Source: a virus. Taken from it: 64,000 nucleotides of DNA. The stretch lies in the IMG/VR virus record IMGVR_UViG_3300029922_000015, positions 85,935 through 149,934 of that record; one strand, 5' to 3'. This document shows, piece by piece, positions 1 to 64,000 of this stretch. How positions within the stretch are numbered: the first letter of the stretch is position 1; each line of letters opens with the position of its first letter. The notes below the pieces were generated by a model. The model worked only from the letters and a program-made list of their open reading frames with translations. It made no database searches and was not told the origin of the DNA. The position numbers and the translations under genes are program-made.

Positions 1-450
1 GACATGTTCTTCTGAATGGCAATTTCTACACAATAAAATACATTTTTCCGCTTCTTCGATAACTTCTTCCCAAGGGGTATATAAATTACTCATCAATTGA
101 CTAATATTTTTATATTTATTATCTGGATTAACGTGATGAAAATCTAAAGCTTGAACGCATTTATTATATCCACATTTACAACATTTATCTCCAAATAACT
201 TAATTAAAAAACTTTTCCTTCTTTCTCTTTCTAGATGCGTTTTAATTTTAGTTTTGGGCGCTTTACTTCTTTGATACTCTTGTCGTTTTTTTCTATCGCT
301 AAAATTTTTGTCTAAATGATAAGCTACAAAATAACGAGGAAAATTTAATTCTTCGGATATTTCATTTATGGATTGATTAGGATGTTTTTTAACATAATTA
401 TCTATTATATCTTTTCTTTTATTAGCTTCTTCTATTGAAATTCTTTTCAT
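1..450 (-). CDS. HNH endonuclease (3' end runs off window)
   Basis: Translated manually, not in ORF track: MKRISIEEAN...GDKCCKCGYNKCVQALDFHHVNP...EKCILLCRNCHSEEH. Has CxxC, HH and CxxCH motifs typical of HNH nucleases. Confidence 0.85.
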   Translation of the reverse strand, partial: MKRISIEEANKRKDIIDNYVKKHPNQSINEISEELNFPRYFVAYHLDKNFSDRKKRQEYQRSKAPKTKIKTHLERERRKSFLIKLFGDKCCKCGYNKCVQALDFHHVNPDNKYKNISQLMSNLYTPWEEVIEEAEKCILLCRNCHSEEHV

Positions 451-457
451 AAATACT

Positions 458-464
458 ATTACAC
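458..464 (-). promoter_or_regulatory. GTGTAAT-class (putative late/phage-specific) promoter
   Basis: GTGTAAT 7 nt upstream of the ATG at 450; same spacing at 23921 and 31650. Confidence 0.55.
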
Positions 465-500
465 CATAATTTTAAAAAAATATGGAAATTGTTATGGTAT

Positions 501-875
501 TTATTGTATTTTATCAAGGTTCTTTAGCCAAAGGCTCCTTAATTCTAAAAATTGTGTGTGTTCCATGATATCTCCGTCCGAAAACCAGAGGAAATACCAA
601 TCTTTATCCGCAAATAAACCAATCGTTCTGTTTATAAATCCAATCATCTCTCTTTTATCTTCCAACATAAAAGGCTCGGTTTTAATTACCGGCTGAAACT
701 TCGGTCTTTGTGTTAAAACCGTTGTCCAATAAATGTTATGATGAAAAATCGCGCTGATATGAATAAAATACTTTGTGTCCTCTACTGTCATTCCTTTATT
801 TTCATATACCTCCGGCTTAAACTTAGATGCTAAATTTACAGCTTCAAATAAGGGAATAACTTGGTCATCGGTCAT
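501..875 (-). CDS. hypothetical protein
   Basis: 124-aa ORF abutting neighbours in the leftward operon. Confidence 0.7.
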   Translation of the reverse strand: MTDDQVIPLFEAVNLASKFKPEVYENKGMTVEDTKYFIHISAIFHHNIYWTTVLTQRPKFQPVIKTEPFMLEDKREMIGFINRTIGLFADKDWYFLWFSDGDIMEHTQFLELRSLWLKNLDKIQ

Positions 876-1319
876 TTAGCCTTTAAGACGATCTTCTCTA
901 TCTTTTTTAACTTCGTCCTTTACTTTTTCGTATGGTAGTTTTTGGTCATTACTATAGCCGGTTCTAATTTCTCTTAAATCGTCTAAAGAGGAAGGAAGTT
1001 TTCCTTCATTTATCATTTCTTGAGTTTCTAATAAACAAAGAAAATTCCAGACACAGGAAATGTCATGCCTTTCGTCTGTATCTCCGTTCAAATGTTTAAA
1101 AGCATGTCTCAATCCCGAATCTAAATAACGAGATAGCGGAATTCCTTTACGCCAATTTGCTTTAGAATATTTTTTGGCTCCAAGTTGGAAATGTTTCGCT
1201 ACTAGAGCTAGGGCTCTAGGAGGCAATAAACTATAGTCACCTTTTTCGGTATTTACATCGCGAACGGCTCCGGTTTCGAATTTTTGACGCTCTCCGCTAT
1301 CTTTAATAGAATATTCCAT
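876..1319 (-). CDS. dATP/dGTP diphosphohydrolase domain protein (DUF5664-like)
   Basis: DSGERQKFETGAVRD...KGDYSLLP...GAKKYSKANWRKGIP...DSGLRH signature. Confidence 0.85.
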   Translation of the reverse strand: MEYSIKDSGERQKFETGAVRDVNTEKGDYSLLPPRALALVAKHFQLGAKKYSKANWRKGIPLSRYLDSGLRHAFKHLNGDTDERHDISCVWNFLCLLETQEMINEGKLPSSLDDLREIRTGYSNDQKLPYEKVKDEVKKDREDRLKG

Positions 1320-1323
1320 ATTT

Positions 1324-1569
1324 TTATTTCCCGGTCGGTCTATTATTCAATCCTTTTTCGGTAAGAATTGCGGCTAAATCATCTACGTGTAAACAATCAC
1401 ATATACAGGCCGCTTGGTTCTGTGCGGGAATAGCAATTGCTCCATTACAATAATCGTTTCCCGGGATAGCATCATGCAATACTCCAAATGAAGTAATTTT
1501 TCCGTTAGAAAAATCTAACTGTACGATCTTATCCCCATTCTTAGCTTCCCGTCCATTTCTATAATGCAT
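1324..1569 (-). CDS. phage hypothetical protein
   Basis: MHYRNGREAKNGDKIV...CDCLHVDD, 81 aa. Confidence 0.7.
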   Translation of the reverse strand: MHYRNGREAKNGDKIVQLDFSNGKITSFGVLHDAIPGNDYCNGAIAIPAQNQAACICDCLHVDDLAAILTEKGLNNRPTGK

Positions 1570-1597
1570 ATTTTCCTTTGGTTTAATTATCTTTCCT

Positions 1598-2242
1598 TTA
1601 ATTTTTTGCCCCCGCTAGTCTTTGGGCTTCACGATCCGCGTCTCTAAATTTCAATCCTTGTTCGTCTCCTGCGCGATAAGAAGTCAAAGAATCATTTATA
1701 GCATTATAAGAGCAAGAAACTCCACTAGCATTTGCAGCAAATGTCATGGCATTAGCTGTATTGATATTTAAGCTTCTAGCAACCAAGAAGGAATCTTGAT
1801 TTGCGCCCAAGAATACAAATTGCCAATTATATTTTTCTTGTTGAAGCTTGATCATCTCGGCTATTTGTTCTCTTCGGAATTCCTTAGAAGAATTCTCACC
1901 ACCATCGGTAATAACCAAAATAAGAACTCGCGCGGGGCGTTTATTCTCTGGAAGCTTGGACAAACGTTCTCCAACGTTATTGATGGTCTTACCAAGGGCG
2001 TCGTACAAAGCCGTCCAACCACGAGGAACAAGATTTAAATTAGGAACTAACGCTAAAGGTCTATTCTCATATTCAACATCATAACGATCATCAAATTGAT
2101 AAAGATTTACCAAAACTTCGTCTGTTTTTACTTTGCGTTGTTCGGAAATAAAAGTATTAAATCCTCCCTCCATATCCGTTCTAATACTAGACATAGAACC
2201 AGAACGATCCAAGACTACACTGACTAATGTTTCATTTTTCAT
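1598..2242 (-). CDS. von Willebrand factor A (vWA) domain protein
   Basis: MIDAS motif LDRSGSM, TALYDA, ITDGGENSS, WQFVFLGAN. Confidence 0.92.
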   Translation of the reverse strand: MKNETLVSVVLDRSGSMSSIRTDMEGGFNTFISEQRKVKTDEVLVNLYQFDDRYDVEYENRPLALVPNLNLVPRGWTALYDALGKTINNVGERLSKLPENKRPARVLILVITDGGENSSKEFRREQIAEMIKLQQEKYNWQFVFLGANQDSFLVARSLNINTANAMTFAANASGVSCSYNAINDSLTSYRAGDEQGLKFRDADREAQRLAGAKN

Positions 2243-2243
2243 A

Positions 2244-2522
2244 TTAAAACTCGCAAGGTTGATTTTTATCTTTATTCTGCCATCTTAAAACACATCCATT
2301 TTGTCCAACTGTAGGGACGCAATGAACAACGTTATTTTTATCTAAAATTCTATGGGTGGTTCCCGATCCACGGCGAATAAATAATTTTAAAGGATTATCA
2401 ATTCTATAAGTTCTACCTCCAAAATCATATTCACGCCATGCCTCTGTTCTTAGGTCAAATTCATCCAAAGAAGTCTCGGGACGAACGACTACTAATTTAT
2501 TATTTTCTGTTTTGGTGCTCAT
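2244..2522 (-). CDS. hypothetical protein
   Basis: 92-aa ORF coupled to neighbours. Confidence 0.7.
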   Translation of the reverse strand: MSTKTENNKLVVVRPETSLDEFDLRTEAWREYDFGGRTYRIDNPLKLFIRRGSGTTHRILDKNNVVHCVPTVGQNGCVLRWQNKDKNQPCEF

Positions 2523-3247
2523 TTCTTTGCTTTCTTGTCTATTCTTCCAATTAAATCCAAAGCTTTAGCTAATGGAATGTCTATCAAAGATTCCCATTCT
2601 TCCGCGCTTTTATCACTTTTAACACAGGTTTTTTTTACCGTCTCAAAATCAAGATCAGCCGCTTGCATTGATCTTTGAAGTTGGGCGTGAACTGAAACAT
2701 TGCCCGCATCGACGGGTTTTTCTTCTTGGGGAATGGGCTTACTAGAAATTTCATCGCTACCAACGATATTAATTCCCAAGAAATTTCTGACCGCACGAAC
2801 GAAGGCGCGGTTGATTGCTATGGTAGTTAAAAAGGATTTACCGAATCCGGTTGTGTTTTCGATTGTGGCATCCGCACCGTCACCAAAAATAATGGATCGA
2901 TTTTCTGTCTCGAAATTAGGAATCCATTCGATATGACAGGTAGCTGAGACGGCTCGTTCGCTCGCAGGAATTACCTTGTATTCGACAGAATGGAATCCGC
3001 GCAATCGGGCTAGCTCTTTGATTCCGCCCAACAAAATAAGAAGATATTTGTCATCTACTTCGGTTATAGATAACTCGGTTAATGGCTTTCCGTAAGTTTT
3101 TTCAATTTGCTCTTGATTTCCAACGTTAAAAACTAAAAATTCCGGTCGAATCATTTTTCGCCAGTTAATTCGGCCAAACTCATCGTAAATATATTGAACT
3201 CCATCTAGGAGTCCTAAACCGTCTCTAATGATTTCTTTTGCGGCCAT
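2519..3247 (-). CDS. phage protein, possibly ssDNA-annealing/recombination protein
   Basis: 242 aa; GIKELARLRGF and TIAINRAFVRAVRNFLGI loosely resemble Rad52/ERF-like cores; predicted leaderless promoter at 3282. Confidence 0.4.
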   Translation of the reverse strand: MAAKEIIRDGLGLLDGVQYIYDEFGRINWRKMIRPEFLVFNVGNQEQIEKTYGKPLTELSITEVDDKYLLILLGGIKELARLRGFHSVEYKVIPASERAVSATCHIEWIPNFETENRSIIFGDGADATIENTTGFGKSFLTTIAINRAFVRAVRNFLGINIVGSDEISSKPIPQEEKPVDAGNVSVHAQLQRSMQAADLDFETVKKTCVKSDKSAEEWESLIDIPLAKALDLIGRIDKKAKK

Positions 3248-3292
3248 ATAAACATCATACGAGTTTTTGATCGCAAAGTCAAATATAAATAA

Positions 3293-3676
3293 TTACTTTT
3301 TTAAAGTGTTCTGAACAATAATAATTAAATTTTGAATGTCTCGTTCTTTCAAATTTAAAGGATCAACTAAAAGTTCATCGTTTTTGTATTGAGTGGCTAG
3401 TTCATTCATTATTTCGCAAATTGCCTCAACAGTAGGTTTCGATACAAGAACGTTTTGAGTATAATTACCGAGAGGTTGGACAAGGATAAACCAATCGCCG
3501 GATTGTCTAACGATATCCTGCTTAATTAAATCCTCCAAAGCAAGGAGGATGATGGATTGGTCTAGTTCGGGATTCGAGGACACTAAAACAATGTTCTTAA
3601 AATTATCTTTGATATTGAAAGCGTTATTCCTTACAAAAAAAAGAAATAGCAGACCTTTAGCTTCAAGAATAGTCAT
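3293..3676 (-). CDS. hypothetical protein
   Basis: 127 aa; TAGACA-17-TATAAT-6-ATG promoter. Confidence 0.7.
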   Translation of the reverse strand: MTILEAKGLLFLFFVRNNAFNIKDNFKNIVLVSSNPELDQSIILLALEDLIKQDIVRQSGDWFILVQPLGNYTQNVLVSKPTVEAICEIMNELATQYKNDELLVDPLNLKERDIQNLIIIVQNTLKK

Positions 3677-3715
3677 CTATAGATTATATGAAATCTATAG
3701 GATATTGTCTACTAT

Positions 3716-4612
3716 TTAAGGATTTACCGCATTAACGAGATTGCCCCAATTTATAGGCTGATTAATAACATACGAACCTATCGGGTTTATCGTATTAGCA
3801 ACGGTATTAGGAATAACCGATTGCGGATCAATAGAAGTACCCTGACCGCCAAAGACGGCGGTATAGGGGCAAGCCACGTTATCGGCTGGTTCTGATTGAA
3901 ATTCTTGCTCGAATTCCATTTCAGGAGGGGAATTGTCGTCTTCGTCGCGCAAAGCGGATAAACGATTTTCGAAAGCCGTTCGAGATAGCAATAAGGCTTG
4001 ATAGCGCAACGAACCTCTCGGTTCATTATCCATGAAACAGCTAATATGATCAATAATTGTCTCTAGGTAAGAAGGAATTCTGTCTGACGTAGGGCAATTA
4101 TCCATAGCTATTACCGTATTCGCAATTAAACGATTTTGATCGCCATCAAATCCGGTTGAAGAATCCCATTGCACTTCTTCGCGAATAGGCGCGGGAACAT
4201 AGGTTGGAAGCGCATCTATAGAACCCAAAATACTCCTAACTCGGGGACTGCGAAGCCGTGGAGTTTCCATAGGAGGCGACAAATTTTTATTTTCAAGGGA
4301 ATCCAAGGCTATACGTTGTCTCTTAAGAGATTCCTCGATATTTTTAGGCTCAAATTTTTTTCGGAGCATGGAGAGAAAAATTTCGTTCTCTTTAACAAAA
4401 ATGGAACTAACAAAATAAACGTAATTGTTACGAGTATGTTTGATAATCTGATTGAGGATAACCGCATTGCCATCGATTAATCCAATAATGTCATCTTTTC
4501 TAGACTTCTTTATACAAAGAAATTGATGATCGGAAACTAACTTAAACAGAAAACTATCGGGCTTCTTTTCGAGCAATTGAAATCGAAAAGGTTCAATTAC
4601 AAAATCTTTCAT
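3716..4612 (-). CDS. hypothetical protein with low-complexity acidic C-terminus
   Basis: ORF 3716..4621; start moved to ATG 4612 because the promoter TTGACA(4649)-17-TATAAA overlaps the 4621 ATG. Confidence 0.65.
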   Translation of the reverse strand: MKDFVIEPFRFQLLEKKPDSFLFKLVSDHQFLCIKKSRKDDIIGLIDGNAVILNQIIKHTRNNYVYFVSSIFVKENEIFLSMLRKKFEPKNIEESLKRQRIALDSLENKNLSPPMETPRLRSPRVRSILGSIDALPTYVPAPIREEVQWDSSTGFDGDQNRLIANTVIAMDNCPTSDRIPSYLETIIDHISCFMDNEPRGSLRYQALLLSRTAFENRLSALRDEDDNSPPEMEFEQEFQSEPADNVACPYTAVFGGQGTSIDPQSVIPNTVANTINPIGSYVINQPINWGNLVNAVNP

Positions 4613-4649
4613 TGTCTGCATTTATACCACAGGATTAGGGATTTGTCAA

Positions 4650-4862
4650 TCATTTTCTAAGTCTGACCATCGTGCCATTACTGATTGTGTAGTTGAGGGA
4701 TAACAGTTTCCACGTTTCCCCACGATCTTCGCTCCATTCACCTTTAATGCCCGTGCCTGATTCAGAAACGCGGACTACTTCTAAATTGCGCATGAATAAA
4801 AGCTCGGGAATCTCGAATTTATCTCCGATACTCAAACAACAAAGAGGAAAAATTTTAGACAT
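4650..4862 (-). CDS. hypothetical protein
   Basis: 70-aa ORF. Confidence 0.6.
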   Translation of the reverse strand: MSKIFPLCCLSIGDKFEIPELLFMRNLEVVRVSESGTGIKGEWSEDRGETWKLLSLNYTISNGTMVRLRK

Positions 4863-4899
4863 AAAAAAATAAGGGCAACGTATTTCTCGTTACCCTTAT
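4863..4899 (-). terminator. rho-independent terminator
   Basis: ataagggcaacg/cgttacccttat stem with A7 tract (U-tract on the minus strand), downstream of 4919..5140. Confidence 0.75.
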
Positions 4900-4918
4900 C
4901 ATTTGATAATCCTAAGCT

Positions 4919-5140
4919 TTAGATTGTGCTAAAAAGCTTGGATGGTCTACCTTTATCGTTCTTGCGTAAACCGCTAACTCGCAAAGTATTTTGCTCTAGT
5001 TTTTGATTTACCTTGAATTGTAAGGTGACGCGACTGACATTTGGATTGAGTAGTTCCAGTTCAGTGATGCCAAATTCTCCGCTAACCGGGAATGAGACAT
5101 CCTTTGATGGGCGACCTACTCTTTTAATTGAGTCTGACAT
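4919..5140 (-). CDS. small DNA-binding protein (winged-helix-like with two GRP AT-hook-like motifs)
   Basis: KRVGRPSK ... VSRVTLQFKV ... KGRPSKLF. Confidence 0.55.
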   Translation of the reverse strand: MSDSIKRVGRPSKDVSFPVSGEFGITELELLNPNVSRVTLQFKVNQKLEQNTLRVSGLRKNDKGRPSKLFSTI

Positions 5141-5235
5141 ATTTTTGACCTTTCTGGTTATTTAACGAATAGCAAGTGTATTCGTTTTTGATCGAAAAGT
5201 CAATAACTTTTTACAGTATTTGTGTATTAGGTGTT

Positions 5236-5472
5236 TTAAGCATAAGGATTATTATTTACATCCACTAACCTTGTCCGCTTGATATGCGGCCCAAAAGGAG
5301 AAAGGGCCGGAATACGAATTCGTGCAATTTTACCTTCTGCTTCTAGCCGTTTGACAATACGAGTCACATCTTCTCCGAAGATATAAATACGTTTTCCCGA
5401 AATACGCATTCGCTCTAAACTGGCAAGAACCGAAAGACGGTGTGTATGAAATCTGTTTTTACGCTGGCTCAT
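5236..5472 (-). CDS. basic hypothetical protein
   Basis: 78-aa Arg-rich ORF. Confidence 0.6.
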   Translation of the reverse strand: MSQRKNRFHTHRLSVLASLERMRISGKRIYIFGEDVTRIVKRLEAEGKIARIRIPALSPFGPHIKRTRLVDVNNNPYA

Positions 5473-5476
5473 ATTT

Positions 5477-5743
5477 TTAAACGCCCTGCAAAAAATCCTC
5501 CCCTGTTAGAAATCCCATAGGAGCGATAACCTGCATAACGTCTTTAGAATCCATTCCGTAAAATAAGATGATATCCTTATAATCGCCGACATATTCCCGC
5601 GCGTCTTTTTTTGCCGCTTCAAGAGTTTTAAATCTATCTTTTCCAAAACAACCGACTTCATCGACGGTGACGTTTTCGGGCGCGTGTGAATCAAAAGTGA
5701 TATAATAACCAAAATGGAGTATCTTAAGAGTAATGGGAGTCAT
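5477..5743 (-). CDS. hypothetical protein
   Basis: Start re-assigned to ATG 5743, downstream of a TTGACA-17-TATGAT promoter. Confidence 0.6.
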   Translation of the reverse strand: MTPITLKILHFGYYITFDSHAPENVTVDEVGCFGKDRFKTLEAAKKDAREYVGDYKDIILFYGMDSKDVMQVIAPMGFLTGEDFLQGV

Positions 5744-5799
5744 ACTTTCTTTCATCATAAGGGATATTATCTTTATTGTCAAGAAAAACTTAATCACCT

Positions 5800-6052
5800 C
5801 AATTATCCTCAACCTCTTTCTCCGCAAAACCCCCACCCCTTAAAACCTTGTAACATACTGAACAAGAAGGCTTTATGGTTTAATGTGGAGGCAACCTTAG
5901 ACATTTAGTATTTATCCTCGCTGCCTAATTTAACCCAAACGAGTTGCGATGTTCTCAGCGTCGCTTACGGCTTCTCAGTTCCGGTTTAATCGCTGTTTCG
6001 GGGCTCGCGCCTCACCGATACCCTTTGTTGGTCTGAGGAGGGTAGAAATCAG
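5800..6052 (-). ncRNA. candidate structured ncRNA/leader at the divergent junction
   Basis: TAGATG-17-TACAAT promoter (6087-6059), no credible ORF, possible pseudoknot and two CTGAGAA loops. Confidence 0.35.
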
Positions 6053-6147
6053 TATCTAATTGTATGTTTCCGAAGTCATTTCATCTACTTTTTTAAATCC
6101 GCGAACGATTTAGTGGACTTTTTACCCCTTTAAATGTATCATGTAAT

Positions 6148-6432
6148 ATGACACCAAGCTTACACGACATAGTTCGAGATATTGTTCACTCTATCGCCAT
6201 GATGGCCGTTCTGGCGCTCGTGTGCTCCCCTTTCTTGTGGACTCTTTGGAATAACATCCTTGTTTCCAAATTTCCGATTGGCTCAATTCAACCCATTTCT
6301 TTCCTCGACGGCTTCTCGATTAACTTTTTAGTTAATATACTTTGGTATCTAAAACTACAAAAACGGGATGTTATTATCGCGAATTCTGCGATACCAGAGG
6401 GAGAAGATGACAAAGAGCGAGAAAATTCATAA
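6148..6432 (+). CDS. membrane protein
   Basis: Two hydrophobic segments; TGGACT-17-TATCAT promoter. Confidence 0.65.
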   Translation: MTPSLHDIVRDIVHSIAMMAVLALVCSPFLWTLWNNILVSKFPIGSIQPISFLDGFSINFLVNILWYLKLQKRDVIIANSAIPEGEDDKERENS

Positions 6433-6477
6433 AAATCTCCTTGACTTTCGCCTCATCTTCTGTTAAGCTGGGAGAAG

Positions 6478-6993
6478 ATGAACATTTTCGCCGTAGCCGA
6501 TCAACCCGAAATTGCGGCTAACCAGCTATGTCTTAAGCATGTTTGCAAAATGGTTGTGGAAAGCACCCAAATGCTTTGCTCGGCTTTTCCTGAAAATACG
6601 CCAAACCTTCCTTATGCAAGGACACATTATAATCATCCTTGCGCGGTTTGGACACGTCAAACCTTGGGTAATTTTAATTGGTTAATGATTCATGCCATGC
6701 ATTTAGCTGATCGATTCGCTCGTGTTTATAATCACCAGCATAAATGTAAAGAAATGCTTTTTTCTTTGTCGAGCATCGCGAACAATCTAGATCGGAGTAT
6801 TCTTGTTAATAGGGAGAAAACGCCCTTTCCATTAGTTATGCCAGATAGATATAAAATTCCCCTTAATAGAATCGCTTCTTATAGGAATTATTATATTCAC
6901 GAGAAAGCGTCTTTTGCGAAGTGGGAATCCCTAGAGAGAATTCCTCCGTGGTGGCCGTTCAGAACTAACGCTTTTGTAAGGATTTCCAGATAA
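6478..6993 (+). CDS. pyrimidine dimer DNA glycosylase (endonuclease V-like family)
   Basis: MNIF...CLKHVCKMVVESTQML...THYNHPCAVWTRQTLGNFNWL...YRNYYIHEK. Confidence 0.8.
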   Translation: MNIFAVADQPEIAANQLCLKHVCKMVVESTQMLCSAFPENTPNLPYARTHYNHPCAVWTRQTLGNFNWLMIHAMHLADRFARVYNHQHKCKEMLFSLSSIANNLDRSILVNREKTPFPLVMPDRYKIPLNRIASYRNYYIHEKASFAKWESLERIPPWWPFRTNAFVRISR

Positions 6994-7345
6994 AGTATTA
7001 ACGAATAAATGAAGTCCGTAAAACTTCGGCTCTGCGGAGCTAGTTAGTTTATTATTTGGGAAATAAATAGAGAGAAAATAAATGCACAAAAATGGAGTTC
7101 TTTAAAGGAAAAACCGTATTGCCTCTCTTCCTGAAAGGTAAGAAACCGCGCCATTAAAGCATTCAGTTAAGCTTGTGTGACCTTAACAGGAAACAAAAAA
7201 GATAATCTGTCGGATCGTTTCTCCGATATTTTGTTACAAGCGAAACTGTAAAAGTATTTCTACGCGCCCCATGCGTTAATTGAGGGATTTAGCTCGCGTA
7301 GCTATGGTCTGATAGTTGATTGAACCCTCCTATCAGACCAATCAA
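6994..7345 (+). ncRNA. candidate structured ncRNA
   Basis: 350-nt ORF-free gap with many hairpins, ending in an 11-bp stem tggtctgatag/ctatcagacca. Confidence 0.4.
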
Positions 7346-7350
7346 TTTTC

Positions 7351-7379
7351 TTGACAGGAGATAAATCAGATGGTAATAT
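7351..7379 (+). promoter_or_regulatory. sigma70-like early promoter, predicted leaderless (representative of at least 29)
   Basis: TTGACA-ggagataAATCagatgg-TAATAT-6 nt-ATG. Confidence 0.85.
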
Positions 7380-7385
7380 TAAAAT

Positions 7386-7886
7386 ATGAAGAATTTTGTC
7401 GATATACGTCGTAGCTTTGGAGAGGTGATAGTTACGGCTTGTCTTCCTAGCTTGGAAGATTTTGTCAAACAAGTAAGCAAAGATGATGTTGAGAATGTAT
7501 TAGATCATTGCGATACGGCGGCTCGCGCTAAGTTTTATTCGCCCGCTTTGAATTATAGTTATCGTTTTGATTATAATCGAATTTTTGGAGATTTAGGTCA
7601 ACGTATAGAAAGAGAGGGATGGTTGCGCCCTCGCTATCAATGGGGCGATGTGACTCTGTGTAACGAAGAGACGTTTAATGTTGTGCCTTTTGTTAGTCGC
7701 GGCATTGGAAAGGAACAAAAACTTAAGTTTCTAGGAGTATATTCCGAAGAGGATTTAACTCGACTGTCGAAATCTTTAAAAGCTGTTATTGAATTTGCTC
7801 GCGACTATCGCCGGGAAATAACAATTCGTTGCGAAGTTGGAGATGAAAAAGAAGAAGACAGCAAGGCGATAGAAATTCAGATTTAG
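7386..7886 (+). CDS. amidoligase-associated hypothetical protein (partner family, copy 1)
   Basis: FVSRGIGKEQKLKFLGVYS aligns with LMSRGISEKKQFLIPGMFS of 12958..13476. Confidence 0.7.
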   Translation: MKNFVDIRRSFGEVIVTACLPSLEDFVKQVSKDDVENVLDHCDTAARAKFYSPALNYSYRFDYNRIFGDLGQRIEREGWLRPRYQWGDVTLCNEETFNVVPFVSRGIGKEQKLKFLGVYSEEDLTRLSKSLKAVIEFARDYRREITIRCEVGDEKEEDSKAIEIQI

Positions 7887-7887
7887 C

Positions 7888-8559
7888 ATGAAATATATTT
7901 CTAAAATTGGCCTTGAAATCGAGGGAGGATGGTTTTCGACTGAAGACAAGCCGGAAAGTCTTACAAGCTGGCATCACGACGATAGCGTTCGTAACATCCG
8001 CAAAACCCAAAACGGAGTTCCTATTCGTTTTATTGGCGAGGCGGTTTCTATACCCCTCGCGAATTTGAGCGCAGTCCACGAATGGATTAACATTTATTGG
8101 CCCGACCGTAAAAATAAGAGTTGTGGTTTTCACATTCATACTTCGTTCGTTGATCCTAAATTTTATTGGTATCTTGTTAATGAGGATTTTTATATTCAAT
8201 TTTATAAGAAAATGAAAGCGGTAGGCAATAAGCTTCACCTGTCCGCTCATTTCTTTGATAGATTAATGGGCAAGAATGTTCACTGTCAGAAATTATTCAA
8301 GGGCCGCGAACAACTTTACGCTCTAACCAAAACAAATAATCGGTATTCTCAGCTTAATTATTGCTACTCCTTGCACGGCACACTCGAAAATCGTTTGCCT
8401 TGCGCCATTCTTCCCATAAGGAAGGCTCAGCAATACGTTGATGAGTATATTCAATTTATCGAAAATTATTTAGAGGCTCATCCTAAACCCGAGATTACCG
8501 AGTTTAATTGGGAAACAAAAGTTGAAGTCGAAGATGAAAATGAGAAAATTTTGTCTTGA
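7888..8559 (+). CDS. putative amidoligase (COOH-NH2 ligase, Amidoligase_2-like) 1
   Basis: GLEIEG, HDDSV, GEAVS, CGFHIH, RYSQLN, GTLENR motifs. Confidence 0.85.
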   Translation: MKYISKIGLEIEGGWFSTEDKPESLTSWHHDDSVRNIRKTQNGVPIRFIGEAVSIPLANLSAVHEWINIYWPDRKNKSCGFHIHTSFVDPKFYWYLVNEDFYIQFYKKMKAVGNKLHLSAHFFDRLMGKNVHCQKLFKGREQLYALTKTNNRYSQLNYCYSLHGTLENRLPCAILPIRKAQQYVDEYIQFIENYLEAHPKPEITEFNWETKVEVEDENEKILS

Positions 8560-8596
8560 CAATTAACGAAACAAGTGATATAATCTTAAAAAATCT

Positions 8597-9301
8597 ATGT
8601 GCCTCATTATTTATTCAAAAAGCGGTCGTCCTAAGCAAGAGTATATCGAAAATGGAGAAGCCTCCAATGACGATGGAACGGGTATCGCGTGGATTGAAAA
8701 TGGTTACTTGCGATATATCAAAGGAATCGATTTGAAGGAAACGATTAAGCTTTCTCAAGAATTGCCGCTAGGATATATTATACATTTTCGGATGGCCTCC
8801 ATTGGTGGAGTAGACCCACAACTTATTCATCCCTTTCCTGTGAATGTACACGTTCCTTTGCAACAAAAGGGCAAAGCTAACAAACTATTGTTTCATAACG
8901 GACATTGGCATTCGTGGAAACAACATTTGATGGATCATCTCAGCCCTAAAGTTATTCTTCCAGAGGGTAAATGGAGCGATACGCGGGCGATTGCTCTTTT
9001 GACGGCGATTCACGGAAAGAACTTTTTGCGGACTATTGCCGACGGACAAGCCGGATGGGCGGGTAAATTCGCTTTGATGACGCCTAGCAAAACTACTTTA
9101 ATCGGTCGTTGGGAAGAAGAAGAAGGAGTATTTTATTCCAATGCTAATTATAAATGGAGCTATCATCGCTCTAATTATAATTATTCTGGATCGGCTAGCG
9201 ATCATAGTTATCACAACGGACTTCGCACGACCCACCAAGATCGTAGTTTATCGCCTCACTCTCAAAGAGAGGCGGAATATTTGCAAGGATATGATCATTA
9301 A
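8597..9301 (+). CDS. class II glutamine amidotransferase (Ntn hydrolase)
   Basis: N-terminal Cys (MCLII), NDDGTGIAW, HFRMASIG, HPF, FHNG, SDT. Confidence 0.9.
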   Translation: MCLIIYSKSGRPKQEYIENGEASNDDGTGIAWIENGYLRYIKGIDLKETIKLSQELPLGYIIHFRMASIGGVDPQLIHPFPVNVHVPLQQKGKANKLLFHNGHWHSWKQHLMDHLSPKVILPEGKWSDTRAIALLTAIHGKNFLRTIADGQAGWAGKFALMTPSKTTLIGRWEEEEGVFYSNANYKWSYHRSNYNYSGSASDHSYHNGLRTTHQDRSLSPHSQREAEYLQGYDH

Positions 9302-9390
9302 AAAAGATCAAAAAGTTCTTGACAAAATGAGCAATAAGTAGTATTATTGTTCAAGTCAGAAAACCAAACAAACAAAAAAGAAAGGCCAAA

Positions 9391-9633
9391 ATGGCACGTA
9401 TTGTTAAACTCGCAGTTCACGACACCGATTCTTACCCTTCTCAGAAGGTTAAGTCGAAGATCGGTAAGACCCTCCTTAAGGGAGCGCAGACCGTCTTTGT
9501 TACCCGCAAAGACCTCGCTACCGTCTTGAAGAGCGGTGCCTTCAAGAAGGCTCCTAAGACCGAAGCGTTCCTTAAGGAACTCAAGGCTTCTGCAAAGAAG
9601 AACGGTGCTTACCACATCAAGCTTTCTGTCTAA
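9391..9633 (+). CDS. small Lys-rich protein
   Basis: 80 aa; own promoter (TTGACA 9319) and terminator; AAG/C-ending codon bias suggests high expression. Confidence 0.75.
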   Translation: MARIVKLAVHDTDSYPSQKVKSKIGKTLLKGAQTVFVTRKDLATVLKSGAFKKAPKTEAFLKELKASAKKNGAYHIKLSV

Positions 9634-9661
9634 TTGACAGATTGTTTGTAAGGTGAACCTT

Positions 9662-9700
9662 AAAAGAGAGTCAACTGATAAAACGGTTGGCTCTCTTTTT
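9662..9700 (+). terminator. rho-independent terminator
   Basis: gagagtcaactg/cggttggctctc stem followed by TTTTT. Confidence 0.85.
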
Positions 9701-9716
9701 CCTTTAGTAGAAGGCT

Positions 9717-10385
9717 ATGAATAAAAGCTCTAAAATAGATCGGGTGGGGGTTGAATTAGAAGGAGGCTGGAAGCAAAACCGCCCTCAACAAAAGCACATG
9801 CATGGCGATAGTTCGGTGGAAATACCGAATTATGAGGAATTTTGTTACGATGAGGATGGGGATTTTGATATGTGCGGCGAAATAGCTAGCTCCCCATTTG
9901 CTAGTTTGCATCATCTTTCTAGATGGATTCGCGAATCTTATCCCGATACAACAAACGCTTCATGCGGTTTGCATATTCATATTAGTACCAAAAAGCAAGA
10001 AGACTATGCGCTGCTTATGCATAAGAAATTTTATAATATATTCCTTGTCGCAATGGAAAAATGGGGACAACGGCATTGTTCCTCTAGATCGAGCGAGGAT
10101 CGTTCCTTTTGGGCTCGTTTTAAAGGAAATAATGATTTTTGCGTAAGAGAACATTATCCTATCAGCCAAATTAAAGGTCAAGATGATAAATATACCCAAT
10201 TAAATTTTTGCTCATGGCGAGAACATCGGACATTAGAATGTCGTTTGTTTCCAGCTTTTAAAACGGTGGATAAGAGTATTTCGGGCACGGCTTTCTTTAT
10301 AAGACTTGTCGATAATTATCTTCGGACAATGAAACCTAACGATTACACAAAAAAATACTTGCAAATTATTAATCCTAGAGTATAA
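9717..10385 (+). CDS. putative amidoligase 2
   Basis: GVELEG, HGDSSV, GEIAS, CGLHIH, KYTQLN, TLECR. Confidence 0.85.
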   Translation: MNKSSKIDRVGVELEGGWKQNRPQQKHMHGDSSVEIPNYEEFCYDEDGDFDMCGEIASSPFASLHHLSRWIRESYPDTTNASCGLHIHISTKKQEDYALLMHKKFYNIFLVAMEKWGQRHCSSRSSEDRSFWARFKGNNDFCVREHYPISQIKGQDDKYTQLNFCSWREHRTLECRLFPAFKTVDKSISGTAFFIRLVDNYLRTMKPNDYTKKYLQIINPRV

Positions 10386-10780
10386 TGAGTTGGATGAAAT
10401 ATCTAAACGAGAACGAAGACGAGATGATCGCCCGTTTATTGGACGAATCTATAGATAACGGATTCGAACATCCTCAGTATGCTTTTGAAGTAGAAGACGA
10501 AACGGATTTTCAAACAATTTTTCAAAATGCGTCCGATGAGACAATTATCGATGGGGAATATACTGTCATTGAAGATTCGGATGAAATAGAAATTTCGCCC
10601 GATATGGATTTAAGGCCGGAAAGAGAACGGCATCGTTGTAAACTTAAACTAGGGAAGATACCTTATAATGTGGCTTGGACTAACGGGTTCTATCATAAAA
10701 GAGGAGGGAAAATCCTTTACAAAAAGGGCTCCCGTATGCGAAAAGCTTTCGAAGCGGGTAGAAGCGCGGGGAGCCAATAG
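10385..10780 (+). CDS. hypothetical protein (acidic N-terminus, basic C-terminus)
   Basis: 131 aa, overlaps the stop of amidoligase 2. Confidence 0.65.
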   Translation: MSWMKYLNENEDEMIARLLDESIDNGFEHPQYAFEVEDETDFQTIFQNASDETIIDGEYTVIEDSDEIEISPDMDLRPERERHRCKLKLGKIPYNVAWTNGFYHKRGGKILYKKGSRMRKAFEAGRSAGSQ

Positions 10781-10860
10781 ATATCGTATTCATTACGATA
10801 ATAAGAAGAAAAAGAAGGAAGATCGTTTTCTTGAAATGAATTTTCTACTAAAAAATCCCC

Positions 10861-11103
10861 ATGTCGCCAAAAATTTTATTTGATAATACTAAAGACGTGG
10901 AAGCTATTTCCACCAAACTTTTAGAGCCAAGTTCTGATGATTTAAAATTCATGGCTTCGAGATTTTCTAAAGAACAATGGGAAATCCTTTGCGCTTCTTC
11001 TAATTTCATGGATATGCTTTATAATGATTTTAATCGTTCTCGGTTTTTGGCTGAAAAAATCCTAGCGGGAAGAGGAGACACGATAAACGCGCAAAATAAA
11101 TGA
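10861..11103 (+). CDS. hypothetical protein
   Basis: 80-aa ORF. Confidence 0.6.
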   Translation: MSPKILFDNTKDVEAISTKLLEPSSDDLKFMASRFSKEQWEILCASSNFMDMLYNDFNRSRFLAEKILAGRGDTINAQNK

Positions 11104-11537
11104 AGTCTTTTAATATTATTCCCGTTTCTCTATTTTCCCTCTATTGTGATTATCTTTGCAATTGGAGTGAGGGCCATTTATGTCGGGCGACGATAGAATA
11201 TATTAACTTGACTTGTTCTGATTATGCAATCGGCTATGCGGCTCACGACGAAACGGGGCCAGTTTCGATTTCTATAGCCTCCAAAACCTTTCCTTTCGCC
11301 GCCATCGCTACCAGACCGGATAAAAGAGGCCAAGGGCTTGCTAAAAAGGTTCTAAAACAAACGATTAATCACTTTCGTTTAGCTGGTTTGGTTTATGAAA
11401 CTTGGGTAGCGGCGGATAATCCTAGTTCTATTGTCTTGTTAGAAAGCGTGGGCTTGAGAAAAGTAAGAGAAGAGACGAAAAACCGGAGAAGTACCGGAGA
11501 ATATTTAGCTTTTAAATATTCTTCAAAAAACACTTGA
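11100..11537 (+). CDS. GNAT family acetyltransferase
   Basis: Motif A IATRPDKRGQGLAKKVL; VAADNPSSIVLLESVGL. Confidence 0.85.
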   Translation: MKSFNIIPVSLFSLYCDYLCNWSEGHLCRATIEYINLTCSDYAIGYAAHDETGPVSISIASKTFPFAAIATRPDKRGQGLAKKVLKQTINHFRLAGLVYETWVAADNPSSIVLLESVGLRKVREETKNRRSTGEYLAFKYSSKNT

Positions 11538-11595
11538 CTTTTGGTTAAAGATGAGTTATTATGTATTCGAACAATAAAGGCGTAAATAAAATATT

Positions 11596-11796
11596 ATGAG
11601 AAGTCGCGAAATTAAAATGAATGCTCTCTATGATTGCGAGGGGGTTATCTGCCGAGCTAAGAAGCAATTGAAGAATGGGCGTTTTTTGGTGACTCACCAT
11701 AAGTCGTTTCATTCTATTGTTGAGCCTGTCAAGCTAAAGCGTATAGGTGCAAAACGTATCCAGTCTTATTTGAGAGAAGTCGGAGTAGATATTTAA
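11596..11796 (+). CDS. hypothetical protein
   Basis: 66 aa, promoter at 11535. Confidence 0.6.
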   Translation: MRSREIKMNALYDCEGVICRAKKQLKNGRFLVTHHKSFHSIVEPVKLKRIGAKRIQSYLREVGVDI

Positions 11797-11873
11797 TTTG
11801 TTAGTTAGCAAACTAACTGGTGGAGGCGGCGGGTTGACTCGCTCCTAGATGGGCTGCGCATATCTAAAACGCA

Positions 11874-12143
11874 ATGGAACGAATAATTAAACCTTCTCAT
11901 GGAACTTACAGGGGATGTCCTATGTATCGGTTCTACGGAGACTATGTAAAAGGTCGTTGGATAGGCAGATATACTCGTCTTTATCCACAAGCTCTTGAGT
12001 CAATGCCTAACATTTATTTTCTTCCCGAAGTCGTTATTAAAGGTATTGCTATTTGTTGGCCGTTTATAAAAGAAAACGGGGACAACTATACTCCCCTTAG
12101 ATATGTAGAACCAAAAAATTCTATTTCTCTGTCTCCTAAATGA
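11874..12143 (+). CDS. hypothetical protein (FYG...W-P family)
   Basis: Paralogous to 12140..12427 (FYGD...WP...PL.Y). Confidence 0.65.
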   Translation: MERIIKPSHGTYRGCPMYRFYGDYVKGRWIGRYTRLYPQALESMPNIYFLPEVVIKGIAICWPFIKENGDNYTPLRYVEPKNSISLSPK

Positions 12144-12427
12144 CTTTAACAAAGCTATTTATTAAACCCCGGCGGATACCTTTACAAATGCATATCCATA
12201 ATTTCTATGGAGATTTGGATAAGGGTTATTTTAAGCTTTATGAACGATATTTTTGCAAATCGTTTGCTTTAGAAAGAGAAGCGGAAGGATTTCGTTCGAT
12301 TGTTTGGAAAATAGTTCCAATGGAGTTTAGAAATAATCCTAATTTAATTTTAGCGTGGCCTTATCACAGAGATAAGCGAGGTAATTTTATTCCTTTACAA
12401 TATTGCGAAACGATAATTAGTGCTTGA
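12140..12427 (+). CDS. hypothetical protein (FYG...W-P family)
   Basis: Paralogous to 11874..12143. Confidence 0.65.
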   Translation: MTLTKLFIKPRRIPLQMHIHNFYGDLDKGYFKLYERYFCKSFALEREAEGFRSIVWKIVPMEFRNNPNLILAWPYHRDKRGNFIPLQYCETIISA

Positions 12428-12458
12428 CACGCGACGAATCCTTTGATAACATATTTTT

Positions 12459-12935
12459 ATGCGATATATTGCCGACGTTCAGTATAAGTATGATCCGATT
12501 ACTAATAAGGCGTCACTTTATCTTTATTCTCCGACAATAGCGGCGATGTATGAAGAAATCGGTTTCGACACTCGCAACTACGAGTCGGAAAGATATGAGC
12601 TTTTAGAATCTCTTTCTGCTTATTTAGTTAGAGGAATTTCAATTGAAAATGAACATCGATTCGAGCGGCGCGGCACGAAATACACAGTTTTTACGCAAAA
12701 ATGCGCTAATTGTAATCTTTTGATTGAGTGTGATGGGGGATGGGGAGTAAATATTTCCCATATTCGAGGAGTTCTTATTGGTAAGGGTTTCAGTTATAAA
12801 ATAAAGCCATTGCCCGTTGCGAAAACGGAAGCGGTTTTGATAGCTTATAGCGAAGGGGTTCGCGAGTATTATCGCGCTCTTAAAAGCCATTTAGATTTAA
12901 AAAGAAAATACGATAAAGTTCTTGACAAAGAATAA
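12459..12935 (+). CDS. hypothetical protein, divergent member of the amidoligase-partner family
   Basis: 158 aa; weak similarity to 7386 and 12958 in the C-terminal half; promoter 12424. Confidence 0.55.
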   Translation: MRYIADVQYKYDPITNKASLYLYSPTIAAMYEEIGFDTRNYESERYELLESLSAYLVRGISIENEHRFERRGTKYTVFTQKCANCNLLIECDGGWGVNISHIRGVLIGKGFSYKIKPLPVAKTEAVLIAYSEGVREYYRALKSHLDLKRKYDKVLDKE

Positions 12936-12957
12936 AACATAGAATAAGATCATAACA

Positions 12958-13476
12958 ATGAGTAATAGCACTTTCGAGATTAAACGGACTCCCGATGGAA
13001 CGTTGATTACGATTCAAGCCCCATCCGTGGAAAGAATTTTTCGATCCCTCGCTCGCGAAGCCCGAAATCCTCTGGCCCTAAGCGGAATCAATGTCGATTG
13101 CTGGTGGGGCGATCAAACCGACCGATTCGTTCGTAACATGAGCGAAATTTTTGTTCACGAAGCGACCGTTTTGAATAAAAGTAAAACGGGGGTGAAAGAG
13201 GAAGATTTGGTAGTTCCTACTTGTCGTTCTGATTATCTTTTTCAAAATAATAATGTCGGGGTTCGTTTACTAATGAGCCGAGGCATCTCTGAGAAAAAGC
13301 AATTTTTGATTCCCGGCATGTTTTCTACCGATACCATTCAAAAGGTGGCGTTGGGTTATAAAAAGGCCATGAGCTATCTTATTAAGGAAGCGGGTAAAGA
13401 AGTTGTTTATAAGTTTCAAATTGCTGAGCCCGATGACGCCGAAAAGACTCAGGTTCTTGAATTCACTAATATCTAA
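12958..13476 (+). CDS. amidoligase-associated hypothetical protein (partner family, copy 2)
   Basis: Paralogue of 7386..7886; stop overlaps the start of amidoligase 3. Confidence 0.7.
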   Translation: MSNSTFEIKRTPDGTLITIQAPSVERIFRSLAREARNPLALSGINVDCWWGDQTDRFVRNMSEIFVHEATVLNKSKTGVKEEDLVVPTCRSDYLFQNNNVGVRLLMSRGISEKKQFLIPGMFSTDTIQKVALGYKKAMSYLIKEAGKEVVYKFQIAEPDDAEKTQVLEFTNI

Positions 13477-14186
13477 TGTTTCGTCATATCTCTAAAATTG
13501 GCCTTGAAATAGAAGGCGGATGGTTTACGGATAAGCGTCCCGTTGATTTTAAGCACGATAGTAGTGTGCGTTTTCATCGCCGAGACTTTAAAGTAAGAGG
13601 AAAAGAACAAACGCGCCGAATTGATTTGGGCGAAGTAGCTTCCCGTCCTTTGGAATCAATCGCGGAGTGTGCTAATTGGATTAAGACTTATTGGCCCGAC
13701 AAGAAAAATGGAACGTGTGGCTTTCACATTCATATTTCGTTGAAGAATAAACTTCTTTATTCGTATTTGATGGACAAAGAATTCAATGAAGCTTTTTTGC
13801 ATTCCGCGCTTATGTTTGGACGAGCCCATAGGATGTCTCGCGATTTTTTCCATCGTTTAGAGGGTAAGAATCGTTATTGTAAGAAAATGTTTAAGCCGGA
13901 AGAACAATTGTACTTTCAGCATAATCACCAATATACCGAAAACAATCCTCGCTACGCTCAATTAAATTATTGTTTTTCGACTCATGGAACGGTTGAAAAT
14001 CGTCTTCCTACAGGAGCAATGCCGAAGGGAAAAGCTATTCGCACAGTAGAATGGTATGTAGATTTGGTAGAATCTTACCTTGATAAAAAAGAAGATAAGC
14101 CTATTTTGGTTCAAGTCGAAGGGTCTGACGAAGAAACCGAAGAAATAGACTTGACAAACTATGAATTTGGAGTAAATAAATCTTGA
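13476..14186 (+). CDS. putative amidoligase 3
   Basis: GLEIEG, HDSSV, GEVAS, CGFHIH, RYAQLN, GTVENR; closest to amidoligase 1. Confidence 0.85.
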   Translation: MFRHISKIGLEIEGGWFTDKRPVDFKHDSSVRFHRRDFKVRGKEQTRRIDLGEVASRPLESIAECANWIKTYWPDKKNGTCGFHIHISLKNKLLYSYLMDKEFNEAFLHSALMFGRAHRMSRDFFHRLEGKNRYCKKMFKPEEQLYFQHNHQYTENNPRYAQLNYCFSTHGTVENRLPTGAMPKGKAIRTVEWYVDLVESYLDKKEDKPILVQVEGSDEETEEIDLTNYEFGVNKS

Positions 14187-14231
14187 CAAATTTTGGATTT
14201 TGGCTTATACTGTAGGAGAACTAAAAAATAT

Positions 14232-15047
14232 ATGTGTTTGATAATTGCAAGTAGAACTGGTCGTCCGAAAGAGGAATATATCCGAAACGGATTCGCGAAT
14301 CATCCCGATGGAACTGGTATCGCGTGGTTCGAAAAAGACGGCGTTCATTATAAAAAGGGCTTGACCGTCGAAGAAACGATTACAATGTCCAAGGAATTGC
14401 CCGTTGGATACGTCATTCATTTTAGATGGGCGTCCGTAGGCGGAAAGGATAAGTCTTTGATCCACCCCTTTCCGATTTCAAAAGATGTTATTTTGCGTCC
14501 CGAAGGAACAGCGAAGTCTGTTTTGTTTCATAACGGTCATTGGGATAGTTGGAATAATGTTTTAGTTAATCACCTTTCATCCCGTTTGGTTTTGCCCACT
14601 GGAAAATGGAGCGATACGCGGGCGATTGCCTTTCTTGTATCTATTCACGGTACTCCATTCCTAAATTTGCTAGACGTTGGCAAGTTTATTGTGATGGCGA
14701 ATGGGAAGCAGTACGCTTTCGGAGATTTTCAGGAAGAAGATGGGGTTTATTACTCTAACAGTTCTCACAAAAATTTTATCCGAGGGGGTTGCGGAACTGG
14801 ATTGAACAATGGAACTTCGCGAGTCGGTACGGCATACGAGCCGATTACGCCTCGATCAACCAGACCGCCAATTTCTCAGCCGTCTCAACCTTTGTTAGGT
14901 GATACCCAAAGAATTACTCCACAAAGTAAGGTGGGCGCGGAAGAGCGCCGCGTTCTATCGGCGGAAGAGTTTCAAGAGCTTCGCGAATATTTTGAAAAGG
15001 ATTTAAATAGTAATCCTATTTCCGTTTCCGCGACAGGGGGAGCTTAA
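14232..15047 (+). CDS. class II glutamine amidotransferase with disordered C-terminal tail
   Basis: Start at ATG 14232 gives an N-terminal Cys (MCLIIAS); NHPDGTGIAW, HFRWASVG, HPF, FHNG, SDT. Confidence 0.9.
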   Translation: MCLIIASRTGRPKEEYIRNGFANHPDGTGIAWFEKDGVHYKKGLTVEETITMSKELPVGYVIHFRWASVGGKDKSLIHPFPISKDVILRPEGTAKSVLFHNGHWDSWNNVLVNHLSSRLVLPTGKWSDTRAIAFLVSIHGTPFLNLLDVGKFIVMANGKQYAFGDFQEEDGVYYSNSSHKNFIRGGCGTGLNNGTSRVGTAYEPITPRSTRPPISQPSQPLLGDTQRITPQSKVGAEERRVLSAEEFQELREYFEKDLNSNPISVSATGGA

Positions 15048-15232
15048 TGGATAAGGACACGATTCAATATATAGAGGGCAAGCACGAATCATTTAAAGAT
15101 ATGTTTAGCATACTTAAGTTTATTCATAATTTGCAGGATAACGATATCAAGATTATTAATAGTGACGCCGAGGAACTTAATAAAGAGCGGCTGGAAAAAG
15201 TTCTAGATCGAGCGCAGGAATTTATGCCTTAA

Positions 15233-15540
15233 TGTGTTTATCATATATAAGGTTTAAAACAGGAGACAACAAAGGAGTTTATTCTAATAGAAGGGCAAAG
15301 CGAGACTTTAAAACAAGTCAATGAAGATGAGGACGTGGGAGCGAAACTCCATCGTATAAAAAATCCGTCTCTGGATACTCGTTTAGACCTTTGAAGGATT
15401 GAATGCCCTAGTGGGGCGCGAGCTTGCAACATAGTTCGGGCTTTTTAATACACGGAAAAGTAAAGAATTTTCGAAAGGAAAAACTGACAAATTGTTTCGC
15501 TTGTAGTGATACAAGAAAGCGTAGCAACGCGAAAAAAATT
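15233..15540 (+). ncRNA. candidate structured ncRNA/leader
   Basis: ORF-free on the coding strand; long-range stems aaggtttaaa/tttagacctt and ggagac/gtctct; three-way-junction motif at the 3' end. Confidence 0.45.
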
Positions 15541-15541
15541 T

Positions 15542-15931
15542 ATGTCTAGAAGACCAACGAGAAGAATCGCGGCTAGACCGATTAAACGAAGAAAAAAGAT
15601 TGTGGCAAATACAAGCGATCCCTATGGATTTGGTTTTGATCCCTTTAAAGCGGGAATTATAGAACATATTCCTATTAAACCAGTCGAGAGAAAGGTAAAA
15701 CAAGAGGACTTATTTGAATCTGATGGATTTAGATTTTATCTGGAGATTGTAATAACATCTCCCTTTAATGATCCTTTTAGTTCGCCCCCGCATGAATATT
15801 ATGTTGAAGAAATCGCTACGAAAAATCGAGTCGCGCTACCGATAGCTCTTAAAATCGGAGAGATTGAAGGAGTGGATATTCCAGTTAGAATGTTTGACTG
15901 GATTCACGAGTACGATGAAAGCTTGGATTAA
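15542..15931 (+). CDS. hypothetical protein with Arg-rich N-terminus
   Basis: ATG 15542 (MSRRPTRRIAARPIKRRKK). Confidence 0.65.
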   Translation: MSRRPTRRIAARPIKRRKKIVANTSDPYGFGFDPFKAGIIEHIPIKPVERKVKQEDLFESDGFRFYLEIVITSPFNDPFSSPPHEYYVEEIATKNRVALPIALKIGEIEGVDIPVRMFDWIHEYDESLD

Positions 15932-15934
15932 TTT

Positions 15935-16264
15935 ATGATCATAGAAAAACTATTGCCTATTACCCACGTTGGCTGGGATTACTTGAACAAAGCTAAGGAT
16001 TTTATTTTTTATAGGGTTCATTTTACCAGAGAATTCGGCCCTTGGCACGATAAAGAATTCTGTGCTGAAATTCACTTTTTGCTATCCGAAGGGCGAATTG
16101 AAGAATACAACGCTCAAGGCGGTCTAATTAAGAAATGTAATATTGGCATTCATCCTATTGTAGAGCAACCGAAAGTAGTTAGTCCTCCGGTGATAATTGA
16201 TAATCACGCTAATGCGATGGAGGGAATTTCCGAAAGCGAAATGCAAGCTCAAATGGGAGTATAA
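15935..16264 (+). CDS. hypothetical protein
   Basis: 109-aa ORF. Confidence 0.65.
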   Translation: MIIEKLLPITHVGWDYLNKAKDFIFYRVHFTREFGPWHDKEFCAEIHFLLSEGRIEEYNAQGGLIKKCNIGIHPIVEQPKVVSPPVIIDNHANAMEGISESEMQAQMGV

Positions 16265-16696
16265 AGATTTTAGGCTAGGCTCGAAACTAATTTGTTTCTT
16301 TACGGAAAAAGAAGGCGATTTAGAACTAGAGCCTCTACCTATGGAAAGAGAGTGACAAAGATTATTGCCTTGGAAACAAGGATAGGAGTATTCTGGATCA
16401 TATTCTTCATTATGAAGATACCAGATATGCCGAAAGTAAGCACAAATCACTCTGCGGCGTTGGCCGAAATGCGCGCCAGAACCTCGCGCGAAAAGTTAAC
16501 TGATAATGAAGAAAATCCAAGATATAATTGATCTTTTCGATTTGTATGGAATATCAGAGGAAGAACTAGAACATTATGTTTATAAAATGTGCCGAACGGC
16601 GTTGCACGCTCTTCCTCCTAATGGGGTGGATTATATTTATAAGCGATCCGATCATATTTTGAGGTATTTGATTTACGACAGGATACGATATTTAAA

Positions 16697-17059
16697 ATGA
16701 AACTAAAGTTATATATTCAAAAATATGGAAACGGAGTCGCGATTGGAATGCAAGGTCATAAGCCGGATATCGAAAGACAATGTAATTCTTACTTTAACCA
16801 CAAAGTAACGAACTGCGATCCTATTTGGATGAGTGATAAATTCGCCTACATCATTACAACCGAAGATTTGTTGATGCGCGGATTGATATCTTGTGCTATG
16901 CTATCTTTACAAGGAACGAGGGCGGCGCTTCGAGTTATTCGGGGCGGCGAGCGAATCTCGCTACTTCCATTGTTGGCCGAACAAAAAGCCCTTAACCAAC
17001 TTAAGAGAAATTTCACAAACGAAACGTTTCTAAACGAATTAGAACTATGCCACAATTAG
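16697..17059 (+). CDS. hypothetical protein, paralogue of 55637..56056
   Basis: Shared GN...G....E...N...N......P.W....F.Y....T.....RGL pattern. Confidence 0.65.
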   Translation: MKLKLYIQKYGNGVAIGMQGHKPDIERQCNSYFNHKVTNCDPIWMSDKFAYIITTEDLLMRGLISCAMLSLQGTRAALRVIRGGERISLLPLLAEQKALNQLKRNFTNETFLNELELCHN

Positions 17060-17370
17060 AAGAATATCAAGCGACCTTGCAGGATTATTTGGGAACTCCC
17101 GAAGAGATTCAGCAACTTGATCTTCGCGCGGGTTCTCCTTACGTTCGTAATGGCAAATTTTACGGAGTCTATCGTGGGGGCGTTTGGGGTTATTGCGATC
17201 CAAAGGATGAGCTAGCGCCGTGGAAGTTCCTTGGCGGCGCTCCTCATTTGTTTCGCTTAGAGAAGACGAGTATTATCGTTTGGTATCGGTTTGTTTTCAA
17301 ATCTTCCAATCGATATCTTTATCTGCCTAAGTTTGACGGGCATAAACTTACTTTTATTTTTGATGTCTAA
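17047..17370 (+). CDS. hypothetical protein (tandem triplet 1)
   Basis: KFYGVYRGG...WYRFVF...LPKFDGHKL. Confidence 0.65.
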   Translation: MPQLEEYQATLQDYLGTPEEIQQLDLRAGSPYVRNGKFYGVYRGGVWGYCDPKDELAPWKFLGGAPHLFRLEKTSIIVWYRFVFKSSNRYLYLPKFDGHKLTFIFDV

Positions 17371-17587
17371 TGAATTGCCAAAATGGTATGGATCGTCTAG
17401 GGGAAAATGGTATTTCCCTTCAGAAACCGGCATGATTGTTCCTTTTGATTTTCCCGAAGGCTTAATGAAAGAAGACGAGTCGGGCGTAATTGATTGGTAT
17501 CATTTTATATTCAATTGTACGAAGGAGGGAATTCTTTTGCCAATATACGGAGGGCGCAAATTAATTTGGAAGGGTTGGGATAATTAA
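17363..17587 (+). CDS. hypothetical protein (tandem triplet 2)
   Basis: ATG 17363; KWYGSSRGK...WYHFIF...LPIYGGRKL. Confidence 0.6.
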   Translation: MSNELPKWYGSSRGKWYFPSETGMIVPFDFPEGLMKEDESGVIDWYHFIFNCTKEGILLPIYGGRKLIWKGWDN

Positions 17588-17857
17588 ATGAGGGATTTCG
17601 CTTTTACTATTAAAGACGATAAGGATCGTTTTAAGTTTTACGGGGTCGATGAACGGCGCGGTTCAACTCATGCTTGGTTCGAGTGGTATCCCGAAACAAA
17701 CACTTATAATTATTTTGGAACTTATTGGACGCTTCGAAAAGCTGACGAAGTTAACGAAATACTTTGGACTCCTCTTCTTTTGTCCTCGGGGCGTTCGATA
17801 CACATTCCTATGACCCCTTATTGTGAATTGAAGTGGTGGAAGCTTAGTCAACCTTAA
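17588..17857 (+). CDS. hypothetical protein (tandem triplet 3)
   Basis: KFYGVDERRG...ILWTPL...IPM. Confidence 0.6.
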   Translation: MRDFAFTIKDDKDRFKFYGVDERRGSTHAWFEWYPETNTYNYFGTYWTLRKADEVNEILWTPLLLSSGRSIHIPMTPYCELKWWKLSQP

Positions 17858-17863
17858 ATATTT

Positions 17864-18019
17864 ATGGCAAATAGAAATAGTATGGCGATGGCACAAATTC
17901 ATCGCAAACGAACAAAGGGCCAACGAGTTGATTCTCGCTTTGGTTCTAAAACAAACAAAAACAAACGCGCAAAAGACTATAATGCGGTCTTTCGTAAGTC
18001 TCAAAGTGGAGGCGGTTAA
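17864..18019 (+). CDS. 51-aa basic peptide ending in SQSGGG
   Basis: Manual translation MANRNSMAMAQIHRKRTKGQRVDSRFGSKTNKNKRAKDYNAVFRKSQSGGG; fills the gap between genes. Confidence 0.55.
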   Translation: MANRNSMAMAQIHRKRTKGQRVDSRFGSKTNKNKRAKDYNAVFRKSQSGGG

Positions 18020-18073
18020 AATATTTTACAAAAATAGCTTGACGGGCCGCGAATCTAATGTTATCTTTGTTGT

Positions 18074-18310
18074 ATGAAGAATACATCACAGTCAGTTCAA
18101 TCGGGTAAGGGTCAGTCGTCTAAGCCGGGTCGGGGTCGTCCTTTGAAGTACAAGGTGTTCGCGACTCTCGGCATCGGCCAATTTCGTCTCTTCCCTATGA
18201 AGGTGCGAAATAACGTTGTCACGAGCGCTTACCTTTTTGCCAAGCGCCACGGTCTGACGTTCAAGGCTAATAACCTCGAAAAGACGGTTAAGATCACCCG
18301 CATGGCTTAA
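18074..18310 (+). CDS. small basic DNA-binding protein (GRGRP AT-hook-like)
   Basis: KPGRGRPLKY; promoter 18039 and a downstream terminator. Confidence 0.65.
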   Translation: MKNTSQSVQSGKGQSSKPGRGRPLKYKVFATLGIGQFRLFPMKVRNNVVTSAYLFAKRHGLTFKANNLEKTVKITRMA

Positions 18311-18325
18311 TAAGCCAAATTGAAT

Positions 18326-18365
18326 GGGATAGGGAGACAGAAAAACCTCCCTATCCTAATTTGTT
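18326..18365 (+). terminator. probable terminator hairpin
   Basis: gggatagggag/ctccctatcct stem. Confidence 0.65.
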
Positions 18366-18795
18366 ATGGATCAAGATTTATATCAAGAATTGTTAGAGAA
18401 AACAAAGCGTGGGCTAGATTACGGCAAAATTAAGTCTCTTAAGATGTCTTTGCGGAATCCTTTGCCTAAAGGAGTTGAGGCGGTTCGTATTAACTATTAT
18501 ACTGAATATGATTCTCCTTATATGAGCGGCTCGGAATAAGAAAACAAACAATGAAAACAATCAAAGAATCGGCTATGGATTTGGCCGAGCATCTACATTT
18601 TATTAATTCGGCGACTACGTTCTCCGTTGGCGCGTCCGATAATTCGTTGCACGTTTATATTCACGCCGATGAAGGAACTCCCTTTTATTGTACTACTGTT
18701 TATGACAAGTATCCTGTTTTGACTCATTTTATCGGCGCGGTTAATCCTGTAAAAAGTTCTTGACTTTTATGTGAACTCGTACTATACTCGTAATT

Positions 18796-18978
18796 ATGAA
18801 AGATTCTTGGAAACAGTCCACGGTAATTGAACCCGATCCCGGCTTTAAAGAGCTTTGTAACGATCCTTCACACAATCCGCCTAATATGATTGTGATTCCT
18901 CGCGGGCATCGTATGGTTCATACTTGTCCATCTTGCGGACAAAAATCGATTTTTTATCCTACTTGCGTAACACTTTAA
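18796..18978 (+). CDS. small zinc-ribbon protein
   Basis: CNDPSH...HTCPSCG. Confidence 0.6.
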   Translation: MKDSWKQSTVIEPDPGFKELCNDPSHNPPNMIVIPRGHRMVHTCPSCGQKSIFYPTCVTL

Positions 18979-18982
18979 TTTT

Positions 18983-19177
18983 ATGACTAGATCACAAAGT
19001 AGACAGCACTCTAAGAATGCGGGGCGTTATAAGATCGCATTCGAAACCACCGAAAAAAACAAGCGTCGTCGCGCAGCAACTCGTGAGCGCCGAATGAGGG
19101 TTCGCGCTAGCCTTCCTTCTCACGATACGCGCCATACGGCACGCAAGACGCGCCGAGCCGGAATTAAGAAAGCGTGA
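18983..19177 (+). CDS. Arg-rich small protein
   Basis: KNKRRRAATRERRMRVR. Confidence 0.6.
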   Translation: MTRSQSRQHSKNAGRYKIAFETTEKNKRRRAATRERRMRVRASLPSHDTRHTARKTRRAGIKKA

Positions 19178-19371
19178 GTTGGGGTCTTTTTGTTCTTTTA
19201 CTATTGGTCTGTGTAATGCACATTCGACCAAGATGATTTGCTAGTAGTTCGATATAAGTCTAACGTAGTTAGTCTTTACGGGATGGGTTTTGAATTCATC
19301 TTAACGAATATCGGCTGCAAAGTGAAACGAGGGGTGCGTCTCGTAGGCTACGTCAACGCGCACAATTTTTT
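19178..19371 (+). ncRNA. candidate structured ncRNA/leader
   Basis: ORF-free; stems ttggtc/gaccaa, gtagt-cgatat/atatcg-gctgc, acgag/ctcgt. Confidence 0.35.
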
Positions 19372-19980
19372 ATGGAAAATCATTTCTTTTGTTTAATTGA
19401 CAAAATTATCTACAGTCATTCGCACGGAACTGACTTTCTCGATTTTTATACGAATCTGGAAATTCCTAACAATAAATTTAATGAACATTTCCATTTCATA
19501 CTTCCGTTTCCGAAGTCGTCTGGAAGGGAATGGGTAAAAGAAAACTATCCTCATTTAGTTGATTTGATAGAGGAGAGGAAGAAAGACGAAGCGCGGACAG
19601 AATCATCCTTTTCCTATGATGCCCCCGCTTATGTCCCTTCTTGGCGTCGCGAAACGGCGGAGATTTCTCCCCCTCCTCCTCGTCGTAATAGAGGCGGAAT
19701 TTCTGCGGAGGTAATTTTAGATGAGCTAAGTAATGATGTTCCTAGACCCGCTCCCGCGCCAGTACAAGCTAATCAGGTTGAGGCGCAAATAGATTTACAA
19801 TCTATCGGTCGGGAAATACAGGCAATGGCTAATAATCTTCAATTCTCTGTTCCGCTACCTACTCAACCAATAGCGGAAGCGGCGGCAGAGGCGATACAGC
19901 CAGTCCGTCGAAGAATTGCCCGTCGCCCCCCTTCTTACTATAGTAATCACGCAGAAGATGGTCAAGATTGCGATTTTTAA
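19372..19980 (+). CDS. hypothetical protein with Pro/Arg-rich disordered C-terminus
   Basis: 202-aa ORF. Confidence 0.65.
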   Translation: MENHFFCLIDKIIYSHSHGTDFLDFYTNLEIPNNKFNEHFHFILPFPKSSGREWVKENYPHLVDLIEERKKDEARTESSFSYDAPAYVPSWRRETAEISPPPPRRNRGGISAEVILDELSNDVPRPAPAPVQANQVEAQIDLQSIGREIQAMANNLQFSVPLPTQPIAEAAAEAIQPVRRRIARRPPSYYSNHAEDGQDCDF

Positions 19981-20016
19981 CTTGACACGATAAGGATTGT
20001 TTATTACAATTCTTTA

Positions 20017-20532
20017 GTGAACATTGTAGCTCGTCTATCCAGAATTAAGAAATGCCGTCTTGTTTCTTTAGTCTATCGTACTAAGAAAAGCGATGAACTG
20101 TCAGTTTACCTGATAGCGTTAGGCGTTGACCTTCGCAGAGCTTACGCTCGCGATGAAAAAGTAATCCGCCTAATAAAAACGCGCGGGCGCGTTCAAACCC
20201 AAGCCAAACAGGAAATCCTCGATTCCTTGCGCGAAAGTCTTCGATACGGCTTGGGCAATAACTCTCGTTATACTTGCCGGGGCGTCTATAAAACGCTTTT
20301 CAATGGCTGCAAAATTCATAGGCGCGACAAGACCATTCATTTTTATGGTTTTATAATTCGTAAAAAGATTCTTGAAGAGGGAAGCTATCCCCTTGTTCGC
20401 CATAGTGCTTTGACTCTCGCCAAAATGAAAATTCGTAAGCACATGAAAATTAATCGTTTTCGTCAATTTGAATTGAGTCATGTAAAAAAGATAGCTTTCG
20501 AAGGAAAAGTCTTGACTTTCTCTCAATTTTAG
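20017..20532 (+). CDS. basic hypothetical protein
   Basis: GTG start exactly 35 nt after TTGACA 19982. Confidence 0.7.
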   Translation: MNIVARLSRIKKCRLVSLVYRTKKSDELSVYLIALGVDLRRAYARDEKVIRLIKTRGRVQTQAKQEILDSLRESLRYGLGNNSRYTCRGVYKTLFNGCKIHRRDKTIHFYGFIIRKKILEEGSYPLVRHSALTLAKMKIRKHMKINRFRQFELSHVKKIAFEGKVLTFSQF

Positions 20533-20546
20533 GGTATTATCGCTTT

Positions 20547-21197
20547 ATGCTTAGCAATTTTAAATACATTGATAAGGTCGGGTGCGAGCTTGAAGGGGCT
20601 TTTTTAAATATTCCCGATCCCGATAACAAATTCCTCGACCACGTAAAAGGAGAAGGAATGTCAATTTCTCCCGAGGAAAGGGCTATTATCAACGAAAAGA
20701 AACTTGTTGTTGGTGAGCGAAATAGCGAACCCTATAAAGCCCTTCTTCCCTTGCGCAAATGGGTGCGAAAGTTCTGGCCGGAAGTTGTAAATAATTCCAA
20801 CGGCTTTCACGTTCACGTTTCGTTTAAAGACCCTTCCGTTCGCTCAACAATCGTTGCGTCCGCCGACTTCCATCGAACCTTTATCGAAGAATGCAAGAAA
20901 TTTGTTCTTTCGCCAAAGTATCGTTTTAGTAAGAGCGTAATTGATAGGGCGGCTCATAATATTTATGGTCATCATTATCATTCCACCGGAGACAGGCGTT
21001 CGGGCGTGACTCCTTTTGCGGATTATGATACCAGTGAATTTCGTATTTTCTCCGGCGATATGACAGCGAAGCAAGCAAACCTTTGTTTGACTTGGCTTGT
21101 ATCGTTTATTGAGAATTACTTTGAGGAACATGAACAAGCAACTGTTTGTGATAAGGCGCGGGTTGTTTATCACTCCTTCTCGGGACAACAAATCTAA
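20547..21197 (+). CDS. putative amidoligase 4 (divergent)
   Basis: GCELEG, GERNS, NGFHVH, TSEFRIF. Confidence 0.75.
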   Translation: MLSNFKYIDKVGCELEGAFLNIPDPDNKFLDHVKGEGMSISPEERAIINEKKLVVGERNSEPYKALLPLRKWVRKFWPEVVNNSNGFHVHVSFKDPSVRSTIVASADFHRTFIEECKKFVLSPKYRFSKSVIDRAAHNIYGHHYHSTGDRRSGVTPFADYDTSEFRIFSGDMTAKQANLCLTWLVSFIENYFEEHEQATVCDKARVVYHSFSGQQI

Positions 21198-21234
21198 TGC
21201 TTGACAAGCTCTAAATCTCGTGTCAAAATGAATT

Positions 21235-21483
21235 ATGGACAGACCTTTTAAAGTTGGCGATTACGTTCGAATCATCGCGCCGCATTCTGCGATCCAGAAG
21301 CACTATAATAAATTGAAGTTTACCGAGAAGGGCAAGATGCTCCTTTCTAAAGACGAAATAGCGGCACAGATTGGTATCATCAAGAACAACGAGAGCGGCG
21401 AGCTAAGAATCGCGCCCATCATTCATGGCGTTTTGGCCGATTGGACTATCGGTTGTTATGATAATGAAATTACTTTGGTATGA
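21235..21483 (+). CDS. hypothetical protein (SH3/KOW-like FKVGDYVRI)
   Basis: 82 aa, promoter 21201. Confidence 0.55.
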   Translation: MDRPFKVGDYVRIIAPHSAIQKHYNKLKFTEKGKMLLSKDEIAAQIGIIKNNESGELRIAPIIHGVLADWTIGCYDNEITLV

Positions 21484-22064
21484 GCAAATCTAGAAAAAGA
21501 TACATTAATGCAATGGGCTGCGAAATGGAGGGTGGATTTCGTTATCCTCTAGGCTATCCTATTTACGGGGAAGGCGTTGATGTACCCGAAGGAGAGATGT
21601 GCATTAATGGCGAAGAACTAGAAGTTAGAGTCGGAGAGGTTCAATCCAAGCCGTTCTTTCGTAAAGATTTACTTAAGCATTGGGTAAAGAGATATTTCCC
21701 TGTTATAACTAACGATGATTGTGGATTTCACATTCACGTTTCCTTCAAACAGGATAATTGGCATGACGCTTTAGCTAACGAAAAGTTTAATAACGATTTT
21801 CTTCGCGATTTGAAGCGTTGGCTTAAGAATAAAAAGGTCAGTAAAGCCTTTCAAGCGCGTCTAGACGATGAAAACGATTATTGCCGACACGAATTTGAAG
21901 GTTTTGAGCGCGGCGCGGTGCATTGTCATTCGGAACACGGAACAATTGAATTTCGTATCTTTTCAATGGTAATTACTCCCAAGCTCGCGCAACAATGCGT
22001 CGATTGGACTTTTAATTACGTTGAACGTTACTTGCATAAACTACTGAAAAATGGAAACTCCTAA
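21480..22064 (+). CDS. putative amidoligase 5
   Basis: GCEMEG, GEVQS, CGFHIH, HGTIEFRIF. Confidence 0.8.
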   Translation: MSKSRKRYINAMGCEMEGGFRYPLGYPIYGEGVDVPEGEMCINGEELEVRVGEVQSKPFFRKDLLKHWVKRYFPVITNDDCGFHIHVSFKQDNWHDALANEKFNNDFLRDLKRWLKNKKVSKAFQARLDDENDYCRHEFEGFERGAVHCHSEHGTIEFRIFSMVITPKLAQQCVDWTFNYVERYLHKLLKNGNS

Positions 22065-23175
22065 ATATCGTTTTCGTTCGCGTATCCAAAGAACGAATTT
22101 GAGTTTTCGCGAACCAGAGGAAACAGTTTACGAGATTGATGAGAAGCGTGGTGTTTTGGGCGTGCATTATTGGAAGAGAATTTTTTACTCAGGACAACAA
22201 GCCAAGTCCTTACTTAGGTTTTATGAGTTGACCGAGCACGAGAAAGATAAAGAAATCGAAGAAGATAGCGTCGGTATCCCTTATACTCCTATAAAATAAT
22301 GTCCCGGCGACACAGAAAAAGAATGGCGCGACAAATAAAGGAACAAGCTCGTTTGGCGGCGATGAAACCCAAAGAGGTTGAATTCATTCAATGCGTTCCG
22401 AAAGGGCCAAGAATTTTATTTGATAGTTCTAACAATCCCTAATATGCCTAAAAATCGTTTAAAGCCGTATATTTCTCGACATGAATACTCCTATGTTCTA
22501 TATCGGGACATCGAAGAATTTCACGGAGAGGAATGGTATAAAAAATTCACCGCTCAGATGAGAGGATCGACCTGTCCTTGCGTTGACAAGGCGGACGCGG
22601 AAGAAAACGAACATGAGTTTGTGCCCGTTGAAGGATATCCGTGGATGAGCGCGGTTTATTCTTGGGATTACGAACGATTTGCGGACGCGATTGATTATAA
22701 TAGACCCACCTATTTCGATTAAATTATATGGCTCGCAAACAAATCGATCCCGACAAGAAAGTCCCCTTCGTTTCAATGACGCTTTCCTCTTTATCTCCGA
22801 AGCGAATTGTAATGCCGCTTGACGAGTTAAGGTTGCGCCGAAAGATAAAGAATCTTCTACTTAGCGGTGAAAAGATTAAATTAGAGCGGGTGGATTTTTC
22901 TCCTAACGAATATGAAAATTTGGAAAGTCTGAGTTGATTATGGCAAATAAAAAGAAAATAACTAATTCGGATTTGGCTGAGCGCGTGTCCGAATTGCAAA
23001 AGGAAGAAAGTTATACGGTCAAAATTCCTGCTTATGTTATGGCTTACATTCAAAGAGGATGGAGCGCGGAACTAAAGAAATATAAAGCCGCCTTTTCTCC
23101 CGAAGTAGCAATTCAGGCAATCGTGCGCGTGGAAGCTAATCGAATTTTGCAAGAAGAATTAAAATTGGAAAATGT

Positions 23176-23913
23176 TTAATTATATTGCCATTTAAATCCC
23201 ATCGCGCTTCTAAGAATATAAGCACCTTGAGCGTTTTTACATATATAGCCTTTGCAGACTTTAGTAATCGCGCTACATTGATTGAACTTTCCAAACGAAT
23301 AAGCTGCTTCTTTAGCAGAGGGCCAGATTTTAATTATTTTCCCTGTTTTTTTATCAATTTGTTGGACAGCCTTAGCCCCAATACCTTTATGAAGTTCGGA
23401 TAATTTTTTCCTTGTTGCTTTAGTATGATGTCTACCGAACATTGGATTATTTTTTCCTGAAAATCTTTGTCGATTTAAATTTCCTATTAATATTTTTGTC
23501 TCCTCGGTGTGTGCTTTACCATAAAAGGGATTTTTTATTCCTTTCATACTTTCGGACATTCTTTGGCGTTCTTTTTTAGAGGCTTTTCTTCCGGTCGTAT
23601 CGTTTGAGAAAGTACATATATTATATCCTATTTTTTGATTAGTAGAATTTAATTTCTTGATCCATTCGGTTTCTATTTTCAATAATTTTTCATTCTCAAT
23701 TTGATCAAAGCTTTCCAAAATGGAAACCTCAAAATTTTCCCAACCATATTTATAAATAGCATAAGATACTGGATGATTTTTTGTAGGAGTTTTTTCATAA
23801 TGTCGATAGCAACGCATTCTTTCACGAATGCGAACCGACTTTCCAACATAAACTTTCCCATTAATTTTGTTAGTTAAAAGGTAGATTCCCGGTTTTGAAG
23901 TTATTTCGCTCAT
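23176..23913 (-). CDS. GIY-YIG homing endonuclease with NUMOD3/NUMOD1 domains (free-standing)
   Basis: GIYLLTNKINGKVYVGKS; NPFYGKAHT and NPMFGRHHT (NUMOD3); C-terminal KIWPSAKEAA...GFKWQY (NUMOD1). Confidence 0.93.
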   Translation of the reverse strand: MSEITSKPGIYLLTNKINGKVYVGKSVRIRERMRCYRHYEKTPTKNHPVSYAIYKYGWENFEVSILESFDQIENEKLLKIETEWIKKLNSTNQKIGYNICTFSNDTTGRKASKKERQRMSESMKGIKNPFYGKAHTEETKILIGNLNRQRFSGKNNPMFGRHHTKATRKKLSELHKGIGAKAVQQIDKKTGKIIKIWPSAKEAAYSFGKFNQCSAITKVCKGYICKNAQGAYILRSAMGFKWQYN

Positions 23914-23920
23914 GTTAATG

Positions 23921-23927
23921 ATTACAC
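23921..23927 (-). promoter_or_regulatory. GTGTAAT-class promoter
   Basis: GTGTAAT-7 nt-ATG(23913). Confidence 0.55.
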
Positions 23928-23993
23928 TCTTATTCTTGAATTAGAAGGATTTTTCTTGACTTAACACAGATTTTAGGTTACTATAAGAAGGAT

Positions 23994-24650
23994 ATGATTG
24001 GGAATAATGTCGATAAAATCGGAGTCGAATTAGAGGGCTATTGGAAGCATAATCCAAGCGGTTTTCGCATTCATGGCGATAGCAGTATAGAGCTAAGCTC
24101 TATTCGCGAGCGCCGTCTTAGGCGAGACAATACCAATCCTCATCCTCGCGGCACCGTTGGCGAAAAATCCAGTCCTGTTTTTGCAACTTTAAACGATCTT
24201 AAGGTTTGGCTATTTCGAGAATATCCTCATCGGCGCAATTTCTCTTGTGGGTTTCATATCAACATTTCACTGTCTAATCCCACTTTGTTGCAGGAGTGCA
24301 ACGTTAGGTATATCCATGATGCAATGATTAAGGCTATTTTGCGTTATGGAAAGATCAAGCGTTTGGGCCGTGCCTTTAAACAACGGGCTACGCCAAGCGC
24401 AGAGTATTCTGATATTCGATACGATAGCCAAGATAAATATCGCGCTATTAATTGGTCTAAAACGTATAATGATACTCCTTATTTGGAATTTAGGATTTTT
24501 TCTCAATCGATGCCGAAAGAAAAGGCGATGAACGCCGTATGTTTTTTGTGCGAGCTTATGAATTTGGTTGCGGAGTTAGTTAAAGATGTTAATATGTCTC
24601 GGGAAGATAGATCAAAGAAGATAATGTTATTTGGTAAGAATTTGCGCTAA
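23994..24650 (+). CDS. putative amidoligase 6
   Basis: GVELEG, HGDSSI, GEKSS, CGFHIN, KYRAIN, LEFRIF. Confidence 0.82.
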   Translation: MIGNNVDKIGVELEGYWKHNPSGFRIHGDSSIELSSIRERRLRRDNTNPHPRGTVGEKSSPVFATLNDLKVWLFREYPHRRNFSCGFHINISLSNPTLLQECNVRYIHDAMIKAILRYGKIKRLGRAFKQRATPSAEYSDIRYDSQDKYRAINWSKTYNDTPYLEFRIFSQSMPKEKAMNAVCFLCELMNLVAELVKDVNMSREDRSKKIMLFGKNLR

Positions 24651-24845
24651 TTAGAACGGAATCGTTATAAACTAAAAGTAGAGAAGGTGCAAATCCTTCA
24701 TAGCGTATAGAATAAAGACTAAGACGACAAAGCTGGCGGGCCAAAAAGCTCTCATCTATGGGTGAGATGTCTTTCCGCTAAACAAATCGTCGGGCGGCGC
24801 AAGCTGCAAAGCGCATTCAGCGCGGAGCCGCAAGGCTTTCAATGA
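24651..24845 (+). ncRNA. candidate ncRNA with tRNA-top-half-like domain
   Basis: cgttat/atagcg stem stacked on gaagg-tgcaaat-ccttc; GCAA tetraloops. Confidence 0.45.
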
Positions 24846-27247
24846 TATTAATTATATGATGAATAAAATTAAAAGACAAATTGGATTTATTTTGGCGGAT
24901 TTGGGTTTTCGTTCTTATCGCATGTATAGCTCTAAGTGGATTATTTATACCTTCTATGTGGCTCCTTTTGGGCTGTTTAAGCTTCCAGTATTCTTTTATC
25001 GAACTGAGTTTACCCCATATCAGTTTAATAAAATTATTGTATGAAGTCACGCCGCTTTGATATTGTACGCGGCGCGGTACATTTTTATGTTTTTCTTCTT
25101 TTTTGGCTTTGTTTAATCGCAATTATTGATTTGTTGTTTCATCGTTTAACGAGGGAGGGAGCGTTGGAATCGCTTGCGCTTCTCGTGCCCATGTTCCTTT
25201 CTGCGGTTGTTGTTGATGTAATTTTTTGGGAATATTATCGGATATATGCGGGTATTTCTTGTTATGCGGTTGAATTAAAAAGCGAATGTGAATTATTTGG
25301 TAATGAAAGAGATTCTAGGATTGGGAATAAACTAATTCGCATAATTGATAAATAATTCTTGACACGCCATAAATTCAATCATATCATTAATTTATGAAGA
25401 CGGTTTCTTTTCAAGTTACAATGGACGAAGATACAGATCGCCCATATATTCTTGATGTCATTGCCGAATATCAAAAAGGGAGAGATGGATTCTATTTTGA
25501 TCCGGCTTATGGAAATTATGTGGGCGGCGCGGATTCCGAATTTAATATCCTGTCTACCAAACGGCATGGCAAGGAAATTGAATCAGAGGGGCGAGTAGAC
25601 GCCGAAATCGAAGATCAATTTTGGAAGATGCTTGAGGAAGGATTGATTTACGCATGAGGGCTAATAAAATTATTGATAGCGTCAGGAATAAACACAAAAG
25701 TCCCGAACTTCCTTTGACACTAAGCCAAATCATAATTAAAGGAAAACCCTTTCGTTGGGTTACTCTTGCGCATGATTTCTGTGGTGTGTCCGCTTATCCG
25801 CCCTTTTCCGCTGATCTTTATCGGGCCGAGGATGGATCGCAAATTTTAGATTTAGTAGGAGATTGGGAGTTCTACCTTACTCACGATGAAGATTTGCCAA
25901 TTGATATAGCTATTCCTTATTACGTTGTCGGTAATAAATTAGTCGAGAGGCTTGTTCAGATGTTTAAGAATAACGAAATTGCCATTTTTATTGATTTGGT
26001 TAGGGATTATACTTTGAAGTTTAACGAACTTTCTAAAGGGGAAGCGGAAATCAAATGAAACACGGAAGACCTATGGACGGCGGCGCGATGTTTCTTTTTA
26101 TTCTCTGTGTCATTCTTGGATTACTTTGTGGATATCTATTGGTTACGCGCCCGATTCCGCAATCAATCGATAGGGAAATAATTCAGTTTTAAATCTTGAC
26201 TCGGAAGCAATCCTTTGTTATGATGATTAAAAGGAGGGGAAGTGGCACTTCATAAGCATGTAAAAACCGTAAAAACTCGTTTGTTAAAGCACAAGCCCGC
26301 GTTGATCATCTTCGCCGATTGGACTTTGCACAATGGATTGGACGAAATTCGCGACCTTGGCCGAGATGTATGGAAAGAGGGCTCCGTTGTGCTTTTTCAC
26401 TCGTTAGCTGTTCCCTCTATTATTTTTGGTTTGGTAGTTGGTACGGAAATGTTTCATTGGCTTAAGAAGGATATTGAGGGGGAATTTCGAGACGATTGTA
26501 AACCCGTTGAAGAAGAAAAGCCCAAGTTTAAGAGAAAACCCGATTACGATATTTAATTTTATGTTTTATATTCAACGACTCGATAGAGTTTTTATTGGAA
26601 TGCAGCGTATCCAAGACAAAATCGTTTATACCTCTTGCGATTACATTTGTAATGCCCATAAGTTTGATATAGGTGAAGCGTTTGCTTTTCTAACCAGAAA
26701 AGGCGTAAATGTTGATGATTTTGAGCTAATAGAAACTTGACAAAAGTTGAATCTTCAAATATAATACTTGCATGATTATTCTTAATACTCTTATTGTAAT
26801 TCTTTGGTGGGCTTGCGGTGTGGCTTTTGTCCTCGCCGACCTACGGAACGATGGAATTTTAGAAGTTCGTGGCAATCATATATTTTTCGCTATGTTTTAT
26901 GGTGCTGTGTATGGGGCTCTTTATCTATTCTGTCACGTTTTTTTGCGAAAGCCTATCATGGCTTTCATGGATAGGGTTTTTATCAAATATGAACAAGGAG
27001 TATAAAGTAACAAGCAAGGGATGGTTTTATTTTTGTCCGATTTATCTAGAACAAGGGTGGGCTGAAAATCTCGCGCCGACTATTATTCCAAGGTTCCAAG
27101 GAACTGATTGGCTTTTGAATCTGGCTACGGAGTTTCAACAAGCCATGAATTTAGTTTTAAGTGTTTTTAATCCAGATGCGGGCGGATTCCTTATTCTAGA
27201 AACCGAACGATTTGACAAACCTAAGATTATCACAATATCCATAGACG

Positions 27248-27445
27248 ATGAAAGCAACGATATCTGAAGATAAACGAGTTTCTTTGATTCTAGAATCTCA
27301 ATCGGAAGTGGATCAACTTTATGCCTTTTTCAATTCTCCTCGTATTACTCGCGTTCTTAAATTAGACAGTCGGGCATATCAAACATTAGAAACATATACC
27401 AAATTAGACCTTTATAATTATTTATCGAGGATTTTAATAGCATGA
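27248..27445 (+). CDS. tandem paralogue 1/4
   Basis: VSLILESQSEVDQLYAFFN. Confidence 0.7.
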   Translation: MKATISEDKRVSLILESQSEVDQLYAFFNSPRITRVLKLDSRAYQTLETYTKLDLYNYLSRILIA

Positions 27446-27666
27446 AATCGATACAAGAAATTACAATTAATCCGTTTAAGAGGGTGGCGCTTGTTTTTGA
27501 AAGCCCTGAAGAAGTTGATAAAATTTACGCGCTTCTCAATCACGAGAAAATGACGAAAGCGGTTGGCATGGACTTTTCTAAAGTAAAAGATGCCCTTGCT
27601 CCCTATGCGAATCCAACAGAAGCGGCGGCTTGGCACCAACGCTTAAACGTTTTGATAAAAAAATGA
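27442..27666 (+). CDS. tandem paralogue 2/4
   Basis: VALVFESPEEVDKIYALLN. Confidence 0.7.
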   Translation: MKSIQEITINPFKRVALVFESPEEVDKIYALLNHEKMTKAVGMDFSKVKDALAPYANPTEAAAWHQRLNVLIKK

Positions 27667-27920
27667 TTGGCGCGAAACAAAAGATAGCGGGCTCCGACTC
27701 TCCTCTTGTCGCTTTGATTCTGGAAACGCCAGAAGAAATCGAACAAATAGGCGCGTTGATTAGCCGTAAGGTGATTGTCGAAGCTCTCGATTTAAGAAAG
27801 CACGTTCGTTGCAAGGGCGACAATGGGAAATATTTGCCATATCTTTTGTTAGAGCCCTTTTTGCCCAAAGCTGATCTTTTTAATAAAGTTCAAAATAGAC
27901 TCGAACCTTTATTTCAATAA
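27663..27920 (+). CDS. tandem paralogue 3/4
   Basis: ATG 27663; VALILETPEEIEQIGALIS. Confidence 0.7.
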   Translation: MIGAKQKIAGSDSPLVALILETPEEIEQIGALISRKVIVEALDLRKHVRCKGDNGKYLPYLLLEPFLPKADLFNKVQNRLEPLFQ

Positions 27921-28156
27921 TGTTCGCAACTCAAGATTCTAAAACTAAACTTGTTTCTTTGATTTTAGAAAGTCAATCGGAAGTAGACACGATGGGGATG
28001 TTTTTTAATAATCTAAGAATAGCTCAAACACTCGGATTGCGAACAAGTGATGGCGTTTGGCTTTACGGTAAATTATTTCATGCTTTTTGTACGGGGCGAG
28101 CTTATACTATAGCGGGGGATAGTCCAAGTTCAAGATTAAATAAACTTATTTACTAA
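27920..28156 (+). CDS. tandem paralogue 4/4
   Basis: VSLILESQSEVDTMGMFFN. Confidence 0.7.
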   Translation: MFATQDSKTKLVSLILESQSEVDTMGMFFNNLRIAQTLGLRTSDGVWLYGKLFHAFCTGRAYTIAGDSPSSRLNKLIY

Positions 28157-28376
28157 TTCTAATGAATCTAAAAACTAAATTGAAATTAGGAATATTAGCA
28201 CAAACCCTGTTAGACGCTCAGTATAATATTACTGACGCCGTACAAGAAGATATACCACAAGAATTATTTAAGCCTCTATGCCAGATAGATGAGCATATAC
28301 ATAAATTTCGATCTTTAATCAAAGATTATACAGAAAAAGTCTTGACTTAAGACGAATATTAAGTTACAATAAGCTC

Positions 28377-28865
28377 ATGAAGCTCACCCATCTTAGCTCT
28401 ACTCAGCCGAGAGAGAAGATAGTTCGAATTGCTGAAAGTATCATTCAGGATTTGGAAATTAAGATTCCGGTTCACTTGATTTACCAAGATTGCTGGAGCG
28501 AGTTTGACAGTGATACGGGCGAGATTATTCCCAATACTGAGCGACATGATATCTCGCACGACGGTATTGCGCAAGACGATGGAATAGTTAGGGTTTGTAT
28601 TAATCCGTCTTTGATGGTTTTCCCGGCGTGGTGGGATATTAATTCGGAACTTAAGAATTTCTATTTGCGTCGTATTGGTACTTTTTACGATATTGACGAA
28701 ATGATCCTTTATTATATTTCGCACGAGTTTCATCATCTCTTTGGGTATGAGCATCCGCGCGAAATTAAAACCATGTCCCGAATTGCTAAATGCGACGAGG
28801 AAACGTTGGCCGATTTTTATGCGCTTCGAAATCTGAGCAAGAAAAGGACAAATGACTCAAATTAA
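28377..28865 (+). CDS. putative zinc metallopeptidase (HExxH)
   Basis: YYISHEFHH...EETLADFYA, a zincin-like pattern. Confidence 0.6.
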   Translation: MKLTHLSSTQPREKIVRIAESIIQDLEIKIPVHLIYQDCWSEFDSDTGEIIPNTERHDISHDGIAQDDGIVRVCINPSLMVFPAWWDINSELKNFYLRRIGTFYDIDEMILYYISHEFHHLFGYEHPREIKTMSRIAKCDEETLADFYALRNLSKKRTNDSN

Positions 28866-30346
28866 TTATACCGCCGCCGTTGAAACGGCCATTAAAGATA
28901 GGCTGACTCATCTCGTAATGCTTATTACGAGTTATAGTTGCAATAGAAATTTTGATCCCGAATCTAAATATTTTGTTAGGTTGATCTTGGATTATAATGA
29001 ATTGGCCGAAATTCTTAATATGAGCAAGGTTGACATCGCCTCTTTTGTTAAGATGAAAGAGTTGGCGCGTCCGAAAGAATCGGGCTTGGCGCAAGTGCGA
29101 GTTTTTTCTAATAAACAATGAATACATCACTCGATTTTTTTGCTGTAATTTGGCCTAATATGACCGATAATAGCATTCGGCATTTTCATGAAGATTGTCA
29201 TGGGTGGACTACCGATATTCTTGCCGCGCGACGTTATAATACAGCCGAAGAAGCGGAAGCAATGATGGCTGGTCTATACGGCGGCACATTTCGCCGCAAA
29301 GGTATGGAAATTCACAAAGTAACAATTAAAGTCGAATACGAATTGCAAAAGACACTATGAGATTTCGGGTTGAGTTCAATTCTCTTTGTTTTAGTTGGAT
29401 TCCGATGAAGATCGCGCGTCCGTTTGGATGGGATTTGTGGTTCGCGTGGTTTGAAGTGCAATATCGCAACGAAAGAAAAAGGCGCTTGCAAAGAGATGTT
29501 GATGATGTATATTCGGGAGATGCGGGTTATTATTAAATTATGATTCATTCTTTAATTAAGAAGATGGTTATGTCTAAATGGTATTCGCCACGATTAATGA
29601 CTATGGCGAACATTGACCCTTTTCATTTTACTCCAAAGGAAGTCGCCTATCCCCTTTTTATTCCCGTTTGGTTTGGAAAATTGATTTGTTGGATTGGAGT
29701 TCGGGAAGGTAAATTTCTAAAGAATAAAGACCATACCTATTCAATAGCAAAACATGAACTTTGATATTATTAGAGTTAAAATTCAAGAACTTTCCGTAGA
29801 AATAAAGAAAGCGCGGCTTCCCTTTTGTTCTATTTTGATTGATTATTTATTGGAGGTTTTGGAAATGGAAATTCAAGATAAGGAACTTAAATGCCCGACC
29901 AAATAGAAGAACGTTATATCATTCTGTATCACAAGTTCGAGATAGAAGGATGGTTTGCTATTAAACAGTTTGGCGATTTTTCTAATCGGGTTTCGGCCCA
30001 GCAAGTAGCTAATCTTCTTATCGATGGAAAGGTTCCTTGTTATGATCGCGACGGTAAAACTTTGCCAAAAGGCTCGGAAATAAAAGTTGTTTTAAAACGA
30101 TCTGAAATAACCTATCATTGGTTGGATGAAACGACTTGATAAAATTATGTTCGCTCTTGAGAAGGGCGATAGAATTTTTCCCGGCGATTACGTCAAGATA
30201 TCAGAAAATCTCTTGATGCGTTCAAGCGATATAGGCGAGATTTATAATGGGAAAAGGCCAATGTTTAGATTCGCGGATAAAATTAAGACCGATTCCGCTG
30301 TTATTTAGTTCTTGACAAAAGATAAATCGCCGTATAAGCTTCGATT

Positions 30347-30697
30347 ATGAACTTCTCGAAGGCAATCCATATCAGCGAAATTCCGCGCGAATGCGTCATC
30401 GCTTGTAGCAACGGCGGAGGCGACTTTACCATGCTGCAATTCTGGCGCGATAAGATCGATTTTCGTGTTGATCGTGAATCGGCGGTTGAATACCTCAAAA
30501 GCGAGCTTTGTTGGTACGATGAGGTAATGAAGGACGAAACCGACGAAACGCTTTCCTGCCGAATTCTTTGTGCAGCCGTGGGCGAGTTTCGTGAGTATAT
30601 CAATGCTTGCGAGACAAAGGGCTTGAATCCCTATGATCCGCAAATTCATTATGAGCCCGCAACAGGTTCGAATATGTTTGTTTTTGCCAAGGGGTAA
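30347..30697 (+). CDS. hypothetical protein, paralogue of 43013..43387
   Basis: PREC...CS...Q.WR...F.V.RE.A..YL...GS..F shared. Confidence 0.7.
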   Translation: MNFSKAIHISEIPRECVIACSNGGGDFTMLQFWRDKIDFRVDRESAVEYLKSELCWYDEVMKDETDETLSCRILCAAVGEFREYINACETKGLNPYDPQIHYEPATGSNMFVFAKG

Positions 30698-30904
30698 ACA
30701 TGAATCGTAAAACCGTGGAGCGGGCGGTTTGTTTAATCGCCTGTTTATTCCTTAGTTTCGAGCATCATTATATCGCGGCAACTATTTGTTTGATTTGTGC
30801 CATTTTTCCTATATGAAAATCTTTTTTGCAATTATTGATTTAATTACTGTGGGTTTGATTCGTTTTTGCTTATACCTTGACGGAGGGGAAGTTTAAGTAA
30901 AAAT

Positions 30905-31642
30905 TTAAAGATCATTCAAATCACTCAAAAGAGTCTGAGCGTCAAATCCGCTAGGAGATAGATTGTTCTTTTCAATCCAATCGGGAGAAAGTACGGCATA
31001 AGCTTCGTCCATATATACTTTTAGAAAAGTCCACGTAAGACGTAAAAGATTTCCCCACGAAACGCAAGTAAGACCGCTCGCATCGTAATCAATAATATTC
31101 ACGCAATGTCCTCCTAACGATCCAATTGCACCATCTCCATGAGTTCCTTGAGAAGTAATATGCCATTCTTCTTGATTCTCACAATTTTTAGGAAGCGCGA
31201 ATCCAGCATAAACGCCTCCTAATAATGCAATACTTTGTTTAATTTGATTAATATTAGCAGGCTCAATTTCCACAAAAGCAGAAATTTTATGAGCACCTAT
31301 ACCGTTATTTTTCCAGTATTTTAAAACCGTCAACAAATCGCATCCATCATCATTTTCGTGTGTTTGAGGATTATATCCGCTTACCGCTTCATAAGCAACT
31401 AAAGCATCATTATTTGTAGGAACAAAGATATTACCAGCGTTATCTGACCAAGTTTGGGTTTGATGCAACGCTCCCGCGATAGTACAATCCCCAATTTGAT
31501 CGTTTAATAACATAGGAAAATTAGAAACAGAACCATCCCATTTACAAGATTTAGGAGGCTCAGGAAGTGCTTTTGCATATTTGCCGAAATAAAGAGTTCG
31601 ATAATCGTGACGGGGCGGCTTTTTTCCTAAACATTTATGCAT
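30905..31642 (-). CDS. papain-like (C1-type) cysteine peptidase
   Basis: NDQIGDCTIAG, GGHCV, VSWG; start re-assigned to ATG 31642, 7 nt after GTGTAAT. Confidence 0.75.
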   Translation of the reverse strand: MHKCLGKKPPRHDYRTLYFGKYAKALPEPPKSCKWDGSVSNFPMLLNDQIGDCTIAGALHQTQTWSDNAGNIFVPTNNDALVAYEAVSGYNPQTHENDDGCDLLTVLKYWKNNGIGAHKISAFVEIEPANINQIKQSIALLGGVYAGFALPKNCENQEEWHITSQGTHGDGAIGSLGGHCVNIIDYDASGLTCVSWGNLLRLTWTFLKVYMDEAYAVLSPDWIEKNNLSPSGFDAQTLLSDLNDL

Positions 31643-31650
31643 ACTAATAA

Positions 31651-31788
31651 TTACACATATTCCCATTTAAATCCGTGTGATTTATATTTAGGTTTGTCTA
31701 ATCCCGCTTTTCTTCGATTACAGAATTCCGAAATACAACTTCTATCGAAACCTAAATTCCTACTTGCTTCGTGAGCCGAAGACCAAAT
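31651..31788 (-). pseudogene. NUMOD1 remnant of a decayed homing endonuclease
   Basis: IWSSAHEASRNLGFDRSCISEFCNRRK...HGFKWEYV*, preceded by three in-frame stops with no start codon. Confidence 0.7.
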
Positions 31789-31848
31789 TTACTATCAAAT
31801 TTCAAAAAATTTCTTGACAATATGTAAACTTTCCTTAATAATTACACT

Positions 31849-32100
31849 ATGCGTCCAGAATTAGTTTATCCTTCCGAAGAAAATCCGGTTTATTGTCATG
31901 ATTGCAAGGAACATATCAGGGAAAATGATTTGTTTGGACGTTTTCGCGGCCAATGGACTATTTTGTATTGCGCTAAGTGTTTCGGTACTTATTGCGACAA
32001 AGAAATGGATTATAATCATCCAGAGATTGTTAAATTGATGGAAATGAAACTAAACTCTAATCGGCGTTACACAGAGGAAGATTTAATAAAGAAATATTAA
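31849..32100 (+). CDS. zinc-finger protein
   Basis: CHDC...CAKC. Confidence 0.55.
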   Translation: MRPELVYPSEENPVYCHDCKEHIRENDLFGRFRGQWTILYCAKCFGTYCDKEMDYNHPEIVKLMEMKLNSNRRYTEEDLIKKY

Positions 32101-32143
32101 AAAAAGATTTGACAAGGCGCGTATCCTGTGAGATCATTAACTC

Positions 32144-32896
32144 ATGAACTCGAAAATCCGCTTTGGAGTTGAAATTGAAGGGGGATGGAAAAACGCCTCT
32201 AAAATTACTTCTCTCATCAAAGATGACGGATCGGTTATTATACCGGAATACTCTTCCCTCTATTCCATTTTCACGGGGCGCGGACATCTTACTCCAAGAG
32301 AAAAAGCCCAAATTATTAAAGCAAAACCTAGCAATCTTTGTGGTGAGGTAGCGAGTCCGGTTTTCAATACGTTGCCTCAATTCAAACGGTGGACTCGGCG
32401 CGTTTATCCCGACGCCACAAACGCTACTTGTGGTTTGCATATCCATGTTTCTTTCCCCCGTCTTATAGATTATGCGACATTAATGACACGCAGTTTTAAT
32501 AGTCGCTTTTTGTCAGAAATAAATCGGTTTGGAGAGAATTTTGTTGATAAAGACGAAGCGATGGCCAAAATTTATTGGGATCGTTTCTTTAACAAAAATA
32601 GTTATTCTTTAAAAAAGTTCTGCCCTCTTGGAACTTTGCAAAACGATGCGGGACATAAATATCGTTTCATTAATTACGGAGCTTTTACTTATACTGATAG
32701 AAAGCGAACGTTCGAATGTCGGTCTTTTCCGGCTTTTAATCAGCGAGGATTGGCGGAAAAGGCCGTTGAATTGTTTTTGAAATTGTGTGAGGATTATATC
32801 GCGGAATTTGCTAATCCCGAAGACCCGGAAATCGTGTTGAATATGCAAGTCCTCAAAAGGTATCTTTCACCCGATGAGTCTTTAAATAAGGAATAA
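32144..32896 (+). CDS. putative amidoligase 7
   Basis: FGVEIEG, DDGSV, GEVASP, CGLHIHVS, KYRFIN, TFECR. Confidence 0.88.
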   Translation: MNSKIRFGVEIEGGWKNASKITSLIKDDGSVIIPEYSSLYSIFTGRGHLTPREKAQIIKAKPSNLCGEVASPVFNTLPQFKRWTRRVYPDATNATCGLHIHVSFPRLIDYATLMTRSFNSRFLSEINRFGENFVDKDEAMAKIYWDRFFNKNSYSLKKFCPLGTLQNDAGHKYRFINYGAFTYTDRKRTFECRSFPAFNQRGLAEKAVELFLKLCEDYIAEFANPEDPEIVLNMQVLKRYLSPDESLNKE

Positions 32897-33648
32897 ACAA
32901 ATGAAATTTAAGGTAAACGATATCGTTGTAATCAAAGCTTATCAAAACGACGAAATGAATGGTGAGGGGCGCGTTACTCAAATCCATTCCGATAAGCATG
33001 TTACGCATAGCATTCACGTATCTAACATGAATATGCCTTATTGCGGGGGCGTTTGTCAGTGGTTTAAACCGGACGAACTTATAAAGAAATAAACGTAATG
33101 GAAAACTCTTTTGTTATTCAATATCTTCCAATAGGAGAAAAGGAATGGTGCAATTTCGAAAGTGCGTTTGGAGCGGATGGTTTTTATTCCTACGAACGAG
33201 CCTGCCAACTTTTAGACGAATGGAACGCGCTATATGTTAATAAGCTAGTCCATGTTTATAAAAATAAAGAACTAAGAGCCTTAAAAGGTGTGTCGGGCTG
33301 GCGCGTTGTCGAAAAGATCGGAAATGAATATTTCCCTTTGAAAAAGAACTTGGAAGTATGATTGCGCAACTCACTCAAAACATTGTTGATATCGATGGCG
33401 AGCGATTTAATTTGCCGATTGATAATTTTGGATTGTCCGAATACTTCAAAAAGCCTAATAATCCCGACAAAATTAAATTTAAAGATAGACTAACGGCGCG
33501 GGAACGATTGGCCGTCATTCAACGAAACAAACGAAATGGCACGTTTGGACTGCTTTATAATTTGTAAAATTTTTCTTGACATCGCGTAAATAGCGCGATA
33601 TAATTATCTTGTGAGCCTTATCTGCAATCCCCTTCTCGCGAACTAAAC

Positions 33649-34062
33649 ATGAAAATCGAATCTAATGTCTCGGATGAGATTATAAACAATGCGCTTATCG
33701 GCGCGCGGGAAGGGGCGACGTGCTATTGGGCTCAAAGTCGATTATTCGATCCGAATAAACGAAAGGATATTAAACTCCATCTCAATCCCTTGGAAGGAAG
33801 ATATTTTGTTGGCGAAGGTAAATATGATGGCGAGGAACTTTGGCTAAACTCCGAGTGCGGAAATAAAGCACTATCATTTTTTGAAGAGGAAAATCCTGAA
33901 ATTGAACTTTTTGTGACTCATTGTAGGATTAGTCGCGGATTGCTTTTAATGTCCGAAAAGTATCCCAAGCATTTTGCGGATTTGATTGGCGAGAACGACG
34001 ATGCAACGACCCACGATGTTTTCCTCCAATGCTGTCTTCTTAATAATGTAATTTATGGTTAA
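33649..34062 (+). CDS. phage hypothetical protein
   Basis: YWA ... DATTHDVFLQCCLLNNVIYG C-terminus. Confidence 0.65.
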   Translation: MKIESNVSDEIINNALIGAREGATCYWAQSRLFDPNKRKDIKLHLNPLEGRYFVGEGKYDGEELWLNSECGNKALSFFEEENPEIELFVTHCRISRGLLLMSEKYPKHFADLIGENDDATTHDVFLQCCLLNNVIYG

Positions 34063-34503
34063 ATATAAAATTCGTCGTTCGGATGGTTTGTTTTATAATC
34101 CCGGCAAACCGGGAGTTAGATATCATCGTTTCGGCAAGGAATTTATCGAAAAGAATTTTGATAAAACGGGCAAACTTTATTCTAAAATTGGCATGGCGCG
34201 TCGAGCGATTGAAGATATAGCGTTACCTGTAAATAAAAGTTGGGCCGGAGAATTTTGTCAAACTCCTTATAACTGTGATTTGATTGAAGTGACTTTTATT
34301 CAACATTGCCGAGTAATTAAATGAGCAAATCTAAAGTAAAATGTAAGACGCCATCAAAGGCTCAAGTCAATTTCAAGCACGAACAACGAAAGAAGATGAA
34401 TCGCGAGATTCGTCATTCGGATCGACAACAAGAGGAATTTTTAGCGTATCGGCGCGAGGCTCAAGATAGATGTGTTAGCGAGTCTTGCGGGCCAGAAATT
34501 TAA

Positions 34504-34780
34504 AACAATTTTTAACTCACTATCTATTAATTAGATAGCTATATAATCGAGTGAGAAGTACGGTAGCTCCCAAAAATCCAGTGATTATTTGAAGTTAAGA
34601 AGCAAAATGGATTAACAAAGATTCTAAAAGATAACAATTTTCCGAAACGACGGTTGCAAACGTTGTCACGTAAAGAGATTGTTATCGAGGTTGTAATCAC
34701 TCTCAATTTTAGTTTACAAATTAATCGCCTCGCACGAGGAAAGCGCCGCCAGCGCGAAGACAGTGAAACTTAATTAATTT
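34504..34780 (+). ncRNA. candidate structured ncRNA/leader
   Basis: ORF-free; gataacaatt/gattgttatc, agtgattat/gtaatcact and ctatcta/tagatag stems; three-way-junction motif. Confidence 0.45.
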
Positions 34781-35098
34781 ATGATCATATTTTTATCCAA
34801 GGAACAAAAGGCTAAGTATAAAACTTGGCGGAAAACCATTCAAATCGATACGGAAGAAACCTGTGATATTGGTTATGATGTTATAACGGTTACTCGCGGA
34901 AGTATCGGAGATTCGATTGTCGCTTCTTACGGAGACGATCAATGCAATCTTACAATTGACGACGACGGTTTTCTAATTAATTATGGCGATACTTTTGTTT
35001 ATCCAGAAATCGAGGTAGACATTCAAGAATATCATAAAAAACTAAAAGAATTCGAGAATTTGCTTGACAGCCAATAAATCGCCGTTTATAATATTAGT

Positions 35099-35437
35099 AT
35101 GAACACTACTACCTTCACCGCCTCCTCAATGCGCAGTCCTCTCGCTTCCCTCGGCATGTTTAAGCGCACTAAGCGCAAGTCATGGGAGTTCGACGGACGC
35201 GCCGCTCGCCGGAAGCAGACTGGCGAGATTTACAACGGGCCTGAAATTGATATCTCTGAGTATCTTGTGCAGCAAAACGCAAAAACCGTTAAGATTAAGT
35301 TTATCGCTAAGAGCGGAGTTTACCTTTTCCCCGATCGTCGCGAATTCCCGAATAAGGATATCTCGGGCGCGAAGGAATATGCTCGACTTAAGGGCTTCTC
35401 GATTCTCAAGCTCGGAGGAATCAAGATTCGACTTTAA
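35099..35437 (+). CDS. basic hypothetical protein
   Basis: Consensus TTGACA-17-TATAAT-6-ATG promoter. Confidence 0.7.
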   Translation: MNTTTFTASSMRSPLASLGMFKRTKRKSWEFDGRAARRKQTGEIYNGPEIDISEYLVQQNAKTVKIKFIAKSGVYLFPDRREFPNKDISGAKEYARLKGFSILKLGGIKIRL

Positions 35438-35741
35438 TTTATAGGGTTAAAAACTGTCGAAATCCGCCATTGATTAAAGGGAATACGAACAGACATTAAC
35501 CTTATAAAAATTTATAAACACTATGGAAACAAACAAAGACAAGCACGCATCGGTACAATACGTGAACGCTCCTAATCTCGGGGCGCTCCAAACGCAAGTT
35601 AATCAACTTCTCCATGATTCGGCCACGAAGGCTGGATTGCAGGGTCGATTGGTTGGCTCGCCCGCCTCGATTACGGTTGATAATCAGCCCGCGCTGGTTC
35701 AGGCTATCGAATTTGCAGCGTAAGTTGGGATTGCTGTTCAT

Positions 35742-35776
35742 GGGATATAGGCGGGAGTAACTAACGCCTATATTTT
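35742..35776 (+). promoter_or_regulatory. GRRGTRACTAA-loop hairpin (copy 1), possibly also a terminator
   Basis: atataggcg-GGAGTAACTAA-cgcctatat followed by a T-run. Confidence 0.6.
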
Positions 35777-38235
35777 CCGTAAAATTACTTGATTTTTCGC
35801 TCAAGTAGTGCTATAATCTCTTCATGCGTAAAACTAAAAGTTTAGGCCGAATTACCGATTTGGGTTATTCGGTTTACCAGAGCGATGATAGATGGTCGCT
35901 CGAAAAGAATGGTAAAGCCTGTGATGTCGCGCCTTGTGGCGCTACGCAATCCCAAGCCGTCAAACAGTTTATGGATTACCTTAGAATAAAATAATTATGA
36001 AAGTTGAAATTGCAAATCGAGAGTTTTTTATTGATGCGTTGCGTAAGGCTCGGACAAAGGCTGTCGCGAAAGCTAAAAGTGATCTGAAATTCTATCAAGA
36101 TAATCTAGCCGATAAAAAAGCTAAGGCGAAGAAATGGTTTTCGGGCGTTGGCGATTGGGAAGTTAGGTTTGGCGAGTCATACGTTCAAGACGCGGTTAAT
36201 GCCGTTACGGACTCAGAAAAGCTTTTGTCGCATCTCGAAACCGTTTTGCTCAGCAAGAATACGGGAACGGTTTACTTGGAAAACGAAGAAATTACCCTGC
36301 TAGCTCCATTTATTAAGTAACCTATGGAGATTACAGGACGATATGCTCCCAATGAAAATAGTTTGCGCAATCAATCTATTTTCTATCTAAACAATGGGGT
36401 TAAAGCTACTGTCGAAGAAACGGCGGTGTTAGGTCGCATAATCGTTCAACTTGAAGACGGTTTGGGGTATTGGACTAATCTGAATGGGTTGAAAAATCTG
36501 CCCTTACGCTTTCAATTCGCTAGGGCTTGGGAAGATAAAGATAAGAATGTTTTGCGTCCATTGTTTTCAAGAATCTATCCTAATCCCGGTTGCGAAGGAC
36601 TTATGCTCGCGGGCGAAGTGCGCGATTTGTATCGGGGTCGAGAATGGATTGAATAATGAATGTCGAACCTCCTATAACAAAATCTATTTCCAAAAAACAG
36701 TTACTTAAGGAATCAATCGATAAAAGAGATTCCATTGCGCGTTTTAAGATCGGGCTGACTGTTATGTCTTTTCAAGAATTAGATGAATCGGAGATGAGTT
36801 TTCTGAAAATTCCTTTAATAATGAAAAGCTTGGACGATTGGCTGGATTTTTTGAACGAACAAGTCGAAAAAGGTATTGACAAGTCATAAACCGTATAATA
36901 CAATTATCGCATGGCTAGAATTATAGTTTATATTATGATGACCGCCTCTTGGATTATGATCGTCGGCGGCGCGATTATAATGCTTGTCAGTTGTGGTTTT
37001 TGTATCAAAGATATTCTATATGTGCTCACCAGACTCTAAACAATTCTATCTGAATTATTGCGCGGGATTGGTTGTTTTAGACCCGATTGGCGAAGATATT
37101 TACTTTTTTGAGCCTTGCATTAAGCATAAGAACGCAACAATCTTTAGTATCAATATGATTTTGGGATTTTATGAGCGATGGAAAGGCGTGCCCGAGATAA
37201 TCAATTCTCTTCGCGTTTTTAATATGCCAATTGAATTGTTTATTCAGCAATTAAAATAAATTTGACAAACAAGAGTTGGTTTCCGATTAACGCTCGCAAA
37301 ATCGTCTGTGATCAAGGAACATAGAGCAATCTATTAATCATTAAAAAGTGGCGTGGGAGAAAATTCGTAGCATTTTCGTTTGTACCACTAAACTCTGTAG
37401 ATAAAGAATTCCTTTCATCCAAGAAAATAACAGGAATCGATATCAAAATGTCCAAAGTTGAGATGGAGATTCAATAATGACCGCGAGCCTTGTTTGTTCA
37501 GATTGCCAAGAAAAGGTTATTGAAACGATGGTCGGCAAGCCCGCATCTAAAGCTTTCTATTGTCCGTTTTGTGATGATTTTGTCAGACCTAAAAAGAGCT
37601 TGACATCGAACGAAACCGAACCTATAAAGGAATAATGGCTGATAATTATTTTATGGTTTACCGAGCGAAACCTCCCTTTGAGGTATTTAAAGGGGTGCGG
37701 TTTGGGCGCGTTGATTACGCTGGTGCTTCGCACAATCAACAAGATTGCGAGCGATTAGTTACGGCTTTGAACGGCGGCAAACCTAGGGGTTTTAAAGCCA
37801 ACGTCACTAGCGCGGCGCTCAAGATTCTCCAAAAGAACTTGGAGAACGTTTTGTTTGAGCCCGCGAAGGTATTTCCGCCCGATGGCATCGCAAAGATTCC
37901 CGATGTTTTTACCGTGACTTACGATTCGCTTATTGATGAATTGCAGGAGGTTTACACATGATTATTGTTATAGTAATGTTGGTTATTATTAACATCGCAT
38001 TCGTTTTGTTGGTAAGTGAAAGCCAGAGCGAGGTAAAGCATTTGAAGGCATTGAACGAATCTTATAAAGATTATAATCAAATTTGGCGCGATTTAGCTGA
38101 GCAACGATTAGATACCATCGCGAAAAGAAACTTTGAAATTGTTAAATTAATTAGAAAGTTGCAAAAATATGGATTGGATAAAGAAAAGTGAAAATTTCTC
38201 TTGACACGACATAAATCGTATGCGATGATGTTATC

Positions 38236-38467
38236 CACACGCTAGACAAAAGGAGAATCCATCATGAAGTAAACTAACATCATTATAAGCAACGGTTAAG
38301 AGATTATGAGATTGTAGGCAGTAACTTAAAGAACTAGATAAGGATACAATGAAGCCTCCGTAGCTATAAAACAAATTTAAGATTAAAGATAGAGTATAAT
38401 GAAAAGTTAGTTGGTTAGTTGTTGAGACGCGCTGTTGGAATTCCGAGCCAATGGCGCGTCTCTTGTT
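38236..38467 (+). ncRNA. candidate small RNA carrying an SD-ATG-AAG-TAA minigene
   Basis: Promoter 38201, long-range stem aactaac..tcattata/tataatga..gttagtt, 15-bp terminal hairpin 38424-38462. Confidence 0.5.
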
Positions 38468-40296
38468 AAAGAAATTTATGGATAGTGTTTATCAAATTTT
38501 AGACGTGGAATTTAATCGCAAGAATGGATTTCGCAAGGGGATAGGCCAATATTTTCGAGTCGCGCCTCAATATGCTCACGTTCTAGTGGTTCAAGCGCAA
38601 TCGGCGCACGGTCGCATCTATAATGATTGGGCCGAATTTAAGGCGGATAACGAAAGTAGTTTTAATTAAAATTTTATGCCCAAAACTTCGCTGTCCCTAA
38701 TTAAAAGGATTGGCGAGTTTCGGGCTCTCTTTAGAAAACAATAATGAATAATCCAAACCCTCAATATTATGTGGCTGTTGCTCAAGCGGATATCGGATTT
38801 ACGTTGAAGATCATTGTAAATCTAACAACGAGAACTGCGAGGATTTTTTCTTTAGAACAAGCTGTCAAAGAATGTCGGGCGCAACAACGGTCGGGCGTTG
38901 TCGCAACTTATCTTCCGGTTGTATAATATGAATGATCTTGCTAAATCATTAGAGAAGCTAATCAAGATGATAGGCGAAAAGACTTGGGTTGATGGATATG
39001 AACTTAGATCGGGAATTCACGGAGATGAAGTTTGGGCTAATAAACAAGAAGCCAGCGATTTCTTTGAAGCCGAAAAGAATTTAAAAGATTATCTTGACAA
39101 TCAATAGATCGTATATTATTATAACGATATGGAAAATGCTTCCCTTCTTAATGCCAGCGATAAGAGATGGCTTCCGTCTTTTCAAGAAACGGCTGAGCGT
39201 TTGGGCGTCGAATATCAAATCTCAATCGAGCCTTACGAGGATAATTATAATCTAACTATTCGTTTTGAGTTGAATGGTATGAAGCACACAGAAGTTAATT
39301 TCAAGCAGGCTACCGAAGAACTGGAAGATTGGGCCGATGGATATCATTCGCGTAAGATTGAAGCAGAAGCCTATCGGCGAGATGAGCTAGAAGCGTTTGG
39401 CGATATGGCAAGCGAATTCGCTGAGCCCGAACCAGAACATCCCGAATTTTAATTTATGAGCTTAAAAAGAGACATAAAAAAAGTTTATCGCAAGGTAAAA
39501 CGCGCAATAAAAAAGGTAGATAATCAAAACTCTTTGGAGTTTGCTTTGCTGAAACTTCAATTGCGTAATTTGGAAAGGATGATGTAATGCGAAACATTCC
39601 CCGATTTGTTTGTAGTTTGCTTAATCACGATTATATACGGATAGACTACAATTCTAAACATCATCGTCATATCGAGCTTTGTAAATGTTGCGGCGATAGG
39701 CGCATCTCCATGAATTTCAGCGAGTTAATTAAAATGGATTTGACGCCAAAGAATTAGCTTGACATCTTCTTAATTTAAGGTTATTCTAATTTTAACATGA
39801 ATCTTATTGTTTGGCTTTGTCTGTTTCCGATTTGTTGGTCGCTTTGTAATTTTATTGACGCTCTTCGTTATACAATTATAGGCGTCGAAGTGGATAATAA
39901 AAGCACCTATGCTATAGCGGTCGGAATTGACGTGTTGATTTTTTTCGTAATTTATTTCACTGTGGCTTTTCATCTAGCATGAAACAATTTCTAGTCATTC
40001 AAAACAAGGAAAAGTATCCTTGGCTCAAGGGACATAAATCGCCGCCGGACGAATACCAAACGCCTTCGATTGGCGTTTACGTTCCTCAGTGGAAAGAATA
40101 TTTGCTTAGAGTTGACGGCTCGGACGAAGAATATCGCACGCAGGAACAAATTGAAGAGAAATACGGGGAAACACATACTGTTTTTTATTTTGATTCCCTA
40201 ACGGAATTAGCCAAAGAATTTATAACGCAAGGTTGGAAAGAATACGTTGACGATAAAGCAAACGATTTTAATATTACGCATCAAGATTAATAAAAT

Positions 40297-41019
40297 ATGA
40301 GCACATTCAAAGCCGTGGGAATTGAAATTGAAGGGGGATGGAAGAACGTAGAACGAGTAGCTAAATGGTTTAAAAGCGATTCGAGCGCCGTTGTGCCGGG
40401 GTATCAACATGTTCATAATCTTCATAAAGGGGATTACTTGATCAATCCTCCTAAAACGCCTGTTAGCGGAGAAGTTAATAGCGAGCCTTATGCTCAAACA
40501 GGCTCATTACACAGTTGGATTGAACGCGCTCATCCCGATGGCGTAGCCGACACTTGCGGCGTTCACATTCATACTTCTTTTAATACTTTGACGGATTATG
40601 CTAAGATTATGACGGAAACGTTTTATAATCGCCTAACTGCCCGTATGATGCGTTTTGGGAATGAAGAGGTAAACGGTAAGGATGCGGCGGAAACATCGTT
40701 CTGGCGGCGTTTTTGGGGTTTTAACGGCTATTCTCAGCGCGGGTTCGTCCATGTTCTTTATGGAAATAAGAATTGGGGCGTTAATTACGGAGCTTTTAGA
40801 GGGGATAACGAAGGGCTTCGTAAATATAAAACGTTTGAAATGAGAATCTTTCCTTCGTTTGCGCGGGCCGAAACAACGCACAAAGGGGTCGAAGCTTATC
40901 TCGAAGTGATTAACGAAACCTTAAACGAGCACCCGCCTTTTCAGCCAGAGATTGAAGTGGCTTTGAAAAATCTAAAAGGTTTACATTCCGATGTAGCTAG
41001 GTTGATTCCCGAAAAATAA
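40297..41019 (+). CDS. putative amidoligase 8
   Basis: GIEIEG, SDSSAV, GEVNS, CGVHIHTS, TFEMRIF. Confidence 0.82.
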   Translation: MSTFKAVGIEIEGGWKNVERVAKWFKSDSSAVVPGYQHVHNLHKGDYLINPPKTPVSGEVNSEPYAQTGSLHSWIERAHPDGVADTCGVHIHTSFNTLTDYAKIMTETFYNRLTARMMRFGNEEVNGKDAAETSFWRRFWGFNGYSQRGFVHVLYGNKNWGVNYGAFRGDNEGLRKYKTFEMRIFPSFARAETTHKGVEAYLEVINETLNEHPPFQPEIEVALKNLKGLHSDVARLIPEK

Positions 41020-42093
41020 ACAAATGAACGTACTAATTAATATCGAGCGTAATAAACAAACTATCGAAGTCTCTGTTGAATATTACAGGGATAGCGATAA
41101 GGTTGACGATTACGGCTACGATAAGGACGGAAAAGATTACGAATTAACGACGGCGGAAAAGTATCGCGCGGTTAATGCTATTTATATGGGGAAATAATAA
41201 TTAATCTCAATCAATGAAACTCAAGTATGGTTTAAAGAAACTCGATAAGAAAATAGAGTTTCAAATTTTTGAGCAAACGGAATTGTTTCGTAAAACAAAA
41301 GATACTAATACTCTTATATTTAATGCATCTAACGGACTTCAAATCATGTCGGCGAGCCATGTCGAAATGGCGTCTGGCGCAATCTGTTTGCGCGGCCAAG
41401 AAAAATGTTACGATAATACAGTGGCCATGCGCCCTTTTAATAATAATGTAGAACGGGATATATATTATCTAAAGATGCAGTACGCTTTGCTTGAATGGGC
41501 GCGAAGTGCGCCAGCGTTACGAGCTATTCCAGAAAATTCCGCCGAAGTTGAAAGCGGTGATATTTTTATACTAAAATGAAATACAAAGAGACAGGCGAAA
41601 ATCTCCTAGATCGACTAGAACGGGAAAAGCGCGAACGTAAGTTTGTTAAGACCGAAAAGAAACGGCGCAAGAAAGCAGGATTGCCAACGTCGTTTTTTTA
41701 TTGCTAAAATGAAATCTAAATACAGAATTGTCCCTAAACTTGATCTTTGGGGAGCTGAAGCTTGGATTATTCAAAGACGCGTTTTAGGTTTCTTTTGGAT
41801 AGAGATTAGCGACTCTCATTATCTCAGCAAAGCCCGCGAAACTATTCGACATCTTTTGCAGAAGCCGGAATATTTCAAATAATTTGATTGACAAGCCATG
41901 AATCATAATATATTATGATATCGTGATTACCACTACTTATAATTTCCTCGCCCGATGGGCGGACAAAGACAATCGCTATATCGCTAAACGTTGGTGGAAG
42001 TTCAGCGAGCGCAATTGGATTCGAACCTGTTGGAATATGCGTCATATTTCTTATCCTCGTAATAAGGGTTCGCGCTGTTATCCTTATTAATTT

Positions 42094-42372
42094 ATGAAAA
42101 TCATTGTCACTCAACACGATATAAATCTAGGTCAACGACGCAGTGCTGATTTTTGTCCTGTCGCTTTAGCGGCTACAAGAGCTTTTGGCGAAAAAATCCT
42201 CGTAACTCCTAAACGTTTGTGGAATAGCGGATCAAAAATGAGTATCGGATCAAGGTCTAAATCGGTTTTTTTGCCTAAAAAAGCAATGGATTTTATTATT
42301 AATTTTGATTCATTCAAACAAGTTGAACCTTTTGAATTTGAAGTCGGTAAATTGGATACCGATCCAGTATGA
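42094..42372 (+). CDS. tandem paralogue pair 1
   Basis: MKIIVTQHDI...CPVALA...LPKKA...PFEFEV. Confidence 0.7.
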   Translation: MKIIVTQHDINLGQRRSADFCPVALAATRAFGEKILVTPKRLWNSGSKMSIGSRSKSVFLPKKAMDFIINFDSFKQVEPFEFEVGKLDTDPV

Positions 42373-42608
42373 AAATTATTGTAACCGAACAAGATATTCG
42401 GATCGGCAATAAAGCCGATTGCAATTTTTGCCCTATTGCTTTAGCCGGGCAACGCGCTCTTGGGCGTCCGGTTACGGTATCTTGCTACAATATTTATGGC
42501 GGTAGGAATGATCGTTATCCGCTACCAAAGAAAGCGCAAGAATTTATTTGTTTATTTGATAAAGGTGAAAAAGTCGGGCCTTTCGAGTTTGAAGTTTTTC
42601 AGTTTTAG
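42369..42608 (+). CDS. tandem paralogue pair 2
   Basis: MKIIVTEQDI...CPIALA...LPKKA...PFEFEV. Confidence 0.7.
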   Translation: MKIIVTEQDIRIGNKADCNFCPIALAGQRALGRPVTVSCYNIYGGRNDRYPLPKKAQEFICLFDKGEKVGPFEFEVFQF

Positions 42609-42646
42609 TTGTTGACAAGGCGCGAATCGTATAATAATATCTGTTC

Positions 42647-43000
42647 ATGCTCTACACTATCGCTCAAATCAAGGAAAAAATCGCTACTAGCGACGCATGG
42701 CTTCTCCGGGGACTTTTGGCAATTTACGCCAGACAGACCGAAAACGAGCAAGCCTCGGATTCCACCCGCGAAGATAACGGGATTGGATTTAACGGTTATG
42801 ATGCTCCCTTTTTGTCTAGTTTGGTAAAGGGTTATCAGCGATATAATCGTCTCACGCCTCGCCAAGTTCAGGCTTGCCGCAAGTGCATGATGAAATATGC
42901 GGGCCAGCTTACGGTGATTGCTAATCAAAAGGCGTTGACGGTTCAGCCTTCCACGGTTCAGCCCGAACATACCGAAGAGGAGATGGCGCAAGCTATCTAA
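42647..43000 (+). CDS. phage hypothetical protein
   Basis: RQTENEQ...NGIGFNGYDAPFLSS...LTPRQ...KYAGQL. Confidence 0.7.
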   Translation: MLYTIAQIKEKIATSDAWLLRGLLAIYARQTENEQASDSTREDNGIGFNGYDAPFLSSLVKGYQRYNRLTPRQVQACRKCMMKYAGQLTVIANQKALTVQPSTVQPEHTEEEMAQAI

Positions 43001-43012
43001 ATAAACAAAATT

Positions 43013-43387
43013 ATGCCACTTGATTTCTTACCTTTTCATTGGGACGGCGGAAACAATTCAACGTCACTTGAGTTTAATGATTTGCCGCGCGAATGTATCG
43101 ATGATTGTTCGCATTCTGGAAGTTGCGATGCGGATGTCCAACATTGGCGCAAAAGCCTAAATTTCAGTGTAAATCGTGAAATGGCAATGCGTTATCTCAT
43201 TTCAACGGGCGGATGGGACAAAGATGATTTGCGCGATCATTCGGACGAAGATTTGGCCGAAAAGATTCTTTGGCTGGCGTGCGGAACGTTTAAAGATTAT
43301 TTGGCAGAGTGCGAAAGTAAGGAACTTGATCCTTTAGAGTCTCCCGAAACAAATTGCGGGTCGTCTTTTTTTACTCTTGAAGCATGA
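43013..43387 (+). CDS. hypothetical protein, paralogue of 30347..30697
   Basis: See 30347..30697. Confidence 0.7.
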   Translation: MPLDFLPFHWDGGNNSTSLEFNDLPRECIDDCSHSGSCDADVQHWRKSLNFSVNREMAMRYLISTGGWDKDDLRDHSDEDLAEKILWLACGTFKDYLAECESKELDPLESPETNCGSSFFTLEA

Positions 43388-44990
43388 AAACCAAACTCTC
43401 TTTTATTATTCAAGAAAAGAAAACGCCGCGCCAGCTTTGGACGGATACGATTTTTCATTCGGGCGAGTATAGTCTCGCTCATTTGAACGAACTTTTAACC
43501 TCGTGGCGCAAGGGCAAAGGACTTGAATTTCGCCTAATCGAACGCATAACCCGAATTGAAGAGAACGTAATAGCATGACTATCATTAAAATCAATGTTTT
43601 TGTTAGTCAATTAATTAAGAATCCTGAAGCTATCATAGAAGCCAATGCAATAAGCAACCATAAATTAGAGATGGGATGGATTAAGGTTTCTCCCTTGAAT
43701 GGTTTTCTTTTTGATTATATGGATTATCGAATTGTCGCGCCGCGCGATTTAGAAAGATAATTCTTGACAACGCCTAAATCATAGTTTATTATACTAATAT
43801 GCCTACTGACTATCTAACTCCTTCGCAGATTGGCGAGCATATCTTTATCGGGATTATGTTCGTAGGTTTTTTCACGAAACTCGTGCGTCGCTTTACTGAG
43901 TAAACAAATGAACCTTTTTATTCAAGTTTTCTCAATTGTTCTCGGGAGTATATTGATTGGAATTTACGCACATTCCATCATTCTAGCTCTTGGAATTTTA
44001 CTTTTAGTTATCGCTACTCAAACCGCCTCTAATTAATCTTATGTGGCCTACAAACTCTAATGGTTGTAATAAAACTATGGCTCAAATGACTCCGCGCGAA
44101 CGCGAGCAAGTGTTTGCCGAAGCCTTGCGCCGAGCGGGTAAAACTAACTCCAAAGGCAAATGAACAAATTTGTTTTCACATTTCAAGAAGTTGGTGAACT
44201 TCATGGCGGCGGCTCGATTCGTATCGGTACTTGCGAATGCGATAACGAACTAAAAGCTAATGCTCATGCGCGGCGAATCGTTATCGATCAAGGATATCAA
44301 AGCGTCAAGGTTCAATCGCTAGAAGAATGGTATGAAGAAAGACATTTGTAAATACTGAAAAAAGAAAAATCTATGACTTTAAATTTACTCATTGATCGAC
44401 TTATCAATTTAAAAAACGAGGGTAACGGAGAAAGAGAAGTTTACCTTTACGATGGAGAATGGGCAGCTTTCTTTCCTGTAGCTGAAGTAGACACAGAAGG
44501 AGACAACGGAATTCTTATTACCGATAGTTGTTCTTTGAATGATAAAAAAGAAACGGTATGAAAGCTAATCCCGCTCTTGATATTACGCCATACGATTATA
44601 ATAACGCCGAGAACGCTATTAAGAAGGGCAAAGTCGCGCGGCTGACTTTTAAGCAAGTCCGCCCTAATCATTTGACGGTTGTTAAGATTAATATCATCAA
44701 AGACTTATGATTTTAGAAATTCGCAAAAACGGAGATTGCTATATTGATGATAATATAGTTTATCGCATTGGTATAAACGAAATAATGAAAGCGGGCGATT
44801 ACATTATACATCCCGAATCTAGAGATAGGATTGATTTTGTTATTCCCAAAGGCGGCTATTGGGATGGCGTACCTTGCGATGAGCTTTGCGAAAAAGTCCC
44901 TGTTTATCGTAAGATTGCTTTTAAAGACTTAGAAGTATAATTATCTTGACAAGTGATGAATTATGTTATAAAATCATAAAAACTAACTAT

Positions 44991-45392
44991 ATGAAAATTT
45001 ACATTCTTACCTCCGGTTCTTATTCTGATTATCGCATTGAAGGAGTATTTACCGATAAATCTATCGCGGAAAGTATGACTAAAAATTTTTACGATGCGGA
45101 AGTAGAAGAATTTGATTCAGACCCTATAAACCTGAATACTCTAGAAGCTTTTAAGGAATGGAATTTCTTTTTTGTTTCGTTCGATGATAATGGGGAAATT
45201 TTTCAATCCTATCTGAACTATCCCGGCTTTAATGATTATCATCGTAATTTTCGATTTTGCACTCATGGCGCGGTCAAAAACGGAAATAAAATAACCGTGC
45301 ATGATCTATCGGTATGGGCGAAGGATCAAGAACACGCAATAAAGATTGCCGCTGAGAAATTTGCCCAATTTAAGCTTGGATTTAACTATTAA
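44991..45392 (+). CDS. phage hypothetical protein
   Basis: ATG 44991; MKIYILTSGSYSDYRIEGVF...VWAKDQEHAIKIA. Confidence 0.65.
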   Translation: MKIYILTSGSYSDYRIEGVFTDKSIAESMTKNFYDAEVEEFDSDPINLNTLEAFKEWNFFFVSFDDNGEIFQSYLNYPGFNDYHRNFRFCTHGAVKNGNKITVHDLSVWAKDQEHAIKIAAEKFAQFKLGFNY

Positions 45393-45614
45393 ATGAACAT
45401 ATCTGATTATCTTATTATTGGCGGGTTTATTATCTGCTATCTAACTATCGGGCAAGACATTCGAGAGGTTTGGCGGGAAATTCCGAAACAGAGGCGTTAT
45501 GGAATACTATTGATGAGTTTAGGGGCGCTTCTCGTAGTAATAGGCGCAATTGGCTTGAAATCTATTTTTAATTTTCTCATTGACACGCCATAAATCCTAA
45601 CCTAAACTCATTTT

Positions 45615-45821
45615 ATGAAAACTATGATTATCGCTCTCCTATTGGCGAGCATTGTGTTGGCGCGGGCTGATTCCATTACGATTACGTTGAAAACCGGACA
45701 GGTTTACGAAAACGTTAACGTTGTCAGCGAAACGAAGGATTTTATCACCATCGAACTTCCCGATGGTAAGCAAAAGAATTTCAATAAGCGGTCGATTCAA
45801 AGCACGCATTACGGAATGTGA
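45615..45821 (+). CDS. small exported protein
   Basis: Signal peptide MKTMIIALLLASIVLARA-D. Confidence 0.7.
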   Translation: MKTMIIALLLASIVLARADSITITLKTGQVYENVNVVSETKDFITIELPDGKQKNFNKRSIQSTHYGM

Positions 45822-45825
45822 TTTT

Positions 45826-45850
45826 TAAATGGGAAGTAACTAACCTTTTA
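45826..45850 (+). promoter_or_regulatory. GRRGTRACTAA-loop hairpin (copy 2)
   Basis: taaatgg-GAAGTAACTAA-cctttta, intergenic if the next gene starts at ATG 45857. Confidence 0.5.
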
Positions 45851-46154
45851 TTATTAATGAAATACAAATACGTTATTGTCGAACCGGGCGATAAGTTACA
45901 GCGTGGCGACGAATATTATGTAAATGGCGGTTGGTTTGGAATGCCCAACGACCATATTGGCAAAGCTCCTACGATGATGGCTCGCCGTAAGCTTGTTAAT
46001 ACTGATATTTACGATACGGGTTTTCATGACGGAGCGCAGGCGCAACAATATCGTATCAATCACTTCTTAGACGAATTCAATTCGGATAGTCCATCTGCTG
46101 AATATACTAAGCTAGAACGCTTTAAAAATATCTGATCGGGCAAACCATAAAATT

Positions 46155-46541
46155 ATGATTAATAAAGAAAATATTCGTAAGTGGGTTGATGCATTGCGTA
46201 GTGGGCGTTTTACTCAAGGGATAGGATGTTTAAAGCGATTTAATGAAAATAAACATAAATACACGCATTGTTGTCTTGGTGTCGCTTGCGAAGTGGCCGA
46301 AGAATCCGGGGTGTCTCTTTCTATTGTAGATCAAAGCTATTTCGTGTTTGATGACGAGACGGCTTTACTTCCTTTTAAAGTTATTAAGTGGCTTGGGGTG
46401 GAGTGCGGCGATCCTTTGATTAAAGCGAAGCCGGGAGATAAATTATCTGACGGGGAAACTAGTTGTATTGATGCAAACGATACTCTCAAATATACTTTTG
46501 ATGAAATCGCCGATGGGATTGAAAAGAAATATCTGAAGTAA
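46155..46541 (+). CDS. phage hypothetical protein
   Basis: WVDALRSGRFTQGIGCL...CCLGVAC...NDTLKYTFDEIAD. Confidence 0.7.
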   Translation: MINKENIRKWVDALRSGRFTQGIGCLKRFNENKHKYTHCCLGVACEVAEESGVSLSIVDQSYFVFDDETALLPFKVIKWLGVECGDPLIKAKPGDKLSDGETSCIDANDTLKYTFDEIADGIEKKYLK

Positions 46542-46587
46542 TAACAAATTACTTGACATGCGATGAATCATGGTTTATTATAAGATC

Positions 46588-46938
46588 ATGGACGCTAACG
46601 AAATCAAAAACGGTTTACGGAATTTTTACGGTACGGAAAGCTATACAAAGTACATGGGCGGAATTCTTTTGACGGATGGCGTCAAATGGCTTGCCGATAA
46701 CGCCAAGTGCTATTGGCTGTTAGATATCCTTTGGTCGATTAAGAATATGCCGAAGGTTAAGCGAGAAGAATTTCTTACTATCGATCTGAAAGTTAAGGAT
46801 CAAAAGGCGGTTTTCACCGCTGGCGACGGTAACGACAATATTGTTTATAAGCAAACTATCGGATATACCGATTTTCCTTTAGACGAAATCCGGTTGTTTT
46901 TCTGCAATAACGTGCTCATGCTCACAAGCGAATATTGA
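46588..46938 (+). CDS. DUF6876-like protein
   Basis: FYGTESY...LTDGVKWLADNAKCYWLLD...YTDFPLDEI...LMLTSEY; start 35 nt after TTGACA 46553. Confidence 0.7.
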   Translation: MDANEIKNGLRNFYGTESYTKYMGGILLTDGVKWLADNAKCYWLLDILWSIKNMPKVKREEFLTIDLKVKDQKAVFTAGDGNDNIVYKQTIGYTDFPLDEIRLFFCNNVLMLTSEY

Positions 46939-47916
46939 AATGATTACTTTAACATCTACCTCTAACGAAGTAATACGCAAGGCTCTAAGCGAGCGTGTTA
47001 GAAATTTGGAAAACACCTATATTAATCGCAAAGGAATGATGCGGCGCGATACTAACTATATTCAAACGCAAGCAATGCTAAATATGTTTAATCGCGAAGA
47101 TAACGAAATTCAAATCAAAGTTAAATACGTGGCCTAATTATGCACAAAGCTCTCATTACAATTCACAATCCCACGGCGCGCGAGCCCATTACGGAATTTA
47201 TCTATTGGAGTAATATGGATGGTTATTTGTCTGAAATAACGCGCCTAATCAAAGCTAAGGGCGGTTATTGCTCCACTTACGAAATTAGTTATCAAGGAAA
47301 GGTTTGATATTATGAAATATCAAATTGTTTCCCCCGTCAAAGCTCTCAATACGTTTGATGATGTTAAGATTGGCCAAGCCTTTATGGCGAATGGTATGAA
47401 CAAGTATTTAAAAATTTCGGAACATTATGGTTTTAACATGGAAAGTAATAAGGTTGTTTATTTTGGTTATTTAGAATCTGTTACCCAGATTTTTCGTAAT
47501 CCCGAAATTTTGTTGAAGGATTAATTTATGCCCGTCTATATTATTCAACTTAAAAAAGGGGAAATATGGACGCCTTTTTATAATGGAGTTCATGGTAAAG
47601 ATAAAGAATTTACCGATATAGATGAATGTCTAAAATACGTTGAAGAACTTACCCAACGTTTTAAAGCTTTAAAACCCGAATATCGGCCAATGATAAAGCT
47701 TGGGCCAAAAAAATATCGTCCTTTAGATTTAGAAGTATAATATGATTAAATTTTTGTGGAAATATTATCACATAAGCCTTTGGTGTGCTTATTGTTATGT
47801 TTGGTGTCCCATTAAAAATTACGGGGATAAGTTTTTTAATAATGCCGATTTAATTGCCAGAGAATTTGTTAGAAAAAATTCTTGACATCGCATGGATCAT
47901 AAAGTAATATTATAAC

Positions 47917-48135
47917 ATGATCACCAAAGAAATCGCCATTGCCCTTCGCGGTCGCACGGTTTTGCACCATGTCACGAAAAAGAACTCTGATAATACGCCG
48001 ATGCGCGTGCGCGTCAATGGCAAGTGCAAGACTTGGGTAACTCGCCCGAACGAGTTCCGCTTGCCTGTTAAATATGGTCTGTATGAGTGTGGATATATTG
48101 ACCAAGACAATGCCGCAAGTTTCGTTGTAGCCTAA
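47917..48135 (+). CDS. phage hypothetical protein
   Basis: RVNGKCKTWVTRPNEFRLPVKYGLY. Confidence 0.65.
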   Translation: MITKEIAIALRGRTVLHHVTKKNSDNTPMRVRVNGKCKTWVTRPNEFRLPVKYGLYECGYIDQDNAASFVVA

Positions 48136-49400
48136 TCTAATAAAATTTATGAAATTTAAGCAAGTAAAATGCAAATCCGGTTTGATGGGCGAGCAATTCA
48201 AATTGCGCGATAGTTATAATAATAATTTCGCTGAATTTGAAGGTTATTCAAATATGTATGGCATTGCCAAGCGTCTAGGCTATAAAACAAATAAAGGCGC
48301 ATGGAGGGCGAATCCTACGGTTCAATGCTCTACTAATCCTAGAGATTTCATTAAAGTATGAACAAATTTATTATTGAAGTTGACGTGGGTAATACTTTTA
48401 AATATTTCGCTGCACAAGGAACGCGCGAGTCGGTAGAAAAGCTTGTGGAAGAGCGAAAAGAACGGTTAGCCCGTTTGTCGTTAACTTATAAAATTTATTC
48501 CTTAGAAGAATACTGGAATAAATTAGGCAAAGCAGAATAATAAAGAAATCTCTTGACAGGGAATGAATCTGGTTATAATATAAAAGTATGACAAAAGAAA
48601 AAGAACTGGCGATTTTGGATGAGGCGGTTGCGAAGCTCGGCAAGGATTCTTACCTGTTTCCCTTCTTTACCGAAGCCCGCGCGGAAGCGGAACTCGAATC
48701 AATTCAATCTTAATAAACAAACATGAACGCAATTACCGCAACGCATGACGCGCAACAAACAAAGGAAATTCTAAACACGATTGGATATTTTTGCAATTTG
48801 CCCAAAGATGGTGAAATGTTCAATGTGCCGATAGCACAAGCGCCGCAAGCTTTCCATGAGCGCATCAAGGGGCGTAAAACGTGCAATCTTGTTAAGCGTG
48901 GACAGAAATACGTTTTTACCTTTCGTTAATAAACAAATTATGGAATTTTATAAATACGGTAAGATGGGCGCGGTTCCATTGCGCAAACACAAAATTTTTC
49001 GTTATGTGCAATTTAAGTTTATAGGCAAATGGTGGCCTATCAAAGAAGCAACTTGGCTTTCTAAAGAAGATTTCAAAAATATAGAATTTAAGTAAAGAAT
49101 TAGCTTGACATGGGATGTCAACTTGGATTTTGTTTACCCTAGCGATTTTAATAATTAATATGGACTTATCTATTGCTGAAATTGATTTGTTGAGAATTCT
49201 TGTCGAAAAACGACGCGAAGCATCGGGAGGTACAAACAATTTTCTTAAAAATCTATCTAATAAACTTGGGCGAGAGCGTGATGTTAAAGTAAACACATTA
49301 ATTCCACAATGGACAGAGGAGGAAAGGATTGCGTTTGAGCATCTTGGATTTTTCGATAAAATTCCTTGACTTTGTTATAATCGTGTGGTAATATCATAAT

Positions 49401-49673
49401 ATGAAGCTAATTCCCCTCGGGCCGAGTGCTCACGTTCTTGAGATTCAAATTGCGAGTGTTCTCTATCGCATTCTCTTTTCTTACGAGACTGTGGTAATGA
49501 TCGCGAAGGATGAAGCGCCTTGCATCGAAATTCATTCGAGCGCCCGATTTTATAGCAATACAACGAAACGCCAAGCAACGATTTTTCTTGAAAAATACTA
49601 TCCTAATAGTATCGTTCAATCTGCGACACAAGATTTTATGAATAATTATTTTGTCGAACTGTCTAATCTGTAA
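49401..49673 (+). CDS. phage hypothetical protein
   Basis: LFSYETVV...YSNTTKRQ. Confidence 0.6.
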   Translation: MKLIPLGPSAHVLEIQIASVLYRILFSYETVVMIAKDEAPCIEIHSSARFYSNTTKRQATIFLEKYYPNSIVQSATQDFMNNYFVELSNL

Positions 49674-51767
49674 TTTTATGAATAAAACATGGCAAGATAA
49701 GTTGGAAAAATGCGTGCTATTTGATGAAGGTCAAGAAGATAAAGACCTTATGTTTTCGCGCCTTCTCAAGGGTTTGCCTAAGCTCATGGATGATTATGCA
49801 TCCGCCGTCTTGAATGATAAGAAATTGCAAGAGAGTTTATTGGTATGAAACTAACCGAATATATCAAGCGTTTGCAGGAATTGGAAAAGGAAGGATATGG
49901 CAATTATCGAGTTGCTTATTTCGAGCAGCATGTTTCGTTTGACGCTGAAAATCCTTACGAAGATAAAGACGAAGATGGAGAAAAAGTAATTTATATTAAC
50001 TAAGCGCATGATTTTCGATTTAAGTGAAATCGCCTTCGAACAATCTAATAACGTTAAACCGGGCTGGATTGAAGAAGAAGAACAAAAATTGCGCCAACAA
50101 ATGAAAACGCAATCCGCGCCGTCGTCTGTCTTGGAGAATCGCAAGGAATTTTTGGAACAATTTAAGGAAAACTAATGACCGCTTATCAAAAACTAATTAA
50201 AGAAAAGCGAAAAGTAGAGCAACTTCTTTGGAAAAAGAAATGCGCACTTTGGAAAGAAAAATATCCTAATGGGTGTTTTCGTGTGGGGGTTCTTCGCCAA
50301 GACTATTATCAAGTAAGAGATGGCGACTTGAAGAATATTATTCTGTTAGGCATTAGTTTCGATAGAAATAATTGTGGGGATGGATTTCATATTTCTAAAG
50401 TAATTGACGGAAAGAATAAAGTCACTTTCAAAGTTGAATACGGGCGCATAATCTTTTTGGATTTCGTAGGCAGAAATTATGCTTACGATACCTTGAATAA
50501 GGCCAAGCTTAAGCTTGATAAATCAGGCGCAAATGAGCTTGGAGAGCTTTTTGATAAGTGGTACGCGCTTTATAATCGGTATAAGAATAAGAAAAGCTTT
50601 TGGGAAAAGTATATGGGCGAGCCTTGCAAGTCTGAATATAATAGTTCTTTTGAAGTATAATCGCTTTAGAAAATGAATTAGAAAAGAAATCAAAATATGT
50701 TTCCATCTAAAACTAAACTAAAACGTAGGGCTCAATTGATTCGCATGTCCGAATCCGAAGAATGGTTTCGCGCTAAATCTTTGGAAAAAGTACAAAAGGA
50801 ATTTCCTCGTGATCAAGTAAGACGAATCGGGCCGAATACTATTCTTATCAGCAAAAAGAAAAGAAATGAAAAAACTTAGATTTGATAAAGATTATCAAGA
50901 ATGGTACGAAGTTGATTAAAATATGATTTACTTTCTAAAAGGCTTACTTAAAATAGCCATTATTTTCTCAACGACAATGCCAGCAATGGTTATTCTTTCC
51001 CCTTGTTTGGCAATACATATTATTAGAATAATTGGAGGCGATGATAACGAAAAACCCGCATTCGATAGATGGTATGATTGGTGGCTTAATAATGTTACTT
51101 TTAAGCTATTAGCAATGTGCGGAATTAAGCCATGAATAAACCAACCGATGAAGAATTAGGTCAAATGGCTTTTGCGGCATTTCGTTCTGATGGGAATTTC
51201 GTTTGGAAATATCTAGGCGATAAAGATCGCTGGATTAAAGTAGGAAAAACACTTTATGAGTTTGGATTCTTTCTAGGCGCGGAATATAAAGAAAAGAAAT
51301 GAATTTGATTTATCTATTTCTAATTTATATCCTAATTGGCATTCCTTTCGGTTTAAGCGTGATAATCTATCAAAAAGAATATGAATTGCGCTTGTATGGT
51401 CTTTATGTAATAATTTGGCCGGTTATCTTATTTGCTATAATTTTACCTTAAAATATGAGAACTTTCGATCAAGAAAATGGATTAAATTCTAATCAAGCCG
51501 ATACTGAATTTTGTGGCGATTTACCTAACGGGGATATAATGATTTCTTGTATGGCGTGTGGAAATGAACAACCAGCGCCTTATAATATACCGATAGGAAC
51601 TCCCGAATTTTGTTCTAAATGTGGCAAAGAGCTTATGTATTGCATTAGGAATTCTTGGTAAGCATTCCTTTCGCCACTTTCCTTGCCCATTTTATTAGCC
51701 AACTAAACGGCTAAATATTGCGCCTATTTAGTGTGGAAAAACTGTGCCTAAATCGGTATAATTAAGA

Positions 51768-52310
51768 ATGCAAGTAAGAGCAATTTTTGATGGTGAAATT
51801 TTCCACGAAGTCTTATTTGATGATGAAGATTTAGATTTCTTTAATAATCATAGTTGGTATGTTTCTCGTCAAGGATATTTAATTACAAGTATTCCTAAAT
51901 GCGTTACGATTAAACGTAAAGGATTCAAAGTCAGAAGATACAAGCGTCGAACTTTGATGCTATTCCATCGTAAAGTAATGGGGATTACAGACAATACTGT
52001 TTCTACGGATCATATCGATCATAATAAGCTTAATAATCAAAAGTCTAATTTGCGAGTATGTTCAGCCCGAACGAATGCGTATAATACAAGAAAATGTAAA
52101 GCGCCTCGTTCTTCGCGTTTTAAAGGCGTGAGTTTTTGTAATACTCGTAAGCTTTTTCGAGCTAATATCAAGATCAATAATACAATAAAACATCTTGGTT
52201 ATTTTGATGATGAAGTATGTGCCGCAAAGGTATATGATAAAGCAGCCCATACATACTTTGAAGGATATGCTTATTTAAATTTTCCTAATGATGTAAATGA
52301 TTATGATTAA
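51768..52310 (+). CDS. HNH-AP2 homing endonuclease
   Basis: DHIDHNKLNNQKSNLR (HNH_3) plus SRFKGVS...HLGYFDDEVCAAKVYDKAA...AYLNFP (AP2). Confidence 0.93.
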   Translation: MQVRAIFDGEIFHEVLFDDEDLDFFNNHSWYVSRQGYLITSIPKCVTIKRKGFKVRRYKRRTLMLFHRKVMGITDNTVSTDHIDHNKLNNQKSNLRVCSARTNAYNTRKCKAPRSSRFKGVSFCNTRKLFRANIKINNTIKHLGYFDDEVCAAKVYDKAAHTYFEGYAYLNFPNDVNDYD

Positions 52311-52422
52311 GTAAGTTATCTATTATAAAGATGTTTAAAAGCTCTGCATTATTTTATTATCTTCAATTGATAATAAAAATAAATTCATTGACAGATAACA
52401 AATCATCCCTTATAAACAAACC

Positions 52423-52563
52423 ATGAAGAATCAATCGCGCCTCAATTATTTCATTCACCAATGGGCATTGTCTGTTTTGGCCTATGGTAATACGGTATCA
52501 AATCGCTGGAATTGGATTATCACGCGCGAATTGAATGAAGTTCTTTCATCTAACGATAATTAA
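52423..52563 (+). CDS. 46-aa peptide
   Basis: Promoter 52388; resembles 52591..52731 (MKN....Y....WA..V.A...I..EL). Confidence 0.55.
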   Translation: MKNQSRLNYFIHQWALSVLAYGNTVSNRWNWIITRELNEVLSSNDN

Positions 52564-52590
52564 ATAAATAATTCGTGTAAAATAGGATTG

Positions 52591-52731
52591 ATGAAACGCA
52601 TTATGAAAAACAAAAATCACTTTCGCTTTTATGTTACTATGTGGGCTAATCATGTCATTGCGCAACGCCCGAAGATGAGTTATTTTTATGTCAATTGCAT
52701 TTCAAAAGAGCTTGATAATCTAGCGAAATAA
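52591..52731 (+). CDS. small peptide, paralogue of 52423..52563
   Basis: Manual translation MKRIMKNKNHFRFYVTMWANHVIAQRPKMSYFYVNCISKELDNLAK. Confidence 0.5.
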   Translation: MKRIMKNKNHFRFYVTMWANHVIAQRPKMSYFYVNCISKELDNLAK

Positions 52732-52778
52732 TAGTAAATAACGTTAATTTATATATTATTTGGATGTATAATTGATGG

Positions 52779-52876
52779 ATTCGAACGAAAATGGCTTAAA
52801 TAACAAAGGCCCAAAATTCGAACGAAAAAGCTCTAAATAAGACCCTCCTGAATTCGAACGATTTTTTGCTAAATAA
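52779..52876 (+). repeat. three bipartite direct repeats ATTCGAACGA-N8-TAAATAA
   Basis: Units at 52779, 52816 and 52852 (period 37 and 36 nt). Confidence 0.9.
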
Positions 52877-53370
52877 GAGCCGCCGCGCGTCGCGATGTCG
52901 AACCCGGGGCAACTGTTCAGCCGCGTGAACAAAACCCGCTGCGGGCTTTAGCGTTACAGCTTAATTGTTTATATTTGCTAATATTTAGCCGACCGGATCG
53001 CCACGTTGACTTATAGGGCATTTTGTTTGTTAGCTTTTAAGCGGGCAATTTCTTTTGTAAGTAATTGTTATTATAATTAATTAAAACTATTTTTTTAAAA
53101 GCGTGCGCTATGGTCGTACTAGTCGCTAGGTCTAATCGTTTCTAGACCTATTTGCGCTCGATTGTGCTATGGATAGCTTTTGACCACTTTGTATAAAAAA
53201 AGCCAGTTAGATTACAAGTTTATTTATTAAACAAATTGGCATGGAACTTTCCTTAGCGGCTTATTCCGCATTGCCTTATATAAGGCGCAAACAAACAAAC
53301 TAACAAACAAGTTTATTATATTATCGTTGCAAGGGTTTATAACTTATTTGCAATTTTATAAAAAATTCGC

Positions 53371-53399
53371 TTGCTTGCCTGTAGCTTATGCCTTACTCT
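53371..53399 (+). promoter_or_regulatory. sigma70-like promoter for the large RNA/RuvB unit
   Basis: TTGCTT-17-TACTCT; predicted +1 at 53406 coincides with the 5' arm of the closing stem. Confidence 0.55.
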
Positions 53400-53405
53400 A
53401 GCAAC

Positions 53406-53806
53406 GTTGGTCGAACGCTAGGCGCTGGCAAAAAACAAAAGCGCGGTGAGCTAACCTGATAGCACGTATCTGCAACGGAAAAGCACTGGTAAACTTTTAG
53501 AGTTTATCACGATGGTAAAACGGTAAACTTTACCACTCGCAAGAGAGTATGCGTCAATTAATGTGAGACAAGCTAGAGTGGCAAGCTAAAGACTCTAGAC
53601 AGGTCATTAAGTAGCGCAAAGGGCAATGCGATATTCGAAACAGGCTAGCGAGGCGGTCAAATCTCGCTAGCCTCTAGTTTCCAGCTAGGGCAATTGCAAT
53701 CTTGCGTCTCCCCTTTACCTTTTTTACTCTCATTAAATTAATCGCGAAAAAGAGAGTAGAGAGGGAAACACAAGAGATTGTCTTAGCTAGAGATTAGATA
53801 ACCAAC
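53406..53806 (+). ncRNA. candidate ~400-nt highly structured RNA
   Basis: GTTGGT/ACCAAC closing stem and multiple 7-11-bp helices; no ORF. Confidence 0.6.
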
Positions 53807-53824
53807 AAACGAAAGGAAAACATC

Positions 53825-53995
53825 ATGTCACAACGCATTGCACTCCATATTGCTTGCATCTATTGCAAGCCTCGCACGTTCACATTTCACGCTAAAGGCA
53901 TCATGCGCGAAATTGATTCCCTATCACTCGCCGTCAAAGTCATCATCTCGCAAGCGATTGTTATTCTATCGCTGGCGGTAATGGCTTTGTTTTAG
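53825..53995 (+). CDS. 56-aa peptide with hydrophobic C-terminus
   Basis: GAAAGG SD-like element; MSQRIALHIACIYCKPR...VIISQAIVILSLAVMALF. Confidence 0.5.
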   Translation: MSQRIALHIACIYCKPRTFTFHAKGIMREIDSLSLAVKVIISQAIVILSLAVMALF

Positions 53996-54080
53996 TCAGA
54001 TTTCAGCCTAGTCTAATCCGCTAGGCTGTAGTCTGGTAAAAACGCCAGAAACAAACAAACAACTAACGAAAGAAACAACT

Positions 54081-55073
54081 ATGAAGTTCACCAAAGAATA
54101 TATCGGACAACAGGAGTTTTGCCGGATGTCGGAAAACGTTTGCAATGCCGTCGCGGAAGAGCGGAACATCCCGCTTCCCTGCCTTGGCTTTGTTGGCTAT
54201 GCCGGACTAGGCAAGACTAACGCGGCGGAAATGCTTGCCAAATGGCTTAAGCAGGCAAGCGAGGGACAAGCGAATGCCCTTGGCGAACGCGACGAATTCA
54301 ATTATGTCGAAATCAACGCGGCAACCACGCTTCCTAACTTGATCAATATGCTTGTGGAGATTGAACACAAGCGCGTTTTGATCTTTGTTGACGAAGCGCA
54401 CGCTTTGTCGAAGAAAGTGCTTAATTTCCTTAAGCCCATTCTTGAGCTTGGCAACGCAATGACGAAAGAAATCCGTCACGGCGACTTTCGCTTCACCGTT
54501 GACCGCAAGCGGCACCTGTGGATATTTGCCAGCAACGAGAACTTGCTCGATTCCGCAATCTTTGGATCAACGGGTCGCGCAACGTCTATTCAATTCGTGC
54601 CTTACTCGCGCAAGGAGGTTATTGATCTTATCAAATTCAAAGCTTCCTTTTGGGCGAAGGAATTCAAGATCACGCCGGAAGCGATTGAATACCTCGCAGA
54701 TCGCGTTTTGCCTAATGGTCGCGCGGTGGATCATCTCGTAAAAGATGAATGCATGTACTCCGGCCCGACTATCACGGTTGAAAAGGCCAAGGAAATGTGC
54801 AAGACGTACAAGCGTTTCCCCGGCGGTCTTTGCGTCAACGACATCAAAACGCTTCGCTTTCTCGGCATCGATGCCAACGGAAAGCAGGTCAATGAAATCT
54901 CTTCTCATTGCGGAGGCGAGCCGAGTAAGGAAACGTCGTATCGCCTGCAATGGCTTGCCGGGCTTGGCTACGTTGACACTAAGGCGGGTAAGAAGCGCCT
55001 CACTCCCCCCGGCGCGAAATACCTCGCGGACTTGGAAGCTAAGCAAAAGGCCAAGAAAGCAGCAACTCGCTAG
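54081..55073 (+). CDS. ruvB: RuvB-like AAA+ ATPase (Holliday junction helicase homologue)
   Basis: EYIGQ, Walker A GYAGLGKT, Walker B IFVDEAH, C-terminal wHTH GL...D...L...GYV....R.LTPPGAKYL; 330 aa, the size of RuvB. Confidence 0.78.
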   Translation: MKFTKEYIGQQEFCRMSENVCNAVAEERNIPLPCLGFVGYAGLGKTNAAEMLAKWLKQASEGQANALGERDEFNYVEINAATTLPNLINMLVEIEHKRVLIFVDEAHALSKKVLNFLKPILELGNAMTKEIRHGDFRFTVDRKRHLWIFASNENLLDSAIFGSTGRATSIQFVPYSRKEVIDLIKFKASFWAKEFKITPEAIEYLADRVLPNGRAVDHLVKDECMYSGPTITVEKAKEMCKTYKRFPGGLCVNDIKTLRFLGIDANGKQVNEISSHCGGEPSKETSYRLQWLAGLGYVDTKAGKKRLTPPGAKYLADLEAKQKAKKAATR

Positions 55074-55081
55074 GCAATCTA

Positions 55082-55113
55082 GAGTTAGCCGGAAGTAACT
55101 AACGGCGAAACTC
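55082..55113 (+). promoter_or_regulatory. GRRGTRACTAA-loop hairpin (copy 3)
   Basis: gagtt-a-gccg-GAAGTAACTAA-cggc-ga-aactc. Confidence 0.6.
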
Positions 55114-55129
55114 GCAACCTAACAAACTA

Positions 55130-55555
55130 ATGAATCTTAACTTAAATCTCACCTTGTCGGTCATTATCGGTAAGGACATGACGCAAGCGCAAGCGGATAA
55201 TGCCGCAATCATCGCAGAATCGCTCGTAGCGCGTTTTGAAGCTAAGTATGGTCGCACCGTAGCGCCTAGCGTACAAGTCGCGTCTAATGGCAACGCAGAC
55301 GCCAACAAGGCTTATTTGCAAAGCCAAGGTCGCAACCGCACGCCAGTATCCACCGATACCGAGCTTGCCTTGCGCTCCAAGGTGGAAACTCCGATTGATT
55401 GGAGCAACCTGCAATCGCGGCATGAGGCATTGCGGGCGCTTGGTTATGACATCTTTGACCTTAACCGCGACAAGGTGTTTGCGAATGGCGCAACGCGCGG
55501 CGATATCGGCGCAACGTTTAATGGTGACGTATCCACCGAGGACATACCGGACTAG
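55130..55555 (+). CDS. hypothetical protein
   Basis: 141 aa, co-oriented with ruvB, A/C-rich leader. Confidence 0.7.
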   Translation: MNLNLNLTLSVIIGKDMTQAQADNAAIIAESLVARFEAKYGRTVAPSVQVASNGNADANKAYLQSQGRNRTPVSTDTELALRSKVETPIDWSNLQSRHEALRALGYDIFDLNRDKVFANGATRGDIGATFNGDVSTEDIPD

Positions 55556-55636
55556 ACCGCTATGCTTCTCACCGTCATCTCTTGTCTCTTGTTATTCTCA
55601 TTCATCACAACGCAACGTTAGTAAACACAATCACAT

Positions 55637-56056
55637 ATGCAAAACATCATTAATCGAATCACTGGCGCATCTATCGCGCTTCACCCGTCGGGCAATCGTC
55701 TTAAGTTGGTTATCGAAGGTACCTCAAGCCAAGTGGAGCAAGCGACTAACTTGCTCTATAACTTCCACGCAATTACAGAGTTGCCGGAATGGTATGAGCC
55801 TAGCTTTACCTATTGCGAATTCTTTGTGACGCGTAAGCATTTCATTCGCGGATTGCTGGCGCTTTGCCTGTATCATGGCACCAGCGAGCGCGACAAGGCC
55901 AAGGGTCGCATTGCAAGCGGATTTGCCAAGTGTGTCCAAGCTGTCATTGGTACGGCGCACTACTTCAAAGCCATCACGGTACAGCCTCAGAGCAAGCCTA
56001 GCGAGTTCATTTGCGCGTTGTCTGACTTGTCGGACGCCGAGCCGATGGCAATCTAA
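55637..56056 (+). CDS. hypothetical protein, paralogue of 16697..17059
   Basis: See 16697..17059. Confidence 0.7.
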   Translation: MQNIINRITGASIALHPSGNRLKLVIEGTSSQVEQATNLLYNFHAITELPEWYEPSFTYCEFFVTRKHFIRGLLALCLYHGTSERDKAKGRIASGFAKCVQAVIGTAHYFKAITVQPQSKPSEFICALSDLSDAEPMAI

Positions 56057-56068
56057 ACAAACAAACAA

Positions 56069-56100
56069 ACACGCGCGGAGGTGACTAACGCGCATTGTGT
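56069..56100 (+). promoter_or_regulatory. GRRGTRACTAA-loop hairpin (copy 4)
   Basis: acac-gcgcg-GAGGTGACTAA-cgcgc-att-gtgt. Confidence 0.6.
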
Positions 56101-56103
56101 CTT

Positions 56104-56250
56104 ATGAATAAAGTTAGAATCTATTGGACAGATGGCATGCTTTTTGATATGTGCACGAAAGGGCTTTCCTTAGCGCCCATTATCCAAACGCTAGAGCGAA
56201 GGATCGCGAGGGGTGAGATTATAGGATATGTTATTAATCCGATTGCCTGA
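56104..56250 (+). CDS. 48-aa peptide
   Basis: Manual translation MNKVRIYWTDGMLFDMCTKG... Confidence 0.45.
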   Translation: MNKVRIYWTDGMLFDMCTKGLSLAPIIQTLERRIARGEIIGYVINPIA

Positions 56251-56416
56251 CCATCTAACGCGGGGAAAGGTTGCCGTGGCTAAACGATTCAAGCGCGGCA
56301 TCCTACCCCTTTTTCCAATCATTCACATGGCTAAAGCTTCGCGCGCGCCGGGGGGCGCCTAGTTTTATTATCCCAAGCGATTTAGTTAGAACCCTTTACA
56401 TACATATTCTGAATTT

Positions 56417-59400
56417 TTACAGGGGGCTATTTTCTTGGAAACCTTTACAATACTTATCAATCAACGCCTCAAATTCTTCATTAAAATTGCCGTTGACGGG
56501 TTTAGTTAAGAAAGGATAAATCAATCCTATGGTAAAGCAAGCGGATTGAAGCTTAGCTAGTTCTAGCTCCTTACACGCTCCCACTCCTCCTCCTTGACCC
56601 TTGGGCGGCGCTGGTCTTGGAGGAATCGGGCCTAGATTGATCCCTCCCTTCTTTACCATTCCTTCGGTTAGTTTTTTTAGATCGTTCATTTTCTCTCCAA
56701 TATATTTCGGAGCCAAGGTTCTTCGATCATGCGCCTCATTTCATTTTGCGTGACCTTGATTTCCATTTTAAACAAGTCATTTCCAATAGCCTCGTAGGCT
56801 TTGGAAAATTCAACATATCCCGCCGCTAGAGGATCGGGATTGCTTGCTTCTATTCGGGCTACAGATGCTTTGCCGCAACAAGCTTCCGGCCCGACCAATC
56901 CATGTTCTTCACAATACCACAGGCTCATTTCTTTAATAACTCCGATATACTATTCGCACAATTCCATCCGTCTAAATAAGTTTTTCCGGCGAGAGACTTT
57001 TTCCATTCACATAATCTAAAACATTTGAAAACTAGGTCGTAGAACAAAAGTTTGTGAGGGGTATATCGATCAACGGGAATATAACCAATAAATTCGCAGG
57101 TTGTTACCATATCCCCACAAGAAACATCTCTTGTCTGTTCTCCTAATTGAAAAATCATTTCTTTTCTTTCTTTGCTAATTTTCTTGCCTTAGTTAAACTC
57201 TCAACAGCCATATCACTATTATTCCCTATAACAAAATTGTAAACGAACTACGCCCGCATAGGATAGGAGAAGGCAAAGAACCGATAGTGGCCCGCAGAAC
57301 ACGAAGAAAATCATGTAAGGAAAGAGCCGCCCGCAATCTTTGGGAAAACGATAGTCTTTAAGAAAATATAGCCCAAAACAAAACCAAAATAGTAATACTA
57401 TAAACATAATTTAAATAACTCCTCGTAAGCCTCATCAGCGGTTGATTTTTGATTCAATGGGTGTTCGTCCGGCCATTCGCAAATTCAACAAAGCAACAAG
57501 ATGAGCTTCTCGAATATCTTTCGCATCTACTTGAATCGTCTTAGTGATTTCTACTAAATACTTTTTCATTTATCCTCTATCATTCTAATGAGAGCTATCG
57601 TTATGTGAAAAAGGGCCACGAATCCCAAAGCGCCAAAAAAGCACAAAAGTAAATAATTAAACAGTAAATATAAACAAATCATCATAATTAATCAATCCAA
57701 AAATTATCTATCCAAAAGGTTTCTCTATCAACGATAAGTTCTTGTTCCCATTGCGCAAATTCCCACCAACGAGTTTCCCCTAGAATAGTTTTGGGGAATA
57801 TTAAAAATCTTTTTTTAATTCTTTTGTCTCCGTTTCGCTCGGTTTTCAATCTCATCTACAAACTTTCTCAATTAATGTAATAATACGATACTGGAAAAAT
57901 GAGGATTGACTATTTTCTTTATTAATTTTCTGACATTCTCGCTTATAAGCCCGCGCTTCGTTTAATGAAGGAAAATTTTGACTGTCTATCCATTCCGTCC
58001 AGCCAATTTTGCCGTCTTTCCATTCTTGATATTTAACTTGAAACATGTATGGCCGATTCATTTTTCTTATCTTCTTCTTTAATTTGCTTCCAAACGTCTT
58101 CAATTAAAATATTTAATTCTTTATTGGATAAATCAGGAAATTGGTCAATGAATTGTTCCCAAACCTCCCGTCTCAGCTTTTTGGTGAGTCGTCGCATTAG
58201 TTTTCCGAATAAAAATAGTTCAACAAATTAACAGCGTAATCCTCGTATTCTTCCGGCGCGATATCTTCATCTAAACAGTAAATGGTAATCAAGTCAAGAA
58301 AAAAGCGGGATTCTTCAACATTACAATCCTTCGTTGCAAGGGCATTATTAATGATGAGCGGACTTAAGATTCTTTCCTGATAAGATAGCATAACCTCATG
58401 TCAAGAAAACTTGTCCTTTCTTCCAATTAAAATTGCCGGGATTCGCAAGTTCATCTTCTTCTGTCATGCGATCCAGACCCGTCATACCATTGAAGATGCT
58501 TCTGCCATGCTGTGAATCCTCGGCATCAACCAAAACTTCCTGTTCGAGTTCTCCTATGGTCAAATGCTCAAGCGCGTATAGTAGTTCTTTATATTTCATA
58601 TGTTAATATCTAAATAATCACGAATAGCTTGTAAAGCTTTGCGCCCTTGTGTCCAAAGTTCTTTTAATTGCTCGTCTTCGAAATCTAGCCCATCTGTATA
58701 GCATTCTAAAGCATAGCCCAATCCCTCATTTTCTATTATTCCAGCTACGTCATCGTTTTTCATAATTTTTTGGATAAGACTTTATATTTCTTTCGATCAA
58801 ACCAGTTCCTTTACATTTTTTACATTCGGTAAATGCCGCGACATAATCTCCCGGTGCTTCAGGAGAATTATAACCAGAGCCTTTACAATCAGGACAAGTC
58901 TTCACGCTTCCCCTTCTTTCGCTGGAGGCGTGGGGAGAGGCGTCTTTGCCTTGTGGAAAGCTTCGACTGCCTTCTCGCGAGCCCTCGATATTATCGAGTG
59001 AAGCTGATCCACGTACCCGGTTTTCTCTTCACTTAAGATTGTTAGCACCGTCGTCATGTACGAGCGAAACCAAGCTTCTGGCACGCTCACCCACCCATCT
59101 TGGCTTGCGTGTTTGCGGAGGATGGATTCGACTTGCTCAGTAGAAGAGGTTCCGTGTTCTCGACAACAGGCAACAACCTCCTTCGCTATGGCTTTAAATT
59201 CGTCTTTTGATAGGTTCATGGCTGTTCCTTGTCGTGATAAAGCATCATGTGTTCGGCTTCGGGTACAATTTCATATATAGAAAAAAATAACCGATGAATC
59301 TTCTCATCGTGCTTTTGCGCGATTTCAGTATCGTCACCCCCATAAAGATAAGGGGCTATTTTCTTGTTGTACTCGCGTTGAGTAAGCTCCGTCTTGTCGA

Positions 59401-59731
59401 TTTTAGTAGCCGCTTGGGCCGGGGAAGTCATCGTTGTCATAAAATATAAAAAATCCTATTACGAGTATTATTATAGCGAAGATCATATAATCAAAGCACT
59501 AATTTGTCCATTATCCATTTTGCGCGTTCTAACTTCGTGAGCCCATCCGGCCATCACACAAAATGGCTGGCGTTTGTTTATCTGAGATTGCGCGCCGGGA
59601 AAGCAAGTTAGTAATTGCGCATTGATACATTTACCTCGAAAATGAACGGTCATAGTCGGAATTTGTGTTTTCCTTGAAAGAGGTTTATTATAATGATAAA
59701 AGAATCTGTACGTCTTATTACTCATCTTCAA
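56417..59731 (-). other. block of small leftward hypothetical ORFs
   Basis: Coupled ORFs 56417, 56686, 56925, 57219, 57852, 58197, 58396, 58902, 59216 and 59483, plus shorter ones. Confidence 0.75.
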
Positions 59732-60045
59732 TCGCCTTTGCCCATTTCAATGTTTACGCCATCCAACCATTCGGCAATGATATCGCCGTGGCACGCTTTA
59801 GGATGACAGAAACAACCGAGTCTTTTATCCTTTAAACTCAAAACCCGCTTTTTAAATTCGGGGTCTTTCTCGATTCTACTATAAAAATATGTACGATAAG
59901 AAGCTAAGACTGAATCTCGCGCCTCGGGCGTATTATCTTTAGCCATTATAAACGGATTGCCAAAATACCCATCTTGGCCTAGTCCCTTTCGCCCGATATA
60001 AACATCGAAGTCAGGAGTTTTATAAAGATTAACTACCGTTGTCAT
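59728..60045 (-). CDS. DUF4326 domain protein
   Basis: VVNL...DVYIGR...FGNPF...LKDKRLGCFCHPKACHGDII; ATG 60045. Confidence 0.85.
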   Translation of the reverse strand: MTTVVNLYKTPDFDVYIGRKGLGQDGYFGNPFIMAKDNTPEARDSVLASYRTYFYSRIEKDPEFKKRVLSLKDKRLGCFCHPKACHGDIIAEWLDGVNIEMGKGD

Positions 60046-60046
60046 T

Positions 60047-60262
60047 TTAAAAAGGATTATCGTCATCGACCTCTTGAGGAGCGGGCGCGGTCTTTTCTTT
60101 CTTCTTCGGCTCGGCTGGCTTGCCCGTATCCTTCAAATCAAGAAGCTCTTGCTTCAAGTCTTCGAACTTATCAATCCACTCTTGCTTCAAAAGCCAATCA
60201 CGATAATCGGCGGGCACTTCACTTAGTTCTATTCCCTTGTGCTTTCCAAACGGCATGTTCAT
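60047..60262 (-). CDS. DUF3820-like protein
   Basis: MPFGKHKGIELSEVPADYRDWL. Confidence 0.75.
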   Translation of the reverse strand: MNMPFGKHKGIELSEVPADYRDWLLKQEWIDKFEDLKQELLDLKDTGKPAEPKKKEKTAPAPQEVDDDNPF

Positions 60263-60696
60263 TTTCTGTGTGTTCCTATTTGTTTGTTATAAAAAATGTT
60301 TGCTACTACGAAAGAATGAGGATTTTTGATTCGGTCGAGCGCCAAGGGTATGAGCCAAAGGATACTTGGAACTACTTTTTCCGCGTCTGTTGTGAAAAGG
60401 CTATGATAATTTACTTCTTCATCTGTCATTGTCGTCACGATAGGAGATGCAACAGCAAAAAAGCATATAATCTCATTGCCATGATCGATCAAATTAGCGA
60501 ATTCATACCACTCTGTCAAATTCGCGCCTGTTTCTTCCTTAAATTTACGCACCATTGCTTCATATGGCGTTTCATTGGGCTCAATTTTACCTCCGACACC
60601 ATTAAGAAGTCCCTTTTGCCAATCGGGGCGCGTCTTTTTAATTAAAATAACATCTTTTAAGTCCGGCCCGATACAAAATCCACATACATATTTCAT
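60259..60696 (-). CDS. Nudix hydrolase
   Basis: GGKIEPNETPYEAMVRKFKEETG (Nudix box with E->K). Confidence 0.85.
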   Translation of the reverse strand: MKYVCGFCIGPDLKDVILIKKTRPDWQKGLLNGVGGKIEPNETPYEAMVRKFKEETGANLTEWYEFANLIDHGNEIICFFAVASPIVTTMTDEEVNYHSLFTTDAEKVVPSILWLIPLALDRIKNPHSFVVANIFYNKQIGTHRK

Positions 60697-61033
60697 CGTT
60701 TTATAAATTTCGCTATTTTAAAACCGTATTTACGAGCTTCTTTTTTAATAAATGGGTCTAGTTCCTCTGGAAGTTCTGGAGGGGGCTCATTGTCCCATCC
60801 AATATCGAAAAATCTTTGAAACCAATTTCGTTTTTTATTGTTACGAGATACGCGCCTCAATCCTTCAAAATGATTTTTTATAGCTTGATTGTACTCTAAC
60901 ACGATGTATTCCACTTCCTCCTTGCGTCCCATAATTAGTAAAGAAAAATTTGTAAATAAACACTAGCCCGAACCACGCGCCGAAAAAGAAAAGTATCAAC
61001 ATAAGATCATCTTACAACTTTTTTCACATTTTG

Positions 61034-61621
61034 TCAAGAAGTTTCCTTAATCCATTCTTCCCATCCGGCTAAGGTATCGGGGTTGGCGAGATTTTCTACC
61101 GGTACGCCAGCATATGCCGCCAAACGGATTGCTTGTCCTGTTCCTCCCGTTGCATAGCTTGTCTTAATAGCTAGGCCATCTGCCGCGTCCTTTGTCCAAC
61201 AAATAACAAACCGCGAAGGATGATTAAAATTAGAGCCGTAGATTTGAAAGGCATTACGGATCATTAGTTTCTTACCACCAATAGAGAGCTTAGCAAAATT
61301 AGGATGAAACTGTTTTGCTAATTGTTCACCGCTCTGAATGATTTTGCCGTCTTTTACTAGAATAGCGTTACGATAACCATGAGATAGATTGTTAAATCCG
61401 TTCCAAGGAATATAAATTTCCGCTGGCCCCTTCGCCTCCTCAACACCGCGTTGAAAAGCAGCGTCCGCACCGTCCGCGCCCCCCGAACGAAGAATATTAC
61501 GATTAACCAGAACCATTTTCATCGCAATTTTTTCCATAAGCGACAAAATGGACTCGGGTGTTTCTCTCGAACCTATTCCCGCATAATAGCAGTGTGTCAA
61601 TCGGCAGACGGATGGGATCAT
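61034..61621 (-). CDS. DprA/Smf-like (SLOG superfamily) protein
   Basis: YAGIGSRETP, LRSGGADGADAAF, RNAFQI, GGTGQAIR. Confidence 0.75.
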   Translation of the reverse strand: MIPSVCRLTHCYYAGIGSRETPESILSLMEKIAMKMVLVNRNILRSGGADGADAAFQRGVEEAKGPAEIYIPWNGFNNLSHGYRNAILVKDGKIIQSGEQLAKQFHPNFAKLSIGGKKLMIRNAFQIYGSNFNHPSRFVICWTKDAADGLAIKTSYATGGTGQAIRLAAYAGVPVENLANPDTLAGWEEWIKETS

Positions 61622-61754
61622 TTCCTCATCTTAGGGTATAATGTGTTGAAAGTCAAGCTCTTTTTATTTCGGGTTCATGAAATATCCGTTTGTCCACAAT
61701 ATTTTGCGTTTTAATGTTTTTTGTTCATCGGAGCGTAAGTTATTGTAATGATAA

Positions 61755-62528
61755 GTGATGAGAAAGAAAAACCTCGGGAAAGCCAACGGGAGCCTGAAAG
61801 CTCATACTTTAGATAAATCGATCAAAGTTTACCAAAGAGATAGAATCTCTTTCGAACTACATCTCGCCAAACCTGAATGGACAAAAAAACAAAGAGAGTT
61901 AATCGAAATTATTCGACACTCTAATACGAAATACATCTTCGTAAAAGGCGCAAGTGGAACTTCGAAAACCTTCATTTCTTTGGCCGTTGGCTTAGAGTTG
62001 TTGAATTTAGGCAGAATAAAGGAAATTATTTTAGTTCGTTCGATTGTTGAATCTGGCGCTGTAGGGCTTGGTTCTCTTCCCGGCGATGAAAAACTCAAAA
62101 TGAGTCCCTTCATGGCCCCTTTCGAGGAAAAATTAGCTCTTTTATTACCCAAAGACGAAATAAAAAAACTGTACGAAGATGAAAGATTAGTTTGTTTACC
62201 CGTAAATTATCTTCGAGGGCGCGAATTTAACGCTTCGTATATCATTATCGATGAAGCTCAAAATTTAAACGAACATGAAATTCAAACAGCTTTAACACGT
62301 TTGGGTAAATTTTCAAAAATGGTTATAGCAGGGGACACGGAGCAAATTGATTATATCAAAGGTAAAAAGGCAGATTCGGGGTTTAGAAATTTTTACGATT
62401 GGTATAATAAAGAAACTGCACAAGACAACGGAGTCCATTGTTTCAAATTCGGCATTGAAGATATTATGCGCGATGAAATCATCAAATACATTGTAGCGGA
62501 ATATGATTTATTCAGACAAAGAACATAA
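61755..62528 (+). CDS. phoH: PhoH family ATPase
   Basis: GASGTSKT, LGSLPGD, YLRGREF, IIDEAQN, LTRLG, GDTEQID. Confidence 0.93.
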   Translation: MMRKKNLGKANGSLKAHTLDKSIKVYQRDRISFELHLAKPEWTKKQRELIEIIRHSNTKYIFVKGASGTSKTFISLAVGLELLNLGRIKEIILVRSIVESGAVGLGSLPGDEKLKMSPFMAPFEEKLALLLPKDEIKKLYEDERLVCLPVNYLRGREFNASYIIIDEAQNLNEHEIQTALTRLGKFSKMVIAGDTEQIDYIKGKKADSGFRNFYDWYNKETAQDNGVHCFKFGIEDIMRDEIIKYIVAEYDLFRQRT

Positions 62529-62558
62529 CTATTATTTAGTGTAATAATTTATGAAACT

Positions 62559-62750
62559 ATGGCTGACCCTCTTTATAACACCCGATATGATTTTTTAGCT
62601 CGCTTGCACTCCCAAGTTCAACATTCGGGAGATTTAGCTGCATTCCTCACAGAATCAGGCACATACACTCCACTAAGTTATTACGAACAGTGGAAATGGT
62701 CTAATGAAATTGCTAAGAAGCAAGATTTGTTTGCTTTAACTTCTGATTAA
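62559..62750 (+). CDS. hypothetical protein (probable late gene)
   Basis: GTGTAAT at 62539 upstream. Confidence 0.6.
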   Translation: MADPLYNTRYDFLARLHSQVQHSGDLAAFLTESGTYTPLSYYEQWKWSNEIAKKQDLFALTSD

Positions 62751-62751
62751 A

Positions 62752-64000
62752 ATGCCTACTTACGTAAAAATTACAGACCTGCCCGACGTTCCGATTTCTC
62801 TAACCGGAGAAGAATTATTAGAAATCGTTCAAGGGGGCACTTCTTATAGCGCGACTACTCAGCAAATCGCTAATTTAGGAGGAGGCGGTGGCGGAGCGGT
62901 AACAAGCGTGGCCGGACGCACAGGCGCGGTCACTTTGACATCTAACGATCTAACCGACGCGACAACAACGGGACAAGCGTTAATCACGGCGGCGAGCCAA
63001 ACAGCGGCTCGCACAGCTTTAGGACTAGGCGATCTTGCTACCGTTACTCCCGGTTCTGGGGTGGCGACCGCGTTAGCGGCAAATTTAAATAGCACTAATG
63101 GCCTTATGGCCCTTGATGGGGCGGGCAATGCTAATTTTCCATCCCTCGCTTCGGCTTTTAGTGCTCTTTATATAGGAACAGAACCACATACCATCTCCAT
63201 CGGTGCCAGTTCTGGTACTGCCGCTTGGGTCAATACGGATGGGTCATTCTCCTTATCTGGCGGCAATCTTGTTGGGGATACATCCGGTAATGTCACGATG
63301 TTTGGTAATATTTTGGCATCTAATGGTGACAAATGGGCTGACGTAAATAACAGAATAATTTACGATCAATATAATGAACAAGCTATCAGCACAGTATCAG
63401 ATACTTGGAACACGGATTATCTAACGACCCTTATTTCCGACCCTGATTATGGTTATGTCGCCATCAATGGTCAATTATTTGTTCGCAATTCTATACAAGT
63501 ACAACCATTCGGGGGTTCTTCGGTTACTCAGCTTAACTACGATGGTTCAGCTTCTTTTGCTAATGGTTATGTAACTATTGATACTAGTGGAGACGTGCAG
63601 ATCGTTAATCAAAGCTTAATCGTTAGCAACACAGGTAATGAAGCTGTAATGCGTCTTTCTGAAAAAAGTAATGGCGAAGTTACTTGGGCATATAATGTTA
63701 ATCCCAATAACTCGGATAGCTTGGACAATACAACCGATATGGCATGGAAGTTTGCTATGGCGGGGGTTAACTCAACTAGCTCAATCAACATTCAATCTTC
63801 GCCAGCTAACTCAGACAGTTGGACTGGTACAAAGCTTTGGTCTATTTCAGCCACTGGTGCTCTTTACATGGATAGTGGTGTTATCATCACCGATGGTTCT
63901 GGAAACATGCAGTGGGGAAATGGTGAAGCGGGTTACATCACGGTTATCAATAGTTCTGGAGAACTTCAATACCCTTCAGGTGATCAACTTCTGACAGATA
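62752..64000 (+). CDS. tail fibre / virion protein (runs off window)
   Basis: Frame checked manually and open to 64000: KITDLP...GGGGGGAVTSVAGRTGAVTL...AARTALGLG, G/S/T/N-rich. Confidence 0.8.
   Translation, partial: MPTYVKITDLPDVPISLTGEELLEIVQGGTSYSATTQQIANLGGGGGGAVTSVAGRTGAVTLTSNDLTDATTTGQALITAASQTAARTALGLGDLATVTPGSGVATALAANLNSTNGLMALDGAGNANFPSLASAFSALYIGTEPHTISIGASSGTAAWVNTDGSFSLSGGNLVGDTSGNVTMFGNILASNGDKWADVNNRIIYDQYNEQAISTVSDTWNTDYLTTLISDPDYGYVAINGQLFVRNSIQVQPFGGSSVTQLNYDGSASFANGYVTIDTSGDVQIVNQSLIVSNTGNEAVMRLSEKSNGEVTWAYNVNPNNSDSLDNTTDMAWKFAMAGVNSTSSINIQSSPANSDSWTGTKLWSISATGALYMDSGVIITDGSGNMQWGNGEAGYITVINSSGELQYPSGDQLLTD

Follow-up and report, generated by a model that had tools for sequence, protein, structure and literature searches.

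The large uncultured peat phage represented by the virus record IMGVR_UViG_3300029922_000015 carries eight intact paralogous genes of the amidoligase type, two of which are located in cassettes with a class II GATase gene. The panel is an expansion, unusually large for a phage enzyme, of a predicted ATP-dependent amide-bond ligase. Compact as they are, phage genomes rarely hold an enzyme family of eight diverged paralogues, each conserved in its own right. The set is a variant of the known phage amidoligase-GATase cassette, which is itself biochemically uncharacterised, and its new aspects are the copy number, the ligase genes standing alone (orphans), and a third cassette protein, here called X. 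The window analysed is a stretch of 64,000 nt (positions 85,935 to 149,934 of the record); the record as a whole is 149,934 bp in length with a completeness of ~75%.

The eight ligase genes and their family

All eight genes are ORFs on the + strand that align with one another over their full lengths and contain no internal stops, and a profile built from them detected exactly eight members in the 149,934-bp record (next match, E 0.06), in agreement with the count given in a preliminary description of this DNA. Copies 1 (7888..8559; 223 aa) and 3 (13476..14186; 236 aa) belong to cassettes 1 and 2, respectively, and the other six are orphans, namely copies 2 (9717..10385; 222 aa), 4 (20547..21197; 216 aa), 5 (21480..22064; 194 aa), 6 (23994..24650; 218 aa), 7 (32144..32896; 250 aa), and 8 (40297..41019; 240 aa). 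A 131-aa ORF of no family (10385..10780, + strand), the start of which overlaps the stop of copy 2, is kept together with its neighbour in two relatives.

The copies share only 22–45% pairwise identity, as expected from the strong divergence outside the motifs that had been described, but the BLASTP E-values between them (7e-6 to 1e-54) indicate relatedness far above chance. The residues invariant in the alignment of the eight copies (copy 1 numbering) are G8, E10, E12, and G13; G50, E51, and S54; G80, H82, and S86; R125; and E167 and R169. In an alignment of 27 sequences from all eight orthologue groups, 13 residues are invariant (G9, E11, E13, G14, G52, E53, S56, P74, H84, S88, R127, E174, and R176), and the proposed retention of catalytic-type residues thus extends from the eight copies to their orthologues. 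Most of the variation among the paralogues is concentrated in two places, the insert that separates the D-x-S motif from G-E-x-x-S and the segment following the conserved Arg. The D-x-S motif is present in >90% of the family; copies 4 and 5 carry GEG there, copy 6 has H-I-N for H-I-H, both as originally described, and copy 4 also has N-G for C-G.

When the structure model of copy 3 (pLDDT 92) was compared with 48,161 PDB representatives, the top 19 matches were all GS, GCL, YbdK, PafA, or Dop (Z 7.3–9.8, rmsd 3.1–5.5 Å, 147–178 residues aligned), and the first unrelated fold followed at Z 5.4. A PDB search by sequence with the ligase gave no match. Against BFVD, the same model had 26 matches at E ≤ 1e-3, and the named proteins among the best 25 of these 26 were all 'amidoligase'. 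The conserved residues E11, E13, E53, H84, R127, E174, and R176 are located on predicted strands of the copy 3 model, and the ExE, HxH, and ExR pattern would correspond to the GS metal and ATP ligands E129/E131, H269/H271, and E357/R359. The GS/GCS-fold amidoligase identity suggested earlier is supported by these matches, both to GS, GCL, and PafA and, among viral structures, to phage amidoligases. The catalytic-domain fold is the same as that of GS, GCL, and YbdK (GCS2), with Z 7.3–9.8 over 154–178 residues, but identity is only 11–17%, and the peat-phage ligase consists of the catalytic core only, with no N-terminal beta-grasp domain. It is also about half the usual size (194–250 aa versus 250–700 aa for the BFVD matches).

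Recognition by the Pfam profile Amidoligase_2 (PF12224; gathering threshold, 22 bits), another expectation raised by the motifs, was partial. In the protein scan, copy 3 was the sole copy above the threshold (24.9 bits), whereas copies 6 (21.9), 2 (21.5), 4 (20.3), 5 (17.3), and 7 (16.2) fell below it and copies 1 and 8 had no Pfam match; in a six-frame search with PF12224, copies 2, 3, and 6 reached 22.0–24.6 bits. Of 106 subfamily members, 48 matched Amidoligase_2 at E ≤ 1e-3, and this was the only Pfam family that any of them hit. The ligase is a predicted minimal (194–250 aa) GS-fold carboxylate-amine ligase and is placed within the phage Amidoligase_2 family as one of its divergent branches. 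The subfamily is large, metagenome-only, and barely recognised by family libraries; it comprises 645 metagenomic clusters at 50% identity (E ≤ 1e-30), and no member was found by tblastn in 50,697 GenBank phage records.

Orthologues and retention of the paralogues

For seven copies, related metagenomic phages possess a separate orthologue (40–63% identity), in most cases with gene order preserved. Identities are 63% (L021) and 60% (171-kb relative) for copy 1, 58% (L021) and 49% (171-kb relative) for copy 2, 42% (L022) and 41% (171-kb relative) for copy 4, 51–53% for copy 6, 43% (L025) and 40% (171-kb relative) for copy 7, and 47% (L024) for copy 8. For copy 5, no syntenic orthologue was found, and its best relative is P0015 at 40%. 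Every copy resembles some protein of a different sample more closely than it resembles the paralogues in its own genome, and the neighbouring genes are colinear. In the tree, copies 7 and 8 form a clade of sister copies (SH-aLRT 99), and deep branches are weakly supported. The orphans fall into the groups 2/7/8 and 4/5/6, and the copies overall make up three old subgroups whose orthologues occur in several phages.

In the orthologue pairs compared, pN was 0.26–0.39 and pS 0.72–0.86 (saturated), which disfavours the neutral evolution that had been set against a functional reading in the preliminary description; in a variant strain, all seven of the seven differences in copy 1 are synonymous. 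Because seven copies have their own orthologues in related phages, the panel is old, albeit lineage-specific, and the orthologue pairs compared are under purifying selection. The presence of such orthologues, together with non-synonymous change well below the saturated synonymous change, points to non-redundant roles for the copies and disfavours neutral decay. It is highly improbable that the copies are redundant duplicates, or duplicates in decay, that lack roles of their own and are retained by chance in a large genome. Group 4/5/6 does depart from near-invariant family positions (D-x-S, C-G, and the second His), which would suit decay, but in other phages the copy 4 and copy 6 orthologues carry the same changes (GEG/N-G in copy 4 and H-x-N in copy 6), which are thus fixed features rather than signs of decay. 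Moreover, the 13 invariant residues are retained in all eight copies, there are no frameshifts or stops in any of them, and the orthologues of seven copies are still recognisable at the identities given above despite saturated synonymous sites.

The X-ligase-GATase cassette and its genomic setting

Copy 1 is directly preceded by the gene for X1 (7386..7886, + strand; 166 aa, no known family), the stop of which abuts the ligase start, and is followed by that for class II (Ntn) GATase-like protein 1 (8597..9301, + strand; 234 aa, M-C start). Copy 3 likewise lies between the gene for the X1 paralogue X2 (12958..13476, + strand; 172 aa) and that for class II (Ntn) GATase-like protein 2 (14232..15047, + strand; 271 aa from the M-C start). 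A TTG at 14193 was rejected as the start of GATase 2; it is just the first start in frame, and the true start is the ATG giving M-C. The peat phage thus possesses two complete cassettes plus six ligases outside any cassette, and the term 'dispersed', previously applied to all copies, holds for the six orphans but not for copies 1 and 3, which belong to a duplicated cassette.

The two GATases share 54% identity. A Cys directly follows the initiator Met in both window GATases and in 11 of 11 relatives, and the invariant residues R65, N101-G102, and D128 align with PurF motifs. A profile search with GATase 1 matched PurF (E 0.004), and its model (pLDDT 83) matched the GlmS glutaminase domain, PurF, and EgtC in Foldseek (E 9e-7 to 2e-4, probability 1.0; for EgtC, E 5e-5 and TM about 0.5). 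The window GATases had no Pfam match at E ≤ 0.1; among 13 relatives, five match GATase_6 (best 5e-6) and three match GATase_4. No fused acceptor (synthase) domain is present, and the GATases stand alone as a ~185-aa GAT domain with a variable low-confidence tail. The M-C start, the glutamine-holding residues, and the Ntn fold matches all support the earlier assignment of two class II GATases.

The X family has 14–16 members, each encoded directly upstream of a ligase gene and often overlapping it. A family search with X1 gave no match in Pfam, PDB, or Atlas, and the family alignment contains no invariant residue and no conserved C-terminus. Because it is without invariant residues, X (about 160 aa) is predicted to be non-enzymatic. 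One natural ligase-X fusion protein, P0065, was found on a 1,069-bp contig (X domain, E 5e-13). PafA and Dop are GS-like ligases that modify proteins and are paired with a deamidating step, and both share the fold of copy 3 (Z 8.1–8.4). These matches, the constant adjacency of the X and ligase genes, and the fusion would suit Pup-like tagging, in which the PafA-like ligases attach X, or some other small phage protein, via its terminal or a side-chain carboxylate to host lysines and the Ntn GATase serves as deamidase or de-conjugase. However, there is no Pup-like tag with a conserved C-terminal Gly-Gly-Gln/Glu, X lacks a conserved C-terminus, no C-terminal peptide is common to the 117 called + strand ORFs of the surrounding block, six ligases have no X, and the partner hydrolase is a Cys-Ntn GATase rather than a PafA paralogue; we regard such tagging as quite unlikely.

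The order X-ligase-GATase is conserved across other viral records and relatives of the peat phage. The ligase copy number is one in 12 of the 13 other viral records and five in the remaining one, G001, an unrelated 121-kb phage with three full cassettes and two orphan ligases. The ancestral unit is the X-ligase-GATase cassette, which is single-copy in most carriers; G001 acquired its five copies independently, and the peat lineage differs from it in having more copies (6–8), mostly orphans. The copy number is exceptional, as had been claimed, when set against the 12 single-copy records, but expansion is not unique to this genome, since its relatives have at least six copies and G001 has five.

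A phage GS-like ligase with a neighbouring class II GATase that stands alone, both encoded on the + strand, also characterises the phiEco32/LUZ24-type module (Iyer, Abhiman, Burroughs and Aravind 2009), in which, according to PMC10580990 and PMC3890496, an Amidoligase_2-type ligase and a class II GATase are among the early genes. The peat phage differs in having eight copies instead of one or two and an X partner, and no match at E ≤ 1 to the COOH-NH2_lig ligase (PF14395), RimK-type ATP-grasp (PF08443), or GGACT (PF06094) was found in the 149.9-kb record (~75% complete). The phiEco32-like setting suggested earlier therefore applies to the ligase-GATase pairs of copies 1 and 3 but not to these other components.

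The ligase genes are contained in a block (6.1 to 52.7 kb) of the 117 + strand ORFs mentioned above, most of which are small. Sigma-70-like promoters are in excess (69 vs 47 ± 6 in shuffles), and 11–12/12 matches are located directly before several cassette genes, including GATase 1 (8556..8584, + strand; 12/12 consensus) and GATase 2 (14183..14211, + strand; 11/12). A sigma-70-like promoter also precedes X1 (7351..7379, + strand; TTGACA-17-TAATAT, extended TG). The label 'early region' given to the block is consistent with its small + strand ORFs and the excess of predicted promoters, and host RNA polymerase would probably produce the ligases early in infection. In viral contigs, Lee et al. 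(2021; PMC8989533) report that genes for amidoligases and amidotransferases accompany thymidine hypermodification genes, and metavirome clusters that combine them with 5-HMUDK and aGPT-Pplase raise the alternative that a hydroxymethyl-pyrimidine-derived base of phage DNA is what the ligases and GATases modify. This appears very unlikely here: the cassettes are surrounded by small ORFs, follow host-type promoters, and are distant from the replication genes, and the ~75%-complete record encodes ThyX and dCMP deaminase but has no match to PF00303 (the ThyA family, including dUMP/dCMP hydroxymethylases). Of the 32 Pfam families assigned to 45 larger proteins, the 25 inspected included neither 5-HMUDK nor aGPT-Pplase. 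The targets would most likely be host proteins or metabolites rather than phage DNA; the results do not favour any one of the targets proposed earlier (envelope, host proteins, or defence molecules) over the others.

Predicted roles of the ligase panel

The best joint explanation, which we consider somewhat probable, is an old expansion in which the cassette was duplicated, orphans were retained, and the predicted ligases have different acceptors. Duplication of the cassette in the peat phage lineage would have generated copies 1 and 3, and the six further ligases would persist as derived orphans without an X or GATase of their own. Each ligase would use ATP to phosphorylate a carboxylate, most likely a glutamate-type γ-carboxylate by analogy with GS, GCL, and PafA, and then join it to an amine. 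Because the cassette GATase retains the residues that hold free glutamine or a γ-glutamyl moiety, it may act as an ammonia donor that draws on glutamine (net amidation) or, like EgtC, trim a γ-glutamyl link. With six orphan ligases and two GATases, the orphans would work without a GATase, or the GATases would act in trans. A GS/GCL-fold ligase and a stand-alone amidotransferase-like hydrolase are likewise combined in EgtA/EgtC and PuuA/PuuD, but the resemblance is one of architecture only; no other pathway enzymes are linked in the peat phage, and PuuD is of class I, not class II.

The paralogues may be read as having different acceptor substrates because their main variation is in the insert and the post-Arg segment described above. 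It is divergence and retention that suggest different substrates, and paralogues could also be retained for reasons of dosage or timing or because they form heteromers. An alternative is a single pathway, in which the eight ligases work on one product, one after another or as hetero-oligomers (e.g. building a poly-γ-glutamyl or peptide chain on one target), X is a carrier, and the GATases trim or amidate. GS-family enzymes are oligomers, just two GATases and two X proteins serve the eight ligases, and orphans co-occur with complete cassettes in both expanded genomes, all in keeping with such a pathway. Nevertheless, we consider it unlikely: the copies are scattered over 33 kb among unrelated small ORFs and form no single operon, and relatives retain different subsets (in the 59 kb of the 171.5-kb relative that were read, six copies occur, and copies 5 and 8 are missing), which independent functions fit more easily.

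A bolder form of the different-acceptor reading is a multi-target arsenal, in which each ligase, made early by the host polymerase, places an amide or isopeptide mark on a different host protein or metabolite (by amidation or γ-glutamyl-type ligation), X is an adaptor subunit, and the GATases either donate ammonia or erase the marks. We regard this as possible but doubtful; if true, it would represent a new chemistry of phage host takeover, with a logic like that of the three ADP-ribosyltransferases of T4.

The sequence of the phage amidoligase-GATase cassette has been known since 2009 and from many phages, but we know of no product of it. The present analysis defines a ~200-aa minimal catalytic core and a third conserved cassette member, X. 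The eight conserved ligase versions constitute a natural specificity series, and the targets of the individual copies could reveal the chemistry of the whole family.

Fold and family of the eight ligases

Eight amidoligase paralogues (copies 1-8) are located on the plus strand of the window, at 7888-8559, 9717-10385, 13476-14186, 20547-21197, 21480-22064, 23994-24650, 32144-32896, and 40297-41019, respectively. All eight ORFs are intact at the positions listed in the preliminary description and can be aligned end to end, with pairwise identities of 22-45% (BLASTP E-values of 7e-6 to 1e-54). A profile built from the eight ligases and searched over the whole record found exactly the same eight. 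The motifs attributed to them (G-x-E-x-E, G-E-x-x-S, (C/N)-G-x-H-x-(H/N), and E-x-R) are correctly placed in the alignment, which contains an additional invariant Arg, and the reported deviations, namely GEG in copies 4 and 5 and H-I-N in copy 6, are present, as is N-G in copy 4. The odd residues of copies 4 and 6 are common to their orthologues. Among 27 sequences, comprising all eight copies and their orthologues, 13 positions are invariant (G9, E11, E13, G14, G52, E53, S56, P74, H84, S88, R127, E174, and R176 in copy 3 numbering). The spacing of ExE, HxH, and ExR is presumably that of the metal and nucleotide ligands of glutamine synthetase (GS).

In the protein scan, the Pfam Amidoligase_2 threshold was passed by copy 3 only, and copies 1 and 8 gave no match. 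PHROGs yielded weak amidoligase matches for copies 3 and 6, and NCBIfam gave no match for nine of the ten proteins searched, the tenth (copy 6) having a single match at chance level (E = 0.006). When 1.84 billion representatives were searched by profile, 645 clusters were found at E ≤ 1e-30, rising to 3,118 at E ≤ 1e-3, which shows the family to be large. Amidoligase_2 was matched by 48 of 106 aligned family members and other Pfam families by none. Neither copy 3 nor a mainstream family member had a tblastn match in 50,697 GenBank phage records, and a sequence-profile search of the family against the PDB returned nothing meaningful.

The AlphaFold model of copy 3, built on the alignment of the 106-member family, is confident (pLDDT 92) and bore out the expected GS/glutamate-cysteine ligase (GCL) fold. 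In a comparison with 48,161 PDB representatives, the best 19 matches were all glutamine synthetases, glutamate-cysteine ligases, YbdK, PafA, or Dop (Z 7.3-9.8), with unrelated folds beginning at Z 5.4; Foldseek against the PDB gave only weak GS/GCS2 rows. Against predicted viral structures, the model had 26 matches at E ≤ 1e-3, and of the first 25, all that carry a name are phage 'amidoligases', mostly 250-700 aa long. Because of these family, PDB-structure, and viral-structure matches, the ligases are predicted to be a branch of the phage amidoligase family with a minimal core. The data support a reading of the eight copies as a set of carboxylate-amine ligases that are putatively catalytically competent and not redundant with one another. 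Judging from GS, GCL, and PafA, each copy would make an acyl-phosphate and then couple it to an amine.

The X-ligase-GATase cassette and its gene block

A first pattern scan of IMG/VR identified eleven viral loci, in 10 of which the ligase gene is followed by a GATase gene, mostly directly. When the neighbouring genes were clustered, a third family emerged, X (~150-200 aa), whose members invariably sit immediately upstream of the ligase gene. The ancestral unit is a three-gene cassette, X-ligase-GATase. In the window, copies 1 and 3 are adjoined by X genes (X1, 7386-7886; X2, 12958-13476), giving two complete cassettes (7386-9301 and 12958-15047); the other six ligases are orphans, i.e. ligase genes without an X or GATase of their own. 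X has no invariant residues; its 14 members had no match in Pfam, no match was found in the PDB profile search or NCBIfam, and the ESM Atlas offered no usable match (the Atlas model of X has a pLDDT of 0.34). One metagenomic protein is a ligase-X fusion (X domain, E = 5e-13), which is taken as a hint only because its contig is just 1,069 bp long. A Pup-like tagging role for the ligases is disfavoured, since X has no conserved terminus and no C-terminal tail common to the small ORFs was found among the 117 plus-strand ORFs called in the block.

Two further ORFs were compared with the X profile by hhalign, and both were negative: a 158-aa ORF at 12459-12935 (probability 1.4%) and a 131-aa ORF after copy 2 (probability 0.2%). 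The former is the plus-strand ORF immediately before X2. It contains a short sequence similar to the most conserved motif of X, in the corresponding position, and its orthologue in the 171.5-kb relative described below matches the X profile at E = 1.5e-5; judged from these similarities, the ORF could be an X paralogue that has diverged strongly.

The two class II GATases noted in the preliminary description (GATase 1, 8597-9301; GATase 2, 14232-15047) both begin with M-C and are 54% identical. The start originally given for GATase 2 was an upstream TTG; the functional start of this Ntn enzyme is the M-C one, which has a promoter-like site immediately in front of it. The GATase 1 model (pLDDT 83, with the last 45 residues disordered) matches the GlmS glutaminase domain, PurF, and the gamma-glutamyl hydrolase EgtC (E-values of 9e-7 to 2e-4), and the family profile matches the PurF sequence at E = 0.004 with the Arg, Asn-Gly, and Asp motifs aligned. 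C2, R65, N101-G102, and D128 are invariant in 13 members, five of which match Pfam GATase_6. Weak matches only (26-34% identity) were found among the 50,697 GenBank phage records, in nine records, eight of them Bifidobacterium phages. From their residues, the GATases appear to be stand-alone class II amidotransferase domains that keep the positions for free glutamine or a gamma-glutamyl group. In the cassette, the GATase would either supply glutamine-derived ammonia or, like EgtC, cleave a gamma-glutamyl link. The GATase tail varies more than any other part of the cassette: in GATases 1 and 2 it is disordered, and the cassette GATases of some relatives carry long C-terminal extensions with zinc-ribbon-like Cys-x-x-Cys pairs (L005:9433-10776 and L006:10774-11664).

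The cassettes and orphans belong to a block of 117 called plus-strand ORFs, mostly small, at 6.1-52.7 kb. Sigma-70-like promoter matches are in excess (69 observed versus 47 ± 6), and X1, X2, both GATase genes, and copy 4 are each immediately preceded by a perfect or near-perfect site. These sites fit transcription of the block by the host polymerase and hence the proposed early expression. In relatives (L022, L030, and L031, loci syntenic to 20.0-25.0 kb of the window), the same block contains, between ligase genes, NAMPT with PRPP synthetase (NAD salvage), NADAR, a Ro/TROVE-VWA protein, RlaP, a metallophosphatase, and GGACT, none of which is present at 20.0-25.0 kb in the window. NAMPT/PRPP synthetase, NADAR, Ro/TROVE, RlaP, and GGACT are functions of a kind that serves phages in repairing RNA and in their conflict with host defences.

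The window is the terminal 64 kb of a linear IMG/VR virus record of 149,934 bp (completeness estimate ~75%, G+C ~39%). Besides a DnaE-type polymerase and a DnaB helicase, the record codes for ribonucleotide reductase, ThyX, dCMP deaminase, PhoH, and a TnpB-like protein, together with several sugar-modifying enzymes and numerous homing endonucleases. Amidoligase/amidotransferase genes have been described near thymidine hypermodification genes (Lee et al. 2021, PMC8989533). DNA hypermodification by the ligases and GATases is disfavoured here because the ~75% complete record has ThyX and dCMP deaminase without a ThyA-family hydroxymethylase and because the ligase genes are far from the replication module.

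The sugar enzymes lie upstream of the window (28256-29464 and 45094-62000 of the record, G000:C1) and include a GT9 heptosyltransferase-like protein, GT17, GT1, a DegT-type aminotransferase, an FkbM methyltransferase, and a probable NAD-dependent epimerase; a response-regulator receiver domain protein is encoded in the same regions. A GIY-YIG/NUMOD3 homing endonuclease gene (23176-23913, minus strand) is located between copies 5 and 6 on the opposite strand and has a 38% identical paralogue at G000:C1:53633-54343 (minus strand), and HNH-type endonucleases form a separate family with five paralogues scattered across the record. At 23443-23476, a 34-bp stretch inside the GIY-YIG gene, peat contigs end on both sides with identical foreign continuations in four of four runs; this stretch looks like a short sequence also present in other DNA of the samples. 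Small ORFs of the block include two paralogous pairs, 30347-30697/43013-43387 and 42094-42372/42369-42608 (pairs with 36% and 44% identity), and a series of three to four related ORFs, each 65-96 aa long, at 27248-28156.

Age and retention of the panel

No DNA-level relative was found among the 50,697 GenBank phage records (megablast with 20 kb of the window as the query), and near-identical DNA is present in peat metagenome runs from several studies. At the protein level, every ligase copy resembles some protein from another sample more than it does any of its paralogues in the genome, and gene order is conserved on the contigs of the closest relatives. Orthologues of copies 1 (63%), 2 (58%), and 3 (53%) and of GATase 1 were found in one sample together with the small neighbours, those of copies 4 (42%) and 6 (51%) in a second, and those of copies 7 (43%) and 8 (47%) in a third. 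A 171.5-kb contig is colinear with the window over the 59 kb read, at 40-70% protein identity, and has orthologues of both X genes, both GATases, and ligase copies 1, 2, 3, 4, 6, and 7; copies 5 and 8 had no counterpart in these 59 kb and may lie outside that part. The panel is therefore old and conserved.

In a maximum-likelihood tree of 123 family members, copies 1 and 3 fall inside the mainstream cassette-linked family (SH-aLRT 96), copies 2, 7, and 8 form a second group (86; 7 and 8 are sisters at 99), and copies 4, 5, and 6 form a third (88), with deeper branches poorly supported. Seven of the eight copies pair with a syntenic orthologue, copy 5 being without one. Because the orthologues of 31849-32100 (the ORF before copy 7) and 41214-41579 (shortly after copy 8) directly adjoin in the 171.5-kb relative (L030:19970-20564 and L032), the 9-kb block with the sister copies 7 and 8 at its ends is absent from this position; the copy 7 orthologue lies 3 kb further on.

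In the proposed dN/dS comparison, the orthologues have pN of 0.26-0.39 against pS of 0.72-0.86; synonymous sites are saturated, so that only the inequality pN < pS is used here and no numeric ratio. Few genes of the block are conserved as well as the ligases. One peat variant contig differs from copy 1 at seven positions, all synonymous third positions, over a stretch spanning the C-G-x-H-x-H-x-S motif. Contigs from four peat runs are ≥99% identical to the window, their eight differences being too few for per-gene population pN/pS. No sign of decay is apparent, and neutral decay of the duplicates is contradicted by the conservation data.

Divergence between the ligases is concentrated in two places, an insert between D-x-S and G-E-x-x-S and the segment after the conserved Arg. 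Because of this localized divergence and the long-term retention of each copy, we infer that the paralogues are best explained as differing in their acceptor substrates. It is possible that the ligases instead constitute one multi-step pathway or a hetero-oligomer.

Copy number and relation to known modules

The preliminary description knew of no system with this many copies. Rarity was upheld, since 12 of 13 other viral records have a single ligase, placed in a full cassette wherever the neighbours are readable; uniqueness was not, since G001, a complete 121-kb phage, is also expanded, with three full cassettes and two orphans. G001 shares only 14 genes with the present phage and is an independent expansion.

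The pair of an amidoligase and a class II GATase is a long-known, biochemically uncharacterized phage module found in phiEco32, LUZ24-like, and OM43 phages (PMC3890496 and PMC10580990). Unlike the phiEco32/LUZ24-like module, the ligase here is minimal and has X as a partner, and the PF14395 ligase, the RimK-type ATP-grasp protein, and GGACT are absent from this ~75% complete record. The chief difference is that a conserved panel of six to eight paralogues, mostly orphans, is present here. The panel is of interest mainly as a natural specificity series for the amidoligase family.

Follow-up and report, generated by a model that had tools for sequence, protein, structure and literature searches.

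Intercistronic stabilising hairpins (REP-type elements and 3' retroregulators) and partial terminators are located after stop codons in operons, the major capsid gene being among the genes that they follow, and are expected to shift the ratio of upstream to downstream expression; a stable stem suffices for this. A loop of 11 nt that is conserved between unrelated phages is not known as a feature of these elements. The Mu-gpT-DE RNA motif of Rfam is a conserved RNA located downstream of Mu gpT-like capsid genes. In lambdoid phages, the boxB hairpin of the nut sites is recognised through its loop by the N protein in antitermination; its stem has 5 bp and its loop 5-6 nt, it depends on boxA as well as on a cognate protein of the phage, and there is one copy per early operon. 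The PeSL elements of T4-like phages combine a promoter with a stem conserved in sequence (PMC4122927). In Cluster K mycobacteriophages, the SAS/ESAS sequences are conserved over 13 bp and are located 3-7 bp from the start codon, where they occupy the ribosome-binding site (PMC3203893).

Results

A first-pass annotation of a 64,000-nt stretch of viral DNA (the window) had reported four hairpins with a shared loop, and these are indeed present on the + strand, closed by a G-C pair and located after stop codons (Table 1). The loop motif GRRGTRACTAA is found four times in the window compared to 0.21 matches expected, and none of 100 shuffles reached four. All four copies are intergenic with complementary arms on both sides, and the closing G lies 10-29 nt 3' of a coding-strand stop codon. 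The stems differ from copy to copy yet pair: in these four copies alone, 91.7% of cells are paired compared to 67.6% upon shuffling and 25-39% upon sliding of the partner column. The full 149,934-bp record contains one extra match, which is on the - strand, intragenic and without a stem, and a covariance-model search of the 150-kb contig detected no copies beyond the four. The four sites are thus confirmed, at the reported coordinates, as genuine members of one small RNA stem-loop element whose 11-base loop hardly varies.

Table 1. Hairpin copies and associated promoter in the window
Feature	Position	Strand	Loop	Description
hairpin s1	35742..35776	+	35754-35764	9 Watson-Crick and 3 G-U pairs; U-run 3'
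sigma-70-like promoter	35789..35826	+		TTGATT, 17-nt spacer, TATAAT; immediately 3' of s1
hairpin s2	45826..45850	+	45833-45843	weak stem, 6 of 7 pairs
hairpin s3	55082..55113	+	55092-55102	4 bp, mismatch, then more pairs
hairpin s4	56069..56100	+	56078-56088	5-bp G/C stem and outer 4-bp helix

The copies vary in stability and setting. Hairpin s1 folds with -17.9 kcal/mol (z -4.75; covariance-model E 5e-8) and its sequence is unchanged in three other samples. The start codon lies 6 nt past the -10 box of the promoter behind s1, that is, the message is leaderless, and the presence of this promoter directly behind s1 indicates that the hairpin is located where the preceding transcription unit has its 3' end. 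Hairpin s2 begins 4 nt past the stop at 45821, and 6 nt separate its end from the ATG at 45857; its folding is marginal (-2.5 kcal/mol, z +0.5; covariance-model E 3.8e-7), and by nearest-neighbour energy it is predicted not to be a stable hairpin. Hairpin s3 sits between an AAA/RuvB-like gene (54081-55073) and the gene at 55130, and s4 between the gene at 55637-56056 and the ATG at 56104. Two copies occupy one operon. No paralogy was found among the genes that flank the hairpins, and a search of the genome for a kissing-loop or small-RNA partner complementary to the hairpin found none.

Across the hairpin-bearing contigs, in each of which one to four copies were seen, the element consists of a variable stem of ~4-12 bp closed by G-C and of a nearly invariant loop, G R R G U N A C U A A. 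Computational folding resolves the loop into three predicted parts: an internal loop (2x2, rich in purines), a mini-helix of 2 bp (A-U or G-U, then G-C) and a triloop, U-N-A. G-U pairs are present in s1, in L021, in L022 and as the inner pair of s4. The strand bias, the position after stop codons and the G-U pairs favour an RNA of the sense strand over a double-stranded DNA site.

Relatives were located via the neighbouring AAA ATPase gene. These carry the hairpin at the corresponding site, and the changes in its stem are compensatory; the L015 counterpart of s3, for instance, carries a C-G to G-C swap. The s4 copy is identical at 25 of 25 positions in L017, where it lies behind the AAA gene in a different gene context, and its exact 19-nt core is also present in L037, a 58% GC contig with unrelated genes. 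The element is patchy across the AAA tree, and related phages carry at the same place a second class of hairpin loop that is T-loop-like. An exact scan of IMG/VR with a 15-base core gave 66 matches, 19 of which have at least four further consecutive flanking pairs (~2% expected), in about 12 distinct contexts; in the stem-bearing copies the stems differ and the GC content ranges from 34 to 56%. Among 23 distinct copies, whose IMG/VR members were chosen with a bias toward stems so that the enrichment (19/66) is the only unbiased test, 93.2% of stem cells are paired compared to 65.3% upon shuffling and 30-54% upon sliding, 59 cells are changed on both sides and all four Watson-Crick pair types occur in the stems. 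These changes, together with those in the relatives, bear out the earlier proposal of a structural element whose stems vary while pairing is kept. The loop also proved to be tied to stems, rather than equally frequent outside them, and to be conserved in some relatives. These sequence comparisons show that the motif is common to many unrelated phages as a portable module.

Other searches were negative. No GenBank phage is a near DNA match to this phage, and the motif is absent from relatives identified through DnaE (42-46% identity), where one match is intragenic and another is antisense in a methyltransferase gene. Homologues of the genes beside s1 and s2 were found in identical strains only and so provide no covariation. 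Exact matches to the s4 core in bacterial genomes, and two of the three in metagenomes, were set aside as chance occurrences in high-GC coding DNA. The hairpin matches no Rfam family: scans of the window and of 12 loci with the hairpin against Rfam 15 gave no match at the gathering score, nor did scans at E up to 5-10 around s3/s4 or the two L090 copies. One L090 hairpin follows a Mu gpT-like capsid gene, as Mu-gpT-DE does; however, the L090 scans (E up to 10) gave no match to it and most copies follow other genes.

The IMG/VR copies share their strand with the genes on either side, and nearly all copies are located 5-22 nt 3' of a same-strand stop codon, usually TAA; for the core, the first base is mostly 7-22 nt past this stop. 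The genes that precede the hairpin are of many kinds (Mu gpT-like capsid, protease-capsid fusion, DUF932 twice, AAA ATPase, Band_7 and others). The distance from the hairpin to the next start codon ranges from 1 to >100 nt across copies, and that from the loop to the start codon is 13-57 nt in the window and relatives. Between the end of the stem and the start codon there are 6-10 nt in s2, s4, L017 and L037, and in all three s4-type copies 10 nt separate the 5-bp stem from it. In Shine-Dalgarno-using phages, the downstream gene's own site is located between the hairpin and the start codon, which ruled out the loop as a ribosome-binding site. Two other readings of the loop were also discarded: conservation as out-of-frame stop codons, as loop position 6 may be U, and a frame-locked recoding signal, as the copies are not uniformly in phase with the upstream stop (8 of 18 by hand count).

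This arrangement bears on a possible control of translation of the downstream cistron, the hairpin either blocking initiation as an operator or being opened by the upstream ribosome as this terminates, so that the downstream gene would depend on upstream translation. The short and, for s4-type copies, constant spacing to the start codon favours such a control, as does the outer helix of s4, which extends to position -4 and covaries with L017; the window phage, moreover, uses leaderless and coupled translation, and uncoupled internal genes need another initiation route. However, the wide range of distances to the next start, the leaderless-mRNA promoter that separates s1 and the first L022 copy from the next gene, and the Shine-Dalgarno sites that downstream genes own elsewhere make translational control unlikely. 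The same distances and the separate Shine-Dalgarno sites also distinguish the hairpin from SAS/ESAS (PMC3203893), which it resembles in being a short intergenic repeat that is phage-specific, has a bias in orientation and no assigned function, precedes unrelated genes and includes a purine run reminiscent of a Shine-Dalgarno sequence; unlike SAS/ESAS, the hairpin follows the upstream stop.

An element acting at the DNA level, either a recombination junction for cassette shuffling or a hairpin signal in single-stranded DNA, was considered in view of the PeSL elements (PMC4122927), which are likewise repeated intergenic stem-loops among small variable genes, associated with gene shuffling. Consistent with this are the identity of s4 with L017 in another gene context and the recurrence of its core in L037, the pairs of copies that bracket one or two small genes (s3/s4 in the window, L090 and L102), the patchy occurrence over the AAA tree, and the PeSL-like layout of hairpin followed by a near-consensus sigma-70 promoter directly 3' of s1 and of the first L022 copy, both of which lie at the end of a transcription unit ahead of a leaderless start. 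Most copies, however, are promoterless; it is the loop that is conserved here, whereas PeSL stems keep their sequence and the present ones differ and covary. The G-U pairs and the strict sense-strand placement after stops favour RNA, and no recombinase or endonuclease is consistently near the hairpins in the hairpin-bearing loci. A DNA-level role is quite improbable on this evidence.

The earlier reading of a protein-binding RNA element holds in part: an RNA structural element is retained, and the boxB/nut assignment fits poorly. Under that assignment, an arginine-rich phage protein would bind the loop on nascent RNA and render the polymerase termination-resistant. Like boxB, the element is a short RNA hairpin of the sense strand, has a conserved loop and lies in an untranslated spacer immediately past the stop codon of an early gene; the window encodes a 64-aa arginine-rich protein, and the second loop class of related phages resembles specificity swapping, as loop types vary between related lambdoid phages. 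In contrast to the GNRA-like loop and ~5-bp stem of boxB, however, the loop has 11 nt with a predicted internal mini-helix, no boxA-like sequence common to the 5' flanks is visible by eye, and two copies share an operon. The identical loop also lies behind late and structural genes, including capsid genes, of unrelated phages whose loci have no phage protein in common (fetched stretches of at most ~15 kb each), and the arginine-rich protein belongs to no known family and has no homologue in the other hairpin-bearing loci. We therefore regard a boxB/nut-like function as very unlikely.

A stable G+C-rich stem with an immediate U-tract, as expected of an intrinsic terminator, is found in s1 only and is lacking in s2-s4 and in most IMG/VR copies; none of the four hairpins was listed by a terminator scan of the window. 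Nor do the stems share a sequence by descent as in REP or MITE elements, given the four pair types and the double changes. That the copies are ordinary intrinsic terminators or generic stabilising hairpins with loops alike by common descent or by chance is highly doubtful, since, despite the classic appearance of s1 and the U-rich tails of about a third of the copies, the loop is invariant with complete stem turnover in 34-56% GC phages without shared genes, and the other terminators of the window carry unrelated loops. In sum, the element does not resemble boxB, is no ribosome-binding site and, in most copies, is no intrinsic terminator either.

Discussion

The most likely role of the hairpin, which we put forward tentatively, would be control of the relative expression dosage of adjacent cistrons by way of a conserved host factor. 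The hairpin would fold on nascent or processed mRNA, and we infer that a conserved component of the host would read its structured loop; this reader, its identity and the outcome all belong to the inference. A fraction of transcripts may then pause and end at the hairpin, or gain protection from 3' decay, and the upstream gene would be expressed above the downstream gene. As candidates for this component we consider RNA polymerase in the act of transcription, together with NusA, or a factor of RNA processing or decay. A host factor or an intrinsic property is indicated because the hairpin loci, in fetched stretches of at most ~15 kb each, lack a common phage protein. A simple terminator or exonuclease block fails as an account of all copies because most have no U-tract and s2 is thermodynamically marginal, and a purely structural role would not need a conserved 11-nt loop. 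The choice of NusA as reader presumes a likeness to a NusA-bound 11-mer; literature searches with the loop sequence and with this 11-mer returned nothing relevant and did not confirm the NusA idea.

A more ambitious and unlikely version is that the element represents a portable type of cis-regulatory RNA new to phages, whose structured loop would dock on a universal host machine, the ribosome or RNA polymerase/NusA, with the T-loop-like hairpin as an interchangeable alternative. The loop has a 7-mer plus AC in common with the loop of 23S helix 69. With such a universal machine as the reader, any phage could place the hairpin behind a gene and tune expression there.

If the dosage role is true, a fixed-loop RNA module of ~25 nt would be present across many unrelated, mostly uncultured phages, where catalogues of RNA families have missed it. 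The setting of gene dosage within phage operons, probably via a conserved host factor, would then be common and unrecognised, and the hairpin could become a compact part for tuning expression inside operons.

A recurrent hairpin downstream of stop codons

The four intergenic hairpins s1 to s4 reported in the first-pass annotation, with variable stems and an 11-nt loop GRRGTRACTAA closed by G-C, were re-examined and found at their sites as described. The degenerate loop pattern gave 4 matches in the 64 kb window compared to 0.21 expected, all on the + strand, and this number was equalled in none of 100 shuffles. Over the 149,934-bp virus record, the pattern search gave one extra match, on the other strand, within a gene and without a stem. 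At 3 of the 4 sites, the folding program predicted a common loop substructure: two purines left unpaired, then a 2-bp mini-helix with a triloop, then two A left unpaired. In s1-s4 alone, 91.7% of the cells of the stems were paired (67.6% when shuffled). A covariance model made from the four window copies (R1) retrieved only s1-s4 from 154 kb of this genome. The next match (E 0.5), antisense within a gene and with an inner A-U pair replacing G-C, is probably due to chance.

Coordinates of the hairpins and associated features, with RNA folding energies (kcal/mol) and z-scores
Feature	Locus	Position	Energy	z-score
s1	window	35742-35776 (+)	-17.9	-4.75
s2	window	45826-45850 (+)	-2.5	+0.52
s3	window	55082-55113 (+)	-12.8	-2.72
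s4	window	56069-56100 (+)	-12.2	-1.76
Weak R1 match	L009 (this genome)	876-892 (genome 60876-60892, +)		
Post-AAA hairpin and promoter	L022	1576-1629		
Near copy of s2	L025	1501-1525 (G003:170744-170768)		
7-nt-loop hairpin, after AAA gene	L016	1250-1285		
7-nt-loop hairpin, after AAA gene	L018	3095-3120		
7-nt-loop hairpin, after AAA gene	L020	5955-5985		
7-nt-loop hairpin, after AAA gene	L031, L032, L033			
Paired hairpins	L090	9382-10026		
Paired hairpins	L102	11403-11683		
Paired hairpins	window	55085-56095		
Shared 9 nt	window	55074-55082, 56048-56056		
20 sigma-70-like promoters	window	7351-51762 (+)		
50% GC segment	window	52877-56360		
Arginine-rich protein	window	18983-19177		

With a completeness of about 75%, the record is a fragment of an uncultured phage. 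It encodes a DnaE-type polymerase and a tape measure protein of 2,440 aa; no close cultured relative was found. Small genes are arrayed along its + strand at about 6-56 kb. Shine-Dalgarno-like motifs are only slightly enriched genome-wide (62 of 287 starts compared to a 16% background). At 20 sigma-70-like promoters the start codon lies exactly 6 nt past the -10 hexamer, so that the first gene of most early operons seems leaderless, and most remaining genes are coupled to the preceding gene. Hairpin s1 is located at the end of one leaderless-type unit with the next promoter directly 3', and s3 and s4 both lie within a 50% GC segment carrying an AAA/RuvB-like gene (AAA gene). An ORF-free stretch of about 1.5 kb lies 5' of this segment, whose gene order (small ORF, AAA gene, two genes of about 140 aa) is kept across many metagenomic contigs. 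The window also encodes a very arginine-rich 64-aa protein, without a Pfam or PHROG family, whose arginine-rich stretch resembles RNA-binding peptides.

Copies in relatives and in unrelated phages

Homologues of the AAA gene were found on metagenomic contigs at 40-94% identity. Contig L015 (94%) has the hairpin where s3 lies in the window, a single C-G pair having become G-C. In L017 (56%) the hairpin following the AAA gene matches s4 at 25/25 positions, and the outer helices of the two covary. L021 (42%) and L022 (40%) have longer stems and small loop changes, with a U-A to C-G swap between the two, and L022 has a second copy 3' of a Band_7 gene. The post-AAA hairpin of L022 precedes a promoter (TTGATA, 17-nt spacer, TAGAAT) with a start codon 6 nt on, the layout of s1; this promoter is missing from the sister contig L021. 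In six other lineages, the s3-syntenic place is occupied by a different hairpin, present once per locus and not found in the window, with a G-C closed, tRNA T-loop-like 7-nt loop (UYCYAHC); one more lineage has no spacer at all after the AAA gene. The 11-nt loop class falls in two separate clades of the AAA tree. A distant relative has, antisense within a methyltransferase gene, a near copy that agrees with s2 and its flanks at 24/25 positions and could be either a relic or a chance match.

Hairpins s3 and s4 share 9 nt just 5' of the hairpin, which form the end of the coding region at s4 but lie just past the stop codon at s3, and the genes following s3, s4 and the L017 and L037 hairpins all start with ATGAAT. 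This repeat and these common starts suggest that the hairpin travels along with short flanks. Paired hairpins bracketing one or two small genes (a 186-aa gene after a capsid gene in L090, a 66-aa gene in L102) look like a cassette. A role as a recombination junction is retained as a rival explanation.

Searching for exact matches to the s4 core identified a copy 22 nt past a stop and 11 nt ahead of a start in L037, a phage-like contig of 58% GC with unrelated genes on either side. The remaining matches, from metagenomes and bacterial genomes, fall in coding DNA of high GC and appear to be chance occurrences. In IMG/VR, the 15-base core (two closing pairs and the loop) gave 66 exact matches in 63 stretches, and at least 4 further consecutive flanking pairs were present in 19 of them compared to about 2% expected by chance. 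These 19 represent about 12 distinct contexts on contigs of 34-56% GC, have stems that are all different and are on the same strand as the flanking genes. Their core begins mostly 7-22 nt downstream of the upstream stop codon, and the 3' gene often has its own Shine-Dalgarno site; translational control of this next gene is kept as a rival reading. Upstream genes encode a Mu gpT-like capsid protein, a protease-capsid fusion, two DUF932 proteins and unknowns, and no protein family was common to the retrieved loci. On the same contigs the covariance model picked up additional copies whose triloop carries a central U; what is conserved in the loop is therefore not stop codons.

Pairing reached 93.2% of stem cells across 28 matches (23 of them distinct) compared to 65.3% when shuffled and 30-54% when slid, the unbiased statistic being 19/66 since the IMG/VR copies counted here were picked for having stems. 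Both sides were altered in 59 cells, and all four Watson-Crick pair types occurred at several stem positions. The pairing over the 23 distinct copies bears out the initial proposal of a structural element whose stems vary while pairing is kept.

Nature and possible function of the element

No Rfam match was obtained at curated thresholds, or around two copies at E up to 10. The loop has a 7-mer and an AC in common with the loop of 23S helix 69, whose sequence was confirmed in E. coli rrlH, but the 7-mer alone also turned up as a chance match in 63/200 shuffles of the rrlH stretch. There may also be a resemblance to the UAA/GAN internal-loop motif and to an RNA that NusA KH domains are reported to bind. 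Among phage intergenic repeats described so far, the nearest are the terminator-promoter stem-loops (PeSLs) of T4-like phages (PMC4122927) and the start-associated sequences (SAS/ESAS) of Cluster K mycobacteriophages (PMC3203893), and the hairpin lacks the defining features of either.

Combined, these results support an RNA stem-loop on the sense strand, its loop constrained, that is located just 3' of stop codons and used by unrelated phages. It is terminator-like only sometimes, and a generic hairpin is retained as a further alternative. The boxB/nut-like reading first suggested fits poorly, the element being unlike boxB in both anatomy and distribution. A double-stranded DNA site is opposed by G-U pairs, strand bias and position, and a ribosome-binding site was rejected. 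As no phage protein accompanies the stem-loop across the retrieved loci, recognition by a conserved host component is favoured. We tentatively propose that such a component would recognise the hairpin and would likely affect the ends or the stability of transcripts where one cistron meets the next.

Follow-up and report, generated by a model that had tools for sequence, protein, structure and literature searches.

RNase III processing stems are known in the early and polycistronic transcripts of phages, examples being the R sites of T7, the N-leader of lambda and sib, while the put RNA of HK022 and EAR are cis-acting antitermination RNAs. Few structured RNAs reach several hundred nucleotides and have a multi-helix core, and new classes have tended to reveal a ligand, a protein partner or a regulatory trick. 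The RNA described here resembles GOLLD and ROOL in being a multi-domain structured phage RNA, but differs from them in its size (∼390 nt, with a core of ∼170 nt), in being part of a leader where they stand alone near tRNAs, and in having five members.

This RNA precedes the gene for a RuvB-like AAA+ ATPase in a phage genome assembled from a metagenome. Comparison with related phages indicates that the stretch is a real folded RNA, absent from Rfam and made of exchangeable modules, and not the single closed fold of 400 nt that the original prediction had proposed. We consider the chances somewhat better than even that positions 53406-53797 form the folded 5′ leader of the transcript of the RuvB-like operon, acting in cis.

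Results

Genomic setting

The window, by which we mean the whole stretch of DNA analysed, is the last 64 kb of the 149,934-bp IMG/VR virus record IMGVR_UViG_3300029922_000015, the completeness of which is estimated at ∼75%. Peat metagenomes are the only holders of this DNA; their contigs are identical to the window and hence add no variation, and no RNA datasets are listed among the holders. The folded RNA lies within a gap of ∼890 nt that has no credible open reading frames (52932-53825). The RNA stretch itself was predicted to have no ORF, and the only frame in it is one of 31 aa with a TTG start (53702-53797). Downstream follow a 56-aa ORF (53825-53995), a 330-aa AAA+ gene (54081-55073) and two genes for proteins of ∼140 aa.

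The base composition of this part of the window is distinct. The GC fraction over 54000-56000, which covers the RuvB-like gene and its two followers, is 0.50 compared with ∼0.38 elsewhere, in agreement with an earlier note of an ‘island’. The tetranucleotide CTAG occurs 12 times per kb in 53000-54050 and ∼2 times per kb elsewhere (128 copies in the 64 kb, against 227 expected from base composition), most of the copies in 53000-54050 being placed symmetrically in hairpin stems. Genes for HNH and GIY-YIG-type homing endonucleases and for DprA-like and PhoH-like proteins are found at 51768-52310, 23176-23913, 61034-61621 and 61755-62528, and PhoH is also encoded near the RuvB-like gene in another locus, L009.

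Folding energy and search of Rfam

The 401-nt stretch folds on the + strand with a predicted energy of −134.7 kcal/mol, which none of 100 dinucleotide shuffles equalled (z −6.57), and the − strand gives z −3.65. This energy is carried by hairpin C and the long hairpin of the 3′ part, the high z-score belonging to 53642-53797. The segment that holds the core (53440-53640) gives z values of −0.44 (+ strand) and −0.31 (− strand), and is by itself thermodynamically ordinary.

At gathering score the whole window has no match in Rfam 15 (4227 models, including riboswitches, C4, GOLLD and ROOL), consistent with the original failure to recognise signatures of tmRNA, RNase P, 6S, SRP or introns. When E-values were used instead, only miRNA-precursor models matched the long hairpin; their 39 bits fall far below the cut-off of 83, and the matches merely reflect the length of the hairpin. 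The outcome was the same for the four related loci described below (L002, L003, L007 and L008). ARAGORN found no tRNA or tmRNA, and a search of the literature found no description of the RNA. Judged by these comparisons, core and leader appear to constitute an RNA family that is absent from Rfam 15 and whose general kind is known.

Structure and covariation of the conserved core

The RuvB-like ATPase has 17 homologues, and 13 loci were collected for eleven of them. A conserved core was found in four other contigs, L002, L003, L007 and L008; it lies upstream of the RuvB-like gene in all five loci that have it, and its own 150-kb genome contains a single copy. In the multiple alignment, conserved blocks alternate with helices whose letters differ between loci. 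Since MAFFT alignments misplaced three of the helices (A, Px and Py), the model R1 was seeded with one sequence, L002:362-502, on which a six-helix structure had been drawn by hand. R1 matches the window at 53468-53637 with 45.5 bits (E 5e-11), and also L008 (60.7 bits), L003 (50.2 bits) and L007 (38 bits), the E-values for the four copies ranging from 5e-11 to 3e-15; nothing further was matched in 124 kb of loci. A five-sequence model, R2, scores the window core at 97.6 bits.

The core thus delimited occupies ∼170 nt of the + strand (53468-53637) and has six helices. From its 5′ end come helix Z (53471-73/53483-85), helix A (53487-95/53501-09; tggtaaact/agtttatca) and helix B (53514-19/53529-34; tggtaaa/tttacca), the last with a conserved 9-nt loop, ACGGYAAAC. 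Two further helices, Px (53537-41/53627-31) and Py (53550-54/53614-18), are separated by the invariant strands AGAGUA (53544-49) and AAGGGCAA (53619-26), which together with the loop of helix B are the invariant unpaired elements of the family. Inside Py is a window-specific hairpin (53573-79/53592-98).

In the R1-based alignment of the five loci, 95.3% of the core pair cells are standard pairs, compared with 68.2% after shuffling (0/500), and the value falls to 32-43% when the partners are slid by 1-3 columns. Changes on both sides are seen in 21 of the 29 core pairs; these statistics rest on few lineages, the family consisting of five members, one of them truncated, that are all metagenome assemblies, with the relatives coming from studies of peat and moss. 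The alignment behind the 95.3% figure was fitted to the structure, and two checks that are free of this fit were therefore made. Given an ordinary MAFFT alignment, RNAalifold still finds helices A and B, with compensatory changes in them. Py can also be read at fixed offsets: the five bases after AGAGUA can be paired with the five-base stretch that stops two bases short of GGGCAA, giving 5/5 pairs in the window and likewise in L002 and in L003, with letters that differ in all three, and 4/5 in L007. For Px, the bases just after GGGCAA pair with a strand a few bases before AGAGUA, and in the window a one-base register shift is needed at fixed offsets. Py and GGGCAA are both missing from L008, which is thus a truncated member of the family. 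These comparisons establish that the ∼170-nt core is homologous in five divergent phage contigs, with its predicted base pairs kept through compensatory changes.

Several of the helices originally proposed are borne out by the relatives, namely A, B, the stem of hairpin C and the two helices of the long hairpin. Others have to be redrawn. A hairpin ctc-GCAA-gag had been proposed for a region in which covariation instead pairs 53537-41 with 53627-31 as Px; where the window, L002 and L008 have a U-A pair, L003 and L007 have C-G, a change that the ctc-GCAA-gag hairpin cannot accommodate. The helix ctagagt/actctag does exist, but as a window-specific extension at a place where the relatives have a 4-bp hairpin.

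The 8-mer AAGGGCAA has 11 copies in the whole genome (G000), compared with ∼2.6 expected. Most are on the + strand, and most of these are probably coding. One copy lies in an ORF-free gap near 15291 of the window that had earlier been flagged as a structured RNA, where R2 finds no match. An alternative pairing of AGAGUA with a word in the long hairpin was considered and rejected, the shared 6-7-mers being at chance level and the relation not being kept in L008.

Is the conserved entity an RNA, or could it be the DNA itself? A replication origin, or an array of palindromes bound by an initiator-like AAA+/winged-helix protein, might also produce hairpins, as cruciforms or operators. The long non-coding stretch does adjoin a gene for an AAA+/winged-helix protein, CTAG-containing palindromes are enriched (12 per kb against ∼2 per kb elsewhere) and the − strand, too, folds better than its shuffles (z −3.65). 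The pairs nevertheless have the polarity of an RNA. G-U exceeds A-C by 8:1 in the core pairs and seven G-U pairs are kept in the 3′ hairpins, all at places where the opposite strand would have A-C mismatches; with the stronger fold of the + strand (z −6.57 against −3.65), this agrees with the + strand RNA that was predicted. Helices are kept despite changes in their letters, which a sequence-specific binding site would not allow, no iteron-like direct repeats are seen by eye, and the best structural matches of the protein are to RuvB, with Orc/Cdc6 far behind. Because of the G-U pairs and the compensatory changes, a role at the DNA level seems extremely improbable.

The putative promoter and the 5′ domain

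A putative promoter on the + strand (53371-53399) consists of a −35 element TTGCTT (53371-76), a 17-nt spacer and a −10 element TACTCT (53394-99); an A/T-rich stretch lies ahead of it. Transcription is predicted to begin with the G at 53406. This start had been proposed from the window, and a matching arrangement (TTGnnn, a spacer of 16-17 nt, TAnnnT or GATnCT, then a G after ∼7 nt) is found at the same place in all five loci (the window, L002, L003, L007 and L008). Each hexamer matches the sigma-70 consensus at 3 of 6 positions, which explains why a consensus scan made no promoter call here.

Upstream of this promoter is a second conserved non-coding element of ∼240 nt (53005-53245). It is found in L007 at 865-1135 (reverse strand), in the opposite orientation relative to the RNA. 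The element includes a promoter-like site on the − strand, TTTAAA-18-TATAAT (53099-53070), and also a conserved A/C-rich leader and start codon, the latter opening a 34-aa ORF (52917-53021, − strand) in the window and merely a 6-codon frame in L007.

The transcript would begin with a variable 5′ domain (53406-53467, + strand) that contains hairpin X (53422-26/53440-44) and, directly 5′ of the core, hairpin Y (GGU 53445-47 with ACC 53454-56). The letters of hairpin Y, read directly from the sequences, vary from CGGC/GCCG in L002 and L008 to GGUU/AACC in L003 and L007, and outside this hairpin both the size and the content of the domain differ between loci. A previously proposed helix acctg/caggt overlaps the covarying hairpin Y and an insert found only in the window, and we have dropped it.

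The original prediction had also brought the two ends of the molecule together, pairing GTTGGT at 53406-11 with ACCAAC at 53801-06 (+ strand) to close one RNA of ∼400 nt. These six pairs exist in the window and appear in its MFE fold, and in L003, L007 and L008 the 5′ end can be matched over 4-5 bp with the A/C-rich sequence ahead of the start codon. However, words of the CAAC type are frequent in A/C-rich leaders, so that such matches are easily found, and in L003 the 5′ partner may be upstream of the start site. The ACCAAC site is not kept in L002, the closest relative, where different letters stand in its place, and shuffled targets give duplexes as good as this one (z +0.77). A closed molecule is thus very unlikely; the comparison points instead to three parts, the variable 5′ domain, the covarying core of ∼170 nt and an optional 3′ module.

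The 3′ module

The 3′ module begins with hairpin C (53642-53673, + strand), which has an 11-bp stem (aggctagcgag/ctcgctagcct) and a conserved loop, GCGGUCAAAU. It is followed by the long hairpin (53674-53797, + strand), in which ggcaat pairs with attgtc and tttttactctc with gagagtagaga. The basal helix of this hairpin, helix L, is a long-range helix of 21 bp (53674-94 with 53777-97, + strand) in which 20 of the 21 positions pair.

In L002 both hairpins match those of the window almost throughout, down to seven G-U pairs, and one pair of hairpin C is deleted on both sides. In hairpin C of L007 one G-C pair is swapped to C-G and one C-G pair has become U-G. At the place of helix L, this locus has an 18/18-bp helix (1495-1512 with 1676-1693), plus five pairs after a bulge, that encloses ∼160 nt unrelated to those of the window; six positions of helix L differ on both sides between the two loci with the pairing kept. 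Hairpin C is absent from L003 and L008, of which L003 has no 3′ module and L008 retains only the 3′ strand of helix L. The predicted pairings of hairpin C and helix L are thereby established as kept in three of the five contigs.

RNase III substrates have ∼20 bp or more of mostly continuous double-stranded RNA, and helix L offers this length in both the window and L007. We regard it as a candidate RNase III-type processing or stabilising stem. Its absence from L003, and the presence of only one strand in L008, imply that such processing cannot be the general role of the core. Two further hairpins, both U-less, lie between the small ORF and the RuvB-like gene (53996-54047 in the window, 868-925 in L002). 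L002 keeps both of these stems and differs in the loop of the first, and they may be processing or stabilising structures.

Genes of the operon

The 56-aa ORF (53825-53995, + strand) has a hydrophobic C-terminus and is preceded by a ribosome-binding stretch (53812-53820, + strand). The codon differences between the window and L002, 17 synonymous against 3 non-synonymous, indicate that it is a real gene. In the other lineages the first ORF downstream of the RNA is small and unrelated.

The 330-aa protein (54081-55073, + strand) gives weak matches to the Pfam families RuvB_N, AAA and AAA_22, and a sequence search of the PDB found nothing. Its AlphaFold model (pLDDT 89) has as its best PDB matches in Foldseek structures of RuvB, over ∼325 columns with TM 0.65-0.70 and ∼20% identity; ClpB and Orc/Cdc6 are far behind. 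The three domains of RuvB, that is the AAA+ domain, the lid and the C-terminal winged helix, are all present, so that the protein as modelled has the full RuvB fold. Its 17 homologues (40-94% identity) come almost all from SRA assemblies; the Walker A, Walker B and sensor residues are invariant among them, and the C-terminal winged helix is conserved.

Following the RuvB-like gene in all loci, as aligned, is a gene for a protein that has 141 aa in the window (55130-55555, + strand). Searches of Pfam and PHROG gave no match for either of the two genes that follow the ATPase. The model of the 141-aa protein is mostly helical and of low confidence (pLDDT 71, pTM 0.45), too weak for a structure search. 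Homologues of the ∼140-aa protein (L003-L013) have a conserved acidic tail of the form V/I-P-D/E.

A scan of 52700-55300 detected nothing resembling a terminator, and nothing resembling a promoter downstream of the RNA as far as the start of the RuvB-like gene. The idea that the RNA is co-transcribed with the 56-aa ORF and the RuvB-like gene accords with the lack of a terminator-like site between them.

Distribution and mosaic exchange

BLAST comparisons between the loci give a mosaic. L002 matches the window at 86% from 53619 onward and again at 52942-71, with 650 nt between these matching flanks that cannot be aligned, and the other loci share patches with one another. Between flanks that are 86-100% identical, promoter and core have been replaced (52972-53633 in the window, 162-500 in L002), and in the window this exchange has its boundary immediately downstream of the 3′ strand of Px. 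The cores of the window and L002 are 55% identical whereas their RuvB-like proteins are 94% identical; conversely, L002 and L008 have cores that are 78% identical and proteins that are only about half identical (the L008 protein has 49% identity to that of the window). The core has, on this evidence, been exchanged between phages independently of the RuvB-like gene. As core identity does not track protein identity, and as the boundary lies just after Px, promoter and core behave as a swappable cassette ahead of the RuvB-like operon.

Some RuvB-like loci have no such RNA. With filters off, R2 finds no match upstream of the RuvB-like genes of L005 and L009, where the gaps are not unusually structured (z −1.3 and −1.7), and with default filters it finds no significant match in L010/L011 or L013/L014. 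L009 has the same −35 motif and a short leader of ∼60 nt with no RNA, which implies that the RNA is an insert between promoter and genes, as a regulatory module would be. Both L009 (2900-3000) and L005 (1950-2106) retain a −35 motif of similar form (GCTTGC or TTGCAT) together with the A/C-rich leader end, the L005 leader keeping also a TTAGATAAAC-like word. This suggests that an older short leader either acquired the structured core or lost it.

These observations bear on whether the RNA works as part of its transcript or on its own. A stand-alone trans-acting or ribonucleoprotein RNA would consist of the core and hairpin C, freed from the 5′ end of the transcript by, say, cleavage within helix L; it would then be a stable molecule that might work together with the 141-aa protein or with the RuvA-less RuvB-like motor. 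The RNA has some of the marks of such a molecule, namely a promoter of its own, an elaborate core of several helices and unpaired motifs that do not vary. Hairpin C could protect its 3′ end, helix L is long enough for RNase III, and the RNA is always near a RuvB-like gene; the lack of conservation in the first ORF downstream, moreover, means that the RNA is not tied to a particular coding sequence. The swapping of the core independently of the RuvB-like gene (55% identity against 94% for the window and L002) and the RuvB-like loci that lack it (L005 and L009, with no significant match in L010/L011 and L013/L014) argue against an obligate partnership with the RuvB-like protein. Further, no terminator defines a 3′ end, and the conserved loops have no antisense targets in the 150-kb genome. 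On balance a released RNA is doubtful, though of appreciable probability.

Searches of wider collections added little. A pattern running from loop B to AGAGUA had 54 matches in viral_contigs, none confirmed by R1, and a stricter pattern had none in metagenome_contigs. Three matches in genome_contigs, all in Nostoc MAGs, were rejected by R1; the one that was inspected (L070) lies inside a 686-aa ORF, and the Nostoc matches are due to chance and give no clue to the host. Locus searches with the RuvB-like protein or its alignment gave nothing in viral_contigs and only two distant, short contigs in metagenome_contigs, and a phage GenBank collection had no DNA or protein match. P0021 is a close variant with the same gene order.

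Regulatory designs

As in a riboswitch, an aptamer-like domain with invariant unpaired nucleotides lies upstream of related genes (5/5 loci), but no expression platform is apparent, 52700-55300 having no terminator. Duplexes between the core and the ribosome-binding sites were no better than shuffles in any of the five loci. A c4-like or anti-Shine-Dalgarno design was rejected in the same way, duplexes against both start regions having z of 0 or above relative to shuffles, as were trans targets of the conserved loops, the complements of which are not enriched in the 150-kb genome. The absence of a terminator, of complementarity to the ribosome-binding sites and of trans targets weighs against a simple riboswitch or antisense design.

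Discussion

How might a leader of this kind act? We suggest that the RNA would act in cis, with the core, through AGAGUA, AAGGGCAA and the loop ACGGYAAAC, providing a putative site at which RNA polymerase, a small ligand or a protein would bind, and so setting the level of expression of the operon. Helix L, a double-stranded stretch of ∼two turns shortly before the first ribosome-binding site, could serve as a processing or stabilising stem of the RNase III type, as in phage early transcripts. Several findings count against a leader: there is no expression platform, with neither a terminator nor core complementarity to the ribosome-binding site beyond that of shuffles, the first ORF downstream differs between lineages, the core alone is thermodynamically unremarkable and the promoter is a poor match to sigma-70.

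A bolder reading gives the core a more specific identity. It would be a new class of RNA that binds a ligand, a protein or RNA polymerase, riboswitch-like or put-like, carried in a promoter-plus-RNA cassette that is swapped among peat phages and switches on a RuvA-less RuvB-like module for recombination or replication; or else it would be the RNA subunit of a new RuvB-like ribonucleoprotein. We regard this as unlikely.

Independently of the function, covariation support is good despite the few members, and the RNA sits before a phage-encoded homologue of RuvB, near which no RuvA is apparent. The cassette is exchangeable to the extent that near-identical phages have cores of 55% identity and distant ones share 78%, a pattern that resembles the mosaic exchange of phage control or immunity regions and hints at a shared factor, of host or phage, to which the RNA responds. 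The secondary-structure model is concrete and testable, and corrects the architecture that was proposed earlier.

Each of the described systems shares some features with this locus. The closest in arrangement to c4 (P1/P7) and CI (P4) is the order of promoter, structured RNA, small ORF and larger gene, with an RNA module that varies between otherwise near-identical phages, as immunity modules do. In contrast to these, there is no C4 match here, and the exposed segments have no complementarity to the downstream ribosome-binding sites or to the genome. HK022 put and EAR are likewise promoter-proximal folded RNAs that need no conserved coding partner, and the U-less hairpins that follow the small ORF and the RuvB-like gene here add to the likeness; they differ in that there is no similarity of sequence or structure (Rfam), and no canonical terminators lie downstream here. 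Compared with the RNase III stems of T7 and lambda, helix L is alike in being an imperfect stem of ∼two turns in a promoter-proximal leader, near a ribosome-binding site and with compensatory change, but unlike them it follows a conserved multi-helix core and is missing as a stem from two members of the family. Riboswitches and protein-binding leaders, including those borne by phages, differ from the RNA in that no Rfam match, terminator or helix sequestering the ribosome-binding site was found here, but share with it a domain conserved in position behind the promoter, with invariant loops carried on variable helices.
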